DNA of 64,000 nt from Balanoglossus misakiensis (Eukaryota > Animalia > Hemichordata). This document shows positions 1-64,000 of this stretch, one piece after another; position 1 is the first letter of the stretch; every line of letters begins with the position of its first letter. The stretch is from the NCBI GenBank assembly GCA_040954595.2, contig CM082591.2:9289612-9353611 (forward strand). Reading direction: 5' to 3'. Position numbers and translations under genes: made by a program. Under the pieces are notes generated by a model that saw nothing but the letters and a program-made list of their open reading frames with translations, searched no databases and was not told where the DNA came from.

Positions 1-328
1 ATTTCATAGAAAGTGTGCTAGCATACTGAACATCGATGACACCTGCACACACATATTGTATACCAGTATGTTACTGTTTCTTCTGTTATTTGCAGATAAG
101 CTGGTATTTGTACGGAGTTGTCCCTCATGCAAAGTGACCTACAGGTATCAAGAATGCGATGATGGCATACATAACTTTAACAACAAACTATTCCTGACTC
201 ATCGTTTGTGTTTGTGGTTGAGAGCCAATGTTAAGGTAGTGGCAAGTGTACATCCAAGAACTGATTCATGTATATATTAAACTTACTATTCAACTAGGCA
301 TACCAACCTACCTGCCTGCCTGCCTGCC

Positions 329-334
329 TATCTA

Positions 335-402
<68 letters not shown>

Positions 403-465
403 GATCGATCTATCGATCTATCGATCTAGCAATCTAGCTATCTATCATTTTATCTATCCATCTAT
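329..465. repeat. (TATC)n microsatellite with degenerate TATCGATC units
   Basis: Tandem TATC repeats are directly visible. Confidence 0.95.
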
Positions 466-716
466 CTGAATATAGATTTTATTTGTGAAATGGAGGGCAT
501 ATGTATAAGGAGGTAGGTCGGGTGGGAAAGGTAGGAAAAGCATCTTAGAAAGTGAGGACTGGTGTGGAATAAAAAGAAAAAAAATGTCTAAGAGGGTGAT
601 GCCTGGAAGCTTAAATTGTTTTCCGTCTGATACCACTGCCAGATTGATAAAAGAAGGGTATCTGAGTCCAGTTTCGGATTGATAAAAATAAAAATGCGGA
701 GACCATACCAAGTTTA
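466..716 (-). mobile_element. possible 3' remnant of a CR1/L2-group LINE whose tail is the (GATA)n repeat
   Basis: On the minus strand an AATAAA directly precedes the GATA tail. A degenerate FYQS..WTQIP...FK stretch weakly resembles a LINE ORF2 C-terminus. Confidence 0.3.
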
Positions 717-1487
717 CCTAATGGTAAAAGTTCATATCACACTTTGCTGATCTATGTACCCTATGTTGTTCACTGGTAGGAGGCCTTGTCTTTGCCCTTT
801 TATTGATTTTTCAGAACCACACTGCAGTCGGAAGAGCCTATAAGACTATTTTCAGCAGCAGTGCATGCCTGTTTCTCATCAGGATGTCATCAATGGATAT
901 CTTTCGTTTGAGGCACTTACAAACAAAAACTATGACTTCACATGCGTGATTTGTGGCCACTTTCCCCCAATCATTGTTATGGATCTAAACAGGAAGACTG
1001 CTTTTGATTATGCTGGTAATACATTAAATGTAATTGTCCACAAAATAGCAATAGCTTGTATTTCCAAAATGCGAATGACGACATCATGTATTCATATCTC
1101 CAATTTACAAGTGACGTCATGTAATCAAATCATCAAATTTTTATTGTGTCTGCATGAATATGATTCTTATATTGTAATTTGACCTTTGAACCCTATGCAT
1201 TATATTGGCAATGTTAGTTATAAGGGCAATGTCTTTGATAAAGACTTGATTTTTTTTTGCAAATTTGGTTTTGTTGACATTATTACATCCTTGTTGATTT
1301 CTCACAGATTTAGATACTGAAATGTCAAGTGAGGTGTGTGATTCTGTTGATGCAGACTCTTTCTGGTAACAAATTCACAGGGAAATTATTGCCAGAGGGG
1401 TTTATCCAGGTAAATGTATTTTTATTGACATTACATGTTGAGGAATAGTTTAATTTTTACATGTACGCCATCAATTTTGTAATTCTG

Positions 1488-2130
1488 CCTGTACAAAATA
1501 TACTTATAAGAAACTTATAAGAAACTTATAAGATTCTTATAAGATTCTTATAAGTATTTTGTATGCAAATTAGTCAGAAAAATATAAGAAATATGATTAC
1601 AACCTCCTCTGTTTCTTATAAGAATTATGTAAGATTCTTGCTAATTTGCATACAAAATACTTATAAGAAAGTTACGATAGTATCCTAGCCTTCTTATAAG
1701 ATTCTTATAAGATTCTTATAAGAAGTAAGTTGGATATTTATAAGAAATTTATCTATTTCTTATGCATTTCTTGCTAATTTGCATACAAAAAACTTATAAG
1801 AAATTTATAACAATGTCTTAGGCTTCTTATAAAATACTTATAAGAAAGTTATCAGAATGTCTTGGGCTTCTTATAAGATTCTTATAAGATATATAGTTCA
1901 AGATTTATAAGAAATTCACCTATTTCTTATAAATTTCTTGCTAATTTGCATACATTTTCTTATAAGACAGTTATGAGAATGGCCTAGGCTTCCTATAAGA
2001 TCTTGTAAGAAATTATCTGGGATATGTATAAGAAATGTATCCATATCTTATACATTTCTTGCTAATTTGCATATATAATTCTTATAAGAAAGTTATGAGA
2101 ATGGCCTAGGTTTCCTATAAGTTTCTTATC
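1488..2130. repeat. left subterminal array of palindromic CTTATAAG motifs of the CACTA element
   Basis: Many CTTATAAG units, partly within ~120-180 bp higher-order repeats containing TTCTTGCTAATTTGCATA. Confidence 0.9.
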
Positions 2131-3211
2131 AGAAATTGCTGGGGACAATCATTATATTTGTCCATTTCTTGCATAATTTTCATACAAAACAGTTACAGAA
2201 ATATTATAATTATATTTCTTATGGATATTTTGTATGGAAATTGGGCAAGAATTGGAAAAGAGACATACAATTTTCTTAGTACATTCTGCTTTAAAAACAT
2301 ACATTTTTATACATTTCTGGATCAATTCTCATGACAAAGTCATCAGAGGGCTCCCATTGTCTTTTATCAAATTAGTGGCATATATTACTAAAAGTTACTA
2401 AAACATTCTAATCATAACAAACATACGCACATCAGATGACTGCTTTCAGATCCCACGTAGATAAGTTTACAAGGAAAACACAAACAATTGTAGCAATCTG
2501 TGTCACAACTGTAACAAAGTTATCTTGATGATTCACACAAATATCCTTATTTGGACAAAGTGTACTGAACCATGATGCAACTTTAACATATTGCAAAGTT
2601 GAAGAGAAATAAAATTTGTGGTTGCACACCAATGCCCTAACTTCATGACATGGACACCTGTGAGCTTACTGTACTTTATGACTATATGTTCAATGTTGTA
2701 TAGTATGTTCTATTTTTCATTTTAATCAAAATTACACGAAGACAATGTGAAAAGATAAAATGTTAGAAGAGTACCTCAAGTGACATTGTATGACCATATG
2801 AGTAGCGAAATAGACGCCAGTATTGACGGCTGACAAGTCTAAATAGTGGATGATGATATAATAATCATCAACAGTAAATGCGGGCTAAATGCCATCAACT
2901 CATTGCATGCAATATCCAGTACACACAGTGAAGACAAACTATATCAGAAATTAGAATCAATTTTTTAATTAGAAACATATTAACAATGAGGAACAAGTCT
3001 CAAAAATGAAAACATTATATTTTAATTGTTAAATTGGTGTGTCGTTATTTTTTTCCATGTTATCAAGATTTCATTACATTTGCCCATATGGGCGCCTAAA
3101 CCTCATGCAAGAGGCATTTTCCTCCCCTGTCTACGACCAGCTTGATTAAAAAAGTGAAAATGGCGAAGCCAAAAAACAACAAACATTACGATCCATGTGG
3201 AAACAAAACCT

Positions 3212-6200
3212 CTACAGTGTTCCACTGGCTGCCACAGTCTTCTTCAGCTTTTTACGTGTGTCTGCACACTGACAGTTGATGACTTGGACCACTTCCCTCG
3301 CTGTGAATTTGGGGCATTTTGACATCACAAATTCTAGTTTAAAAAAAGACAAAAAGCCATTTTACTATAATACTAGTAATTGAAAGTTCGTAATTTACGA
3401 CTGACTGTACCCATTCTTAACTGCCTTATGATGGGAAAAAATTACATAATAAAGCCACCATAAGCACTACTCTAGAAAACAAGTCAGAAAATTTTACAGA
3501 TTAGACAAATACAGCCACCTACTCGCTGATTTTTCAATCACATGACATTTGTTCATTGTGAACTGAACACATTGGGTTCCCCTATACAAGGGTTTTAAGA
3601 AAATATTTTCTTTTAGGGGTTTAAGAAATAGACAGAAAAATACAATTCCTGAAAGGGTCCATTTTATATTTTGCATCCTTTAAGTAAAAATGGCCAGTAG
3701 ATCATATAATCATATGTTACCGTTAAATGTGAACAACTGAAAACCAAATATGATACTTATTCATCATTTGTGGTTGAAACGACACGTGAGTTCGCCGAGA
3801 AAATTCGTGACCCTGCGATGTGGCCTGATGGTATTCTTATCCGCCGATACTATTAATTTATTGTATGACACTACGTCTTTCTACATATAACTGTCGTGGC
3901 ATAAAGTCATCAGTAGACTCTATTATGTCTCTCTGTAACGATCATGATGTTATACTCGTTCAAGAACACTGGCTGACGGAAGCGGAATTACCTCTTCTGT
4001 CGAGTATTCACAAAGACTTTAATGCATGTGGTATTTCTGCCATTCAAGATGACTGTGGAATTCGCATCGGGCGTCCATTTGGTGGAGTTGCAATCATGTG
4101 GCGTAAATCCTTGGGACAAAACTTTTCAATAAAATATTTAGATGATACAAGACTTTTAGGTGCTGATATTGTTACATCTTCTGGAAAACTTTTTATTTTA
4201 TGTGCGTACCTCCCGACCTGTTCTGGAGAAAATTATGACACTTATATGAATTATTTGGCAAAAATTAATTGCATTATTAATGATATTGACACAACGAATG
4301 TTATAATTCTTGGCGATTTTAACGCTAACTTTGGTACAATATTTGCTAGGGAGCTTGATATTTTTTGTAAAGAACATAATTTGTATATCTCCGATGTTGA
4401 AAAGCTTGGTAGATGCAATGATAATTTTACATTCGTTAGTGATGCACATGGTAGTACTGGTTGGTTGGACCATATTTTGAGCACCCATGCAGTACAGAAT
4501 GCTATTTCTAGTATTGGTATTTTGTATGATTATGTGTCCTCTGACCATTTTCCTCTCTCTGTAAATATTGATATTGTTGGGTTAGTACATACAGATCCGA
4601 CTCCACAAAATGTGACCAATGCTCATGTGAAGCCTAACTGGAGTAAAGCGACACCCAGGAACTTGTCTGCTTATGAACATATGACGGAGTGCTTACTCCG
4701 TAGACTGGATATCCCAAATGTTGCTCTTGTATGTCGAGATCCTAACTGTAAGAATATAGATCACATTAGCAGTCTAAATTCTTTGTATTCGAATATTGTT
4801 ACTTCTCTTAAATCAGCTGCGTTGAACTGCATTCCTGCTTCGAAGGCAGAGGGGTTGGGTTTTAAAACTGTTCCAGGTTGGAATGAACATGTACGTGATT
4901 TTCACAATGCCGCTCGTGATGCATTTAAATTATGGGCTGCTAATGGCAGGCCTAGGTTTGGCCCGCTCTTTGATCTCATGCGCAGAACTCGTGCAAAATT
5001 TAAGTCGGTTTTACGGGCGTGTAGAAGAGATGAAAACCTAGCCAGGGCCCAGGCTTTGGCCAACAACTTGACGCAGGGGGGCACACGTAAGTTTTGGCAG
5101 TCTGTACATACCACTCGTGGTTGTTTATCTTCGCTTCCGACCAGTGTAGGTGGCTGCACCGGTCATGAAAATGTTGCCGATATGTGGAAACAACATTATG
5201 AAAGTTTGTTGAATTCTGTTTCGAACTGTCGTGATAGAGCATTTGTATTGTCATCGTTAAATGAAACTGGTTCCCACAACAATGCCATGGTTGTTTCTGC
5301 GATGGAACTAAAAGGGTGTATTGATAAGCTTGAGAAGGGAAAGGCATTGGGCTATGATGGTCTTGGTGCCGAACATCTCATGTATGCAAGTCCAATCATT
5401 TGCGTTATGTTGAGTTTATGTTTTACTAGTTTTTTTACACATGGTTATTTACCCGAGACTTTAATGCACGCCATTATTTGTCCTATTGTGAAGGATAAAT
5501 CCAAAGATCTTACTTCTGTGGATAATTATAGGCCCATTGCAATTGTCACGGCCATCTCGAAAGTTCTGGAACTTTGTATTCTATCTCGTATTGATTCACT
5601 CTTAGATACAAGCAATTTACAGTTTGGTTTTAAAAGTAATCACTCTACCGACATGTGTATCTTTGTTCTCAAAGAAATTGTTGACTTTTATAAGAGGCAT
5701 AATACGCCAGTTTACCTCTGTTTTATGGATGCTACGAAAGCTTTTGATAGGGTCAACCACTGGACTTTGTTTAGAAAACTGATTAACTGCAAGATACCTC
5801 TTTTTATTATTCGTATTTTACAATATTGGTATAGTAATCAATGCTTTTCTGTGCGCTGGGCATCTGTAATTTCTAATTCCTTCAGTGTTATTAACGGTGT
5901 ACGGCAAGGAAGTATTCTTTCACCCAAACTGTTCGCTATATATGTAAATGATTTAAGCGGTCAGCTGCAATCAGCCGGGGTTGGCTGTTACCTAGCTAAT
6001 ACCATTGTTAACCATTTGTTCTATGCAGACGATTTAGTCTTGATTTGTCCGTCGGTCAAAGCATTACAGAAACTGAGTAACATTTGTGAACTTTATGGAA
6101 ATGAGCATGATATTATTTTTCATACTGCAAAGACAGAGTGTATGGCAATTTTCCCAAAGTCTTGGAAAGCACACAGAATTCCTTGTGTATATTTGTATGG

Positions 6201-6781
6201 TAAACCTCTTAAGTATGCATGTACAAAAAAGTATCTTGGCTATATTATGTCCTCTTCGGGTATGGATGATGCTGATATGCAGCGGCAGCTTCGTTGCTTT
6301 TATGCTAGAGCTAATTTTATTTTGCGTAATTTTGGCCATTGCTCACATAAGGTGAAGTGCACTCTTTTTAAAAGTTTTTTATATAGTGTTTATTGTCTTA
6401 ACGTGTGGTGTAACTACAGTGTCAAACAAATGTCTACTTTAAAAGTTGCGTATAACAATGCCTTAAGATTGATTTTTAATCTGAAACGCGATGTAAGCAT
6501 AAGTCATAACTTTGTAAGTAGGAATATTTTGAACTTCACCTCGCTACATCGAAAATTGGTTTTCTCCTTTTGCCAACGCTTACAAAAAAGCGGTAACCCG
6601 GTTATCCGCAGCTGTATACAGACTGACTGTTACTTTTTATCTACATTCTGGGGGCATTGCAGGGTTGTTCTTCATTAAGTTTTTGGGATTTTTTTTTCTT
6701 TTGTGTCTTTCTTTTATGGAGTTGTTTCTGGGTTTGTTTTGTATGTTTTTTTACAGTATGGGCATACGGCCTGAATTAAAG

Positions 6782-6812
<31 letters not shown>

Positions 6813-8906
6813 ATAAGAGGGAGTAAATTCAATGATATGTAGGCAATGTATGATTCCAACGTACCTTTGATGGCCTGTACAATATGTACAGGTAGTCCTG
6901 GATGCATCCTGCTACCCTCAGCACAAGAATCTGCTAATTTTTGTGGAGTAAAAAAAACTTGAAGCAGATTTTTGACAAGCTTGGCGGGGGACCCCTTTGC
7001 TGCGGCAAGGCTAAAATCGCGATGTACTCTCCTGATGAGTACACCCCCACCAATATCAACCATCTCAGCTGAATCTGTTGTTGCCTGAATAATATGGAAA
7101 TTCAAAACAAAATGATAAGTACAAGATTTACAATTTTTACACTATAATCTGAATCTACAAATGTTATAAAACATAATTTTTTGTGACAAACTAGTTACAC
7201 CTCTTGTGTATTTTATTCAAGAGGTTTAGTGATATACATGTATGACATCGCTTGAAGATACATACCAGAACCTGCTTTGGGGATGGTGTTGGTTCAGCTG
7301 GTGGTGTTATTGTTGTTGTTGTTGTCCATTCAGATGTTGATGTACCGGTAGATGACTGCTGGCTTGATAGTAAATCAACAAACTCTCTGACAGCTGGGTT
7401 TGACATCATACACACCAGCTTACCGCAGACAAATTTATCATCAGAAGGGCGAGGTTTCATTTCAAGCGTGGCAATTCTTGTTTCCAATTGCGCAATTTTA
7501 GTGTTTTTCATTTTCAGTGAAAGTTCCAGGTTTTTGATTTTCTCCTGTGATTCCTTCAGCTGGCTTCCAGATTCAACTACATCCTCAGTGATTTCGTCAG
7601 AAGAGGTGGGGTGGTTGGCCAGCATTTTGGTGACCATAATTTTTTGTGCAGCAATTTGTGCCTGTATTTCTTTTCTTTTTTCTGTATTTGAACGTTTCTT
7701 TTCCGTCTGTTCCATATCAATTTTGCTCTTCTTTGCTTTTGGTGTCTAAAATAAACCAGTATTTTATGATTAGTGTTAAATACATCTCATTTCACATTGG
7801 AAATGCTCATCACTAAACCGAATTAGGGGAAAGCAAGACATTTATTGCAAAAACAACAAATGCTATTGATATTGACGAATTGCCATGGCAACACGGTCCG
7901 GTGAGGCATGTAATAAAAAATATTATTGCCTGAATACATAGTGTGTTTGACCATTTGCCCTTGTGCGTCTGGCAAATGACGGGGATGGAACGGAGCGGCA
8001 CAGCTCAGTGTGCGATTCAAATATTGTGTGTACAGTATAAAATGATAAACCCTGGTATCACAGCACATGTCATTGACTGATTACAGTAAACTAGCATGAG
8101 GTAATTAACGAGGTAATTGAACAGATTTGATCTGGTTGTTTTAATAACCTTTGTGAGTGTGTTCTGAGCTATAACTGATTTCTTTCTGAATGCAATTGAC
8201 AGAGATGTTAATTTCAAATAACCAGACACACCTCCTTTGGTTTTCCAGGTGGTGTTGCTTTTCTTGAGGAGTATGCTAGTTTCAATTGCAACAACTGCCT
8301 TGAAGCTTCGTCTTTGTCATCTGCAAAAAGTGAATGACACCAGTAATATCAAAGATAGCATCAAATTGCTCTCAGTTGTTCAAGATTGCAACATTCAATT
8401 TTGTTGCAAATCATTGTTCTCTTATTTGATTAATTTCCAACAAAACTACTTTATGATGGTGCCTTCAAAAATTAGATGTACATTTACCAATGAAAATTAT
8501 AAGCTTATATGTGGATGTCATGGAGAACATTCCTCGCATAGAGAACATTTCAGGAAACCAATAATGTTAAAACACGTCAATAAGTTTCTTAAAATTGGTT
8601 TTTGACCAAAATAAAAAAAATGCCCAAAAAGAACAATGTTGACATTTCCATCATAATTTTATTTGCAGTGTGGTGTGTAAACATCGCTTGCAATGTACAA
8701 TGGAAATTTAAAAGATATACCTGTTGTGAATAATATTTTTGCCAAATACTTTTTGCCATCGGTCCATGATGCCATACATTGGTCTCCCATTTCTAGGGCA
8801 GCTCCATCCTGAAGAGAAATACCTGTCTCTTCATCTTCCACCTGAGTGGCTTTAATGATGTTACTCAGTTTTCCATTTTCCTTGAATCGGACTATCACCC
8901 ATTTCA
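3212..8906 (-). CDS. BEN-domain accessory protein of the CACTA element; exons 8906-8721, 8320-8232, 7745-7266, 7084-6865, 3333-3212 (first exon not located)
   Basis: The exons have GT/AG boundaries and compatible phases. They give a Tudor/SH3-like N-terminus (KWVIVRF..GDQCMASWTDGKKYLAKIL), a coiled coil, a Ser/Thr/Pro linker and a BEN-like C-terminus (LVKNLLQVFFTPQKLADSC..GLPVHIVQAIKEFV..EVVQVINCQCADTRKK) ending in TAG at 3212-3214. Confidence 0.75.
3710..6815 (+). mobile_element. 5'-truncated non-LTR retrotransposon (APE-RT; RTEX/CR1-group-like) in the last intron of the BEN gene
   Basis: An ORF1 C-terminal remnant (VKCEQLKTKYDTYSSFVV..DPAMWPDGILIRRYY*, about 3722-3856) precedes an intact ORF2. 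A T-rich 3' UTR and an (ATAAA)n tail end near 6815. No clear TSD. Confidence 0.9.
3865..6678 (+). CDS. LINE ORF2: apurinic endonuclease + reverse transcriptase (937 aa)
   Basis: APE motifs TYNCRG, VQEHWL, GDFNA, LDHIL and SDHFP; RT motifs NYRPI, QFGFK, DATKAFD, GVRQGSILSP, YADD and KYLG. Confidence 0.95.
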   Translation: MTLRLSTYNCRGIKSSVDSIMSLCNDHDVILVQEHWLTEAELPLLSSIHKDFNACGISAIQDDCGIRIGRPFGGVAIMWRKSLGQNFSIKYLDDTRLLGADIVTSSGKLFILCAYLPTCSGENYDTYMNYLAKINCIINDIDTTNVIILGDFNANFGTIFARELDIFCKEHNLYISDVEKLGRCNDNFTFVSDAHGSTGWLDHILSTHAVQNAISSIGILYDYVSSDHFPLSVNIDIVGLVHTDPTPQNVTNAHVKPNWSKATPRNLSAYEHMTECLLRRLDIPNVALVCRDPNCKNIDHISSLNSLYSNIVTSLKSAALNCIPASKAEGLGFKTVPGWNEHVRDFHNAARDAFKLWAANGRPRFGPLFDLMRRTRAKFKSVLRACRRDENLARAQALANNLTQGGTRKFWQSVHTTRGCLSSLPTSVGGCTGHENVADMWKQHYESLLNSVSNCRDRAFVLSSLNETGSHNNAMVVSAMELKGCIDKLEKGKALGYDGLGAEHLMYASPIICVMLSLCFTSFFTHGYLPETLMHAIICPIVKDKSKDLTSVDNYRPIAIVTAISKVLELCILSRIDSLLDTSNLQFGFKSNHSTDMCIFVLKEIVDFYKRHNTPVYLCFMDATKAFDRVNHWTLFRKLINCKIPLFIIRILQYWYSNQCFSVRWASVISNSFSVINGVRQGSILSPKLFAIYVNDLSGQLQSAGVGCYLANTIVNHLFYADDLVLICPSVKALQKLSNICELYGNEHDIIFHTAKTECMAIFPKSWKAHRIPCVYLYGKPLKYACTKKYLGYIMSSSGMDDADMQRQLRCFYARANFILRNFGHCSHKVKCTLFKSFLYSVYCLNVWCNYSVKQMSTLKVAYNNALRLIFNLKRDVSISHNFVSRNILNFTSLHRKLVFSFCQRLQKSGNPVIRSCIQTDCYFLSTFWGHCRVVLH

Positions 8907-11900
8907 CTGAAATATGAGAGCATTTTTCTTCCTCACAGATGTGATCAACTTGAAATCAATGCCAGCAAACCACATGATATGATAGCCAAAGGGAGGAACA
9001 GCTATTAACTTCAAGCAATTTCAACACATGGTTCTAGTACAGATGCCCACTGAATTTTTAAAACAGACAGTCACTTTATAATTACATTAGGCTAGCTCTA
9101 TCCCTTACTATATAACGTGATAAATCCCCAGTATTCTGGTTGTCAACACAGCCAGTACATGTGTAATGACCATTGTTGTTGTTTTTGACAAATGAATTCT
9201 AGACCAAACTTGAATCAATTTCCAACAATAACAATACTGAATGCACACATCAATGTTGTGTTAATAAGCTAAATTTTGGGTATTTAATCGTGTTTCAATC
9301 AAGTATTGGAATGAGAACTGCAGCTGGTAGTGATAGACAGAAAAAAAATACTGAAAAAATAGCCAAAAGTTAGCTATGGAGCTTTACACGTGCATGTTGC
9401 TCATGATTAAATATTGTTGCTCTCGTTAACTTTTGCCTCAACTATGAACTTCCTCAAGGAGACTAACAACTTACATTTTAGGGATATGAAAAAAAAGATG
9501 GGTGGCAAAAATGAAAATAATTAAAGCTGCAAGCAGCGTTGGCGGGGCACAAGCGGTTCCCATGGTGACCAGCAAATGCCACGGCTGTATCTGCTGGGGA
9601 TACCAAGATATGGGAAAGTAGGTCAAAGGTCACCTGAGGTCAGCCCAAATTTGGGCCAAAAAATTGGACCCCATACTAGTCTAGATCCAACAAAAACCAG
9701 ACCCCTAGCCCTATTGGTTCGCCTGCAATTAGGTATGCACGTAATTAATGAGATATGCAGGTGTCACAGGTGACCCCCAATTTAGCTTGTCAATTTTAGT
9801 CCCAACCCTCCAAACGCCAAGTCTGTACCTGCTCTGGATGCCAAGATCTGGTAAAGTAGGTCAAAGGTCACCTGAGGTCATGCAAAATTTGGGCAAGAAA
9901 TTTTGACCCTATACTGGTCCATGTTCAACAAAAACCAAACCTATAGCTCTATTGGTTAGCCTGGAATTAGGTATGCACATAATTAATGAGGTTGGCAGGT
10001 GTCACAGGTGACCCCCAATTTAGGCTTTTCAATTTTAGTCACAACCCTCCAAACGCCAAGTCTGTACTTGCTCGGATGCTGAGATATAGGAAAGTAGGTC
10101 AAAGGTCACCTGAGGTCACCCCAAATTTGGGCAAAAAAATTAGACCCCATACTAGTCTAGGTCCAACATAAACCAGACCCCTAGCCCTATTGGTTCGTCT
10201 GCAATTAGGTATGCACATAATTAATGAGGTCTTGTGTAAGACTCCATTATGTGCTCAATCCCCATTAAAGCCAGGGCTCTAACTGCTCTGGATGCTGAGA
10301 TATGGGAAAGTAGATCAAAGGTCACCCAAGGTCACCCAAAATTAGGGCATAAAATGTTGACCCCAGAGTGGGCCATGTCCAACCAATACCAGACCTCTAG
10401 CCCTATTGGGTAGCATGGAATTAGATATGCAGAAAAATGATGTTTCAGAAATAGGTCAAAGGTCATTGTCAAAACTACCAAAATATTTGTGTCATGTCCT
10501 GGCAGCATTGGTACCCATGTCCACAAAATTCATGACTGTGGTGCTTTGACAAGAGGAAGTATGGGGAATATGCATATATAATTAGTTGTTTTAAAACTGG
10601 GTCAAAGGTCATGTGAAAATTGCCCTGAAAAATTGTGACAACTTCCGGTCAGATGATGACTCATATCCAAAAAAAGAATTTCCATGCTGTCAACATTTTG
10701 GCTACAAAACGGAATTATCACTGTTCAATGGTTTTCCGAAAATCCAACATGGCCACCATAATGATCGACCAATCACAGTGAGCTTCGCAAACTTGATAGA
10801 CATATGTTAGGTGACCACATATCCCAAATCCCGAGACTCGGTAACCGCTGGTTCTGGAGAAGAAGATTTTTAAAGTTTTAAGTAGTTTTTCAGTAAAACA
10901 ATTGTAGCAAAAAAACTTTATGTATGACGTCATGATTTCAATGGGGTAAAATGATGGACAGAAGGTAGGCTACCTGCACACCAAATTTGAACTCGATCGG
11001 CCAAGTGGTTTTTGAGAAGGACTCATTTAACGATTTTCAGGAAATCCAATATGGCCGCCAGGTCACGTGACTAATTAAATATTCACGGGCCACTGCACGT
11101 CTACTCATTGGCCCCTATCACCCTACCAAGTTTCAGCCCCCTAGGTGCTGCCGTTTTCCAGATCTACCTGGCCGAAAATCTCAGAAGAAGAAGAATAATA
11201 ATAATAATTAAAGCTGCAAGCAGCGTTGGCGGGGCACAAGCGGTTCCCATGGTGACCAGCAAATACCACAGCTGTATCTGCTGGGGATACAAAGATATGG
11301 GAAAGTAGGTCAAAGGTCACCTAAGGTCACCCTAAATTTGGGCAAAAAAATTGGACCCCATATAAGTCTAGGTCCAACAAAAACAAGACCCCTAGCTCTA
11401 TTGGTTCGCCTAGAATTAGGTATGCGCATAATTAATGAGGTCTTGTGTAAGACTCCATATGTGCTCCATCTGCCCCCTAAAAGCCAGGACTCTAACTGCT
11501 GTGGATGCTGAGATATGGGAAAGTAGATCAAAGGTCATCCAAGGTCACCCAAAATTTGGGCATAAAATTTTGATCCCAGAGTGGGCCATGTCCAACTAAA
11601 ACCAGACCTCTAGCCCTATTGGTTAGCCTGGAATTAGATATGCAGAAAAATGATGTTTCAGAAATAGGTCAAGGGTCATTGCCAAAATTACCAAAATATT
11701 TGTGCCATGTCCTGGCTGCATTGGTACCCATGTCCACAAAATTCATGACTGTGGTGCTTTGACAAGAGGAGGTATGTTGAATATGCATATATAATTAGTT
11801 GTTTTAAAACTGGGTCAAAGGTCATGTGAAAATTGCCCCGAAAAATTGTGACAACTTCCGGTCATATGATGACTCATATCCAAAAAAAGAATTTCCGTGC

Positions 11901-12426
11901 TGTCAATATTTTGGCTACAAAACGGAATTTTCATTTTTCAATGGTTTTCCGAAAATCCAACATGGCCGCCATAATGATCGACCAATCACAGTGTGCTTCG
12001 CAAACTTGATAGACATAGGTTAGGTGACCACATATCCCAAATCCCGAGACTCGGTAACCGCTGGTTCTGGAGAAGAAGATTTTTAAAGTTTTAGGTAGTT
12101 TTTCAGAAAAACAATTGTAGCAAAAAAACTTTATGTATGACGTCATGATTTTAATGGGGTAAAATGATGGACATAAGGTAGGCTACCTGCACACCAAATT
12201 TGAACTCGATCGGCCCAGTGGTTTTAGAGAAGGACTCATTTAACGATTTTCAGGAAATCCAATATGGCCGCCAGGTCACGTGACTAATTAAATATTCACG
12301 AGCCACTGCACGTCTACTCATTGGCCCCTACCACCCTACCAAGTTTCAGCCCCCTAGGTGCTGCGGTTTTCCAGATCTACCTGGCCGAATTTCTCGGAAG
12401 AAGAAGAAGAATAATAATAATAATAA

Positions 12427-15072
12427 TTAAAGCTGCAAGCAGCATTGTCCGGGCCCAAGCTCTATTATCTGATCTGATTATTAACTATGCACATAATTAA
12501 TGAGTAGAAACATAATGCTGTGTTTTATCCCATGAAATATCAAGTTTATATCTATGTTTGGTGTTGATATAGTGTTAAGTAGGTCAAATGTCACCCAGAG
12601 GTAACCCACAATTTGGGCAGAAAATTTTGACCCATAGTGGTCCATGTCCAACAAAAACCAGATCTCTAGCTCTTTTGGTTAGCCCGGAATTAGGTATGCA
12701 CATAAATAATGAGTTAAGCAGGTGTCACAGGTGACCAAAAACTTTGGCTTTTCATTATGGCCCCATACCTCCAAACGCCAAGGCTGTATCTGCCGTGGAT
12801 GTCAAGATATGCAAAAGTAGGTCAAAGGTCACCCGAGGTCACCCAACATTTGGGCAAAATATTTTGACCCCATATTGGTCCATGTATAACAAAAACAAAA
12901 TCTCTATGTCTATTGGTTCATCTGTAATTAGGTATGTGCATATTTAATGAGGTCAGCAGAGGTCAAAGGGGTCATGAAAAGTATCAAATTTTTTTGATCA
13001 CATACAAATCCACATACATCAAAAACCAAACTTATAGCCCTATTGGTTAGCCTGGAATTAGATATGCAGAAAAATGATGCGTCAAAAGTAGGTCAAAGGT
13101 CATTGTCAAAATTACCAAAATATTTACAGCTTATTCTTGTCATATGATGATTCATATCCTTAAGAAGAATTTCTGTGCTATCAATTTTTAGGCAAGAAAG
13201 GGAATTTTTACTTTTTAATCGTTTTTCACAACATCCAATATGGCCGCCATAATCTTCGACCAATCACATTCCTCTCAGCAAACTTGATAGACATCTGTTT
13301 AATGACCACACACACCAAATCTTGTGACTCGGTTATTGCCGGTTCTTGAGAAGAAGATTTTTGAAATTTTACTAGGGTTTTTCGAAAATCCAATATGGCC
13401 GCCAAAATCTTCGACCAATCACAATGATCTTCGCAAACTTGATAGACATCAGGTAGGTGACCACATACACCAAACCCTGTGTCTCGGTTATTGCCGGTTC
13501 TGGAGAAGAAGATTTTTGAAATTTAAGCCAGATTTCAGAAAAAAAATTGTAGCAAAAAACTGCAACTTTGTCAGCATAATTTCCAATTACAAAAATGATG
13601 GGCAGAAGGCAGTCTACCAGCATGCCAAATTTGAAGTCGATCTGACTTGTAGTTTCTGAGATCTGAGATTTGCATTTTTTTAGAAAATCCAAGATGGCTG
13701 CCAGGTCACGTGACTAATTAAAAATTCAAGGGTTCAATGCACGACTACTCATTGACCTTGACCACTGTAGCAAGTTTCAGAAGTGTACCTGCAGCGGTGT
13801 CTGAGATCTCGTGGGTCAAAGAATTGACACAAGAATAAAGAAAGAATTAAAGCTGCAAGCAGCATTGTCCGGGCCCAAGCTCTATTATCTGATCTGATGC
13901 TGATATAGTGTTAAGTAGGTCAAAGGTCACCCGAGGTCACCCAACATTTGGGCAAAATATTTTGACCCGATACTGGTCCATGTATAACAAAAACAAAACC
14001 TCTAGGTCTATTGGTTCATCTGTAATTAGGTATGTGCATATTTAATGAGGTCAGCAGAGGTCAAAGGGGTCATGAAAAGTAGCAAAAATTTTTGATCACA
14101 TACAAATCCACATACATCAAAAACCAAAATGATAGCCTTAAAGGTTAGCCTGAAATTAGATATGCAGAAAAATGATGCGTCAAAAGTAGGTCAAAGGTCA
14201 TTGCCAAAATTACCAAAATATTTATAGCTTATTCTTGGCATATGATGATTCATATCCATAAAAAGAATTTCTGTGCTATCAATTTTTAGGCTAGAAAGGG
14301 AATTTTTACTTTTTAATTGTTTTTCACAAAATCCAATATGGCCGCCATATTCTTCGACCAATCACATTCCTCTTCGCAAACTTGATAGACATCTGTTTAA
14401 TGACCACACACACCAAATCTTGTGACTCAGTTATCGCCGGTTCTTGAGAAGAAGATTTTTGAAATTTTACTAGGTTTTTCGAAAATCCAATATGGCCGCC
14501 ATAATCTTCGACCAATCACAATGATCTTCGCAAACATGATAGACCTCAGTTTGGTGACCACATACCCCAAACCGCGTGACTCGGTTATCGCCGGTTCTGG
14601 AGAAGAAGATTTTTGAAATTTTGACCAGATTTCAGAAAAACAACTGTAGCAAAAAAACTGCAACATTGACAGCATAATTTCCAATTACAAAAATGATGGG
14701 CAGAAGATAGTCTACCTGCACGCCAAATTTGAAGTCGATCTGACTTGTAGTTTCTGAGATCTGAGATTTGCATTTTTTCAGAAAATCCAAGATGGCCGCC
14801 AGGTCACGTGACTAATTAAAAATTCAAGGGTTCAATGCACGACTACTCATTGACCTTGACCACTGTAGCAAGTTTGAGAAGTGTACCTGCAGCAGTGTCT
14901 GAGATCTAGAGCGACAAAGAATTGACATAAGAATAAAGAAAGAAAGACTGAAAAATTCCAACGAAACCAATAGGGCCCAAGCCTGGCTTGGCTTGGGCCC
15001 TAAAGAAAGAAAGAAAGTAAAATTCCAACGAAACCAATACGGGCCCAAGCCTGGCTTGGCTTGGGCCCGTAA
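12427..15072. mobile_element. Helentron non-autonomous copy B1 (body 12427-13846; right hairpin 15038-15071), containing B2
   Basis: B-type left end AAAGCTGCAAGCAGCATTGTCCGGGCCCAAGC; B-type hairpin TACGGGCCCAAGC..GCTTGGGCCCGTA. Confidence 0.8.
13847..15003. mobile_element. Helentron non-autonomous copy B2, complete (~1.16 kb), nested in B1
   Basis: B-type left end at 13847 and hairpin TAGGGCCCAAGC..GCTTGGGCCCTA at 14971-15002. Confidence 0.85.
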
Positions 15073-16358
15073 TTAAAGCTGCAAGCAGCGTTGGCGGGGC
15101 ACAAGCGGTTCCCATGGTAACCAGCAAATGCCAAGGCTGTATCTGCTGTGGATGCCAAGATATGGGGAAAGTAGGTCAAAGGTCACCTGAGGTCACCCCA
15201 AATTTGGGGAAAACAGTTTGACACTGTACAGGTCCATGTCCACCAAAAACCCAACCTCTACCTTGTGGTTAGCTTGGAATGAAATATGTGCATAATTAAT
15301 GAGGTATTGTGTAAGACTCCATTATGTGCTCAAATTCCCCAAATGCCAGGGCTTTATCTGTTCTGGTACCCATGTCCACAATAATCAAACATATACCTGC
15401 ATTTGTTGGTGTAGTATATTAGACATGTGCATATAATTAAAAAAGCGCTGAAACAATGTGAAAATTGGAGTGCAAAGTTTGCTTCTATACCTATTCAGGC
15501 TATTCAAATACCAAATTAAATTGTGCCTGCATGTGTTCATAAACGTTTAAATATGCTTGACATCCATTAGTGGTATGAACTTTCGCTCGTTCACTCGTAC
15601 AACTATTTTGGTGTTTTTATTATTAGCTCTTTTGTTGATGATGATGACATTAAGTGACAAATGCGTTAAATATGTATTTGTGACAACTTTCTTTCAAGAA
15701 TAGTTGTTCACTGTTCTACCCAGGTGAATACGAGACTATTTCAGTCATTTTGCAGAAATTTATACTGCTTCCAGCTGTGGTCTATCTTTACAGGTACTAA
15801 CAACAATTTCCGTGCCCAATAACAATTGTTTCAGAAGGCTGAATGTTTATGCCTGTACATATATAAATTCACTACAGTGCATACACTGGAGAAATATTTT
15901 AAACTCATTTCTGTATTGAAAACCTTTTGGACGGTGCATACATGTATCTGTGTCATGTATATTTTTCTATAACCTTACCTGATTCAAATAAATGAAATGA
16001 ACATCATAAAAGCAGACCTTTTTGGTAGCTTAATCATAAAATAAGGGATGATCATAATAATTGGAATTCAATAAGGTCAGGTTCATCCAAAATAAGTTTC
16101 AGTGCCACATACATAGTGCAAAGTCCATGAACTGCCAATTTGCCCACCCACTGTATATATAGGCTCCTATACCGCTCAGCGCCACCAACGGAAGAATGGA
16201 GAGAAGAGATTTTCATTCACGTTGATCTTATCATTAGATGTTTGCACCAAAATATAATAAATGAGCAATGATAACGATGGGGAAATTAATTATATGTTGA
16301 TTGAAACATAACAGTCATCGCAAGTGTAACAACGAACTCGTTTATTTGAACGTCTTGG

Positions 16359-16450
16359 GCGGAAGTGACGTACAAAAGAAAGGCAGAATACCAATGTTTG
16401 GGGGCGCTATACCAATTACAGCCACACTCTATACTGAACTACTGGTGAGT
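16359..16450 (+). promoter_or_regulatory. candidate Helentron promoter / first non-coding exon
   Basis: GCGGAAGTGACGT (overlapping ETS and CRE half-site) lies in a locally CpG-richer patch and is followed by a GTGAGT donor near 16445. Downstream are a 26 nt AG/GTAAGT mini-exon (18838-18863) and an acceptor TTTCAG abutting the ATG at 19800. Confidence 0.4.
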
Positions 16451-16821
16451 ATATTTTGTAAAGCCCGTCTTTCGAAAATTAGTTTTAGATAAGCGATCCC
16501 GATGTTTCAAGGCACGAAAGATATATGACACTGTGCGGGAAGATGTTGGGTTATGAGTACTTGATGGCCATCATCGAAGTTTAATTCGATTGTGTGAAAT
16601 TATTGACGATTCTTTTCGATCGCTGACACAGCTGCCTAAAAAGTAGGGTTAGGGACTTAGGGTAAAAATAGAATCGCGACCACCACATGCGGTCTGCAGG
16701 TGAGTTTGTTTTGGTTCTTTCTTGAAACGTGCAGCTTTTTGGATGAAATAATACATTACAGAACCCAGCAAAACTGTAAGTATCTGTGCAAATGGTTCGC
16801 TATGTAATCGAAGGGAAATCC

Positions 16822-16916
16822 TTAGCTGCAATGATTGTAGCGGGTGCTGCTAGGTTGACTGATGCTGCGAACACACCAGTCAACCTAGCAGCACCCGCTA
16901 CAATCATTGCAGCTAA
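16822..16916. repeat. perfect 40 bp inverted repeat with 15 nt loop
   Basis: TTAGCTGCAATGATTGTAGCGGGTGCTGCTAGGTTGACTG (16822-16861) and its exact reverse complement (16877-16916). Confidence 0.95.
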
Positions 16917-17795
16917 TAAACACATTCTCAGTTTTGTACATTTCATATTAGTGTCATTGAGGAAGAAATTGCAGTTATATTAAACCTTGGGAATATGTTC
17001 AAGAAGCAACGAATTGTAGTTTTAGCTGTGAATTGAATAATTCATTTCTATAGTCTATTAGAGGTATATGCATAGATTGCAAATAGTATTGCTGGGTATT
17101 CTTATGTTGCATTTAGACTACAATGCTGCACAAGTAGAATGAACCACAACAAAGTCACCAGGGTGAAGTGTTCATGACATACTGTAAAACAGGTCATTGG
17201 CATGACATGAAATTTTTGCTATATCAAAAGAAGCAACTGTTACGTGAGGATTAATTTTTGCTTGGTTTCATGTCTGTTCGTGTGCCAGTTTAGTTGAGTG
17301 TGTGGCACATATGTGAATGTTGGTATATACAGCCTGTGCACAGTGTATATAATTGCACCATGTGATTGCGTGTGTTTGGACCTTTGCACCTCTTTGATGC
17401 CTGTCCGTCTGTGTGCTAGTTCATCAGAGTGTGGATGCGTGTGTGTAGGTATGTCTATGTATCATGTGTTTGCATCTTTTTCTGAATCTTTGTCTGCATG
17501 TCTTTGTTGATTCATGTATGTCTGGAACTCCTGTCTGTGTGCAAGTTTATCAAAGTGGGTGTGTGTGGCTAGGTATTAGTACTACATGTACCCTTTGTTT
17601 ATGTCTGGGTGTGCACTGTCAGCCGTTCTGGATTGGCTGTGTTGTATATGTACATTGAATGATTTTTGTGTCACTATGCATGGTTCTATTGTGTATGCAG
17701 AAAACAATGTACTTACATGTATTTTGATATGCAGTATTCAGTCTTTGTAAAGGTGTTTGAATGTAAAGTGTGACGATGGGGAATGGGATCACTTA

Positions 17796-18542
17796 GGGAC
17801 CGTTCAGTTTTTACGGCCGGGGGTGGGGGGGGGGTGGGGGGGGGGGATCAAAATCCAGGGGGGTGACTTAAGTCCAAGAGGGGGGGGGGGTCATCTGTTT
17901 TTTTAAATGTTTAGGGGGGTCACATACTTTTGCCACCGAACTTTTGCTTTTGAGTACACAAAATTGCAGTTTCACGCCCTTTATTTTACAAAATTTTCTA
18001 ATGTGGGAGGGGGACACCAACCCCCTCCATTCTCCCCCACATTGCATTTATTCGCTGGTTTGTCTAGTGTACAGGGCAGACTTCTTCCCACCCTACCCCG
18101 ATGCTTCTTTTGAGTGGAGTGGCAAAATTAAAATTTGTCCTCCCTAACATTAAGTTAATTTGCTTTTGAGTTCATTAAAATGCAACTTTGAGCACTGTAT
18201 TTTACCAAATTTTCTTATGTGGGAGGGGGACACCCCCGCCACTTTTCTTTTTTTACCAATTCTACCAACTATTGTATTGGATTGTCATTTTAGTTTGTTC
18301 ATTTAATTTAATGTCTAATTGAGGCGAGAGGAGCCTCATTCCATTTATTGCATACAGTGTACATAGGTTCATGTTTTCGGCATGGGGGGGGGGGGGTCAT
18401 CATATTTTTGGGTCTGTCAAAGGGGGGGTCATCATTTTTTGGTCCTTGGTGAAGGGGGGGTCGGCCTGATTTTGAAAATCGATGACACAAACTTGCCCCC
18501 CCCCCCCCCCCCCCCCCCCCGCCGTAAAAACTGAACGGTCTC
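17796..18542. mobile_element. PIF/Harbinger-type (Tourist-like) MITE with internal G/C runs
   Basis: TIRs GGGACCGTTCAGTTTTTACGGC / GCCGTAAAAACTGAACGGTCTC, with a TTA TSD at 17793-17795 and 18543-18545. Confidence 0.85.
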
Positions 18543-19799
18543 TTATACTGTAAAGATTCTCATGTTATAAGGGTGGTAATTTCAATGACTCCTTTATGAT
18601 GTTATATCTGGCACTGTCTTTTATCTTTTTGTATGTGGTTGTATGTGTTTGCTTTGATTGTATTGGCGCATATACTGTAGTCTGTTATGTTTAGTGAAGA
18701 TAAAGAGGAAATGCCTGATGGAAATAGATGAACTGGATTTTATTCAGAAATGATATGCATGTATTCTGTTGGATTCAGTGGCAAACATGTACACCTATAA
18801 CCAGTAATGATAATTTATATTATTTGCTTTCTTGCAGTTTTGTATAACCAAAGATATCCCAAGGTAAGTGTGTCTGCCATGTGAAGAGACCTTCAGCATA
18901 ATGCACTGCAGTACAGTTCTGCATGTGATTCATTGCAGGTTACTTGTCATAACTCTGCTCTGACACAGAGCTTATCAGATAAGACAATTGTTCATAGGTT
19001 GTCTGTCATGTGTCAACACAAGTGTTCTGTTAAATAACTAGTGCAAATGTGTTTAAATTTTATATGCATGTTTGGCCTTAGTATAGTTTTTGGAAATTGT
19101 GAAATTTGGGTATATAATTAAACCCTCTTAGTATCCAAGTGTCCAATTGCCTTGAAATGTACAGTCACTATGTGTAAATACAACAAATGCCATAATTTGA
19201 GTGGGAAATTTTTGCTGAGCTAAATTTCTTTAATCACGTCCTGTGTGAAAAAAATGTCTATAGTTTTGTTTGAGAATGGCACATGCTGTCTTACTACTTT
19301 GACTTTATTCTATGTGCATGAAGTCAACATATGTTGGAATAGTTTCTACAGAAATGTCTACTTGTCTTACCCAGATTGCAAACAAATATTTCAAAAAGGT
19401 AAATGAGAAGAAAGTGTGATCGGCTGAATCTATGAATCTCAAACTTGGCACAATTATGTGGGCCTATGTAATTTCATGCATAACACTCTTGAATTTTTAA
19501 TTACTCACTGTAATTGTCAGCTTTGATTGGAATTTTCATATGGACCTTATTTATATTAAAATGTGGAATAAAAATCTGTTGACAGTCCTTGTACACTACA
19601 TGTACCGGTATATGGTCAGGATCCCACATGCCAAATTTCAAGGTTGTGGACCATGTCAACAGGTTTATCCGTGACCTTGACCTACCCATAGGCCTATACC
19701 TCTACAGTGAAGCTATCACCACATTTTATTCTGGCATTCTGGTCTGTACAATAGTCCCGGACATTAAAATGTTAACAGTTATGTATTTATTGATTTCAG

Positions 19800-22700
19800 A
19801 TGCCACGCTCTAGGAACTGGAGGAAGAAGAGGAGTCAGATGAAAGAGGATGCTGCCCTCTCAAAAAACAGCTTCGATATGACAGAGGATGCTGCCCTCTC
19901 CAGAAACAGCTTCGATATGAAAGAGGATGCTGCCCTCTCAAAAAACAGCTTCGATATGACAGAGGATGCTGCCCTCTCAAAAAACAGCGACGTAATCAAA
20001 GAGGATGCTGCCCTCTATAATCTCAGCGACAATACCCTTCGGGGTGCCAGCCTTCGGTGTTCGAAGGATCAAAACTGTGAAACTTCCCTTCGGGGTTCAA
20101 ACCTTCGGTGTTCGAAGGGTGAAAACTTTGAAACTTCCCTTCGGGGAACCAATGATTCTAGGGTACCTGCAAATGGTGACATTGTCACTTGTGTTAATGG
20201 AAATTTACAGATTGAGAAAGCAGTTGATATTGCACACAAGAGAAATGACAATGAATGTATTATTCAGAATGTTACCCCGAATGAATTTGTTTTCTCTCCT
20301 GTAACCACCACCATATGCCAAGAGTTATGCTGTAAGCTTCACATAAAATATGGAAATAAAGTTGAAATGCTCGATGAAATTCGTAGTGTTGAAATTGGTG
20401 AACCATGCAATATGAAGTCTATTATCGGTGATGGTAATTGTTTGTTTAGAGCTTTGTCGTATGCCATTAGTGGCAGTGAACGTAACCATGCTGTAATGCG
20501 AAAGGCCATTGTAAACCACATGATTGCAAATGACAGTGCATATTTTGGTTGGCTGGACCAAGACCAAGGATATACATCAGTTGCTGATTATATTGCAAAG
20601 TCTAGAATGAATTGCCTAACAATCTGGGGTTCCGAAAATGAGATCTTGGCCGCTGCCGATCTCTTACAAACTAACATCTATGTGTATAGTTCTGGAACAT
20701 GGCTAATACATTATTGTAATGCAATTAATAAAAGTAATGTTGATAAAGGTGTAGGTATATACCTGAACCATCGCAACAGAGATCATTTTGAAATTGTCAA
20801 GAGTGTAAAGACACGTGAGATGGTAACATCTGACTATACACACATTGAATGTGATGAACTTGTCTCAAGTGAAGGTATGACTAATGAATTCCACAATGAG
20901 GCAGATAGTGGCAGTTGTGTTCCACTAAAGAGTCCATTGGACAAGAAAGGAAATTTCCACTTAAGTGATGAAACTGAAAGTGTTACAAAAGGAAGAGGTA
21001 AGAGACCAGCAATGAGTGAACGATTACGAAAGAAAATCAGAAAACAAAAATATGAATGTAATGAGACCACTGCAAAGAGCTGCAGGGCAATATCTGAATC
21101 AGAATTGTACCACAGTAATTCTCAATATAGAGAGACAAAGAAGTTAAAAAGTAGACAGCATTATCATCAGATCCGAGAAAGTAAGAAACAAAAAATGAAA
21201 GATTTATATGAACAAAATGCCGACTATCGGGACGCCAAAAAGACACAGTCCAGGGTTAAATATGAACAAAATCCTGATTTGCGGGAAGCAAAGAAGGCAC
21301 GCATAAGAGTAAATTACGAACAAAATCCTGATTTTCGGGAAGCACAGAAGGCACGCATAAGATTAAATTACGAACAAAATCCTGATTTTCGGGAAGCACA
21401 GAAGGCACGCATAAGAGTAAATTACGAACAAAATCCTGATTTTCGGGAAGCACAGAAGGCACGCATAAGAGTAAATTATGAACAAAATCCTGATTTTCGG
21501 GAAGCACAGAAGGCATGCGTAAGAGTAAAATATGAACAAAATACTGACTTTCGGGAAGCACATAAAGCACAAATGTCCCAACAAGTATCCCAAAAATATC
21601 ACCAAGACGTAAACTTTCGTGAATCAAAGAAGACACAGAGTATTCAACGATATGAGAATGACCCTCATTACAAAGATAATGTATTGAAGAGAAGCCGGTG
21701 TCAGATGATACAGAATGACATTGACAAGCAAAATGTTCAACATGTTATTGCTAATTTTAGAAATACTGCCTCAGAAGGTCCAAATTGTGTATGTTCAGTT
21801 TGTCATCGTCGACTTTTCAGGAAACAAGTAATTGTTTGCAACAAGGATAAATATTACAGTAACAGAATTACATCTGATATTGCTGTGAAATGTATATCAG
21901 AAGAATATGTTCACGAATGTGCCTCGACATGTATTGCTGACTGCCCTCTCAAGAATAATGCAGCCAGTAAATTGTGGATTTGTTTCACATGCCATAGAAA
22001 ACTTTTACGTGGAGAGATGCCAGTTCAAGCTGTTGCAAACAACCTTCATGTCACATCAGTCCCTCCTGAATTGAAATGCCTCAACTCACTTGAGCAACAT
22101 TTAATTGCATTAAATATTCCATTCATGAAAATGTTGGCATTACCTAAGGGTGGTCAGAATGGAGTTCATGGACCTGTAGTGTGTGTCCCTTCTGATATAA
22201 AGAAGGCTACAAATATTTTGCCACGGAATGAGTTTGATGATCAGATGATAAGGGTCAAATTGAAGCGAAAACTGAGTTATAAAGGTTACTATGAATATCA
22301 GTTTGTAAACAAACGACACATTCAGAATGCTTTGGAATACCTACAGACAAATAATCAGTATTACAGTGATATAACATTCAATATGAATTGGAAAAATACT
22401 CTTGAAAAGACTGAAGAAGTTATTTCAGATGCTGAAAGCGAATCAGAAAAGTCTAACACCAAAAGCAATGATGAAAACAATGAAAAGACCAAAGGAAATG
22501 TTTCAGATACTGAAAGTAATGATGTGTCATCAGACACAGAAGATAACAATGTGTCCAACAAAGATACTAATGGAATATTGATGGACACATGCCTCCAACC
22601 AATTGACATAGGTCAGGATATTCTTGATTATCACTTTGAGGATATATCTTGTGTTGCTCCAGCAGAGGGTAATAAACCTGTTTGTCTGTTGATGGAAAAG

Positions 22701-25700
22701 TTGAATGAAGCTAAGTGCTTTCCTGTGCTATTCCCAACTGGGTCACCCACATTTCACGATGACCGAGAGGTTAGGATAACAATAGGACGATACCTGCAAG
22801 GTCGTGTAATGAATGCAAGTAACAGATTTTCAAAAAGCACAGACTATATCTTTTATGCGCAATATCTGTCTGAAATTAACCAGGTTGTATCCAATGTGTC
22901 AATTGCTTTGAGGAAAGGAACTGCTAATGCTTGTGGCAAAAAAGTGACATCTGATGTTTTAAGTGACAGTGAATCTTTGAAACAGATTTTGAAGTCTGAT
23001 GAAGGCTATAAGTTTTTAAAACCTATAAGAGGAACTCCTCCTTATTGGCAAGCAACACAAAAAGACCTGTTTGCAATGATCAGACAGTTGGGTATACCAA
23101 CATGGTTTTGCTCATTTTCTGCTGCCGATTTACGGTGGAAAGAAGTTATTGAGACTATACTTCGTGGAGAAGGAGATGTACGTAATGCTGAGGATCTTGA
23201 ATGGTCTGAGAAATGTGCTATCTTGAGACGAAATCCTGTAACAGCAGCCAGAATGTTTGATCACAGATTTCATTGTTTTCTGAGAGAAGTCATCATGTCA
23301 CCAGCCAATCCTATTGGAAATATCAAAGATTATTTTTATCGAGTCGAGTTTCAACAACGAGGCTCACCACATACACACTGCCTATTTTGGGTTGAAAATG
23401 CACCAAAGGTTGATAGAGATACTGATGAAGATGTAGTTGATTTTGTTGACAGATATGTAACATGTCAAATGCCTTCTGTTGAGGAGGATGAGGAATTGCA
23501 AGAGATTGTGAATAAAGTTCAGAAACACAGCTCAAGGCACTCCAAATCTTGCAAGAAAAAGGGCACTAGATGCAGATTCAACTTTCCACGACCACCATCA
23601 AAGAAAACGTTCATATGCCGTCCTGATATAGATATAGAAATGACAGGTGAAGGTGAGAAGTCAAACCTTGATGACGATACCGCAACACTTGAAGAGAAAT
23701 GTCAAAGTGACACAACTCAGTTAATTGAGAATGTGATGAGCCAGATGGCTGCTAGGAATATTTTGGAAAAAGTGTGGACATGCCTGCATGACAAAGAGAA
23801 ACAGATTGATTCGGTTGATTCACTGTTTAATGAAGTCAGCATTTCTCAGGAGATGTTTGAGAAAGCACATGCAATTTTAGCAAGAAAGACAAGTGTAGTA
23901 TTAAAGCGTGAACCAAATGATATATGGGTAAACCAATACAATTCTAACCTTCTTCGTTGCTGGGATGCAAACATGGACATTCAATTTGTTGTGGATGCTT
24001 ATGCCTGTGTTGTGTACATTGTGTCATATATCTCTAAGGCAGAGAGAGAAATGGGTTTACTGCTGGAAAATGCACAGAGAGAAGCAAACAAAGAGGGAAA
24101 TGTGGATGCTAAATCTGCACTGAAACAATTAGGCAGTGTTTATCTGCACAACAGAGAAGTAAGTGCTCAAGAGGCTGTATATAGACTGTGTGGATTGAAA
24201 CTGAAGCAATCATCTCGCAAAGTCCAGTTCATTCCAACTGGAGAAACCCCTATCAAAATGAGTTTGCCATTGAGTGTAATACGTAGCAAAATGACAGGAG
24301 ATGATTTGAATGAGGATGATATCTGGTACAATAGCATTGTAGACAGATACAAGAACAGACCAAATGATGACGAGTTTGACGACATGTGTCTTGCGACATT
24401 TTGTTCAGAATATCGAATAGTGTCAAAATCAGAAGTGACAAATACCACCACTGAGAAACGTGCAAATCCAATAGTCAAGTTGGAAAATGGTGCAGGTTAC
24501 ATGCAAAAAAGATCTCGAACTGATCCAGCTGTCATTAGATATGCAAGATTTTCTGTGACCAAATTTCCAGAAAAGTATTACCGCACTATGTTAGAACTCT
24601 TCTTGCCACACTGGGTTGATTCCCAATTGAAACCAAATGGGTTTGAAACATATGAAAATTTCTATTCTGCGGGTGCAGTGAAGTGTGGATCTGCTTCTAT
24701 ACAAACAGTGAAAGTCATAGTAGATGCAAATAAAGCAATGTTTGAGAAAGAGGCTGATGCCGTTGATTTAGCTGAAGAGCTCCTTGAAGGAAGTGGTCCT
24801 CTGGAGGACGCATGGGCCCAAATCTGTCCAGAAAGTGAAATAGACAGATTAGAATGCATTGATGAACGTCAACAATTGCCTGATGATGATGTAAATGAGG
24901 AGGATATTCCAGATTTGGTGCACAAACCAAAAGGTGATTGCCACATAGAAATTTCTACCTCTGAAGTAAGGAGGGCTGATGTTCAAGCAATGTGTAGGTC
25001 ACTGAACAGGAAACAGGCAGAAGTCTTTTATAATGTCAGACAGTGGTGTCTGGATAAAAGCAATGGCAAGAACCCAGAACCTCTTTATTTGTTTGTCAGT
25101 GGTGGTGCTGGCACAGGGAAAAGCCATTTAATCAAAACCATATATCATGAAGCCAAACGAATTCTATCTCGTGTAATGGCTAACCCAGATGAAAAATCAA
25201 TACAGGTAACAGCCTCAACTGGAGTTGCAGCATTTAATGTAGGAGGTGAAACTCTCCATCATGCATTTTCAATAGCAGTAGACTCAAAACTACCATATGA
25301 GCCACTACGTGAAGAAAAACTCAACACTCTTCGTTCCAAATTGGGAAATCTTCAGATTTTAATAATAGATGAGATTTCTATGGTAGACAGAAAATTATTT
25401 CACTACGTACATGGACGATTACGTCAAATCAAACAAACACCAAGTGGTTCACCATTTGGAAATGTGTGTGTTATTGCTGTGGGTGACTTTTATCAGCTGC
25501 CACCTGTGAAAGCAAGTCCACTGTGTGTGGAAAATGATGCCATCAATATGTGGAATAGTTTCAAAATTGTGGAACTCACTGAAATAATGAGACAAAAGGA
25601 CTGTGCATTTGCAGAAGCACTAAATAGAGTAAGAATTCACAAGAAAGGGCACACACTGAGTGCAAATGATCTAGTAATGTTCAATAACCGTGTGACTGGT

Positions 25701-27083
25701 GAAGCATCTGAGGCAATTCACATCTTTGCTACAAATGCAGAAGTTAACAATTGCAATATCACAATGCTACATTCCTTGTGCTCTGATCCTGTATGTATTG
25801 AAGCACAAGATTTTAGTAAGAATACTAAGACTGGGAAACTCCAAAGAAAGGAAGGCCATCACGCCAAGGTGTATAGGACCACTTTACCAAAGACTCTCAC
25901 TCTAGCTAAGGGTGCACGAGTGCAACTGACACAAAATATTGATGTCTCTGATGGATTGGTGAATGGTGTATTTGGATCAGTATGTCACATTGATGTGAAA
26001 CCAAATGAAAGCTTTCCAACTGCTGTTTATGTTGTATTTGACAATGTGAAAGTTGGCCAAGGATTGCGAAACAAGAACCGTGTAAATATATCTGACCTTC
26101 CTGAAAACACCACCCGTATAGAACCTCAGGAAATGTCTGTTGCAAGTAATGGTGGTATTAGGAGACAATTTCCTCTGAAACTAGCATGGGCATGTACAGT
26201 GCATAAGGTACAGGGATTAACAGTTGAAAAAGCTGTTGTCAGTTTAAAGAAGATATTTGCACCAGGACAGGCATATGTTGCATTGAGTCGAGTGACATCA
26301 TTAGACGGGCTAACAATTGATGAATTTAAGACATCTTCTATATATTGCAATGAAAAGGTTCAAGCAGCCTTGGAAATGATGCCAAAGTTTGTTGATGGGT
26401 GCTTTGAGCAATTACAGCCAAACTATAGATGCTCTTTTATACTTCATAATGTTGAAGGTCTTCTGAACCACATGGAAGATATTCGTAGTGGCAAGGAATA
26501 CTTGGAGTCAGACTTTATTTGTTTGACGGAAACATGGCTAACTGAGAACCAGACAAAATGTGATGTGATAGTGAATGGATTTGAATTCAGTCACAAGCCT
26601 CGGTCAAAATCGTATAACAACTTTGATATGAATACTTCACAGTTGCAGTTGCAACATCATGGTGGTGTTGGCCTCTACGTCAAAGGAAGTCAATCTGTTG
26701 AAATTTTGGATTTGCCTGTTAGTAACTTGGAATATCTTACATTTTATGTCAAAGACATCAATACGGTGGTAGCATTAATTTACAGACCATCATCCTATAA
26801 AGCAGTCGCATTCAGGAAAAACCTTCTTCTGTTGGTGAAGGAAATGTCAAAGTATTCAGGTGCTACAGTGATCATGGGTGATTTCAATGAAAATATTTTA
26901 ACCTCATCATCTCTTGTGAAACTCATGGAAGACCATGGTTTCAAACAACACGTGAGCAAACCAACCACAGAAGCTGGTACATTGATTGACCATGTGTATG
27001 TGAAAGGAGCAGGAAAGGTGGAAGTTGACATTGTGCCAAAGTACTTCAGTTTTCATGAAGCCATCAGCATTAAGATCTATTGA
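19800..27083 (+). CDS. Helentron RepHel polyprotein: OTU protease - repeats - Zn finger - HUH Rep - Pif1 helicase - AP endonuclease (2427 aa)
   Basis: OTU: GDGNCLFRALS..WG..E..HFE. Rep: VEFQQRGSPHTH and YIVSYISK. Helicase: GGAGTGKS, IIDEISM, GDFYQLPPV, FPLKLAWACTVHKVQG and GQAYVALSR. APE: HNVEGL, LTETWL, GDFNE and TLIDHVY. The frame is uninterrupted. Confidence 0.95.
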   Translation: MPRSRNWRKKRSQMKEDAALSKNSFDMTEDAALSRNSFDMKEDAALSKNSFDMTEDAALSKNSDVIKEDAALYNLSDNTLRGASLRCSKDQNCETSLRGSNLRCSKGENFETSLRGTNDSRVPANGDIVTCVNGNLQIEKAVDIAHKRNDNECIIQNVTPNEFVFSPVTTTICQELCCKLHIKYGNKVEMLDEIRSVEIGEPCNMKSIIGDGNCLFRALSYAISGSERNHAVMRKAIVNHMIANDSAYFGWLDQDQGYTSVADYIAKSRMNCLTIWGSENEILAAADLLQTNIYVYSSGTWLIHYCNAINKSNVDKGVGIYLNHRNRDHFEIVKSVKTREMVTSDYTHIECDELVSSEGMTNEFHNEADSGSCVPLKSPLDKKGNFHLSDETESVTKGRGKRPAMSERLRKKIRKQKYECNETTAKSCRAISESELYHSNSQYRETKKLKSRQHYHQIRESKKQKMKDLYEQNADYRDAKKTQSRVKYEQNPDLREAKKARIRVNYEQNPDFREAQKARIRLNYEQNPDFREAQKARIRVNYEQNPDFREAQKARIRVNYEQNPDFREAQKACVRVKYEQNTDFREAHKAQMSQQVSQKYHQDVNFRESKKTQSIQRYENDPHYKDNVLKRSRCQMIQNDIDKQNVQHVIANFRNTASEGPNCVCSVCHRRLFRKQVIVCNKDKYYSNRITSDIAVKCISEEYVHECASTCIADCPLKNNAASKLWICFTCHRKLLRGEMPVQAVANNLHVTSVPPELKCLNSLEQHLIALNIPFMKMLALPKGGQNGVHGPVVCVPSDIKKATNILPRNEFDDQMIRVKLKRKLSYKGYYEYQFVNKRHIQNALEYLQTNNQYYSDITFNMNWKNTLEKTEEVISDAESESEKSNTKSNDENNEKTKGNVSDTESNDVSSDTEDNNVSNKDTNGILMDTCLQPIDIGQDILDYHFEDISCVAPAEGNKPVCLLMEKLNEAKCFPVLFPTGSPTFHDDREVRITIGRYLQGRVMNASNRFSKSTDYIFYAQYLSEINQVVSNVSIALRKGTANACGKKVTSDVLSDSESLKQILKSDEGYKFLKPIRGTPPYWQATQKDLFAMIRQLGIPTWFCSFSAADLRWKEVIETILRGEGDVRNAEDLEWSEKCAILRRNPVTAARMFDHRFHCFLREVIMSPANPIGNIKDYFYRVEFQQRGSPHTHCLFWVENAPKVDRDTDEDVVDFVDRYVTCQMPSVEEDEELQEIVNKVQKHSSRHSKSCKKKGTRCRFNFPRPPSKKTFICRPDIDIEMTGEGEKSNLDDDTATLEEKCQSDTTQLIENVMSQMAARNILEKVWTCLHDKEKQIDSVDSLFNEVSISQEMFEKAHAILARKTSVVLKREPNDIWVNQYNSNLLRCWDANMDIQFVVDAYACVVYIVSYISKAEREMGLLLENAQREANKEGNVDAKSALKQLGSVYLHNREVSAQEAVYRLCGLKLKQSSRKVQFIPTGETPIKMSLPLSVIRSKMTGDDLNEDDIWYNSIVDRYKNRPNDDEFDDMCLATFCSEYRIVSKSEVTNTTTEKRANPIVKLENGAGYMQKRSRTDPAVIRYARFSVTKFPEKYYRTMLELFLPHWVDSQLKPNGFETYENFYSAGAVKCGSASIQTVKVIVDANKAMFEKEADAVDLAEELLEGSGPLEDAWAQICPESEIDRLECIDERQQLPDDDVNEEDIPDLVHKPKGDCHIEISTSEVRRADVQAMCRSLNRKQAEVFYNVRQWCLDKSNGKNPEPLYLFVSGGAGTGKSHLIKTIYHEAKRILSRVMANPDEKSIQVTASTGVAAFNVGGETLHHAFSIAVDSKLPYEPLREEKLNTLRSKLGNLQILIIDEISMVDRKLFHYVHGRLRQIKQTPSGSPFGNVCVIAVGDFYQLPPVKASPLCVENDAINMWNSFKIVELTEIMRQKDCAFAEALNRVRIHKKGHTLSANDLVMFNNRVTGEASEAIHIFATNAEVNNCNITMLHSLCSDPVCIEAQDFSKNTKTGKLQRKEGHHAKVYRTTLPKTLTLAKGARVQLTQNIDVSDGLVNGVFGSVCHIDVKPNESFPTAVYVVFDNVKVGQGLRNKNRVNISDLPENTTRIEPQEMSVASNGGIRRQFPLKLAWACTVHKVQGLTVEKAVVSLKKIFAPGQAYVALSRVTSLDGLTIDEFKTSSIYCNEKVQAALEMMPKFVDGCFEQLQPNYRCSFILHNVEGLLNHMEDIRSGKEYLESDFICLTETWLTENQTKCDVIVNGFEFSHKPRSKSYNNFDMNTSQLQLQHHGGVGLYVKGSQSVEILDLPVSNLEYLTFYVKDINTVVALIYRPSSYKAVAFRKNLLLLVKEMSKYSGATVIMGDFNENILTSSSLVKLMEDHGFKQHVSKPTTEAGTLIDHVYVKGAGKVEVDIVPKYFSFHEAISIKIY
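19838..20015 (+). repeat. in-frame 39 bp tandem repeat ((K/T)EDAALS(K/R)NSFDM, about 4.5 units)
   Basis: Visible in both DNA and protein. Confidence 0.9.
21207..21570 (+). repeat. in-frame 54 bp tandem repeat (YEQNPDFREAQKARIRVN, about 7 units)
   Basis: Visible in both DNA and protein; for example TACGAACAAAATCC recurs at 21315 and 21369. Confidence 0.9.
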
Positions 27084-27159
27084 AAGACTCATTGTAATAT
27101 CTACAATGTTTGACCAAACATGGTGATCTGAGAAGCAAATTTAATACAAGTGAGGTACC

Positions 27160-27517
27160 AGTGAATGGATTGAAATTCAATCACCAGCCTCTGTGCAAAT
27201 CATTAATACGGTGGTAGCAGTAATTTAAGACCACCATCATATAAAGCAGAAGTGTTCAGGAAAAACTTACTTCTGTTGATGAAAGGAAATGTAAATGTAT
27301 CCAGGTGCTTCAGTGATCATGGGTGACATCAATGAAAATATTTAAATCATCTCTTGTCAATATAATGCAAGACCTTGGTTTCAAGCAACATTTGAGCAAT
27401 CTAACTACAGAAGCTTGTACATTGATTGACCATGTGTATGTGAAAGGAACAGAAAATATTGGAGTTGAAATACTGCCAAAGTACTTCTGTCAGTTTACAT
27501 TAAGCCATCAGCATTAA
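27160..27517 (+). pseudogene. degenerate tandem duplicate of the Helentron AP-endonuclease coding region
   Basis: Matches about 26570-26610 and 26757-27075 (for example ..LTTEACTLIDHVYVKG..), with an internal deletion and frameshifts. Confidence 0.85.
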
Positions 27518-30500
27518 CATCATTAAGGCATTATGCATATAGTAATTAAAACCCGTGTTACATACAACTGGTGGGAGGGATAATGGGGTTTGAGACTTAC
27601 GGGTCCCCATTTGGGAATTGTTGGGGTGGGGGGGGGGGGGGGTTGTAAACAAATTAATATGTTACTCTTAGGTTACCCTGGTGCTAATTGTCACATTTGA
27701 TATCAAGCTGTCACTGTTTTTGTGTGATGGGAGACTAATATTTGATTGTCTATCATTTCAGAGCCATTTGTTTGACATGGCTGCAATGATTTCATTGAAA
27801 TGACATGTTCACATGCAATCATTTACATGTATCATCATTATAGTGACATGATATTATCATGTTGTAGGTCATTGTGCACACATACCTGCTTATTGATGTA
27901 TATTAAAGCACACCAATTTATAACGTGCTACAAAAAAAGAAGTCAGTGGTGGCCGTTTATGATTTCTGATGCATGACATGACTTTTATTTGACTATACCC
28001 AAAATGTTATGGGTGTGACCATGTTGTTGTGATGTTATCCATTAAATGCACCCGACTGTCATTTCTTGATGATTTTATTTATTCCAGTACTGTCAATTGA
28101 GATATGTATTTCACCTGATTTCATCAAAACTCACAGTTTTAGTCCTACATGAATGTATGTCATAATTCCAACCTGACACTTTGTTACTGTAATTAACAGA
28201 CAATATATGATATCAAAAGTGTGAGTAATAACAGTCCCAAAAGCCTTGTTTGCATTACTGCTTACACAGTGTTCTCCACAGGATTTTGGGAAAGTTAGGT
28301 GGATAATATCCATAACAATGTAATCATTATGTTAGTGATATTGCTTTCTCAAAATTTAAGAATAAGAGTGGTAGCCACCATGCTTTAATTGTTCTTTGGA
28401 GAACACTGTGCTGGCATATTTCACCCATCATCTGATCCTATATGTATACAGACAACAACATTTGGAATATGTGCAGATTCCAATATCCATGTGCATACTA
28501 GAATGAGTGTGTACTCATACAATGCGGGACTGCAGAATAGATGGATGTAGCATATGTTAATGATTCAAGTTAGTCATATTTATTATGCAGCCTGAATCAG
28601 AGGTTCACACTATGTTTTATGTAAATACCCATCAGTAAGGTTTATTTAAAGAAACCATTGTACGTGTCAAGTTAATAATGAGAAATTTGGCAAAATTGCA
28701 AAAAATATAGTAAAGCTTGAATGAAAGATTTCAATCATGTACCAAAGCATTTTCATTCTGTTGACAATGAAATGGAAGTTTGTAAATGGTGCATTGAAAA
28801 TTCTCTAGGAAGAAGGTTAATTTAAGTATGATTACACAACTTAATATTTCTAATTGATGTTTTATTACACTGTATGTAAAGTACCATTGGGGGAAATGTG
28901 TAAAACATTGATTTATAATTGGAAAAACATTAGCACCAGGGTAGCCTAGGTTTATCAATGTTCAATTCCATTTTGTAAATGTTTGAAATATATTTTTATC
29001 TATTTTCACTATGTTATCTACAGAATGACTACATATTACCACTGTCTACTTTTGTGTCTCTGAGGCTGTCATGAATGGCTTAACACACTGAAGTTAAAAT
29101 CATTATACAGACATTTGTGAAGCGATTTTAATAACCTGTCTGAAGTATAGTACCGTATGGTGTTTTATAGAATAAAACAAAAACCAATGTCCCCATATGA
29201 CGTTTGCTTTCAGAAAACAATACAAATTGCCCATCTGAGACTTAATTTTTAGGGGTACACGCACCAAGTAAAACATCCTATGAATGGCAATCCCAAAATT
29301 ATCCTTGATATCTGGTATTCAGACTTGTATTCTGTGAATCATCATTGCTATATACATGTATGTACTAACAACATGCTTTAACTGCAGTAGCAATAACTGA
29401 ACCAGTGTGAATAAATCAAACACTGTACACTGAAATATCTCACTATCGCTTTAATCGCAAACATTTAGTATGAGCTTGGTTATTGACAGATCCAAAGTAA
29501 CCCACCAACACTGACACTATCAGTTTTGCATCACGGGCATGTCATTAATTATTTACTTTTTATGTCATATTTGATTTGTTAGAGAAATACCAAACGTAGT
29601 AGACAAGGACATCAACTTTCATAAAATGTGTTCCTATTAGTACTACAGTATAAATATCTGAATTATTTTAAAAATAGTCACAGCACTTATTGGAAGAACT
29701 TATGTAACTGTATTCATACCTTGATGTTTAAATTATTGTCATTGGTTTATGTTTATTTCCATATGCTATTATTGTCAATAGGTGATTTATATGTTCACGT
29801 GACCTGCACTGACCCATACATATACTTAGAATACCAAATGTATTGGGAGACAGGTGTGTTCAATAATTATGGCTTTAACATTCATGTAACACTATCCCTA
29901 GTAAGTATACAGATCTTAGTGGTCTTGTTTGTTAGAGAGCTAACAATGGGCTACGTTAATGATAGCCACACTCCAATCAGATAAAGAATTGTTTTCCAGA
30001 AGATGTCACCTGTTATCACCAAACCATGATTTACTTTTCTAGTGTCAGGCGATGATTTGATAAGTTGAACAGTTTCCAGAAGGACCATTGTAGTGCACTG
30101 ACACCAGCAAAATGATTTCATAAGATTTCATGGAAGTTTGAATGACTGGGTTCTTCCCATTTGCATATTGATATGTTCACACCTGGTATTTACTACTTAG
30201 GTGAAGTTGATGATGGCGTCTGATGAACTTAAGTGCAAACAATAGAAATTTTAATACACAGTTCAAGCAGGTCAATCAGTTCTGGCTACCTTTATGTGGA
30301 AATTGTCAGTTGACTTTCACAACTCACTGGGAGTGCCTACAAGACTGAACTCTACTTGTTTTCTGTGTCACTCCAATCTATTCACTACTACACGACCAGC
30401 TCAGCAAAACTAGGAACAGTTCACTCTTCAGCAAATCCATTATACAGGGGATGCCACTTCAGCAACATTGCAATCTGTGTAGACCTACCAACCTGTTGTA

Positions 30501-32302
30501 TTCATCACATTCGCGCATCCACCTAGTCCTATGCACCTCTGAGAATCTCTATATTAAGAATATCTATGCCTGTACATATATAGAGTGTCTACTGTGTAGA
30601 CACGGGAGGAATATTTTATACTACGGTAATTATTGTACTTGTAAGCTTTGTGTGTATTGGTGTCATGTATTTATATATATTTTTCTGTCGGCCTGGAGCC
30701 TGATTCAAATCAACCCAAACAATACGAAAAGGAAAAATAAAAAATAACTGATTTATTTTTTGAGTCAAAGTGTAAGACTTCATTAGGTGTTCAATGCCTC
30801 CAATTGCCAAGGCTGTATCTGCTGTGGATGCCAAGATATGTGAAAGTAAGTCAAAGGTCAGCAAAGGTCACCCGAAATTTTACTGGTCCATGTCCAGCAA
30901 AAAACGTACCTCTACCTACTATTTAGCCTTTAATTAGATATGTGCTAATTAATGAGGTCAGGTGTAAGACTCCATTAGGTGTTCAATCCCTCCCAAATGC
31001 CAAGGCTGTATGTGCTCTGGATGCTGTGATATGGGAAAGAAGGTCAAAAGTCTCCTGAGGTAACCAGCGAATACCAAGGCTGTATCTGCTGTGGATACCG
31101 AGATATGGGAAAGTAGGTCAAACATCACATGAGGTCAGCCAAAATTTGGGCTTAAATTTTTTACCCCAGAATGGTCTATGTCCAACAAAAACTAAACCTC
31201 CAACCCGATTGGTTAGCTTGGAATTAGATATGCAGAAAAATGATGTATCGGAAATAGGCCCAACAAAAACCAGACCCCTAGCTCTATTGGTTCGCCTAGA
31301 ATTAGGTATGTGCATAATTAATGAGGTCTTGTGTAAGACTCCATATGTGCTCCATCGCCCCCCAAAAGCCAGGACTCTAACTGCTGTGGATGCTGAGATA
31401 TGGGAAAGTAGATCAAAGGTCATCCAAGGTCACCCAAAATTTGGGCATAATATTTTGACCCAAGAGTGGGCCATGTCCAACTAAAACCAGACCTCTAGCC
31501 CTATTGGTTAGCCTGGAATTAGATATGCAGAAAAATGATGTTTCAGAAATAGGTCAAGGGTCATTGCCAAAATTACCAAAATATTTGTGTCATGTCCTGG
31601 CAGCATTGGTACATATGTCCACAAAATTCATGACTGTGGTGCTTTGACAAGAGGAGGTATGGGGAATATGCATATATAATTAGTTGTTTTAAAACTGGGT
31701 CAAAGGTCATGTGAAAATTGCCCCCAAAAATTTTGACAACTTCCGGTCATATGATGACTCATATCCAAAAAAAGAATTTCCGTGCTGTCAACATTTTGGC
31801 TACAAAACGGAATTTTCATTTTTCAATGGTTTTCCGATAATCCAACATGGCCGCCATAATGATCGACCAATCACAGTGCGCTTCGCAAACTTGATAGACA
31901 TAGGATAGGTGACCACATACCCCGAATCCCGTAACTCGGCAATGGCTGGTTCTGGAGAAGAAGATTTTTAAAGTTTTAAGTAGTTTTTCAGAAAAACAAT
32001 TGTAGCAAAAAAACTGTATGTGTGACATCATGATTTCAATGGGGTAAAATGATGGACAGAAGGTAGGCTACCTGCACACCAAATTTGAACTCGATCGGCC
32101 CAGCAGTTTTTGAGAAGGACTCGTTTAACGATTTTCAGGAAATCCAATATGGCCGCCAGGTCACGTGACTAATTAAATATTCACGAGCCACTGCACGTCT
32201 ACACATTGGCCCCTATCACCCTACCAAGTTTTAGCCCCCTAGGTGCAGCGGTTTTCCAGATCTACCTGGCCGAATTTCTCGGAAGAAGAAGAATAATAAT
32301 AA

Positions 32303-33767
32303 TTAAAGCTGCAAGCAGCATTGTCCGGGCCCAAGCTCTTTTATCTGATCAGATTATTAGATATGCACATAATTAATGAGTAGAAACATAATGCTGTGTT
32401 TTATCCCATGAAATATCAAGGTTATATCTATGTTTGGTGCTGATATAGTGTTAAGTAGGTCAAAGGTCATCTGAGGTCACCCAAAATTTGGGCAGAAAAT
32501 GTTGACCCATAGTGGTCCATGTCCAACAAAAACCAGACCTCTAGCCCTTTTGGTTAGCCCGGAATTAGGTATGCACATAAATAATGAGTTAAGCAGGTGT
32601 CACAGGTGACCAGAAACTTTGGCTTTTCATTATGGCCCCATACCTCCAAACGCCAAGGCTGTATCTGCTGTGGATGTCGAGATATGTAAAACTAGGTCAA
32701 AGGTCACCCGAGGTCACCCAACATTTGGGCAAAAATTTTTGACCCAATACTGGTCCATGTCCAACAGAAACCAATCCTCTAGGTCTATTGGTTCATCTGT
32801 AATTAGGTATGCACATATTTAATGAGGTCAGCAGAGGTCAAAGGGGTCATGAAAAGTAGCGAAATTTTTTGATCACATACAAATCCACATACATCAAAAA
32901 CCAAAATGATAGCCCTATAGGTTAGCCTGGAATTAGATATGCAGAAAAAACGATGTGTCAAAAGTAGGTCAAAGGTCATTGCCAAAATTACCAAAATATT
33001 TGGGGTAGGTCCTGGCAGGGGTGATACCAATGTGCACAAAAATCAGAACTCTGGTACATTTAGAACAGGTAGTATGAGCTATATATGCATATATGCAGGT
33101 TCTTAAAAAAGTAGGTCAAAGGTCATGTGAAAATTGCCAAAAAATTTGCAACATATTCTAGTCATATCACGACTCATATCCATAAAAAGAATTTGTATGC
33201 TATCTATTTTTAGACTAGAAAAATGATTTCTTAATTTTCGCTGGTTTTTACAAAATCCAATATGGCCGCCATAATCTTCGACCAATCACAACGCTCTTCG
33301 CAAACTTGATAGACATCAGTTAGGTGATGTCATACCCTAAATCCCATGACTCGGTTATTGCCGGTTCTGGAGAAGAAGATTTTTGAAGATTTTACTGTAC
33401 TTTTTCGAAAATCCAATATGGCGGCCAAAGTCACGTGACCGCTCAGGATTTTATTGTCAAACTTTAAAGGGCAGAGGACATGTGTACCATACACCAAATT
33501 TGAACTTGATTGGCCCTGTGGTTTTTGAGAAGAAGCCATTTAAAGATTTTCAGAAAATCCAATATGGCCGCCAGGTCACGTGACTAATTAAATATTCACA
33601 AGCCACTGCACATCTACTCATTGACCTTGACCACTGTAGCAAGTTTGAGAAGTGTACCTGTAGCCGTTTCAGAGATCTAGGAGAGCAAAGATTGACATAA
33701 GAATAAAGAAAGAAAAACTCCAACGAAACCAATACGGGCCCAAGCCTGGCTTGGCTTGGGCCCGTAA
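32303..33767. mobile_element. Helentron non-autonomous copy B3, complete (~1.46 kb), nested in A3
   Basis: B-type left end follows (GAA)n(AAT)n at 32303; B-type hairpin at 33733-33766. Confidence 0.85.
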
Positions 33768-34438
33768 TAATAAAGAAAAATTCCAACAATACCAATAGGG
33801 GCACAAGCCCGATAGGCTTGTGCCCCTAATAAAGAAATATTCCAACAATACCAATAGGGGCACAAGCCCGATAGGCTTGTGCCCCTAATAAAGAAGAAAT
33901 ATTCCAACAATACCAATAGGGGCACAAGCCCGATAGGCTTGTGCCCCTAAAAAAGTGTCCAACAGGGGTCGCGACCTCTTTACCGTAATTTGCGAAGACA
34001 CAAGAGACGCTCGTTTTCAAACCCAACCGTAGGCTTATCGAAACACAAACAATGTAGCAGCACGATGTGATAGGGGTGTGTGCGTAAACGTATCACCATT
34101 GAAGCGCATCATAGACGACTTTCCTGAAGTGGAAGATCGCGATTATTTATGCTTGCCAAGGTGTTACGGCAAGAGCTCGACGACGCTGTGTAGCGTTTGT
34201 CTGCGATAAGACGCAAGAATGTTGGGAAAGTAACGTACTTTTCCGTGCGCTAATTACCATGACCACGTTGACCGGTAGTGCGTGGCGGTCCGGTTATGCA
34301 AATGAAACTTTAGACATGTTAAAACTGTATTTCGCAACGCATGCTTAGAATAGGGTTGTACAAGTTAGTGTATGCGACAAATCCCACATCGTGAAAGCAT
34401 CTTCAAACGGAACACCACAAACTTCAATATCATTCAAA

Positions 34439-35509
34439 ATGCCGCTCCAGCGAAATCAAATATTGCTTCTCATATCTTGTATCCGAAGTATGATGGTGAT
34501 ATTGTCTGTAGTCTCCGTGGTCATCCATCTCCCAATGTATTCTGAAGAACGGGAAGTGTATCATCTAGCGCAGTTGGTTGATGATCTGTCGTTTATCCAG
34601 ATCTTGACACGTCTGTTGTGTGACATCCTGCGTCCACCTTTACGACGACCACCAACCATATACAACCTGCTTTTTTTCTCAAACGATGATGGTATTGGCC
34701 GAGGTAATGGCGTAGATGTTTGGACATCATTACAAGGACGTCCTCGCCATTTCTGGATGTTAACTGGAGAAACCATTCAATCGATGGAAGCTAGTATACA
34801 TGACCTGGAACCGAATCTACGTCGTCATCCTGCCATGGATTAAAGAAATCGTTTTCTTCTCACTTTTATTTGGCTACGGCATTATCCTACTCTAGACTTA
34901 CTAGCAGCGTGGTTTGGGGTAAGCAACACGACTATTCATAGAGAAATATGTCACCTTCTCTCATTAATTTGGCATTACTTTCGACGTAGCGTCCGCTGGC
35001 CATCGTTGGAACGCTTTGGACAACTACGTGGACAATGGGAACATTTTCCTAATGCCGTAGCTACAATCGATGGTACTCTACATGAAATATATCGTCCCGA
35101 AGTTGAAGAACAGCATAACTTTTACAGTGGATACGCTCGTCATCATGCAATGAGCACCCAAGTTATTGTGGACAATCAATGTAACATTATTTTCATTCAG
35201 TCGGGATTTCTGGGACATGCTAATGATGCCATGCAGTACAGATTGTTACCATCGATAGGGTTGAAAGGTGAATTGCAGATTCCACGAGATGTATATTTTT
35301 GAGCTGACCAAGGATACCCAAATATGTATCCGCTATTAACGAGATTTCCAACCCGTGAGTTGCGTGGTCCGTACCGCCCAAAGATGCTCGTATTCAATAG
35401 AGAATTTAATTTTGCCCGAGTTTATGTTGAACATGCCATAAAATATATGAAAACTTATAGGGCAATTAATTCTGTTTATCGGCACCCACGTTGGCTAATG
35501 CCGATTATT
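34439..35509 (+). pseudogene. PIF/Harbinger (DDE_Tnp_4, HARBI1-like) transposase remnant
   Basis: One frame with stops at 34841 and 35300. It encodes an HTH (FIWLRHYPT..LAAWFGVS) and DDE motifs TIDGT, YSG, GHAND, ADQGY and RVYVEHAI. The 3' end is cut off by the foldback element. Confidence 0.85.
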
Positions 35510-38500
35510 TAGACCATGAGCCAGTAGGGGTTTACCTCCCCCCCCCCCCCGGAGGAATTTTCTAGACAATGTTTTTCTGAAAGCCTATCATATACTGAGT
35601 AAAATTCACTTTGTTTGCCATCTGGGCACCGGGGCGTTTTCGAGTTATTGGCTTCTAAATTATATTGGGTAACGTATGTAGTAAAGCCTAAAAGTGCATA
35701 TAAATTGACGTAGGGGGGTAAATTAGTCTTGTAAAATACTGTCTCTCTGAACGTATACCTATGACAAATCATGACATTAGGTGACATCATAAGTCAAAAT
35801 ACCCTTACGAAAATGGTGTTCTGTTCACCTATAAATGTGAGGTTTTGCAAAACATGTCTCTGTGCAATTGCACTAATGAAAACTGTGATGTGTTTGATAT
35901 CATCAGAAAGCTGATTGAGTAAAGTATCTAATTATTGCAAAAAATTGATATAATAATCAATTACGTCATCATTACGTCATACTTCCAAGTACCCTTACCA
36001 ATTAGTGACTATGATGACAAGTTATTACCCTAGGAGATAGGTGCCTTTAAATAAAAAAATTAATAAGGAAGGTTTGTGAAGTCCATTCTATGTAAAAAAT
36101 GGTGCTGATTCCAAAAAAGTCAGTCTTATTGACCCCACCCAAGACAAAATTGCCATTTTGGCACCTTTTAACCCAAAAAAGGTCATTTTTAGAAAACACT
36201 AAAAACACACTGTTTTCGTCACATTCGAAGATCTGATGACATACGATATGCCTATTCTATGTAAAATTTGGTTGATATTGCGAAAAAAGCAGTCTGACTG
36301 ACCCCACCCAAGACAAAATTGCCATTTTGGCACTTTTTAACCCAAAAAGGTCATTTTTAGAAAACACTAAAAACACACTGTTTTCGTCACATTCGAAGAT
36401 CTGATGACATATGATATGCCTATTCTATGTAAAATTTGGTTGATATTACGAAACAAGCAGTCTGACTGACCCCAAACGAGACAGAATTGCCTTTTTGACC
36501 ATTTTTTGCCCAAAAACGTCATTTTTAGACAACACTTAAAACACACTCTTCTCTTCATATTGATTGATTTGATGATATATGGAAAGTCAATTCTATGTGT
36601 AAAATGGTGACTATAAAACATAAAGCAGTCTTTTTGACCCCAATCAATACAAAAATGCCATTTTTGGCCACATTTTTGAGGTCAAAAAGGTCATTTTTAC
36701 AAAAAAACTAAAAACAAACTGTTTTCTTCATATTCAGAGATCTGATTATGTATGAACAGTCCATTCTACGTATAAAAAAATCTGATTGACCCCATTCTAG
36801 TCAAAATTGCGTTTTTGGCAATTTATTGCCTAAAAAGACGTACTTAAGACAAATTTATCATTTTAAACATTTTCTAGAGGAAAAAAATGTTTGCAACTAA
36901 TAATAAATAAAAGTCCATTCTATCTTAAAAGTATCGATTTTTCCAAAAAAGCACTCTTACTGACTCCACAGAGGGAAAAAATTCCATTTTGGCCACTTTG
37001 CTCAAAAAAGGTAACTGCTTGAAACTTCTTTCTTTATTTTCAGAGATCTTATGATGTACGGAGAAGGTCCATTTTTGTTGAAAGGGAGCCGATTCCAAAA
37101 AAAAATTATTTTCAGCCCTACAAATTGTCATTTCGGCCATTTTTTGGTCAAAAAGGTCATTTCAAGAAAAAATGAAAACAAGCTGTTTTCTTCGTATTTA
37201 AATGTTTGATTATGAATGGAAAGTCCATTTTTTGCAAAAAAATATGCTGATACCAACACAACAGTCTTATTAAGACCCCACTCAATACAAAATTGCCACT
37301 AAGCCATCTTCTAGTCAACAATTGTCTTTTTCAGAAAACAAAATAATTGGTGTTTTTTGCCTTTTGAGTTTTGATGTTATATTTGCATATTTAAAATGTC
37401 ATACCATATGATATCAGTTGAATTGATGATATTGAAAGGCAGAGTTGCCACAAGTTGGCACATTTAGCCTAAAATGGAACTCAACAATAAAACGAGACGA
37501 TCCATGTATTCACACTGTATACTATAAGTCGGTTATACATGGTATAAATTTTTATACATGGTATAAATTTTGTTATGTACATCTATACCAGCTCCGGATA
37601 GATTTTTGACATTTATCCTCTTCGTTCTGAATACAAAATCAGAAATTATATTATATCATGATACCTCCGTCATTTTGATTGTACAGGGGTGCAATCCCAC
37701 GATGCTAAATACTCAATAGAGCTAAAACTGGCCCCTGAACTAGCACACAACAGGGAAAATGTGGGTTTAAACCTAATAAATATAATAAAATCTCTTAAAT
37801 TCCTTGACGTTTCAATTTGGAGATGCTCTAAGTGAATATTTGGGACTTTGCCATGTGCAGTGCCTGTCTTTTTGTCGCCTGTATCATGGTCCTGGGCGAC
37901 GTGTTTAGATTCATCGATGCGACTTTGGTTCAATTCGTATAACTTCTTTTACTCTCGACGCTGTTGCATCATCATTGTGAGTTCAATTTGGGCTGTCTCC
38001 AAATGCAAACATTTTTTTTCTCTAGAAAATGTTTAAAATGATAAATTTGTCTTAATAGGTCTTTTAGGCAATTAATTGCCAAAAACGCAATTTTGACTAG
38101 AATGGGGTCAATCAGATTTTTTTTTTTACATAGAATGGACTTTTAATACATAATCAGATCTCTGAATATGAAGAATTCAAAACAGTTTGTTTTTAGTTTT
38201 TTTTGTAAAAATGACTTTTTTGACCTCAAAAATGTGGCCAAAAATGGCATTTTTGTATTGATTGGGGTCAAAAAGACTGCTTTATGTTTTATAGTCACCA
38301 TTTTACACATAGAATTGACTTTCCATATATCATCAAATCAATCAATATGAAGAGAAGAGTGTGTTTTAAGTTTTGTCTAAAAATGACGTTTTTGGGCAAA
38401 AAATGGTCAAAAAGGCAATTCTGTCTCGTTTGGGGTCAGTCGGACTGCTTTTTTTGTAATATAAACCAAATTTTACATAGAATAGGCATATCATATGTCA

Positions 38501-39485
38501 TCAGATCTTCGAATGTGATGAAAACAGTGTGTTTTTAGTGTTTTCTAAAAATGACCTTTTTTGGGCAAAAAAGTGCCAAAATGGCAATTTTGTCTTGGGT
38601 GGGGTCAGTCAGACTGATTTCTTCGTAATATCAACCAAATTTTACATAAAATAGGCATATCATATGTCATCAGATCTTCGAATGTGACGAAAACAGTGTG
38701 TTTTTAGTGTTTTCTAAAAATGACCTTTTTTGGGTTAAAAAGTGCCAAAATGGCAATTTTGTCTTGGGTGGGGTCAATAAGACTGACTTTTTTGGAATCA
38801 GCACCATTTTTTACATAGAATGGACTTCACAAAACTTCCTTATTAATTTTTTTATTTAAAGGCACCTATCTCCTAGGGTAATAACTTGTCATCATAGTCA
38901 CTAATTGGTAAGGGTACTTGGAAGTATGACGTAATGATGACGTAATTGATTATTATATCAATTTTTTGCAATAATTAGATACTTTACTCAATCAGCTTTC
39001 TGTTGATACCAATAACATCACAGTTTTCATCAGTACAATTGCTCAGAGACGTGTTTTGCAAAACCTCACATTTATAGGTGAACAGAACACCATTTTCGTA
39101 AGGGTATTTTGACGTATGACGTCACTATGATGTCATGATTTGTCATTTCACTTTTATTTTGTAATTAATGGAAAGCTTGTTTATTAAGCTTTCTTTTGAT
39201 ACCAAATACTTCCCTGTTGTTCTAGGTATACATTCAGAGAGACAGTATTTTACAAGACTAATTTACCCCCCTACGTCAATTTATATGCACTTTTAGGCTC
39301 TCCTACATACGTTACCCAATATAATTTAGAAGCCAATAACTCGAAAACGCCCCGGTGCCCAGATGGCAAACAAAGTGAATTTTACTCAGTATATGATAGG
39401 CTTTCAGAAAAACATTGTCTCAAAAATTCCCCCGGGGGGGGGGGGGGGGGGGGGTGGAGGTAAACCCCTACTGGCTCATGGTCTA
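35510..39485. mobile_element. non-autonomous foldback DNA transposon with ~1.4 kb terminal inverted arms (TAG...CTA ends, Academ-like, tentative)
   Basis: Ends TAGACCATGAGCCAGTAGGGGTTTACCTCC / GGAGGTAAACCCCTACTGGCTCATGGTCTA. Arms at about 35510-36896 and 38003-39485 contain ~150-180 bp sub-repeats, and mirrored spurious ORFs occur at 36367- and 38284+. Confidence 0.85.
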
Positions 39486-39529
39486 AGACCCTTTCTTCGA
39501 AGATGCATGCTGAGCATTCTCTGCTGTGT

Positions 39530-39661
39530 TATTCTCACCAATTACGCTGATGCATTTCCGGATTATATTCCGTCCTCGCATGGATCCATCGCTCTTGTTG
39601 TACCTGTTTCAAGTGTACCATGTGAAAGGGGTTTCAGTACGCCATGTGAAAGGGGTTTCAG
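39530..39661 (+). pseudogene. hAT transposase C-terminal dimerisation fragment
   Basis: YADAFPD..IALVVPVSSVPCERGFS, with a short tandem duplication of CCATGTGAAAGGGGTTTCAG. Confidence 0.6.
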
Positions 39662-39705
39662 AACCGTATCATGTGTGCGAAACGTAGTCGTCTATCTGAC
39701 CGTCG

Positions 39706-39773
39706 CGTAGCCCTGCGTACATGTCTGGGTGTTCCCGGCGTTGCGAGCACACAGACCTGTACGCAGGGCTACG
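39706..39773. repeat. short GC-rich hairpin / mini inverted-repeat element
   Basis: CGTAGCCCTGCGTACATGTCTGGGTG pairs with CACACAGACCTGTACGCAGGGCTACG with 2 mismatches. Confidence 0.8.
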
Positions 39774-40022
39774 TGGCGTTGCTAATCTAATGCTGATAAG
39801 CCATTCACATGATTCATGGTCCAGCAATGCCCTGGGAGCGCTGCGAGATTTCTATATTGACCAGACTGTGGCCATTTGCAATGTAAAGCCGCGAAAAAAA
39901 TGAATAGTAATCAAACTAAACTCTTTGATGTTATACCCATTTAATATCAAATCTTGTCTGTTCTGAGTTTACCATTCAAAGTGTTAGACAGCACTGTCAT
40001 TGATACAGTAGTTATAATTTTG

Positions 40023-42468
40023 GTTATTTTTTTAATTTTCAGAAAACTTCATGACTTGTGGCAGTGCATCCATGAAGTTGAAGAAAGAAATTTTGAGAAT
40101 ATGGATACAGATGATCCAGGTGATTTTTCTTTTGGTGATTTTTGTTCTTTTGACAATAATAACAATGAACAATCGTCCGAAGAAGAATCCGACAACATGG
40201 GTGAATTAAAAGGTCTACAAGATACCGATGCATTTATATATGAAGGTGCTCAAATTAATCTAGCTACAAGCATGCTTCTTGTACATACATTTGTGCAGAA
40301 ACATTGCCTCACTTCTGAGGGTACCTCTGAATTGCTACAGCTTTTGCAACTTCATTGTAAAACTGGAAACTGTTTACCTAAGACACTGTATTCCTATAAG
40401 AAATTTTTTAGTGATATGCAGCAGCCAATGATTTATCACAAGTATTGTTCATATTGTTTACTTGGCGTTCAGACACCTGACAGTGTTAATGATAAATGTC
40501 AATATGCAGTCTGTGGGAAAAGTTTGAACGGTGAAGGAGGTATTTCGGGGTTTGTTGAGATCCCAATAAAAACTCAGCTTCAGTCACTTTTCAATCGGCC
40601 AGATTTTGCTGAACGTTTGCAGTGTAGATTTAAATGGGTCAAACATCAGGCAGGAGCTATTAAAGACATTGATGATGGCAAACTTTATTCAACTTTAGTT
40701 AATGAAGCCATTGTGAAAACAGAATATGATTTAACCTTTATTTTCAATACAGATGGGGCGTCACCCTTTCGAAGCTCAAAAACCAGTTTATGGCCAATTT
40801 ATCTTATGATCAATGAATTAACATATTCAGAGAGAAAACGACCTGAAAACATGATCCTGGCAGGTTTATGGTTTGGCAAAAACAAACCAAAATGTCCCTG
40901 TTTTTGCGTCCCACAATTGCATCACTCAAGCATTTGGAACAAGGTGTAAAATTGAACATCCCAGGTAAGGAAGAGCAGGTGGAGTGTAAGGGGATATTGT
41001 TGGCCACAGTTACAGATTTACCAGCCAGGGCATGCATTTGCTCCATGAACAAGTATAATGGTGAGTCATCCTGTATTAAATGCCAGCAAACAGGAAAAGT
41101 GGTGAAGGTCGGATAGGGTCAACAAGGGTCTTTCCCCCGTGTATGGACAATTTGGATGGGTCTGCCAGAATTGATGAATCAGTGCAAAATGATTCTGTAG
41201 ATGTGGTTCAATTAAACAAACCTGTCAATGGCATAAAGGGTCCATCATGGTTGTCACATTTGTCATCTTTCAGTTTTGTTCGTGGAAATGTGATTGACTA
41301 CCTCCATGGTGTATGTCTTGATGTGACTAAACTTTTGCATTCACTCTGGTTTTCTACTGCACACACAAATGAAATATTTAGTATTTCAGACAGATTTGAT
41401 CTTGTCAATAAACGACTTCTTGACATATCACCACCTGATTACATGTCTTGGCTCCCCAGGTCAATGGATGACTCCAAATACTGGAAAGCATCCGAGTGGA
41501 GGAATTGGCTGTTATTCTTTGGTCCAGCTATTCTGAGAGACATATTGATGCCAGAATACTATGCACATTTTATGTTATTTTGTGAGGCCATTTTTTTGCT
41601 GTTGAAAGAGTCCATACTGAAAGAGGATATTTCACGCAGTAGGGCACTTCTAGCTCAGTTTGTTGCCATGTTTCCGGTCATGTACAAGGAAAGTGCAATG
41701 ACTCTCAATGTTCATCAGCTGATCCACCTTCCTGATGATGTTCTGTATGTTAGTCCATTGTGGTGTTGCTTTCCATTTGAAGATGCAAATGGATTTTTGT
41801 TGAAGTTGTTCAATGGCACACAACATATTGAGAAGCAGATAGTACATGCTGTGGCAGTCATACAGAAGGTTCCTGAGCTTGTACAATCCACTGACAAGGA
41901 CAATGTGGCATATAAATTATACTGCAGACTATCCAAAAAAAAAAATCCAAAACACCAAGGCCATTTGCTTGAAAATCAAATATATCTAATAGGATCGTCA
42001 AAACTGGAAAAAGAAATACCTCCTCCATACTTGGGTGCAATCAGACGAAAATGTGTGTACCAGATTGCAAAAATAATCTCTTTCAAACGAATTAAATTAA
42101 AGGGGGTAATATTTTTTTCTCAAGCATACTCACGCATGCACTTGAGAAACAGTTATACAGTTGAATTTATGCAATCTCACTCAGTAATGTATGGTTTCAT
42201 TGAACTTTTCCTTCAAGTGAAGCCAATGTGTCAGTGTGTAGGTACCTGTTCCTGTTTGACTGAAAATTTTGCTAGGGTGCATCATTTGCCAGTGGTACAG
42301 AACCACACAAGTGCTGTTTCGTATATGAAGAGAGTGAGCCAAATCACTCCAGGCAGAATAATTGCTGTGAATCTAAATGATATCAAGAGAAAATGTGTCT
42401 TTGTACATGTTAATGATTCAGATTTAGATTTTGTGTGTACAGTGCCAAATACTTTGGAGAAAGATTAG
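40023..42468 (+). pseudogene. CACTA/EnSpm Tnp2-type transposase with two frameshifts (about 40895 and 41110)
   Basis: Motifs FNTDGASPF..SLWPI, ENMILAGLWFG, DLPARA..NGESSCIKC, DYLH, WKASEWRNWLLF, LNVHQLIHL and FPFEDANG are spread over three overlapping ORFs. An acceptor precedes 40023. Confidence 0.9.
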
Positions 42469-43084
42469 ATTTTAATATAGGATTATTTCACAAAATACGG
42501 CCATGTACCGGTATGGACTCTGTATGTGGGGTATTGGACTTGCCTACATTAAAGCTTCTCCAACACACTACATACACGGAGTCCTCATTCATAACCTTAT
42601 ATTACATCTGACTTGATACAATTGTTTTTGCCAGAATTCAGAGTACAATATTGTTTGACTTGTATACTTACATTCATGATAATGTATAATGTATATTTTG
42701 AATGAGTCTGTCACAATTTTCAGTCAGGAGTTCCTGTTTGTAGTATTGTTGATACATTGTACTTGGTGAGACATTATAGACTGCCATTTAATTGAATATG
42801 TGATTAATAAATAAATCAATTGAATTGAAAAATTGTTTTACTTGTCATCTTTTCATATAGCTGTGCATGCCCACCGAGTATGCCTGCAGTGCCCTATATT
42901 TTATATAAATACAAACCCATGCTCTCAACAATACATGTAATCTAAATTAATCACTCTTCTTTTTCTACTTATGTGAATTCCATAAGAAAAAAACATTATA
43001 TTCATTAGTCTCATGCAATGCATCATATGAAAAAGACTCTGATTAGAAATAGTTTGAAGACTTTGAACAAATATTTTTTTTTTA

Positions 43085-43429
43085 TCAGAATCTTATAAGA
43101 ATTTTATTTACTTATAAGAATCCTATAAGAATTGTGTTTGCTTAGTATTATGTCAGATGTTTGAGCATTGAAAATTTTTACACAATTTTTTTTTCAGATT
43201 CTTATAAGAATCAAATTTTCTTATAAGAATCTAATAAGTTTTGTTAAAAATCTGAACTGAACTTAGAATGTTATAAGAAGTCAACTGATGAATTCTTATA
43301 CATTTCTCATATGATTCCTTTTAATTTCTTATATGATTCCTTTTCTTATAAGTATCTTATATGAATCTTATAAACTTATAAGAATCTTATAAGATTCTTA
43401 TAAGATCTTATAAGAAGAAACCGTACGGG
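43085..43429. repeat. right subterminal CTTATAAG array and terminus of the CACTA element
   Basis: Repeated CTTATAAG ending ...GAAACCGTACGGG. Confidence 0.9.
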
Positions 43430-43482
43430 TGACATACTAATTGAAAGCATTCAACACCCTACGAGGATTCGTGCTATCCTTG

Positions 43483-43615
43483 TTAGTCTCAGCCAGGCGA
43501 AGTCCGGAAATGAGGACTTATAGATTGGGCTCTGCCAGTGCGTGCATCCGTGCATGTGTCGTTTCACCGACATGCCTGGGTCGATTTTTTTCAAACTTGA
43601 CACAGGTATGCAACA
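43483..43615 (+). mobile_element. end fragment of a different Helentron/HINE-like element (copy near 46134)
   Basis: TTAGTCTC..AGGACTTATAG palindromic start, GCGTGCATCCGT microsatellite-like block and TCAAACTTGACACAG. Confidence 0.35.
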
Positions 43616-44018
43616 TGTCGCTAAAACGATGAAGTAGAGGTAAATGAAGGAAAGCAGCGTATCACCAGATCAGATTGTAATCAGATTGATGAGTATCCTG
43701 ATGCAGGGAATGATTAGACAACACAACATACTGTGTTCTGTGCCGACTATACTCTTTATTTGTGTCTGACTGACTTTTCGATGGGAGTAAAAGATGTACA
43801 GTTTATGTAAGAAAGTATAAAATGAGAAAAATCCTTTCAATAGAAACAGTGGTGAAAAGAAAGATTAATATCATACTAAAATATTGGCAGCATTTATCGT
43901 AATGAGAATGATTTGTCAGTTTTGTAAATGCAAATGTTTCCACTTCTATTCAATCAAGTATTGTATAAGTAAGATTAGCATTCTTGATAAATATGTTATT
44001 CCTTTTTTTTCATTTTAG

Positions 44019-44221
44019 TAACGCAAGACAATCCCTATAAAGTAACGCCATCACTGTCATTCTTGACCCCCTGGATAGCTCCATGCTCCAGAGGAAGCCA
44101 AATTTACAACACAGAATACAAGAAGTGCCCTGGGCCCTCAACATCTACACATGAGGAAGACTTGGATGATGAGAAAGAACTGACAGAAGAGCTGTTGCTA
44201 GAGTTGCTCTGTGAATCAAAG
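44019..44221 (+). pseudogene. next exon of the HMGXB3-like/KDZ-associated gene (duplicate at 46670-46872)
   Basis: AG/GT-bounded and in phase 1, matching the exon that ends at 1409. It encodes NPYKVTPSLSF(L/W)(T/S)PWIA..IYNTEYKK..ELTEELL. Confidence 0.65.
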
Positions 44222-44473
44222 GTATCACATTGAAGTGAAAGAATTGCCATAGTTCAGTGTTTTCATTGCACTTGATTTCTTTTAATGTACACATGCCTCA
44301 GGCCTAAAAAGCATGAGTTTAATTTTATTTTTGATTTCTGTATCCATCTACCGGTATGTCTCTCTGTCACCATCACTGCTTTGCTCCACCACTGTACTGT
44401 TAGCACGCTGAATTAAGTCAATCTGGAGTAAAAATGGATGATATCGTGATAATAGTACTTACTTACGCGTTAA

Positions 44474-44659
44474 AGGTATACAGTCACCTACAATTTATAT
44501 ACGCCCATATATGGCTGAAATTGCCTTTTTGAGGGTTCTAAAGAATGTATGGTGGCGCTCTTTTTTCTGCGTGTGCCACCCACTGAAAATCTGTGATTGG
44601 CTAGATCTCAAGTTTACCATAGTAACTTTAGCTAAATTTCCATAGGTGACCGTATACCT
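44474..44659. mobile_element. Kolobok-type MITE, 186 bp (copies at 51835-52020 and 54362-54547)
   Basis: TIRs AGGTATACAGTCACCTA / TAGGTGACCGTATACCT flanked by TTAA on both sides. Confidence 0.8.
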
Positions 44660-45179
44660 TTAATAGGACCATAACCCTAAACATAAGCACACTAATGGTA
44701 ACAATATGAGTCTCCCTGAAGGGCTGTGCATCTATTAATTCCTACATTTAATTCACAAATCATTTTGTTCAACAATATATGGGCCTTTCTATCTATGTCA
44801 TGCCCTGGAGAGACTCTATTTTATGAATGAGCACTTACCTGTTCACTAAAATTTGAACAGACCGGTGTTATTCAAAAGTTTGCAAAATAACAATGTACTT
44901 CTCAACTCAATTAATTTCTCATCGGCTAGCCAGTAAATGATACTGCTTTTAGCTGTTTCAACAGGATTAAGGAATGGACAGTAATGCAAATGTTCAATAT
45001 AATTTATGAATAAACTGAAATGTGTATTAACTTATGTTCTTGTTCTGCTACCTCAAGAATGCTGTCTGTTCACAGTAAGTAGTGTTGTTATATTAGTGTA
45101 AACTTAGATTTTGCTTTTAAAACAAATGCACTTGAGAGTAGGACAGTCTCCATGATTTCCAAGATCCAACCGATGCAAA

Positions 45180-45850
45180 TGATACTTTTTGGGCAAAAAC
45201 TTGCCAAAAAGGCACTTTTATCTTGAACACATCAATAACACTGCCTTTTGGGATTTTTTTCACATAGAGTGGGCGTATAATACATTATCAGATCTCCGAA
45301 AGTGAAGAAAATATAAACGATTTGAGTGCTTCTAGAAATGACGTTTTTGGACAAAAAGTGTCAAAAATGGCAATTTTGTCTTGAGTATGGTTATTAAGAC
45401 TGCCATTTCTGGAATCAGCACCATTTTTTACATAGAATGAACATTTCATATATCACATGATCTCTAAACTTTATGAAGAAAAGTTTGTTTTTATTTTTTT
45501 TTCTAATAATGGCCTTTTAGCCAAAAACTTGCAAAAAAGCCATTTTTGCATTATGCAGGGTCAATAAATCTGCTTTTTTGGAATAGTCGCCAAATTTGGC
45601 ATAGGGTGAGCATATACATGTAATACATTATCAGATCTCCGAAAGTGAAGAAAACATATAAGTTTTGAGTGTTTTCTAAAAAGGACGTTGTGGGGCAAAA
45701 AGTGGCAAAAATGGCATTTTTTCATTGAGTAGGGTCAATAAGATTGCTATTTCTGGAATCGGCACCATTTTGTTTACATAGAATGAATATTTTATATATC
45801 AAATGATATCTGAATATGAAGTTTTTTTGTAAAAATGACCTTTTTTGACC
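45180..45850. repeat. degenerate array of the foldback-family sub-repeats (also about 52540-53690 and 55070-56220)
   Basis: Shares AAAATGGCAATTTTGTCTTG..GGTCAATAAGAC..GGAATCAGCACCATTT..ACATAGAATG units with the right arm of 35510-39485. Confidence 0.75.
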
Positions 45851-47172
45851 TCAAATTTTCTTATAAGAATCTAATAAGTTTTGTTAAAAATCTGTACTGA
45901 ACTTAGAATGTTATAAGAAGTCAACTGATGAATTCTTATACATTTCTCATATGATTCCTTTTAATTTCTTATATGATTCCTTTTCTTATAAGTATCTTAT
46001 ATGAATCTTATAAACTTATAAGAATCTTATAAGAATCTTATAAGATTCTTATAAGATCTTATAAGAAGAAACCGTACGGGTGACATACTAATTGAAAGCA
46101 TTCAACACCCTACGAGGATTCGTGCTATCCTTGTTAGTCTCAGCCAGGTGAAGTCCGGAAATGGGGACTTATAGATTGGGCTCTGCCAGTGCGTGCATCC
46201 GTGCACGTGTCGTTTCACCGACATGCCTGGGTCGATTTTTTTCAAACTTGACACAGGTATGCAACATGTCGCTAAAACGATGAAGTAGAGGTAAATGAAG
46301 GAAAGCAGCGTATCACCAGATCAGATTGTAATCAGATTGATGAGTAGGGTGATGTAGGGAATGATTAGACAACACAACATACTGTGTTCTGTGCCGACTA
46401 TACTCTTTATTTGTGTCTGACTGACTTTTCGATGGGAGTAAAACATGTACAGTTTATGTAAGAAAGTATAAAATGAGAAAAATCCTTTCAATAGAAACAG
46501 TGGTGAAAAGAAAGACAAATATCATACTAAAATATTGGCAGCATTTATCGTAATGAGAATGATTTGTCAGTTTTGTAAATGCAAATGTTTCCACTTCTAT
46601 TCAATCAAGTATTGTATAAGTAAGATTAGCATTCTTGATAAATATGTTATTCCTTTTTTTTCATTTTAGTAACGCAAGACAATCCCTATAAAGTAACGCC
46701 ATCACTGTCATTCTGGTCCCCCTGGATAGCTGCATGCTCCAGAGGAAGCCAAATTTACAACACAGAATACAAGAAGTGCCCTGGGCCCTCCACATCTACA
46801 CATGAGGAAGACTTGGATGATGAGAAAGAACTGACAGAAGAGCTGTTGCTAGAGTTGCTCTGTGAATCAAAGGTATCACATTGAAGTGAAAGAATTGCCA
46901 TAGTTCAGTGTTTTCATTGCACTTGATTTCTTTTAATGTACACATGCCTCAGGCCTAAAAAGCATGAGTTTAATTTTATTTTTGATTTCTGTATCCATCT
47001 ACCGGTATGTCTCTCTGTCACCATCACTGCTTTGCTCCACCACTGTACTGTTAGCACGCTGAATTAAGTAGAGTAAGTATTTATTGCATTACAAGGCCTC
47101 CGGCCCATATACAGTATAGTTCTCAGCATAAAGATTGGTGAGGTAATACATGTAGCTCTTAAAGATGCTAAT

Positions 47173-50100
47173 TTACAGAGAATGATTTCTTTTGATAAAT
47201 GCATAATGGACGTATTTACATAAATTGATTAATAAATCAGGTTGAGTAGATTGCAAAAGTCTATGAAATTTAACATGGTTGGTATCGTTATAGAAATAAA
47301 GGGGAATGTATTTTTGTCTTAGCTCTTTGTAAAATGGACAAATCAGCAGAAAATGAAATTCGTCTTCTAGAAGTCTGAGGTTACATAATAGGCAAAGTCT
47401 ATCTGTTAAATCAATGTTGTGGTGTCTCCCTATTTCAATACCCAGTTGCATCACGGAGCATCGAAAACGGGCAAAAGCTCTTATGTACTTGGTGTTACAA
47501 TTTAATGAAAGGTATTTCTCAGGTTCTAATAAGCTCTTGAAACAAGCATAAGTGCGTAGTTTGGGTTTTTGGGTGATACCGTATTTCCACTGTTGTTTAC
47601 AGATATCCGAAACTCGGGCAGTAAATTCAGAAATAAATAAATGTCTGTCGCCTACTTCCTGGAACAGCCAGGCATATCCAAAACCATAGGAAAATAAAAT
47701 GTTTTTCAAAGACGTTGCCCAAGTCTGTCTGCCCATCTCATCCAGCCTAGTCAACATAAGATAAGCTTGTTTCGGCAGACGATCTCTACTCATTTCTAAA
47801 AGCTTTAACCAGTAGTTTACACACCGTTTCATTGTTGTTACAAAAATGGGCAATCGCCCACATTCCCCAATAACAGCTTCACTGGCGGTATTACTTGGCA
47901 CTCCCAGAAGCTTGATACACCATTTTCTATGCACCCTTTCAAGAACATCAAAGTATTGAAAACCCCAGATTTCTGCACCATAGCAAAGTATAGGGAGTAC
48001 CATGGAATCGAAAAGTTTAAAATGACAACTCACTGGGAAATTTCCAACTTTATAAGATGCTACAGATATTATTGTCATAGCTTTGTTACCCTGATCTGCA
48101 AGATTTGACACAGCTTTTGACCATGAATTTCGTGTAGATAATAGTAAACCCAAGTACTTGTAGTAGGAGACAACTTCTATTTTTGAAGTGCCAATGAACC
48201 AATTTTCAAAACGGGATTTATGGCCTCCTTTTCGGAAGATGACAATTTTTGTTTTGGCAAGATTTACTTCCATATGCCATTTTCTACAGAATTGAGAGAG
48301 GACGTCTATTAGATTTTGTAGGTTTCTGACTGAGTCTGCAAACAATACAATGTCATCTGCATAAAGTAGACAAAATAAATCGTACATTTCTTGCGTTAAC
48401 TGTATACCCATCTGACTCGTATTCATCAACATACAATTAAGTTCTTCAATAAAGAAAGAAAATAACAGTGGACTTAAAACACAACCTTGACGAACGCCAT
48501 TTGGGCATTCAAAAGTATTCGACAAAGTATTTCCAGATCTTACGCAAGCCTTAACATTGCTATACATAGAGTAGAGTATCTGATACATTTTCCCGTTAAG
48601 ACCTAGAGACAACAACCTGTACATCAGCAAGGAATGATTAATACGATCAAACGCTTTAGAGAAGTCCACGAAAAGACAATAAAATTTCCCCCGTCTGACA
48701 CTCAAATATTTTTGAATTATAGCGTGCAGTACGAATATATTATCTACCGTACTATGGCCTTTACGGAATCCTGCTTGACAATCAGATAAGTTGTTCATTG
48801 AATCAGACCACTGTGTAAGTCTAGTGTTCAGTATAGAAGTAAATACTTTGCCGAGAACATTTAACAAGGAGATACCTCTATAATTGTTCACGTCTTGTCT
48901 GGAGCCCTTCTTAAAAAGGGGAATGACAATAGCACTAGCCCATTCGGTGGGGAAATTTCCAGAATCAAAAACGTAATTCAAAAGCTCAACCAGAAGAGGC
49001 AAAATCACATTAGCTGAGTATTTATAAAATTCACATGGTATCCCATCTGGACCAGATGATTTCCCGTGTTTTAAACGGTAAAGACTTTTAATAATCTCAT
49101 TTTCTGTGATCGGTGAATTGATCATGCTATCAGAATCCATGTCAGTATTGTCTGAAGGAACATGATTGTCCAATATTTCGTTAACAGACCGAAAAAAATC
49201 CAGGTCGATCTGAGTGTCCTCTTCTGCATTGCAATGGAAACCTGTGTACAAATCTCGAAAATATTCGTACCACGTATCTATGTCAATATCATTGCGCATG
49301 GAACCTTTCCGATTTACAATTGTCTTGAGCACATTCCAGAAGTCCTTAGCTCCCTTGGAAGAGGCTTCCATTAATTTTGTTTTTATCGATCGTTGATAGT
49401 CATATTTACTGTCACGACAAGCCTGTTTGAAGTTCCTCTTCGCCGTTTTATAAATCTCGAGATTTACACTCGTTGTATTACGCCGGAAAAGTGAAAGCTT
49501 CTCATACATCGACGACTTTGCGGTCTTACATGTCTTTCCGAACCATGGAGGCTGATTATCAGAGACCCGGGAGATACCGGCAGTAAAACAATTGCGACCA
49601 GCTGTTTGAAGTGCTTTGTTCAATGATGAGATCGCCAGACTGACGTTTGGCAGAGAACAGGAGGCATCTTCCAAGTGCTTTTGTACAACGGGTGAAGACA
49701 GATTTTGAATGAAACTATTTTTACTTTGTTCCGACCATCGGTACCGTCCTTTTGTTCTTGCGCTGGAATGTGACATCTGTGCATGTCCTTGTGAATTTGC
49801 ATCTGAATGCACACTACGCAGATGGCAGACAAGTGGGAAGTGATCTGATTCGGTCCTTTCAAGCACATTGAAATACACGATCGAATCAAATAGCTCAGTG
49901 GAGGCAATACAGTAATCAATGACACTAGCACCGTTTGCTGCTACACAAGTGACATTCCCGTTTTTGTCATTTGACAATCTGCCATTCAAAATATGCACAT
50001 CGAATCGTTTACAAATCTCAAGCAGCGCTCTGCCACCTTCATTAACAATACAATCTTTTGAGATGCGAAGACAATGGAAACAGTCTGAAACATACTCAGT

Positions 50101-50643
50101 ATTTTCCAATGGCAAATATTTCGTTGAGTCATCGGGAATAAAATCCAATTCTGTGCCCGTCCTTGCATTAAAATCTCCAGCAAGTAACAATACAGAGTGT
50201 GGGTAGAGACTTTGTAGGTTAATTAAATAATTACCAAGCTCTTCGATTGTAACAACAGCATTTTGGGGTCTTATATAACAGCATATAAGGATCACGTCTT
50301 TCTCAAAAGGAAAGAGAGATTTGTCAAAAGACAACGAAATACAATTCTCAAAATTACTTTGAAGTTTACGAACATAACACGAAATATTTTTTCGAACATA
50401 CACCGAGACTCCGCCACTTGGCCGGCCTCTCTGACTACGTCTTATGGCAGGATACGAAAAAATCTTATAATGATCCAGGAATTTGACAGAGTCTTCCGTG
50501 AGACAGAACGTTTCAACAAAACAGCAAACATCATAGCGATTGCACATAGAAATGAAGTCAGGGTTTGATAATTTGTTTTTCAGTCCTCTGATGTTCCAAC
50601 TTAGAAATGACAGTTCTGAGTATATTGGGCCTCGGCCGCTTTC
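47173..50643 (-). CDS. LINE ORF2: APE + RT + C-terminal CCHC zinc knuckle (open frame starts right after the ORF1 stop; first ATG at 50547)
   Basis: LSFLSWNIRGL lies upstream of the first Met. Further motifs are FVETF, GDFNARTG, IDY, SDHFP, YRGISLL, DFSKAFD, GVRQGCVLSP, YADD, YKYLG and CLLC..EDEFHFLLIC. Confidence 0.93.
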   Translation of the reverse strand, partial: ESGRGPIYSELSFLSWNIRGLKNKLSNPDFISMCNRYDVCCFVETFCLTEDSVKFLDHYKIFSYPAIRRSQRGRPSGGVSVYVRKNISCYVRKLQSNFENCISLSFDKSLFPFEKDVILICCYIRPQNAVVTIEELGNYLINLQSLYPHSVLLLAGDFNARTGTELDFIPDDSTKYLPLENTEYVSDCFHCLRISKDCIVNEGGRALLEICKRFDVHILNGRLSNDKNGNVTCVAANGASVIDYCIASTELFDSIVYFNVLERTESDHFPLVCHLRSVHSDANSQGHAQMSHSSARTKGRYRWSEQSKNSFIQNLSSPVVQKHLEDASCSLPNVSLAISSLNKALQTAGRNCFTAGISRVSDNQPPWFGKTCKTAKSSMYEKLSLFRRNTTSVNLEIYKTAKRNFKQACRDSKYDYQRSIKTKLMEASSKGAKDFWNVLKTIVNRKGSMRNDIDIDTWYEYFRDLYTGFHCNAEEDTQIDLDFFRSVNEILDNHVPSDNTDMDSDSMINSPITENEIIKSLYRLKHGKSSGPDGIPCEFYKYSANVILPLLVELLNYVFDSGNFPTEWASAIVIPLFKKGSRQDVNNYRGISLLNVLGKVFTSILNTRLTQWSDSMNNLSDCQAGFRKGHSTVDNIFVLHAIIQKYLSVRRGKFYCLFVDFSKAFDRINHSLLMYRLLSLGLNGKMYQILYSMYSNVKACVRSGNTLSNTFECPNGVRQGCVLSPLLFSFFIEELNCMLMNTSQMGIQLTQEMYDLFCLLYADDIVLFADSVRNLQNLIDVLSQFCRKWHMEVNLAKTKIVIFRKGGHKSRFENWFIGTSKIEVVSYYKYLGLLLSTRNSWSKAVSNLADQGNKAMTIISVASYKVGNFPVSCHFKLFDSMVLPILCYGAEIWGFQYFDVLERVHRKWCIKLLGVPSNTASEAVIGECGRLPIFVTTMKRCVNYWLKLLEMSRDRLPKQAYLMLTRLDEMGRQTWATSLKNILFSYGFGYAWLFQEVGDRHLFISEFTARVSDICKQQWKYGITQKPKLRTYACFKSLLEPEKYLSLNCNTKYIRAFARFRCSVMQLGIEIGRHHNIDLTDRLCLLCNLRLLEDEFHFLLICPFYKELRQKYIPLYFYNDTNHVKFHRLLQSTQPDLLINLCKYVHYAFIKRNHSL

Positions 50644-51618
50644 CTATCTCCGGTCATAGATATGGTGAGCAGGGCGTTCTTCTACTTGTCTGGTCTTTTC
50701 ATTCACTTTGTATACCTTCTTCTCTCCGTTTTCATCCGTACACACTAGCTTGTCGTATCGGACATGGGCTTTTAACTTTTCGTTCTCAGCGATGAGGGAT
50801 TTCCGATAGTCTAGAAGGATAGATCGAATGACGCGGATTCTCTTGGAAAAATCCTCGCCAATGCTCACACCTGTGCCTTTCAGTTTGGCGGCTCGCTCTT
50901 GGACATGGCTGCGATCCTTAAACTTTGTGAACATTACTACGATGGGCTTGGATCCACGTATAGATGGTGCGTTTGTAATCCTGTGTACACGTTCAAACTC
51001 CAAGTTTTGAGAAATGTCCAATTGTTTTTTCAAAACGTCTCTCACCTTCTGCTCTGATGTCTCCCAGTTTTCATTGTGGTGTTCCTGTTTTATCCCGTAG
51101 AAAATCAGATTATTTCGGCGTGATCTGTTCTCCAGGTCGTCCTTTTCTTTCTTTAGTTTCTCGGTTTCCTGCGTGAGTTGTTTCACTTCATTTTTTAGTT
51201 CTGTTTGCATTTCTTCTATAGCATTTAACTTACTGTTATTTTCGTCATTGTTCTCTTTCAGTTCGTGGAGTTCGTCTTCCATGCTGTCCATTCTTGCCTG
51301 TAGTTGGTCAAGTTTGTTGTTCATTTGCTTTGTGTCGCTTATTATATCTTCTAATTTCTTCAGGATAGTTGATACATCCTCTTTTGTTGCAACTTGCTCG
51401 TCAGCACTTCGTAATTTTGGTGGACCTGGGTTCTTTTCTACGTCTCCACTAATCACAAGAAGCATTGCCAAGCATATGTTGATTACAAGTGACACCTGGC
51501 TGGAGCGCCACGCTGGCATAACAATGGCCGCCATGTTATTTGGTTTCTTCCGACGGTTCGAGTCGCCTCCACTAAAATGGCCAATTCTTGCTCTGTGTTG
51601 GTTAATATCGATCCCCAT
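50644..51618 (-). CDS. LINE ORF1: N-terminal 2A-like StopGo peptide, coiled coil and L1-type RRM/CTD
   Basis: MGIDINQHRARIGHF..LLVISGDVEKNPG/P, a heptad-rich coil, then LENRSRRNNLIFYGI, ERVHR, PIVVMF and IGEDFS. Confidence 0.9.
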   Translation of the reverse strand: MGIDINQHRARIGHFSGGDSNRRKKPNNMAAIVMPAWRSSQVSLVINICLAMLLVISGDVEKNPGPPKLRSADEQVATKEDVSTILKKLEDIISDTKQMNNKLDQLQARMDSMEDELHELKENNDENNSKLNAIEEMQTELKNEVKQLTQETEKLKKEKDDLENRSRRNNLIFYGIKQEHHNENWETSEQKVRDVLKKQLDISQNLEFERVHRITNAPSIRGSKPIVVMFTKFKDRSHVQERAAKLKGTGVSIGEDFSKRIRVIRSILLDYRKSLIAENEKLKAHVRYDKLVCTDENGEKKVYKVNEKTRQVEERPAHHIYDRR

Positions 51619-51773
51619 GTTCGTCAAGTAACGGCTTTGTGGTTCACAAGTCTTTCCGTGGTAATTGGAAGTCCCAATCTACTTTATGGCTTACAAAACT
51701 TACTTTTTGCAGAGAGCGTGGTCCACCATGACTTCAACGGTATGACCCCCTACACATTTCTCTCTTATATGAA

Positions 51774-54700
51774 TTAAGTCAATCTGGAGTAAAAATGGAT
51801 GATATCGTGATAATAGTACTTACTTACGCGTTAAAGGTATACAGTCACCTACAATTTATATACGCCCATATATGGCTGAAATTGCCTTTTTGAGGGTTCT
51901 AAAGAATGTATGGTGGCGCTCTTTTTTCTGCGTGTGCCACCCACTGAAAATCTGTGATTGGCTAGATCTCAAGTTTACCATAGTAACTTTAGCTAAATTT
52001 CCATAGGTGACCGTATACCTTTAATAGGACCATAACCCTAAACATAAGCACACTAATGGTAACAATATGAGTCTCCCTGAAGGGCTGTGCATCTATTAAT
52101 TCCTACATTTAATTCACAAATCATTTTGTTCAACAATATATGGGCCTTTCTATCTATGTCATGCCCTGGAGAGACTCTATTTTATGAATGAGCACTTACC
52201 TGTTCACTAAAATTTGAACAGACCGGTGTTATTCAAAAGTTTGCAAAATAACAATGTACTTCTCAACTCAATTAATTTCTCATCGGCTAGCCAGTAAATG
52301 ATACTGCTTTTAGCTGTTTCAACAGGATTAAGGAATGGACAGTAATGCAAATGTTCAATATAATTTATGAATAAACTGAAATGTGTATTAACTTATGTTC
52401 TTGTTCTGCTACCTCAAGAATGCTGTCTGTTCACAGTAAGTAGTGTTGTTATATTAGTGTAAACTTAGATTTTGCTTTTAAAACAAATGCACTTGAGAGT
52501 AGGACAGTCTCCATGATTTCCAAGATCCAACCGATGCAAATGATACTTTTTGGGCAAAAACTTGCCAAAAAGGCACTTTTATCTTGAACACATCAATAAC
52601 ACTGCCTTTTGGGATTTTTTTCACATAGAGTGGGCGTATAATACATTATCAGATCTCCGAAAGTGAAGAAAATATAAACGATTTGAGTGCTTCTAGAAAT
52701 GACGTTTTTGGACAAAAAGTGTCAAAAATGGCAATTTTGTCTTGAGTATGGTTATTAAGACTGCCATTTCTGGAATCAGCACCATTTTTTACATAGAATG
52801 AACATTTCATATATCACATGATCTCTAAACTTTATGAAGAAAAGTTTTTTTTTTTTTTTTTCTAATAATGGCCTTTTAGCCAAAAACTTGCAAAAAAGCC
52901 ATTTTTGCATTATGCAGGGTCAATAAATCTGCTTTTTTGGAATAGTCGCCAAATTTGGCATAGGGTGAGCATATACATGTAATACATTATCAGATCTCCG
53001 AAAGTGAAGAAAACATAAGTTTTGAGTGTTTTCTAAAAAGGACGTTGTGGGGCAAAAAGTGGCAAAAATGGCATTTTTTCATTGAGTAGGGTCAATAAGA
53101 TTGCTATTTCTGGAATCGGCACCATTTTGTTTACATAGAATGAATATTTTATATATCAAATGATATCTGAATATGAAGTTTTTTTGTAAAAATGACCTTT
53201 TTTGACCTCAAAAAGTGGCAAAAATGGCATTTTTGTATTGATTGAGGTCAAGAAGACTGCTTTATTTTTTTAAGTCACCACTTTTAACATAGAATTGACT
53301 TTCCATATATCACCAGATAAATCATTATGAAGAAAACCGTGTGTTTTAATTTTTTTCTGAAAATGACGTTTTTTGGGGCAAAAAATGGTTAAAAAGGCAA
53401 TTTTGTGTTGTTTTGGGTCAATTGAACTACTTTTATCGTAATATTCACCAAATTTTACATAGAATAAGCATATCATATGTCATCAGATCTCAGAATGTGA
53501 CGAAAACAAAGTGTTTTTAGTGTTTTCTGAAAATGACCTGTTTTGGGTTAAAAATGGCCAAAATGGCAATTTTGTCTTGAGTGGGGTCAATAAGACTGAC
53601 TTTTTTGGAATCAGCACCATTTGTTACATAGAATGAACTTCTCAAACCTTCCTTACCAAAAATTCTGATTAACGGCACCTATCTCCTAGCGTAGTAAGAA
53701 CACCAAGTTCAACTACTATTACTAATATCTAAATATAGTGTACAGTTCATGGGTCTATAAAGACTGTGACAGCGTTTTACTATTACATTTCAGGTAAAGC
53801 GAAGACCATGTCAGACTGTTTGAAGGCTTTGTTTACCATCTATTTATTCTGCCACAAAATCAAGGTATTAAAGGCTGATGGTGTAGATTTTTCTAAAGCA
53901 TCTTTATGTCCTTGAATCCCATAATGGAATTGTAGAACATGCTAGAGAGGACCACTGTCATGTGCTGGAGAGAATAGCTTCCTGTGTCCGTGCTGGTATG
54001 ATACCCAACATTGATGTCAGAAAATTTGTTGAAGCACTCCAGGTGTGTAAATATATGTACATTCATTTTCTTTAATAAACATTGACAAACTCATGTAATT
54101 TGAATCTTGCACTTTGTGTCAGACCTTCCCTGTGATGCAATGCATGTCAAATGCAATGACCCATTTTGTTGTTTAAGGCAATTATCATATTTCCATTCAG
54201 TGGGGTTGGCCATAAGCAGTGAATGAAACTTAAAAGGGAGAATTACTAATTTTGACATTTTCATTTGTTTCCTAATATTTTCAAAATCCTTTTAAGTCAA
54301 TTAAGTCAATCTGGAGTAAAAATGGATGATATCGTGATAATAGTACTTACTTACGCGTTAAAGGTATACAGTCACCTACAATTTATATACGCCCATATAT
54401 GGCTGAAATTGCCTTTTTGAGGGTTCTAAAGAACGTATGGTGGCGCTCTTTTTTCTGCGTGTGCCACCCACTGAAAATCAGTGATTGGCTAGATCTCAAG
54501 TTTACCATAGTAACTTTAGCTAAATTTCCATAGGTGACCGTATACCTTTAATAGGACCATAACCCTAAACATAAGCACACTAATGGTAACAATATGAGTC
54601 TCCCTGAAGGGCTGTGCATCTATTAATTCCTACATTTAATTCACAAATCATTTTGTTCAACAATATATGGGCCTTTCTATCTATGTCATGCTCTGGAGAG

Positions 54701-56822
54701 ACTCTATTTTATGAATGAGCACTTACCTGTTCACTAAAATTTGAACAGACCGGTGTTATTCAAAAGTTTGCAAAATAACAATGTACTTCTCAACTCAATT
54801 AATTTCTCATCGGCTAGCCAGTAAATGATACTGCTTTTAGCTGTTTCAACAGGATTAAGGAATGGACAGTAATGCAAATGTTCAATATAATTTATGAATA
54901 AACTGAAATGTGTATTAACTTATGTTCTTGTTCTGCTACCTCAAGAATGCTGTCTGTTCACAGTAAGTAGTGTTGTTATATTAGTGTAAACTTAGATTTT
55001 GCTTTTAAAACAAATGCACTTGAGAGTAGGACAGTCTCCATGATTTCCAAGATCCAACCGATGCAAATGATACTTTTTGGGCAAAAACTTGCCAAAAAGG
55101 CACTTTTATCTTGAACACATCAATAAAACTGCCTTTTGGGATTTTTTTCACATAGAGTGGGCGTATAATACATTATCAGATCTCCGAAAGTGAAGAAAAT
55201 ATAAACGATTTGAGTGCTTCTAGAAATGACGTTTTTGGACAAAAAGTGTCAAAAATGGCAATTTTGTCTTGAGTATGGTTATTAAGACTGCCATTTCTGG
55301 AATCAGCACCATTTTTTACATAGAATGAACATTTCATATATCACATAATCTCTAAACTTTATGAAGAAAAGTTTGTTTTTATTTTTTTTTCTAATAATGG
55401 CCTTTTAGCCAAAAACTTGCAAAAAAGCCATTTTTGCATTATGCAGGGTCAATAAATCTGCTTTTTTGGAATAGTCGCCAAATTTTGCATAGGGTGAGCA
55501 TATACATGTAATACATTATCAGATCTCCGAAAGTGAAGAAAACATATAAGTTTTGAGTGTTTTCTAAAAAGGACGTTGTGGGGCAAAAAGTGGCAAAAAT
55601 GGCATTTTTTCATTGAGTAGGGTCAATAAGATTGCTATTTCTGGAATCGGCACCATTTTGTTTACATAGAATGAATATTTTATATATCAAATGATATCTG
55701 AATATGAAGTTTTTTTGTAAAAATGACCTTTTTTGACCTCAAAAGTGGCAAAAATGGCATTTTTGTATTGATTGAGGTCAAGAAGACTGCTTTATTTTTT
55801 TAAGTCACCACTTTTAACATAGAATTGACTTTCCATATATCACCAGATAAATCATTATGAAGAAAACCGTGTGTTTTAATTTTTTTCTGAAAATGACGTT
55901 TTTTGGGGCAAAAAATGGTTAAAAAGGCAATTTTGTGTTGTTTTGGGTCAATTGAACTACTTTTATCGTAATATTCACCAAATTTTACATAGAATAAGCA
56001 TATCATATGTCATCAGATCTCAGAATGTGACGAAAACAAAGTGTTTTTAGTGTTTTCTGAAAATGACCTGTTTTGGGTTTAAAATGGCCAAAATGGCAAT
56101 TTTGTCTTGAGTGGGGTCAATAAGACTGACTTTTTTGGAATCAGCACCATTTGTTACATAGAATGAACTTCTCAAACCTTCCTTACCAAAAATTCTGATT
56201 AACGGCACCTATCTCCTAGCGTAGTAAGAACACCAAGTTCAACTACTATTACTAATATCTAAATATAGTGTACAGTTCATGGGTCTATAAAGACTGTGAC
56301 AGCGTTTTACTATTACATTTCAGGTAAACCGGAGACCATGTCAGACTGTTTGAAGGCTTTGTTTACCATCTATTTATTCTGCCACAAAATCAAGGTATTA
56401 AAGGCTGATGGTGTAGATTTTTCTAAAGCATCTTTATGTCCTTGAATCCCATACTGGAATTGTAGAACATGCTAGAGAGGACCACTGTCATGTGCTGGAG
56501 AGAATAGCTTCCTGTGTCCGTGCTGGTACGATACCCAACATTGATGTCAGAAAATTTGTTGAAGCACTCCAGGTGTGTAAATATATTTACATTCATTTTC
56601 TTTAATAAACATTGACAAACTCATGTAATTTGAATCTTGCACTTTGTGTCAGACCTTCCCTGTGATGCAATGCATGTCAAATGCAATGACCCATTTTGTT
56701 GTTTAAGGCAATTATCATATTTCCATTCAGTGGGGTTGGCCATAAGCAGTGAATAAAACTTAAAAGGGAGAATTACTAATTTTGACATTTTCATTTGTTT
56801 CCTAATATTTTCAAAATCCTTT
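51774..56822 (+). repeat. tandem duplication 2 (unit ~2.53 kb; copies 51774-54292 and 54301-56822)
   Basis: Near-identical copies; the junction carries an extra TAAGTCAA. The segment at about 44410-45850 is therefore present three times. Confidence 0.9.
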
Positions 56823-58060
56823 ATGCAATGCAGTAACCGCACTTTGAATACAGAACAAACAAATAATACACTGGAACTGCACATTTTTGTTTAACTACTC
56901 AGAAATTAAATTCTGTGTCTATTTTGTGATAGGACTTACATACACGGGTATGAAGAAGAAGGCAGATTTGTCAAACTTGTCAGCAAATGGCACAAAGCAG
57001 CAGATGGCAGAGGGATTACTACAGAAGAAAGGAGGAAGTTCAAAAAAGATATGTTGAACTCCATCTTGGATGACTGGATGCCCTGGCATCATTACAATCC
57101 TGATTACAGTACTATTGATCCCCTTAGGTATGTCAAAAAGCCAGCAAGTCAATAATGACTGTCTTTTATTCTGCAAATATCCTCTCTTTTCTAAACAGGT
57201 CTGATATTCTGTGCTGGTTCCATAGTCCTCGTTACCAAACTGTTACTGGGTTGATATTTCAGAGAAGTGCTTTTGCTTGCATAAATGCCTAGTGGTTGAT
57301 AACTACATGTAATTCTTTACAGACCAATCAAGGGTTTATGTGGGTTGACGAGATTATAGTTGCTTTGATTGCCAACATTGAAAGTGCAGAATTGAGACGT
57401 CGTCAAGGAGGGCTGCCAGAACATCCTAAAGCTAGTACGACAGATGATGTGGAGGGATTTATTTCTCTCATTCATTCAATGCTGGGTCCAGTCTTTTCAC
57501 CGCAAGACTTTCCGTGATAATTACAAGTAAGCAATTACCTAAATTAGTGATATATGTTGACCAGTCATCAGTCACAATGCCGACCTGAACACATCATGTT
57601 ACTGGCTATAATGAATATAATTACCAAAATACATATTCATATGCAAATGACTGGTGCCATGACAGTTATGTCCAACTATCACAAAACTTGTCACATTACT
57701 GCTGAGGGCACTGTATACTATTATTACATTCATTTATGACAGGAGGTCATTTTAATGCACTCTCCTATACATATTATTTTTCCAGAAAAATATGAAATGA
57801 ATTTACGAAAAGAGTGGACCCAGATTTACCATAGTACTACTGGACCGTGAGTGATACACGCTTCAACTTAGGACCATTGCCTTCATTCAACCATCCCTCA
57901 GGTGAAGTGGAAAGGCTTGATAGAGTCCAGATTCGAAGGAGAGCCGATCCTGCTGTTTTTCATGCCAACAGGGCATCAGTGCCACAAAGAGGGTCGCTAA
58001 CAGTGCGGGCACAATTTTTTCAGGCCCCAGAATGTCTACCCCCAATTGTGGCTGCCTTAA
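53794..58060 (+). pseudogene. decayed spliced gene with a P-element/THAP9-like transposase C-terminal region; exons 53794-54042 (duplicate 56324-56572), 56933-57127, 57323-57526, 57786-58060
   Basis: Motifs GVDF/SKHLYV..HAREDHCHVL, WHKAADGRG..ILDDWMPW, IANIES, EHPKASTTDDVEGFIS (similar to the P-type QD.LE.FF motif) and EFTKRVDPDLP. Frameshifts and stops are present. Family assignment is from memory. Confidence 0.5.
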
Positions 58061-59494
58061 ATAGGTTTTCACTTTGCGCTAGGGGGTCAAATCACATTGC
58101 ATTCTGGTCGAAAAGTCGACAACCCACTGTAGTAAGAGATAGAAGAAATGATATGTTTACTGTATTTCATGACTTCCTTGGGTCAAACATGTCTGTCTTT
58201 GTAGTTACCATATTAATCTCAATAAACTTTTTTAACATTTGGTTATTTTTTATGTTAAAAAGTTTCAGAATGACCCATCATCACTTTAGCTTATGAACTC
58301 CTATTCCTTAAACATGGTAAAAATCGGCCATCTTGAAATTGTGTCGACCATGTGAGATTTTTATCACCCACCTAGGCAGCCCAAAACCTATTTAATGTCA
58401 GGAGAATTCCATGACCTGGGTGCATGTCCTTATTTAACAGAATCGCTCTGACCAAAGCAAAAAATTTCAGGTCATAATTTTTTCTATTTCAGATTATAAT
58501 TTTTAGATATTGGTCTCATCAAAAACACCCCTAGACATCTTAGATGTTGTACCTTGGTGTTTGTATGTTATATTGTAGTTGATGATCAATTTATTGTGTA
58601 CTGTTATTTTTGAAAGAAAAATCAACATTCAGGATCAGTTGAAATGCTTTGACAATTTCTCCCTTTTTCTATTACATCCATATCCTGTCATGTGCTGACT
58701 CGACTGTAGTATTTTAAATTTGGCAAAATACATGAATGAACTGTTAAAATAAACGGTTTTACCATATACTTTCCCCAGTTAATGGAAGCAAATATGTGTC
58801 ACAATTTTAAACAGCATATTTTATAAATAAATGCCAGTACTAGTCAATGCTCTCTGGTCCATCATTGAGGCAGTAGTATCAAGCTGTCTCCTCCTGTCAT
58901 GATAGTCTTTTTCCTGTCTCACTTTGATTTTCTTTTACAGTACAAAATTCCTTATAAGTTTCTGTAACCCAAACTATAGAAGACTAATGGTTATTCTACA
59001 CAGCGAACAAAGTGGCAATTTATGCTAATTATCAAAGCTACTGTTAAATGTGTACATGGTGTGTAAATGGCAAGGTCTGGTTCACTGAGCTGTAGGTAAC
59101 ACACATGTAATGCTAGGCACCTCAACGAGCATCAATCATATAAAGAAAACTTCACACATTTTGTATTTTGTTCAAATCATTTAATTAGGCAAAACCAAAA
59201 TAATATATACATGTACAGTTATAAGTTAAATTGATCCAGTATTGGACCCAAAATGGGTACAAAATATATACACATAGTCGCATAATGATGACCCTCTTCT
59301 TGTCAAGTTGGCGGCATTGTAGGTGAGGGAAGGACAAATTTTTCATGAGTAGAACAAAATGTGTTCACAAACTATTCACACAAGGTCTACTTTGTTAATG
59401 GACTGGAAATTTCCTTGAATGTGCCAAAAGTAATTTGAAAATGCACCCTTTTAAAAAATTCCCAACTCCTCCAGAAGTGTTTTTGAATTGAGTC

Positions 59495-60280
59495 TTAGAG
59501 CACTTTTTTACTTTTCATGAAAACAAATTCCTCCCACATGCTGTGTATTTTGGTTATAGTTATCTTCACGTAAAACCCAAATAACACCCATGTTGTCCTA
59601 AACCTGATGTGATCAACAGATACTGAAAGTTTGCCTTCCGTTAAGGGTTTGTGAACATATTTTGTTAATTCACTTGGTATAAAGCCAATATGTTGCCATC
59701 CATTGCCCACATCCAAGTCGACTGCAATTGCATTCTTGTATAGTTTGTTTGTAAGATCTGGCCATAAGCATGCTTTAACAGGAAGCTTCTGATCATAGAG
59801 TCTAATGTAGCCACGCTCAAGAATTTCCTGTCTTCTCCTGTCATGACATACCCCTAACACCTTGAATGGCACACTGTGTTCAATATTATTGGGATCATCT
59901 TCATCATCAATGTTATTAATTCTTCCTATACTAGCAGTGTCACTACTAACACTGGAAATAGACATTAACTCAAGAGAATCAGCTAGTGAATTTGTGTTGT
60001 CATTTTCAATAGTCCACTTCCACAACATTAAACAGGATCTACCATTGATATTAACAAGACAACAATCACTCTTGGAACTCTTTATCAGTGATGCCATGTT
60101 AAAAACATTGAGTCTTTCATCTGAGAGTTTAATTACACCATGTGACATGTCAGCAAATGGAGAAGACTGGGGTGCGATGATCTTCACAATACGTAAACTA
60201 AGTGTAATAACAGGACAGCATGGCAATGTCCAATCCAAAGCGTCTTCCAGTCCCGTTACTTTGATTTCAAAATTCACAGA
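59495..60280 (-). CDS. open exon encoding a C-terminal HIRAN-like domain
   Basis: An acceptor precedes 60280. VPFKVLGV..LWPDLTNKLYKNAIAV..WQHIGFIPSEL resembles the HIRAN pattern F.V.G / EP.N.YD.NAI.V / IGY.P. Confidence 0.55.
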   Translation of the reverse strand, partial: SVNFEIKVTGLEDALDWTLPCCPVITLSLRIVKIIAPQSSPFADMSHGVIKLSDERLNVFNMASLIKSSKSDCCLVNINGRSCLMLWKWTIENDNTNSLADSLELMSISSVSSDTASIGRINNIDDEDDPNNIEHSVPFKVLGVCHDRRRQEILERGYIRLYDQKLPVKACLWPDLTNKLYKNAIAVDLDVGNGWQHIGFIPSELTKYVHKPLTEGKLSVSVDHIRFRTTWVLFGFYVKITITKIHSMWEEFVFMKSKKVL

Positions 60281-60880
60281 CTGAAAAAGAGTGTACAGAA
60301 TACATGCTGTATTAAGTCTACATTACATGTAACTTTGGGCTATTTAATTGTCCCTTTCTGTTCAGTATGTCAACTGTAGTTTCTTGTTCAACACTCCACA
60401 ATAGAAAGAAAGACAAAGTAGCTAGCAAATATGTGTGAAATTTACAAAGTCAAAGGCTGCATAATTTTGCATGTCGATTATATATGCATGTACATGCATG
60501 GCAGTTATCAAGCATGTACATCATGCTTAAGCATGTACATGTATGAAGCAAGATCAAGTATGTATATGCAAATATTTTTCCAGCAATGTACAGGTTTATG
60601 ATTAAGCATGTATATGAAAATGTTCTTAGCATGTACATGCTTATTGTACAATCTCATTTAAATAATTCGGCCTATATACATGTCACATGCTTGTAAAGTC
60701 CATAGATGATTGCAGAAAGCATGTACAGTCTTAACGTACAAATTACCAGTCAAGTAACATGTACAGGCTAATACCTGACCACTAAATACATGCTTAAAAC
60801 AGGCATGCGAGTTTTGTTAGGGATGACATACATGTACTGTCTTTGTAAGCAAAATCAAAAAATGTTTAGACTAATGAAAC

Positions 60881-62089
60881 TTTAGCTGCTCCATAAACAA
60901 TGACATCAGAGTCTTCTGTCATGACGCCATAAACTTTGCCACAAATAGGCCATCTGGGCATCTGCCTCATATGGTGCAACTATGTAGTCAATGTTATGTT
61001 CACCAAGACTCTATAAAAACAAATAAATGCGACATAAATACTCTGTGAAAATGTGTAGCAATACTGTGATTTTAACAATGATACACTTATTGTTGAAAGT
61101 TAGCCATTTATTTTTTATAAACAACTAGTTGTCAAAGCAATATGAAATATTTTTACCTTGCTTACTTTTTGTACCATTGCTTCGGTGATTTTGGCACTGG
61201 CAAGAAAATGTCTCTGGGAGTCGCAGTAGTTTTTCTGCTCCCAATTTCTGTAATGAAAGTTCACGTTGCCTGGGGAAAGCATAGAAATCAGTTAGTGAAT
61301 TGACATAAGACACCACACTTAAGAAATATATACAACAGCAGCACATCAGTGAAATTGGACATTTTGATGCAAAAACGAATCTCTTTACCTTTTTATGTTT
61401 GTTATTTTTGATTTGCTTGGGGGAATATGATTAGCCAGCAAACACAACCAGTGGCTTGATTCCGAGGTTTTTAAAATTCAGAACCACCTTTAGGAAATAT
61501 TTTATGTATCTAGTGTAACCAAAAAATGTTAAAAAATAACATTGTACATAAAAAAATAATGACATAATAACAAGCTACAAAATTACCAGACAGTGATTCT
61601 TGACATGAGGAAAACCCTCTGCAGTAACTCTGTCACTAGACAGTGATTAACATAACAATGACAAAGTGTGGCTTATATTTGCACTCCAATAAACAACCAA
61701 CATCTTTCTATACAATTTCTGTGTTGACCAAGACGTTCACATTTCAGTTATAATCTCCCAAATGGCGGTTTTCCACCAACGTTTGGGGGATTACTACCTA
61801 CAACGCTGGCCTGGTTTGGCATGATTAACAATGGTCCCACATAATAAATTAAAAGCAAATCATAATGACAAATGTATAAACAAATAAAAATTTAATTCAA
61901 TAAAGATATATTAAAAATATAATTGTACCTGTCTGTTGGCAAGTTCATTGCTAGCTCTCTTGCACAGCCACAGGAACCTTTATGCAAAAGCATGGAAGCG
62001 TCCACTGCCAGTGTCTTTCCACTAAATTTCTGCAGCTGCACATGACCTGTTGCCGTATTTATTTGGCTGTATAGGTTCTTAATCCCCAT
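60881..62089 (-). pseudogene. EXO1-like (XPG/FEN1 family) 5' nuclease; exons 62089-61929, 61509-61389, 61247-61157, 61010-60881
   Basis: MGIKNL..FSGKTLAVDASMLLHKG, GIKPLVVFAG*, ITEAMVQKV, YIVAPYEADAQMAYL and MTEDSDVIVYG. A stop and frameshifts are present. Confidence 0.8.
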
Positions 62090-62157
62090 CGCGTATTTCG
62101 ACCTATGTACACAAGTTATTATTATTAATATTATTACTACTCCTATAGGTGGTGTTG

Positions 62158-62375
62158 TGGTTGATTTGCAATGTGGAAGCCTCAGGCCAAGCAAGATGCC
62201 ACAAGGTATACTGGCAGTCATTTCTATGGAAAATGCATGATGCTTGAGTTGAAGCATCGACATGAATATCAGTGATGGCCTGGGGTCAATGAATTTGTGT
62301 GTACCATTGAAGTATGTCAGGTAATTCAGCCACCATTCTATGTCAAGTTGGAAGTCGCAGGAAAGAAGCACTTTG
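62158..62375 (-). mobile_element. DIRS/Ngaro-type RT-RNase H fragment
   Basis: DIEWWLNYLTYFNG followed, after a frameshift, by VDAS..W..LQIN, typical of tyrosine-recombinase retroelement RNase H. Confidence 0.6.
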
Positions 62376-62749
62376 TGGGACGGAGACGGAGATGTGAAGC
62401 AAGTTCTGGCTGGTGTTGTCAGGAAGTAAGACAAAGGTGTAGATGTTGTTGGAGTGTTAGTGTTCATGCTTGTAGCATATGAGAATGGACTTACTTTTAA
62501 ATGCGTTGTTACAGGTACACTGGCTTGTTCAGCTTCGGAGATTGTACAAACAGTAGGTAGTTGAGCTTGCAGCAGTTAGATACACGGCAGGCCTGGATAC
62601 ACACACCATAGACCCCAGAGACTCTTCGGTCTATGCACAGACATACACGGCAGGCATACAAGGGAAGCGCATATAACCGGAAGTGAACGGGCTGATGTCT
62701 CGCAAGAGAATGAAAGCCTGAGGCTGATATGGTTACGATTCACCGCTAG

Positions 62750-63782
62750 AGGGCGTTTGCGTTGCAGACACCGCCTGCACGTACCCACACTTCCAACAGA
62801 AATCAATTTTCAAGAGTACTGCTGCCACACGATTGCATGATCTACCATATCTGTGCAATACAAAGCAAAGAGAGAGCATTTGTTAAATATTAAACTACTT
62901 TGGTTGGTTAATTTGAGAACTTTTAGACAAATATGTGGCACAAAGAGAAATATTGAAACACAGAATTATTTAGACTAATATTAACAACAATAATTGGATA
63001 AAACTAAATTATTCTGCAGTTTTTATATTTGAGTTAGTATAAACTATTTATCAGAGTCATTTTATTTTTATTGATACTAGTAAGTAGAATTTAAAATTTC
63101 AAAATGTTGATATAGCTACATATGTCAGTGAAAAAATATATATTTTCTCAGATTAAAAAAAATATGTCAAGGTACTTACCCAGCCACATAAGTACAGTGG
63201 GAACTTTTTAATCACTCCAGTCTCTTTCTCAATAGCAACCCACAGTTCATGGGAACAATCTGCTTATCTTTGTGATTGTATAAATTTTGATTTCAGGAAA
63301 CAGTATGGAGAGATGTGATGGTAATAAACTTCAAAAAGAAACTGTGAGGAAAAATAATTGAATGCCTTGCCCTCTTTATAATCATTCAACAGCCTTTTTG
63401 ATAAACTGGTCTTGCTAATGTCAAATTCATGTTCCTGCAAGTATTTCTGGATATCAGTTATCATAGTTGGGGGCCATATATGCATTCCTGCATTTTCATT
63501 TTGCCATGCAGACGTCAAAGTGGTGAATGGGTCTGGCAAAACACAGCCATCATAAATGACCAATGCCATTTTCTATTCTTCTTGGCGCACTTCCTCCTTC
63601 TCTATGGCTGTTGTACCCACGGGAGTCTTGTTTATATATACTGCATACTAGTATGCTAGTGCCACCAACTCTTCTTTTCTCCCAGAAACAGGCAGATCTC
63701 TTTTCTGAAGGAATGTTTTGAGATCTGGCACCTACCATAATTTTAATGTCAGGTCAGCCTCATGAATACCCTGAGATGACAT
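62750..63782 (-). pseudogene. SAP-like + SWIM zinc-finger gene (transposon accessory type, usually YqaJ-associated); exons 63782-63180 and 62850 to about 62750
   Basis: VPDLKTFLQKRDLPVSGRKEELVA, LPDP, YKEGKAFNYF, FLKSKFIQSQR*..HELWV and SHCTYVAG|YGRSCNRVAAVLLKI. Several stops are present. Confidence 0.7.
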
Positions 63783-64000
63783 TTTTCTACAAGAGATAAA
63801 ATAAAAATATAGTTTTAGTCACACTGTTAATAATACCTGGTGTTCATATAGAATATATAATAAAGAAGCGTTTTTTTTTTCAAAATAGGTTAAAATCACT
63901 CATGATTTTCATGAAAATATTAAATCAAGCACTACCGATGTCATTACATTTAATGACATTTTTCTACAAGAGATAAATTAAAAATATAGTTTTAGTCACA
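63776..64000. repeat. direct repeat (spacing about 178 bp) running off the window edge
   Basis: ATGACATTTTTCTACAAGAGATAAA..TAGTTTTAGTCACA occurs near 63776 and 63954. Confidence 0.7.

What the first reader, a model, noticed from the sequence alone, without database searches (positions are those of the whole stretch)
9521..33950. Matryoshka stack of six Helentrons with balanced ends: apparent self-targeted insertion into their own subterminal microsatellite
Seen: A-type left ends at 9521, 11208 and 15073; B-type left ends at 12427, 13847 and 32303. B-type right hairpins lie at 14971, 15038 and 33733; A-type right hairpins at 33796, 33855 and 33917. They parse as balanced brackets: A1[ A2[ B1[ B2[ ] ] A3[ RepHel B3[ ] ] ] ]. 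All five inner copies begin at an AAT|TAAAGCTGC junction in the (GAA)n(AAT)n or AAAG tract just before the host copy's right hairpin (A3 directly after B1's end), all in the same orientation. The displaced ~55 bp right ends pile up as short arrays. Established: Helentrons/HINEs have subterminal inverted repeats, a terminal stem-loop, internal microsatellites, TT targets and no TSD. Inference: each copy carries a landing pad for its relatives, so the stack grows inwards while every copy keeps a matched pair of ends. This differs from rolling-circle head-to-tail concatemers. I do not know whether it has been described.
Basis: partly seen in the sequence, partly recalled or inferred. Interest (0 to 1): 0.85.

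Follow-up and report, generated by a model that had tools for sequence, protein, structure and literature searches.

The report
Six transposons nested inside own ends
Six related rolling-circle-type transposons, one with an intact enzyme gene, sit inside one another as a balanced 24-kb stack, likely because each new copy landed in a short T-rich repeat that every copy carries just inside its front end, a habit already proposed for fungal relatives but preserved here with every end in place.

Summary
Six left and six right ends parse as balanced, type-matched brackets over 9521-33950 (1 of 20 arrangements). Removing each inner copy restores the host's (AAT)n or (AAAG)n tract, 59-69 nt from its terminus.

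These are Helitron2/Helentron elements: five non-coding HINEs and one 17-kb copy with an intact 2,429-codon RepHel frame.

Contigs of a public sample show an intact A copy, three nest junctions absent from the window, and probably an empty allele. Relatives in other animals show the same junctions, but 102 of 122 ends lie in ordinary host DNA.

A target profile from those sites ranks the element's own tract at or near the top inside each host copy. That explains position and orientation but not a six-copy stack, so an extra pull towards resident 5' ends is inferred, not shown.

Self-insertion giving stacked 5' ends is published for Fusarium Helitron2 (PMC5148889, PMC13342296), and this scan noted similar nests on other DNA. 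New variant of a known kind.

The parts
9521..33950 (-).
   Evidence: empty allele inferred
9521..11207 (-). A1 body with canonical 3' end (3' subTIR and short palindrome at 9521-9555), 238-bp internal repeats, and most of its (GAA)n(AAT)n tract
11208..12426 (-). A2 body, 3' end and most of its tract
   Evidence: 93.5% to A1 over 1190 bp
12427..13846 (-). B1 body, 3' end and part of its (AAAG)n tract
13847..15003 (-). B2, complete uninterrupted non-autonomous copy, 1157 bp
15004..15072 (-). Displaced 5' end of B1 (69 nt: rest of tract, 5' subTIR and hairpin)
15073..32302 (-). A3 body, the autonomous Helentron (17.2 kb) with A-type 3' end at 15073 and A-type body at about 30770-32302
19794..27083 (+). 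Uninterrupted RepHel frame, 2429 codons: OTU, DUF6570, HUH Rep (motif at 23334), Y2 motif (24015), PIF1 helicase, C-terminal endonuclease; runs opposite to the structural orientation
32303..33767 (-). B3, complete uninterrupted non-autonomous copy, 1465 bp, of a different B subfamily from B1 and B2
33768..33829 (-). Displaced 5' end of A3 (62 nt)
33830..33888 (-). Displaced 5' end of A2 (59 nt)
33889..33950 (-). Displaced 5' end of A1 (62 nt); 14-bp hairpin, -18 kcal/mol, z -6.2

Best explanation
Six Helitron2/Helentron copies lie nested in one orientation at T-rich tracts 59-69 bases inside each host copy's 5' end, likely built by one insertion after another, with RepHel predicted to favour these tracts both because they match its ordinary target and because it is already bound at the neighbouring resident 5' hairpin. 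Shown: the nest, the restored tracts, the Helentron anatomy, and that the tract is a near-optimal match to the dispersed target profile of related families. Inferred: each insertion leaves two usable targets, the new copy's own tract and the old junction, which keeps its T-run. Four of the five inner insertions used an own tract and one (B1, after A3) reused a junction. Likely order: A1, A2, A3, then B1 and B3 in either order, B2 after B1. Inferred and untested: nicking and unwinding from a resident 5' end exposes the adjacent T-run as single strand and raises its capture rate above what sequence alone gives.
For: Balanced, type-matched parse and restored tracts. An uninterrupted A-type element (body, tract, end) assembles in run X3, so the end pieces belong to the bodies (record 17). 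Junctions not present in the window occur in the same sample: a B end followed by a variant B tract (table 5c, 15012 to 14961), a B end entering an A tract at 33897, and an end of a third type before an A tract at 33883 (table 7). In other animals, 3 of 122 ends lie in a relative's own tract (L044, L093, L112) and 2 loci hold doubled 5' ends (L015, L033). A profile from 99 dispersed host sites ranks the used site 1 of about 3340 in A1, 1-2 of 2400 in A2, 3-33 of 34400 in A3 and 16-24 of 2800 in B1, and is strand-asymmetric. Under the same profiles one tract is worth only 21-1426 bases of host DNA; a five-insertion stack was expected at 0.025 or fewer loci per genome in 17 of 18 assumed settings. 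Position 15072 scores -5.8 to -9.9 bits against training medians of 5.9-7.9.
Against: 102 of 122 ends of relatives lie in host DNA, and in the largest assembly (prefix MDSQ) 0 of 83 lie in an own tract and 2 of 83 abut another end; the nested cases come from the two smaller assemblies, which favour multi-copy sequence. Head-to-tail junctions (17 of 122) outnumber nested ones (3 of 122) and are mostly between like types, as rolling-circle tandems would be. The profile comes from other species and treats positions as independent. Copy number and genome size were assumed, and the most generous setting (10,000 copies, 300 Mb, tract worth 3 kb) expects 2.4 such stacks without any extra pull. No genome was held, so the genome-wide enrichment test could not be run. 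Nothing here tests the biochemical step.
Confidence: 0.55

Rival explanations
1. Plain target preference plus regional crowding. The elements insert before T-rich runs anywhere; their own tract is simply one of the best such runs, and repeat-rich, weakly selected regions collect and keep many insertions. No resident end is needed.
For: The own tract ranks at or near the top under a profile trained only on host sites, even with (AAT)n sites left out (ranks 1-19 at 17-20 positions). 11 of 122 ends of relatives follow host (AAT)n tracts against 3 in own tracts. The window is rich in other transposons. The outermost copy sits in an ordinary A-rich site.
Against: All six copies are in one stack and none lies in the other 39.5 kb. 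The three (AAT)3+ tracts in the window that are not element tracts (15617, 36898, 62116) are unoccupied. Expected stacks are far below one in most settings.
Confidence: 0.3
2. Fewer insertion events than it looks. Small nests such as A[B] formed once and were then copied as units by read-through of inner 3' ends, or joined by recombination, so the stack is partly inherited architecture.
For: A2 plus the start of B1 aligns with the A3 tail plus the start of B3 at 94.7% over 1758 bp across the junction. B1 and B3 share the same end variant. The whole stack seems to stand against an empty allele. Composite copying is the published model for multiple termini.
Against: B1 and B3 fall to 82-92% with large indels in their second halves, where B1 and B2 are 89-98% alike. 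The two insertion points differ by one AAT unit. The published composite product has many 5' ends and one 3' end, not balanced pairs.
Confidence: 0.12
3. Assembly artefact, or slippage that multiplied the 60-bp ends beside headless bodies.
For: The three A ends are identical over their last 50 nt. No listed contig spans an inner junction with 31 letters on both sides, and no long reads were available.
Against: Number and type of ends match the bodies. The bodies differ by 4-9% within type. Each end piece carries exactly the part of the tract that its body lacks. The same junction kinds occur in unrelated assemblies.
Confidence: 0.03

Closest known systems
FoHeli (Helitron2) of Fusarium oxysporum with multiple 5' termini: Chellapan et al. 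2016, PMC5148889 (abstract, passages, sections 6, 7, 10, 16 read); PMC13342296, 2026 (passages read)
   Same: Helitron2-type ends; short 5' pieces (31-85 nt there, 59-69 nt here) stacked, up to five in one copy; self-insertion proposed as the cause; reversed transposase frame in some subgroups.
   Different: There the described products have several 5' ends and one 3' end, and the nest is a hypothetical intermediate. Here every 5' end has its body and 3' end in place, two subfamilies alternate, and the landing site is a defined microsatellite that matches the general target.
Helentrons and HINE/DINE-1 elements: Thomas et al. 2014, PMC4067079 (passages); oyster Cg_HINE, PMC7492417 (passages); Helitron2 of Bao and Jurka 2013, PMC3627910 (passages)
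   Same: 5' subTIR with inverted repeat, microsatellite behind it, central tandem repeats, 3' subTIR and palindrome, T-rich TT targets, Rep signature, endonuclease; clustering of related insertions is mentioned.
   Different: The passages read treat the microsatellite as a structural feature and do not describe it as an insertion site for relatives.
Nested maize Helitron1 elements with multiple termini, PMC3288121 (passages); Xenopus HelenXT233 with two left termini, PMC11417382 (section 18 read)
   Same: Preference to insert near or inside other Helitrons; nested intermediates proposed; two different left termini in direct repeat on an autonomous HLE2.
   Different: Maize cases are Helitron1 with stacked, damaged 3' ends. 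The Xenopus case is described without a mechanism or a full nest.
Rolling-circle tandem arrays of Helitrons (Xiong et al. 2016, seen only as summarised in PMC12628747, passages)
   Same: Many 5' ends in one locus, one orientation.
   Different: Those are head-to-tail repeats of one truncated template; they do not give bracketed pairs of different subfamilies.
Paramecium Helitrons inserted in telomeric repeats, PMC13085455 (passages)
   Same: A strand-asymmetric simple-repeat target fixes the orientation of all copies.
   Different: The target there is a host repeat; here it is carried in the element.

Membership tests
Helentron / Helitron2 (HLE2) | RepHel protein with HUH Rep domain, two-tyrosine motif and PIF1 helicase | tested here: met
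   PF14214 E 5e-31, PF05970 E 4e-30; motifs at aa 1181 and 1408
Helentron / Helitron2 (HLE2) | Rep motif 2 signature: F/Y-x-R before the motif and S between G and P | tested here: met
   Both present at aa 1181-1195; criterion from PMC4067079
Helentron / Helitron2 (HLE2) | C-terminal apurinic-type endonuclease; DUF6570 as HLE2 marker | tested here: met
   PF03372 E 3e-6 at aa 2219-2406; PF20209 E 5e-21; marker status from PMC11417382
Helentron / Helitron2 (HLE2) | Asymmetric terminal inverted repeats of 8-15 bp; the 5' one forms a terminal hairpin, the 3' one lies 20-30 bp from the end | tested here: met
   11-nt arms match with 0 (A) or 1 (B) mismatch, 23-24 nt from the other terminus; 5' hairpins z -5.8 to -6.5, 0 of 200 shuffles as stable
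Helentron / Helitron2 (HLE2) | 3' terminal stem-loop after the 3' repeat | tested here: inconclusive
   A 12-nt palindrome is present in 6 of 6 copies but folds no better than shuffles (174 and 181 of 200)
HINE (non-autonomous Helentron) | No coding capacity; microsatellite behind the 5' inverted repeat; central tandem repeats; ends shared with an autonomous partner | tested here: met
   No frame of 150 codons in A1, A2, B1-B3; tracts; 238- and 155-bp repeats in A1, B1, B2; A ends shared with A3. The autonomous partner of B was not identified.
Helentron / Helitron2 (HLE2) | Insertion at TT without target-site duplication | tested here: inconclusive
   TT follows the canonical 3' end in 6 of 6 copies. 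The three terminal letters of the 5' end are invariant in 20 of 20 ends of relatives (some repeated loci) while the matching host positions are A in 94% and 85%, which favours no duplication, but the exact cut within the run is ambiguous.
Helentron / Helitron2 (HLE2) | RepHel falls in the HLE2 clade of a tree | not tested
   No homologue search or tree was run
Helentron / Helitron2 (HLE2) | Rolling-circle transposition through a circular intermediate | not testable with these tools
   Needs outward PCR or an assay
Self-targeting element (prefers own copies beyond sequence preference) | Own tracts hit more often than equivalent host tracts | tested here: inconclusive
   Model-based excess in the window; 3 own versus 11 host (AAT)n sites in relatives, 0 of 83 in the largest assembly; no genome held

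The most novel reading that the evidence does not exclude
HINE/Helentron microsatellites are not passengers but built-in landing pads: RepHel sitting on a resident 5' hairpin delivers relatives of any compatible subfamily, including the 17-kb autonomous element, into the T-run beside it. Each insertion adds a target, so nests grow autocatalytically, can reach six copies while an empty allele still segregates, and are the missing balanced intermediate behind multiple-5'-end Helitron2 elements and some apparent satellites across animals.
Probability: 0.35. Interest if true: 0.7.

Novelty: new variant of a known kind. Interest (0 to 1): 0.5.

Why it matters
How Helitron2/Helentron transposases choose targets has not been tested in the papers read here, and the microsatellite that HINEs carry behind their 5' end has no assigned role in them. 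This locus gives a defined site, an intact candidate enzyme and matched non-coding substrates, so the question can be tested directly. If resident ends attract new copies, the family has a self-made safe haven, stacks record insertion order, and annotation tools that pair nearest ends will mis-call such loci as satellites or chimeras. If only sequence preference is at work, the locus is still a clean example of the intermediate that the Fusarium and maize models assumed.

Tried and rejected
No whole genome is held, so the genome-wide enrichment and balance tests were not run.

Pattern scans: viral contigs gave 2 matches without the element's subterminal repeat, left out of all counts; genome contigs gave 0.

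Contig depth as a measure of how often A ends are followed by an A tract: the junction bins hold about 4-6% of the summed depth of the hairpin core and about 22-23% of that at the tract start, in X1 and X2. The tool states that summed depth is no copy number, and 10 of 90 and 8 of 58 contigs fit two places, so this is not used as evidence. X4 laid 0 contigs.

The first profile dropped 8 flanks as duplicates, several wrongly because they were plain (AAT)n; it was redone with 3 dropped, 99 kept.

The arm-mismatch count did not separate like from unlike head-to-tail junctions sharply (0-4 mismatches, 16 of 17 assessable); only L068 is called unlike, by eye.

The idea that each subfamily targets the tract type it carries fails in the window: B1 and B3 carry (AAAG)n and sit in (AAT)n. 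A 3-bp duplication at A1 was considered and rejected because B2's flank lacks it.

Literature: eight searches and nine papers read in part gave no description of a balanced multi-level nest at an own microsatellite; the terminal motif search listed only unrelated papers. No supplements were read; those of PMC5148889 and PMC13342296 may show fuller nests. Subscription papers (Yang and Bennetzen 2009, Xiong 2016, Thomas and Pritham 2015) were seen only as cited. The look-up for look-alike stretches in other genomes was empty.
Full report
Observation. A stack parse pairs them as A1 9521-33950, A2 11208-33888, B1 12427-15072, B2 13847-15003, A3 15073-33829 and B3 32303-33767, with types matching in 6 of 6 pairs; 1 of 20 orderings of right-end types would match. 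Taking out each inner copy rejoins the host's (GAA)n(AAT)n or (AAAG)n tract in register, and the cut-off end pieces are 62, 59, 62 and 69 nt. Bodies differ by 4-9% within type and about 20% between types, so they are not fresh local duplicates. No real end lies in the other 39.5 kb of the window.

What the elements are. A3 holds one uninterrupted 2429-codon frame (19794-27083, +) with OTU, DUF6570, Helitron Rep, PIF1 and endonuclease domains and the Helentron Rep signature. The other five copies are 1.2-1.7 kb and non-coding. Read on the minus strand they have the published HINE plan: 5' subterminal repeat folded into a hairpin, microsatellite, central tandem repeats, 3' subterminal repeat and palindrome (PMC4067079; PMC7492417; PMC3627910; folds; repeats). 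So the piled ends are 5' ends, and the RepHel frame runs against the structure, as reported for some Helitron2 elements. The 3' palindrome folds no better than shuffles. No tree was built.

Is the locus real, and is it alone? No genome is held. Contigs of runs X1-X3 (one sample) cover the family at very high depth. An X3 contig shows an uninterrupted A-type copy running from body through tract into the end. Three junctions that the window lacks appear: a B end followed by a variant B tract (table 5c), a B end entering an A tract at another position, and a third end type before an A tract (table 7). An empty allele is likely. In X1 a 633-nt contig aligns up to 9520 and has 26 further letters (depth 288). 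A 60-nt contig starts with one non-matching letter, then 33948 onward (depth 252). Four plus 26 letters give the 30-letter overlap expected of neighbouring contigs. The letters were not printed, so this is inference. In X2 the flank contig also stops at 9520, with 17 further letters. No listed contig bridges an inner junction by the tool's standard, and no long reads were available.

Relatives elsewhere. These are mostly animal DNA in three assemblies, and their bodies are largely unrelated to the window's. Of 122 ends, 91 follow ordinary A-rich host DNA, 11 follow host (AAT)n, 17 abut another copy's 5' end and 3 lie in a relative's own tract. L044 is the clearest case, against the intact form in L075. 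L015 and L033 hold doubled 5' ends that differ from each other. The classes are uneven: MDSQ has 0 own-tract and 2 abutting of 83; MDSP has 2 and 7 of 24; MDSO 1 and 3 of 5; the others 0 and 5 of 10. Short-read assembly can bias this both ways, so no rate is claimed.

Target preference. A profile from 99 dispersed sites (3 duplicates dropped) is one-sided and A-rich over about 17 positions. It ranks the used site 1 of about 3340 in A1, 1-2 of about 2400 in A2, 3-33 of about 34400 in A3 and 16-24 of about 2800 in B1; without (AAT)n training sites the ranks are 1-10, 2-7, 16-182 and 11-15. So each copy carries a near-optimal ordinary target, on the strand that gives the same orientation. That accounts for where and which way. 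It accounts poorly for how often. One tract is worth 21-1426 bases of host DNA, and with assumed copy numbers of 300-10,000 and genomes of 0.3-1 Gb a five-insertion stack was expected at 0.025 or fewer loci in 17 of 18 settings and at 2.4 in the most generous. The profile is from other species and the inputs are assumed. The B1/A3 junction scores -5.8 to -9.9 bits as a target, at the bottom of the training range, while the tract scores 8.9-13.2. A3 therefore probably came first and B1 reused the junction, which still has the run on one side.

Mechanism. Best reading (0.55): stepwise insertion, with sequence preference plus a boost from transposase engaged at resident 5' ends. From general knowledge of HUH transposases (recalled, not from a call), nicking at the 5' end and unwinding would expose the next bases as single strand, and the tract is the first good target there. 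That step is untested. Rivals: plain preference with regional crowding (0.3), copying of composites (0.12; the 94.7% match across the A2/B1 and A3/B3 junctions keeps it alive, the divergent second halves weaken it), artefact or slippage (0.03). That the stack arose by nested insertion at all, in whole or in large part, is well supported under the first three.

Comparison with what is known. Fusarium Helitron2 copies with repeated 31-85 nt 5' termini were attributed to self-insertion in 2016 (PMC5148889), and copies with up to five were reported in 2026 (PMC13342296). Maize Helitrons are said to insert near or inside each other (PMC3288121). A Xenopus HLE2 has two left termini (PMC11417382). 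Paramecium Helitrons take their orientation from a simple-repeat target (PMC13085455). Rolling-circle tandem arrays are a different geometry (PMC12628747). All were read in passages or named sections, none whole, no supplements. Eight searches showed no description of a balanced multi-level nest at the element's own microsatellite. Earlier notes of this scan describe similar nests in this genome and others; they are unchecked AI notes, seen after my reading was formed, and are not counted as evidence.

Verdict. A real and unusually clean structure, a new variant of a known kind. Distinctive here: two typed subfamilies, an intact autonomous copy inside the nest, a probable empty allele, and a measured match between the landing tract and the general target. 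Open: whether resident ends add a pull. Interest 0.5.

Noticed in passing
window 35509-36895 and 38004-39486: Long inverted repeat pair (93-96% alike) with 168-170 bp tandem arrays, around a 1.1-kb spacer; related arrays recur at about 45180-45820 and 52540-56230.
   Followed up: partly
window 39945-40949 and 41080-42468 (+): Two frames of 334 and 462 codons with no Pfam match. The second resembles unnamed eukaryotic clusters at 0.97-0.98, with a weak lead to Transposase_21 (12% of members): possibly a CACTA-like transposase.
   Followed up: partly
window 43211-56822: Recent duplications: 43211-44418 to 45851-47069 (97.9%), 44409-45855 to 51770-53212 and 54299-55743 (99.6%), and a 2.5-kb tandem pair 51772-54292 / 54299-56822 (99.2%), around a LINE at 47173-51678 (-).
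   Followed up: no
window 27201-27521: Degenerate second copy (83%) of the last 320 bp of the RepHel endonuclease region, just downstream of the frame.
   Followed up: no
window 19839-20146 and 21257-21570: In-frame minisatellites (39, 51 and 54 bp units) inside the RepHel N-terminal part.
   Followed up: no
window 3829-6678 (+); 34844-35302 (+); 61892-62575 (-): A LINE frame (endonuclease and reverse transcriptase), a Harbinger-type DDE fragment just right of the stack, and an XPG N-terminal match.
   Followed up: no
L075 1-2901: Head-to-tail tandem of a 1469-bp relative, neighbouring copies 96% alike.
   Followed up: partly
L031, L056, L094: Close relative of the A family in another assembly: same 5' hairpin loop with changed stem arms, and head-to-tail junctions in L031 and L094.
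   Followed up: partly
L011, L045, L046, L051: Miniature copies of under 200 bp in which the two ends nearly touch.
   Followed up: no
window 14970-15003 versus 15037-15072 and 33732-33767: B hairpins differ by a paired change on both arms (an added C-G pair in B1 and B3), which suggests selection on the fold.
   Followed up: partly
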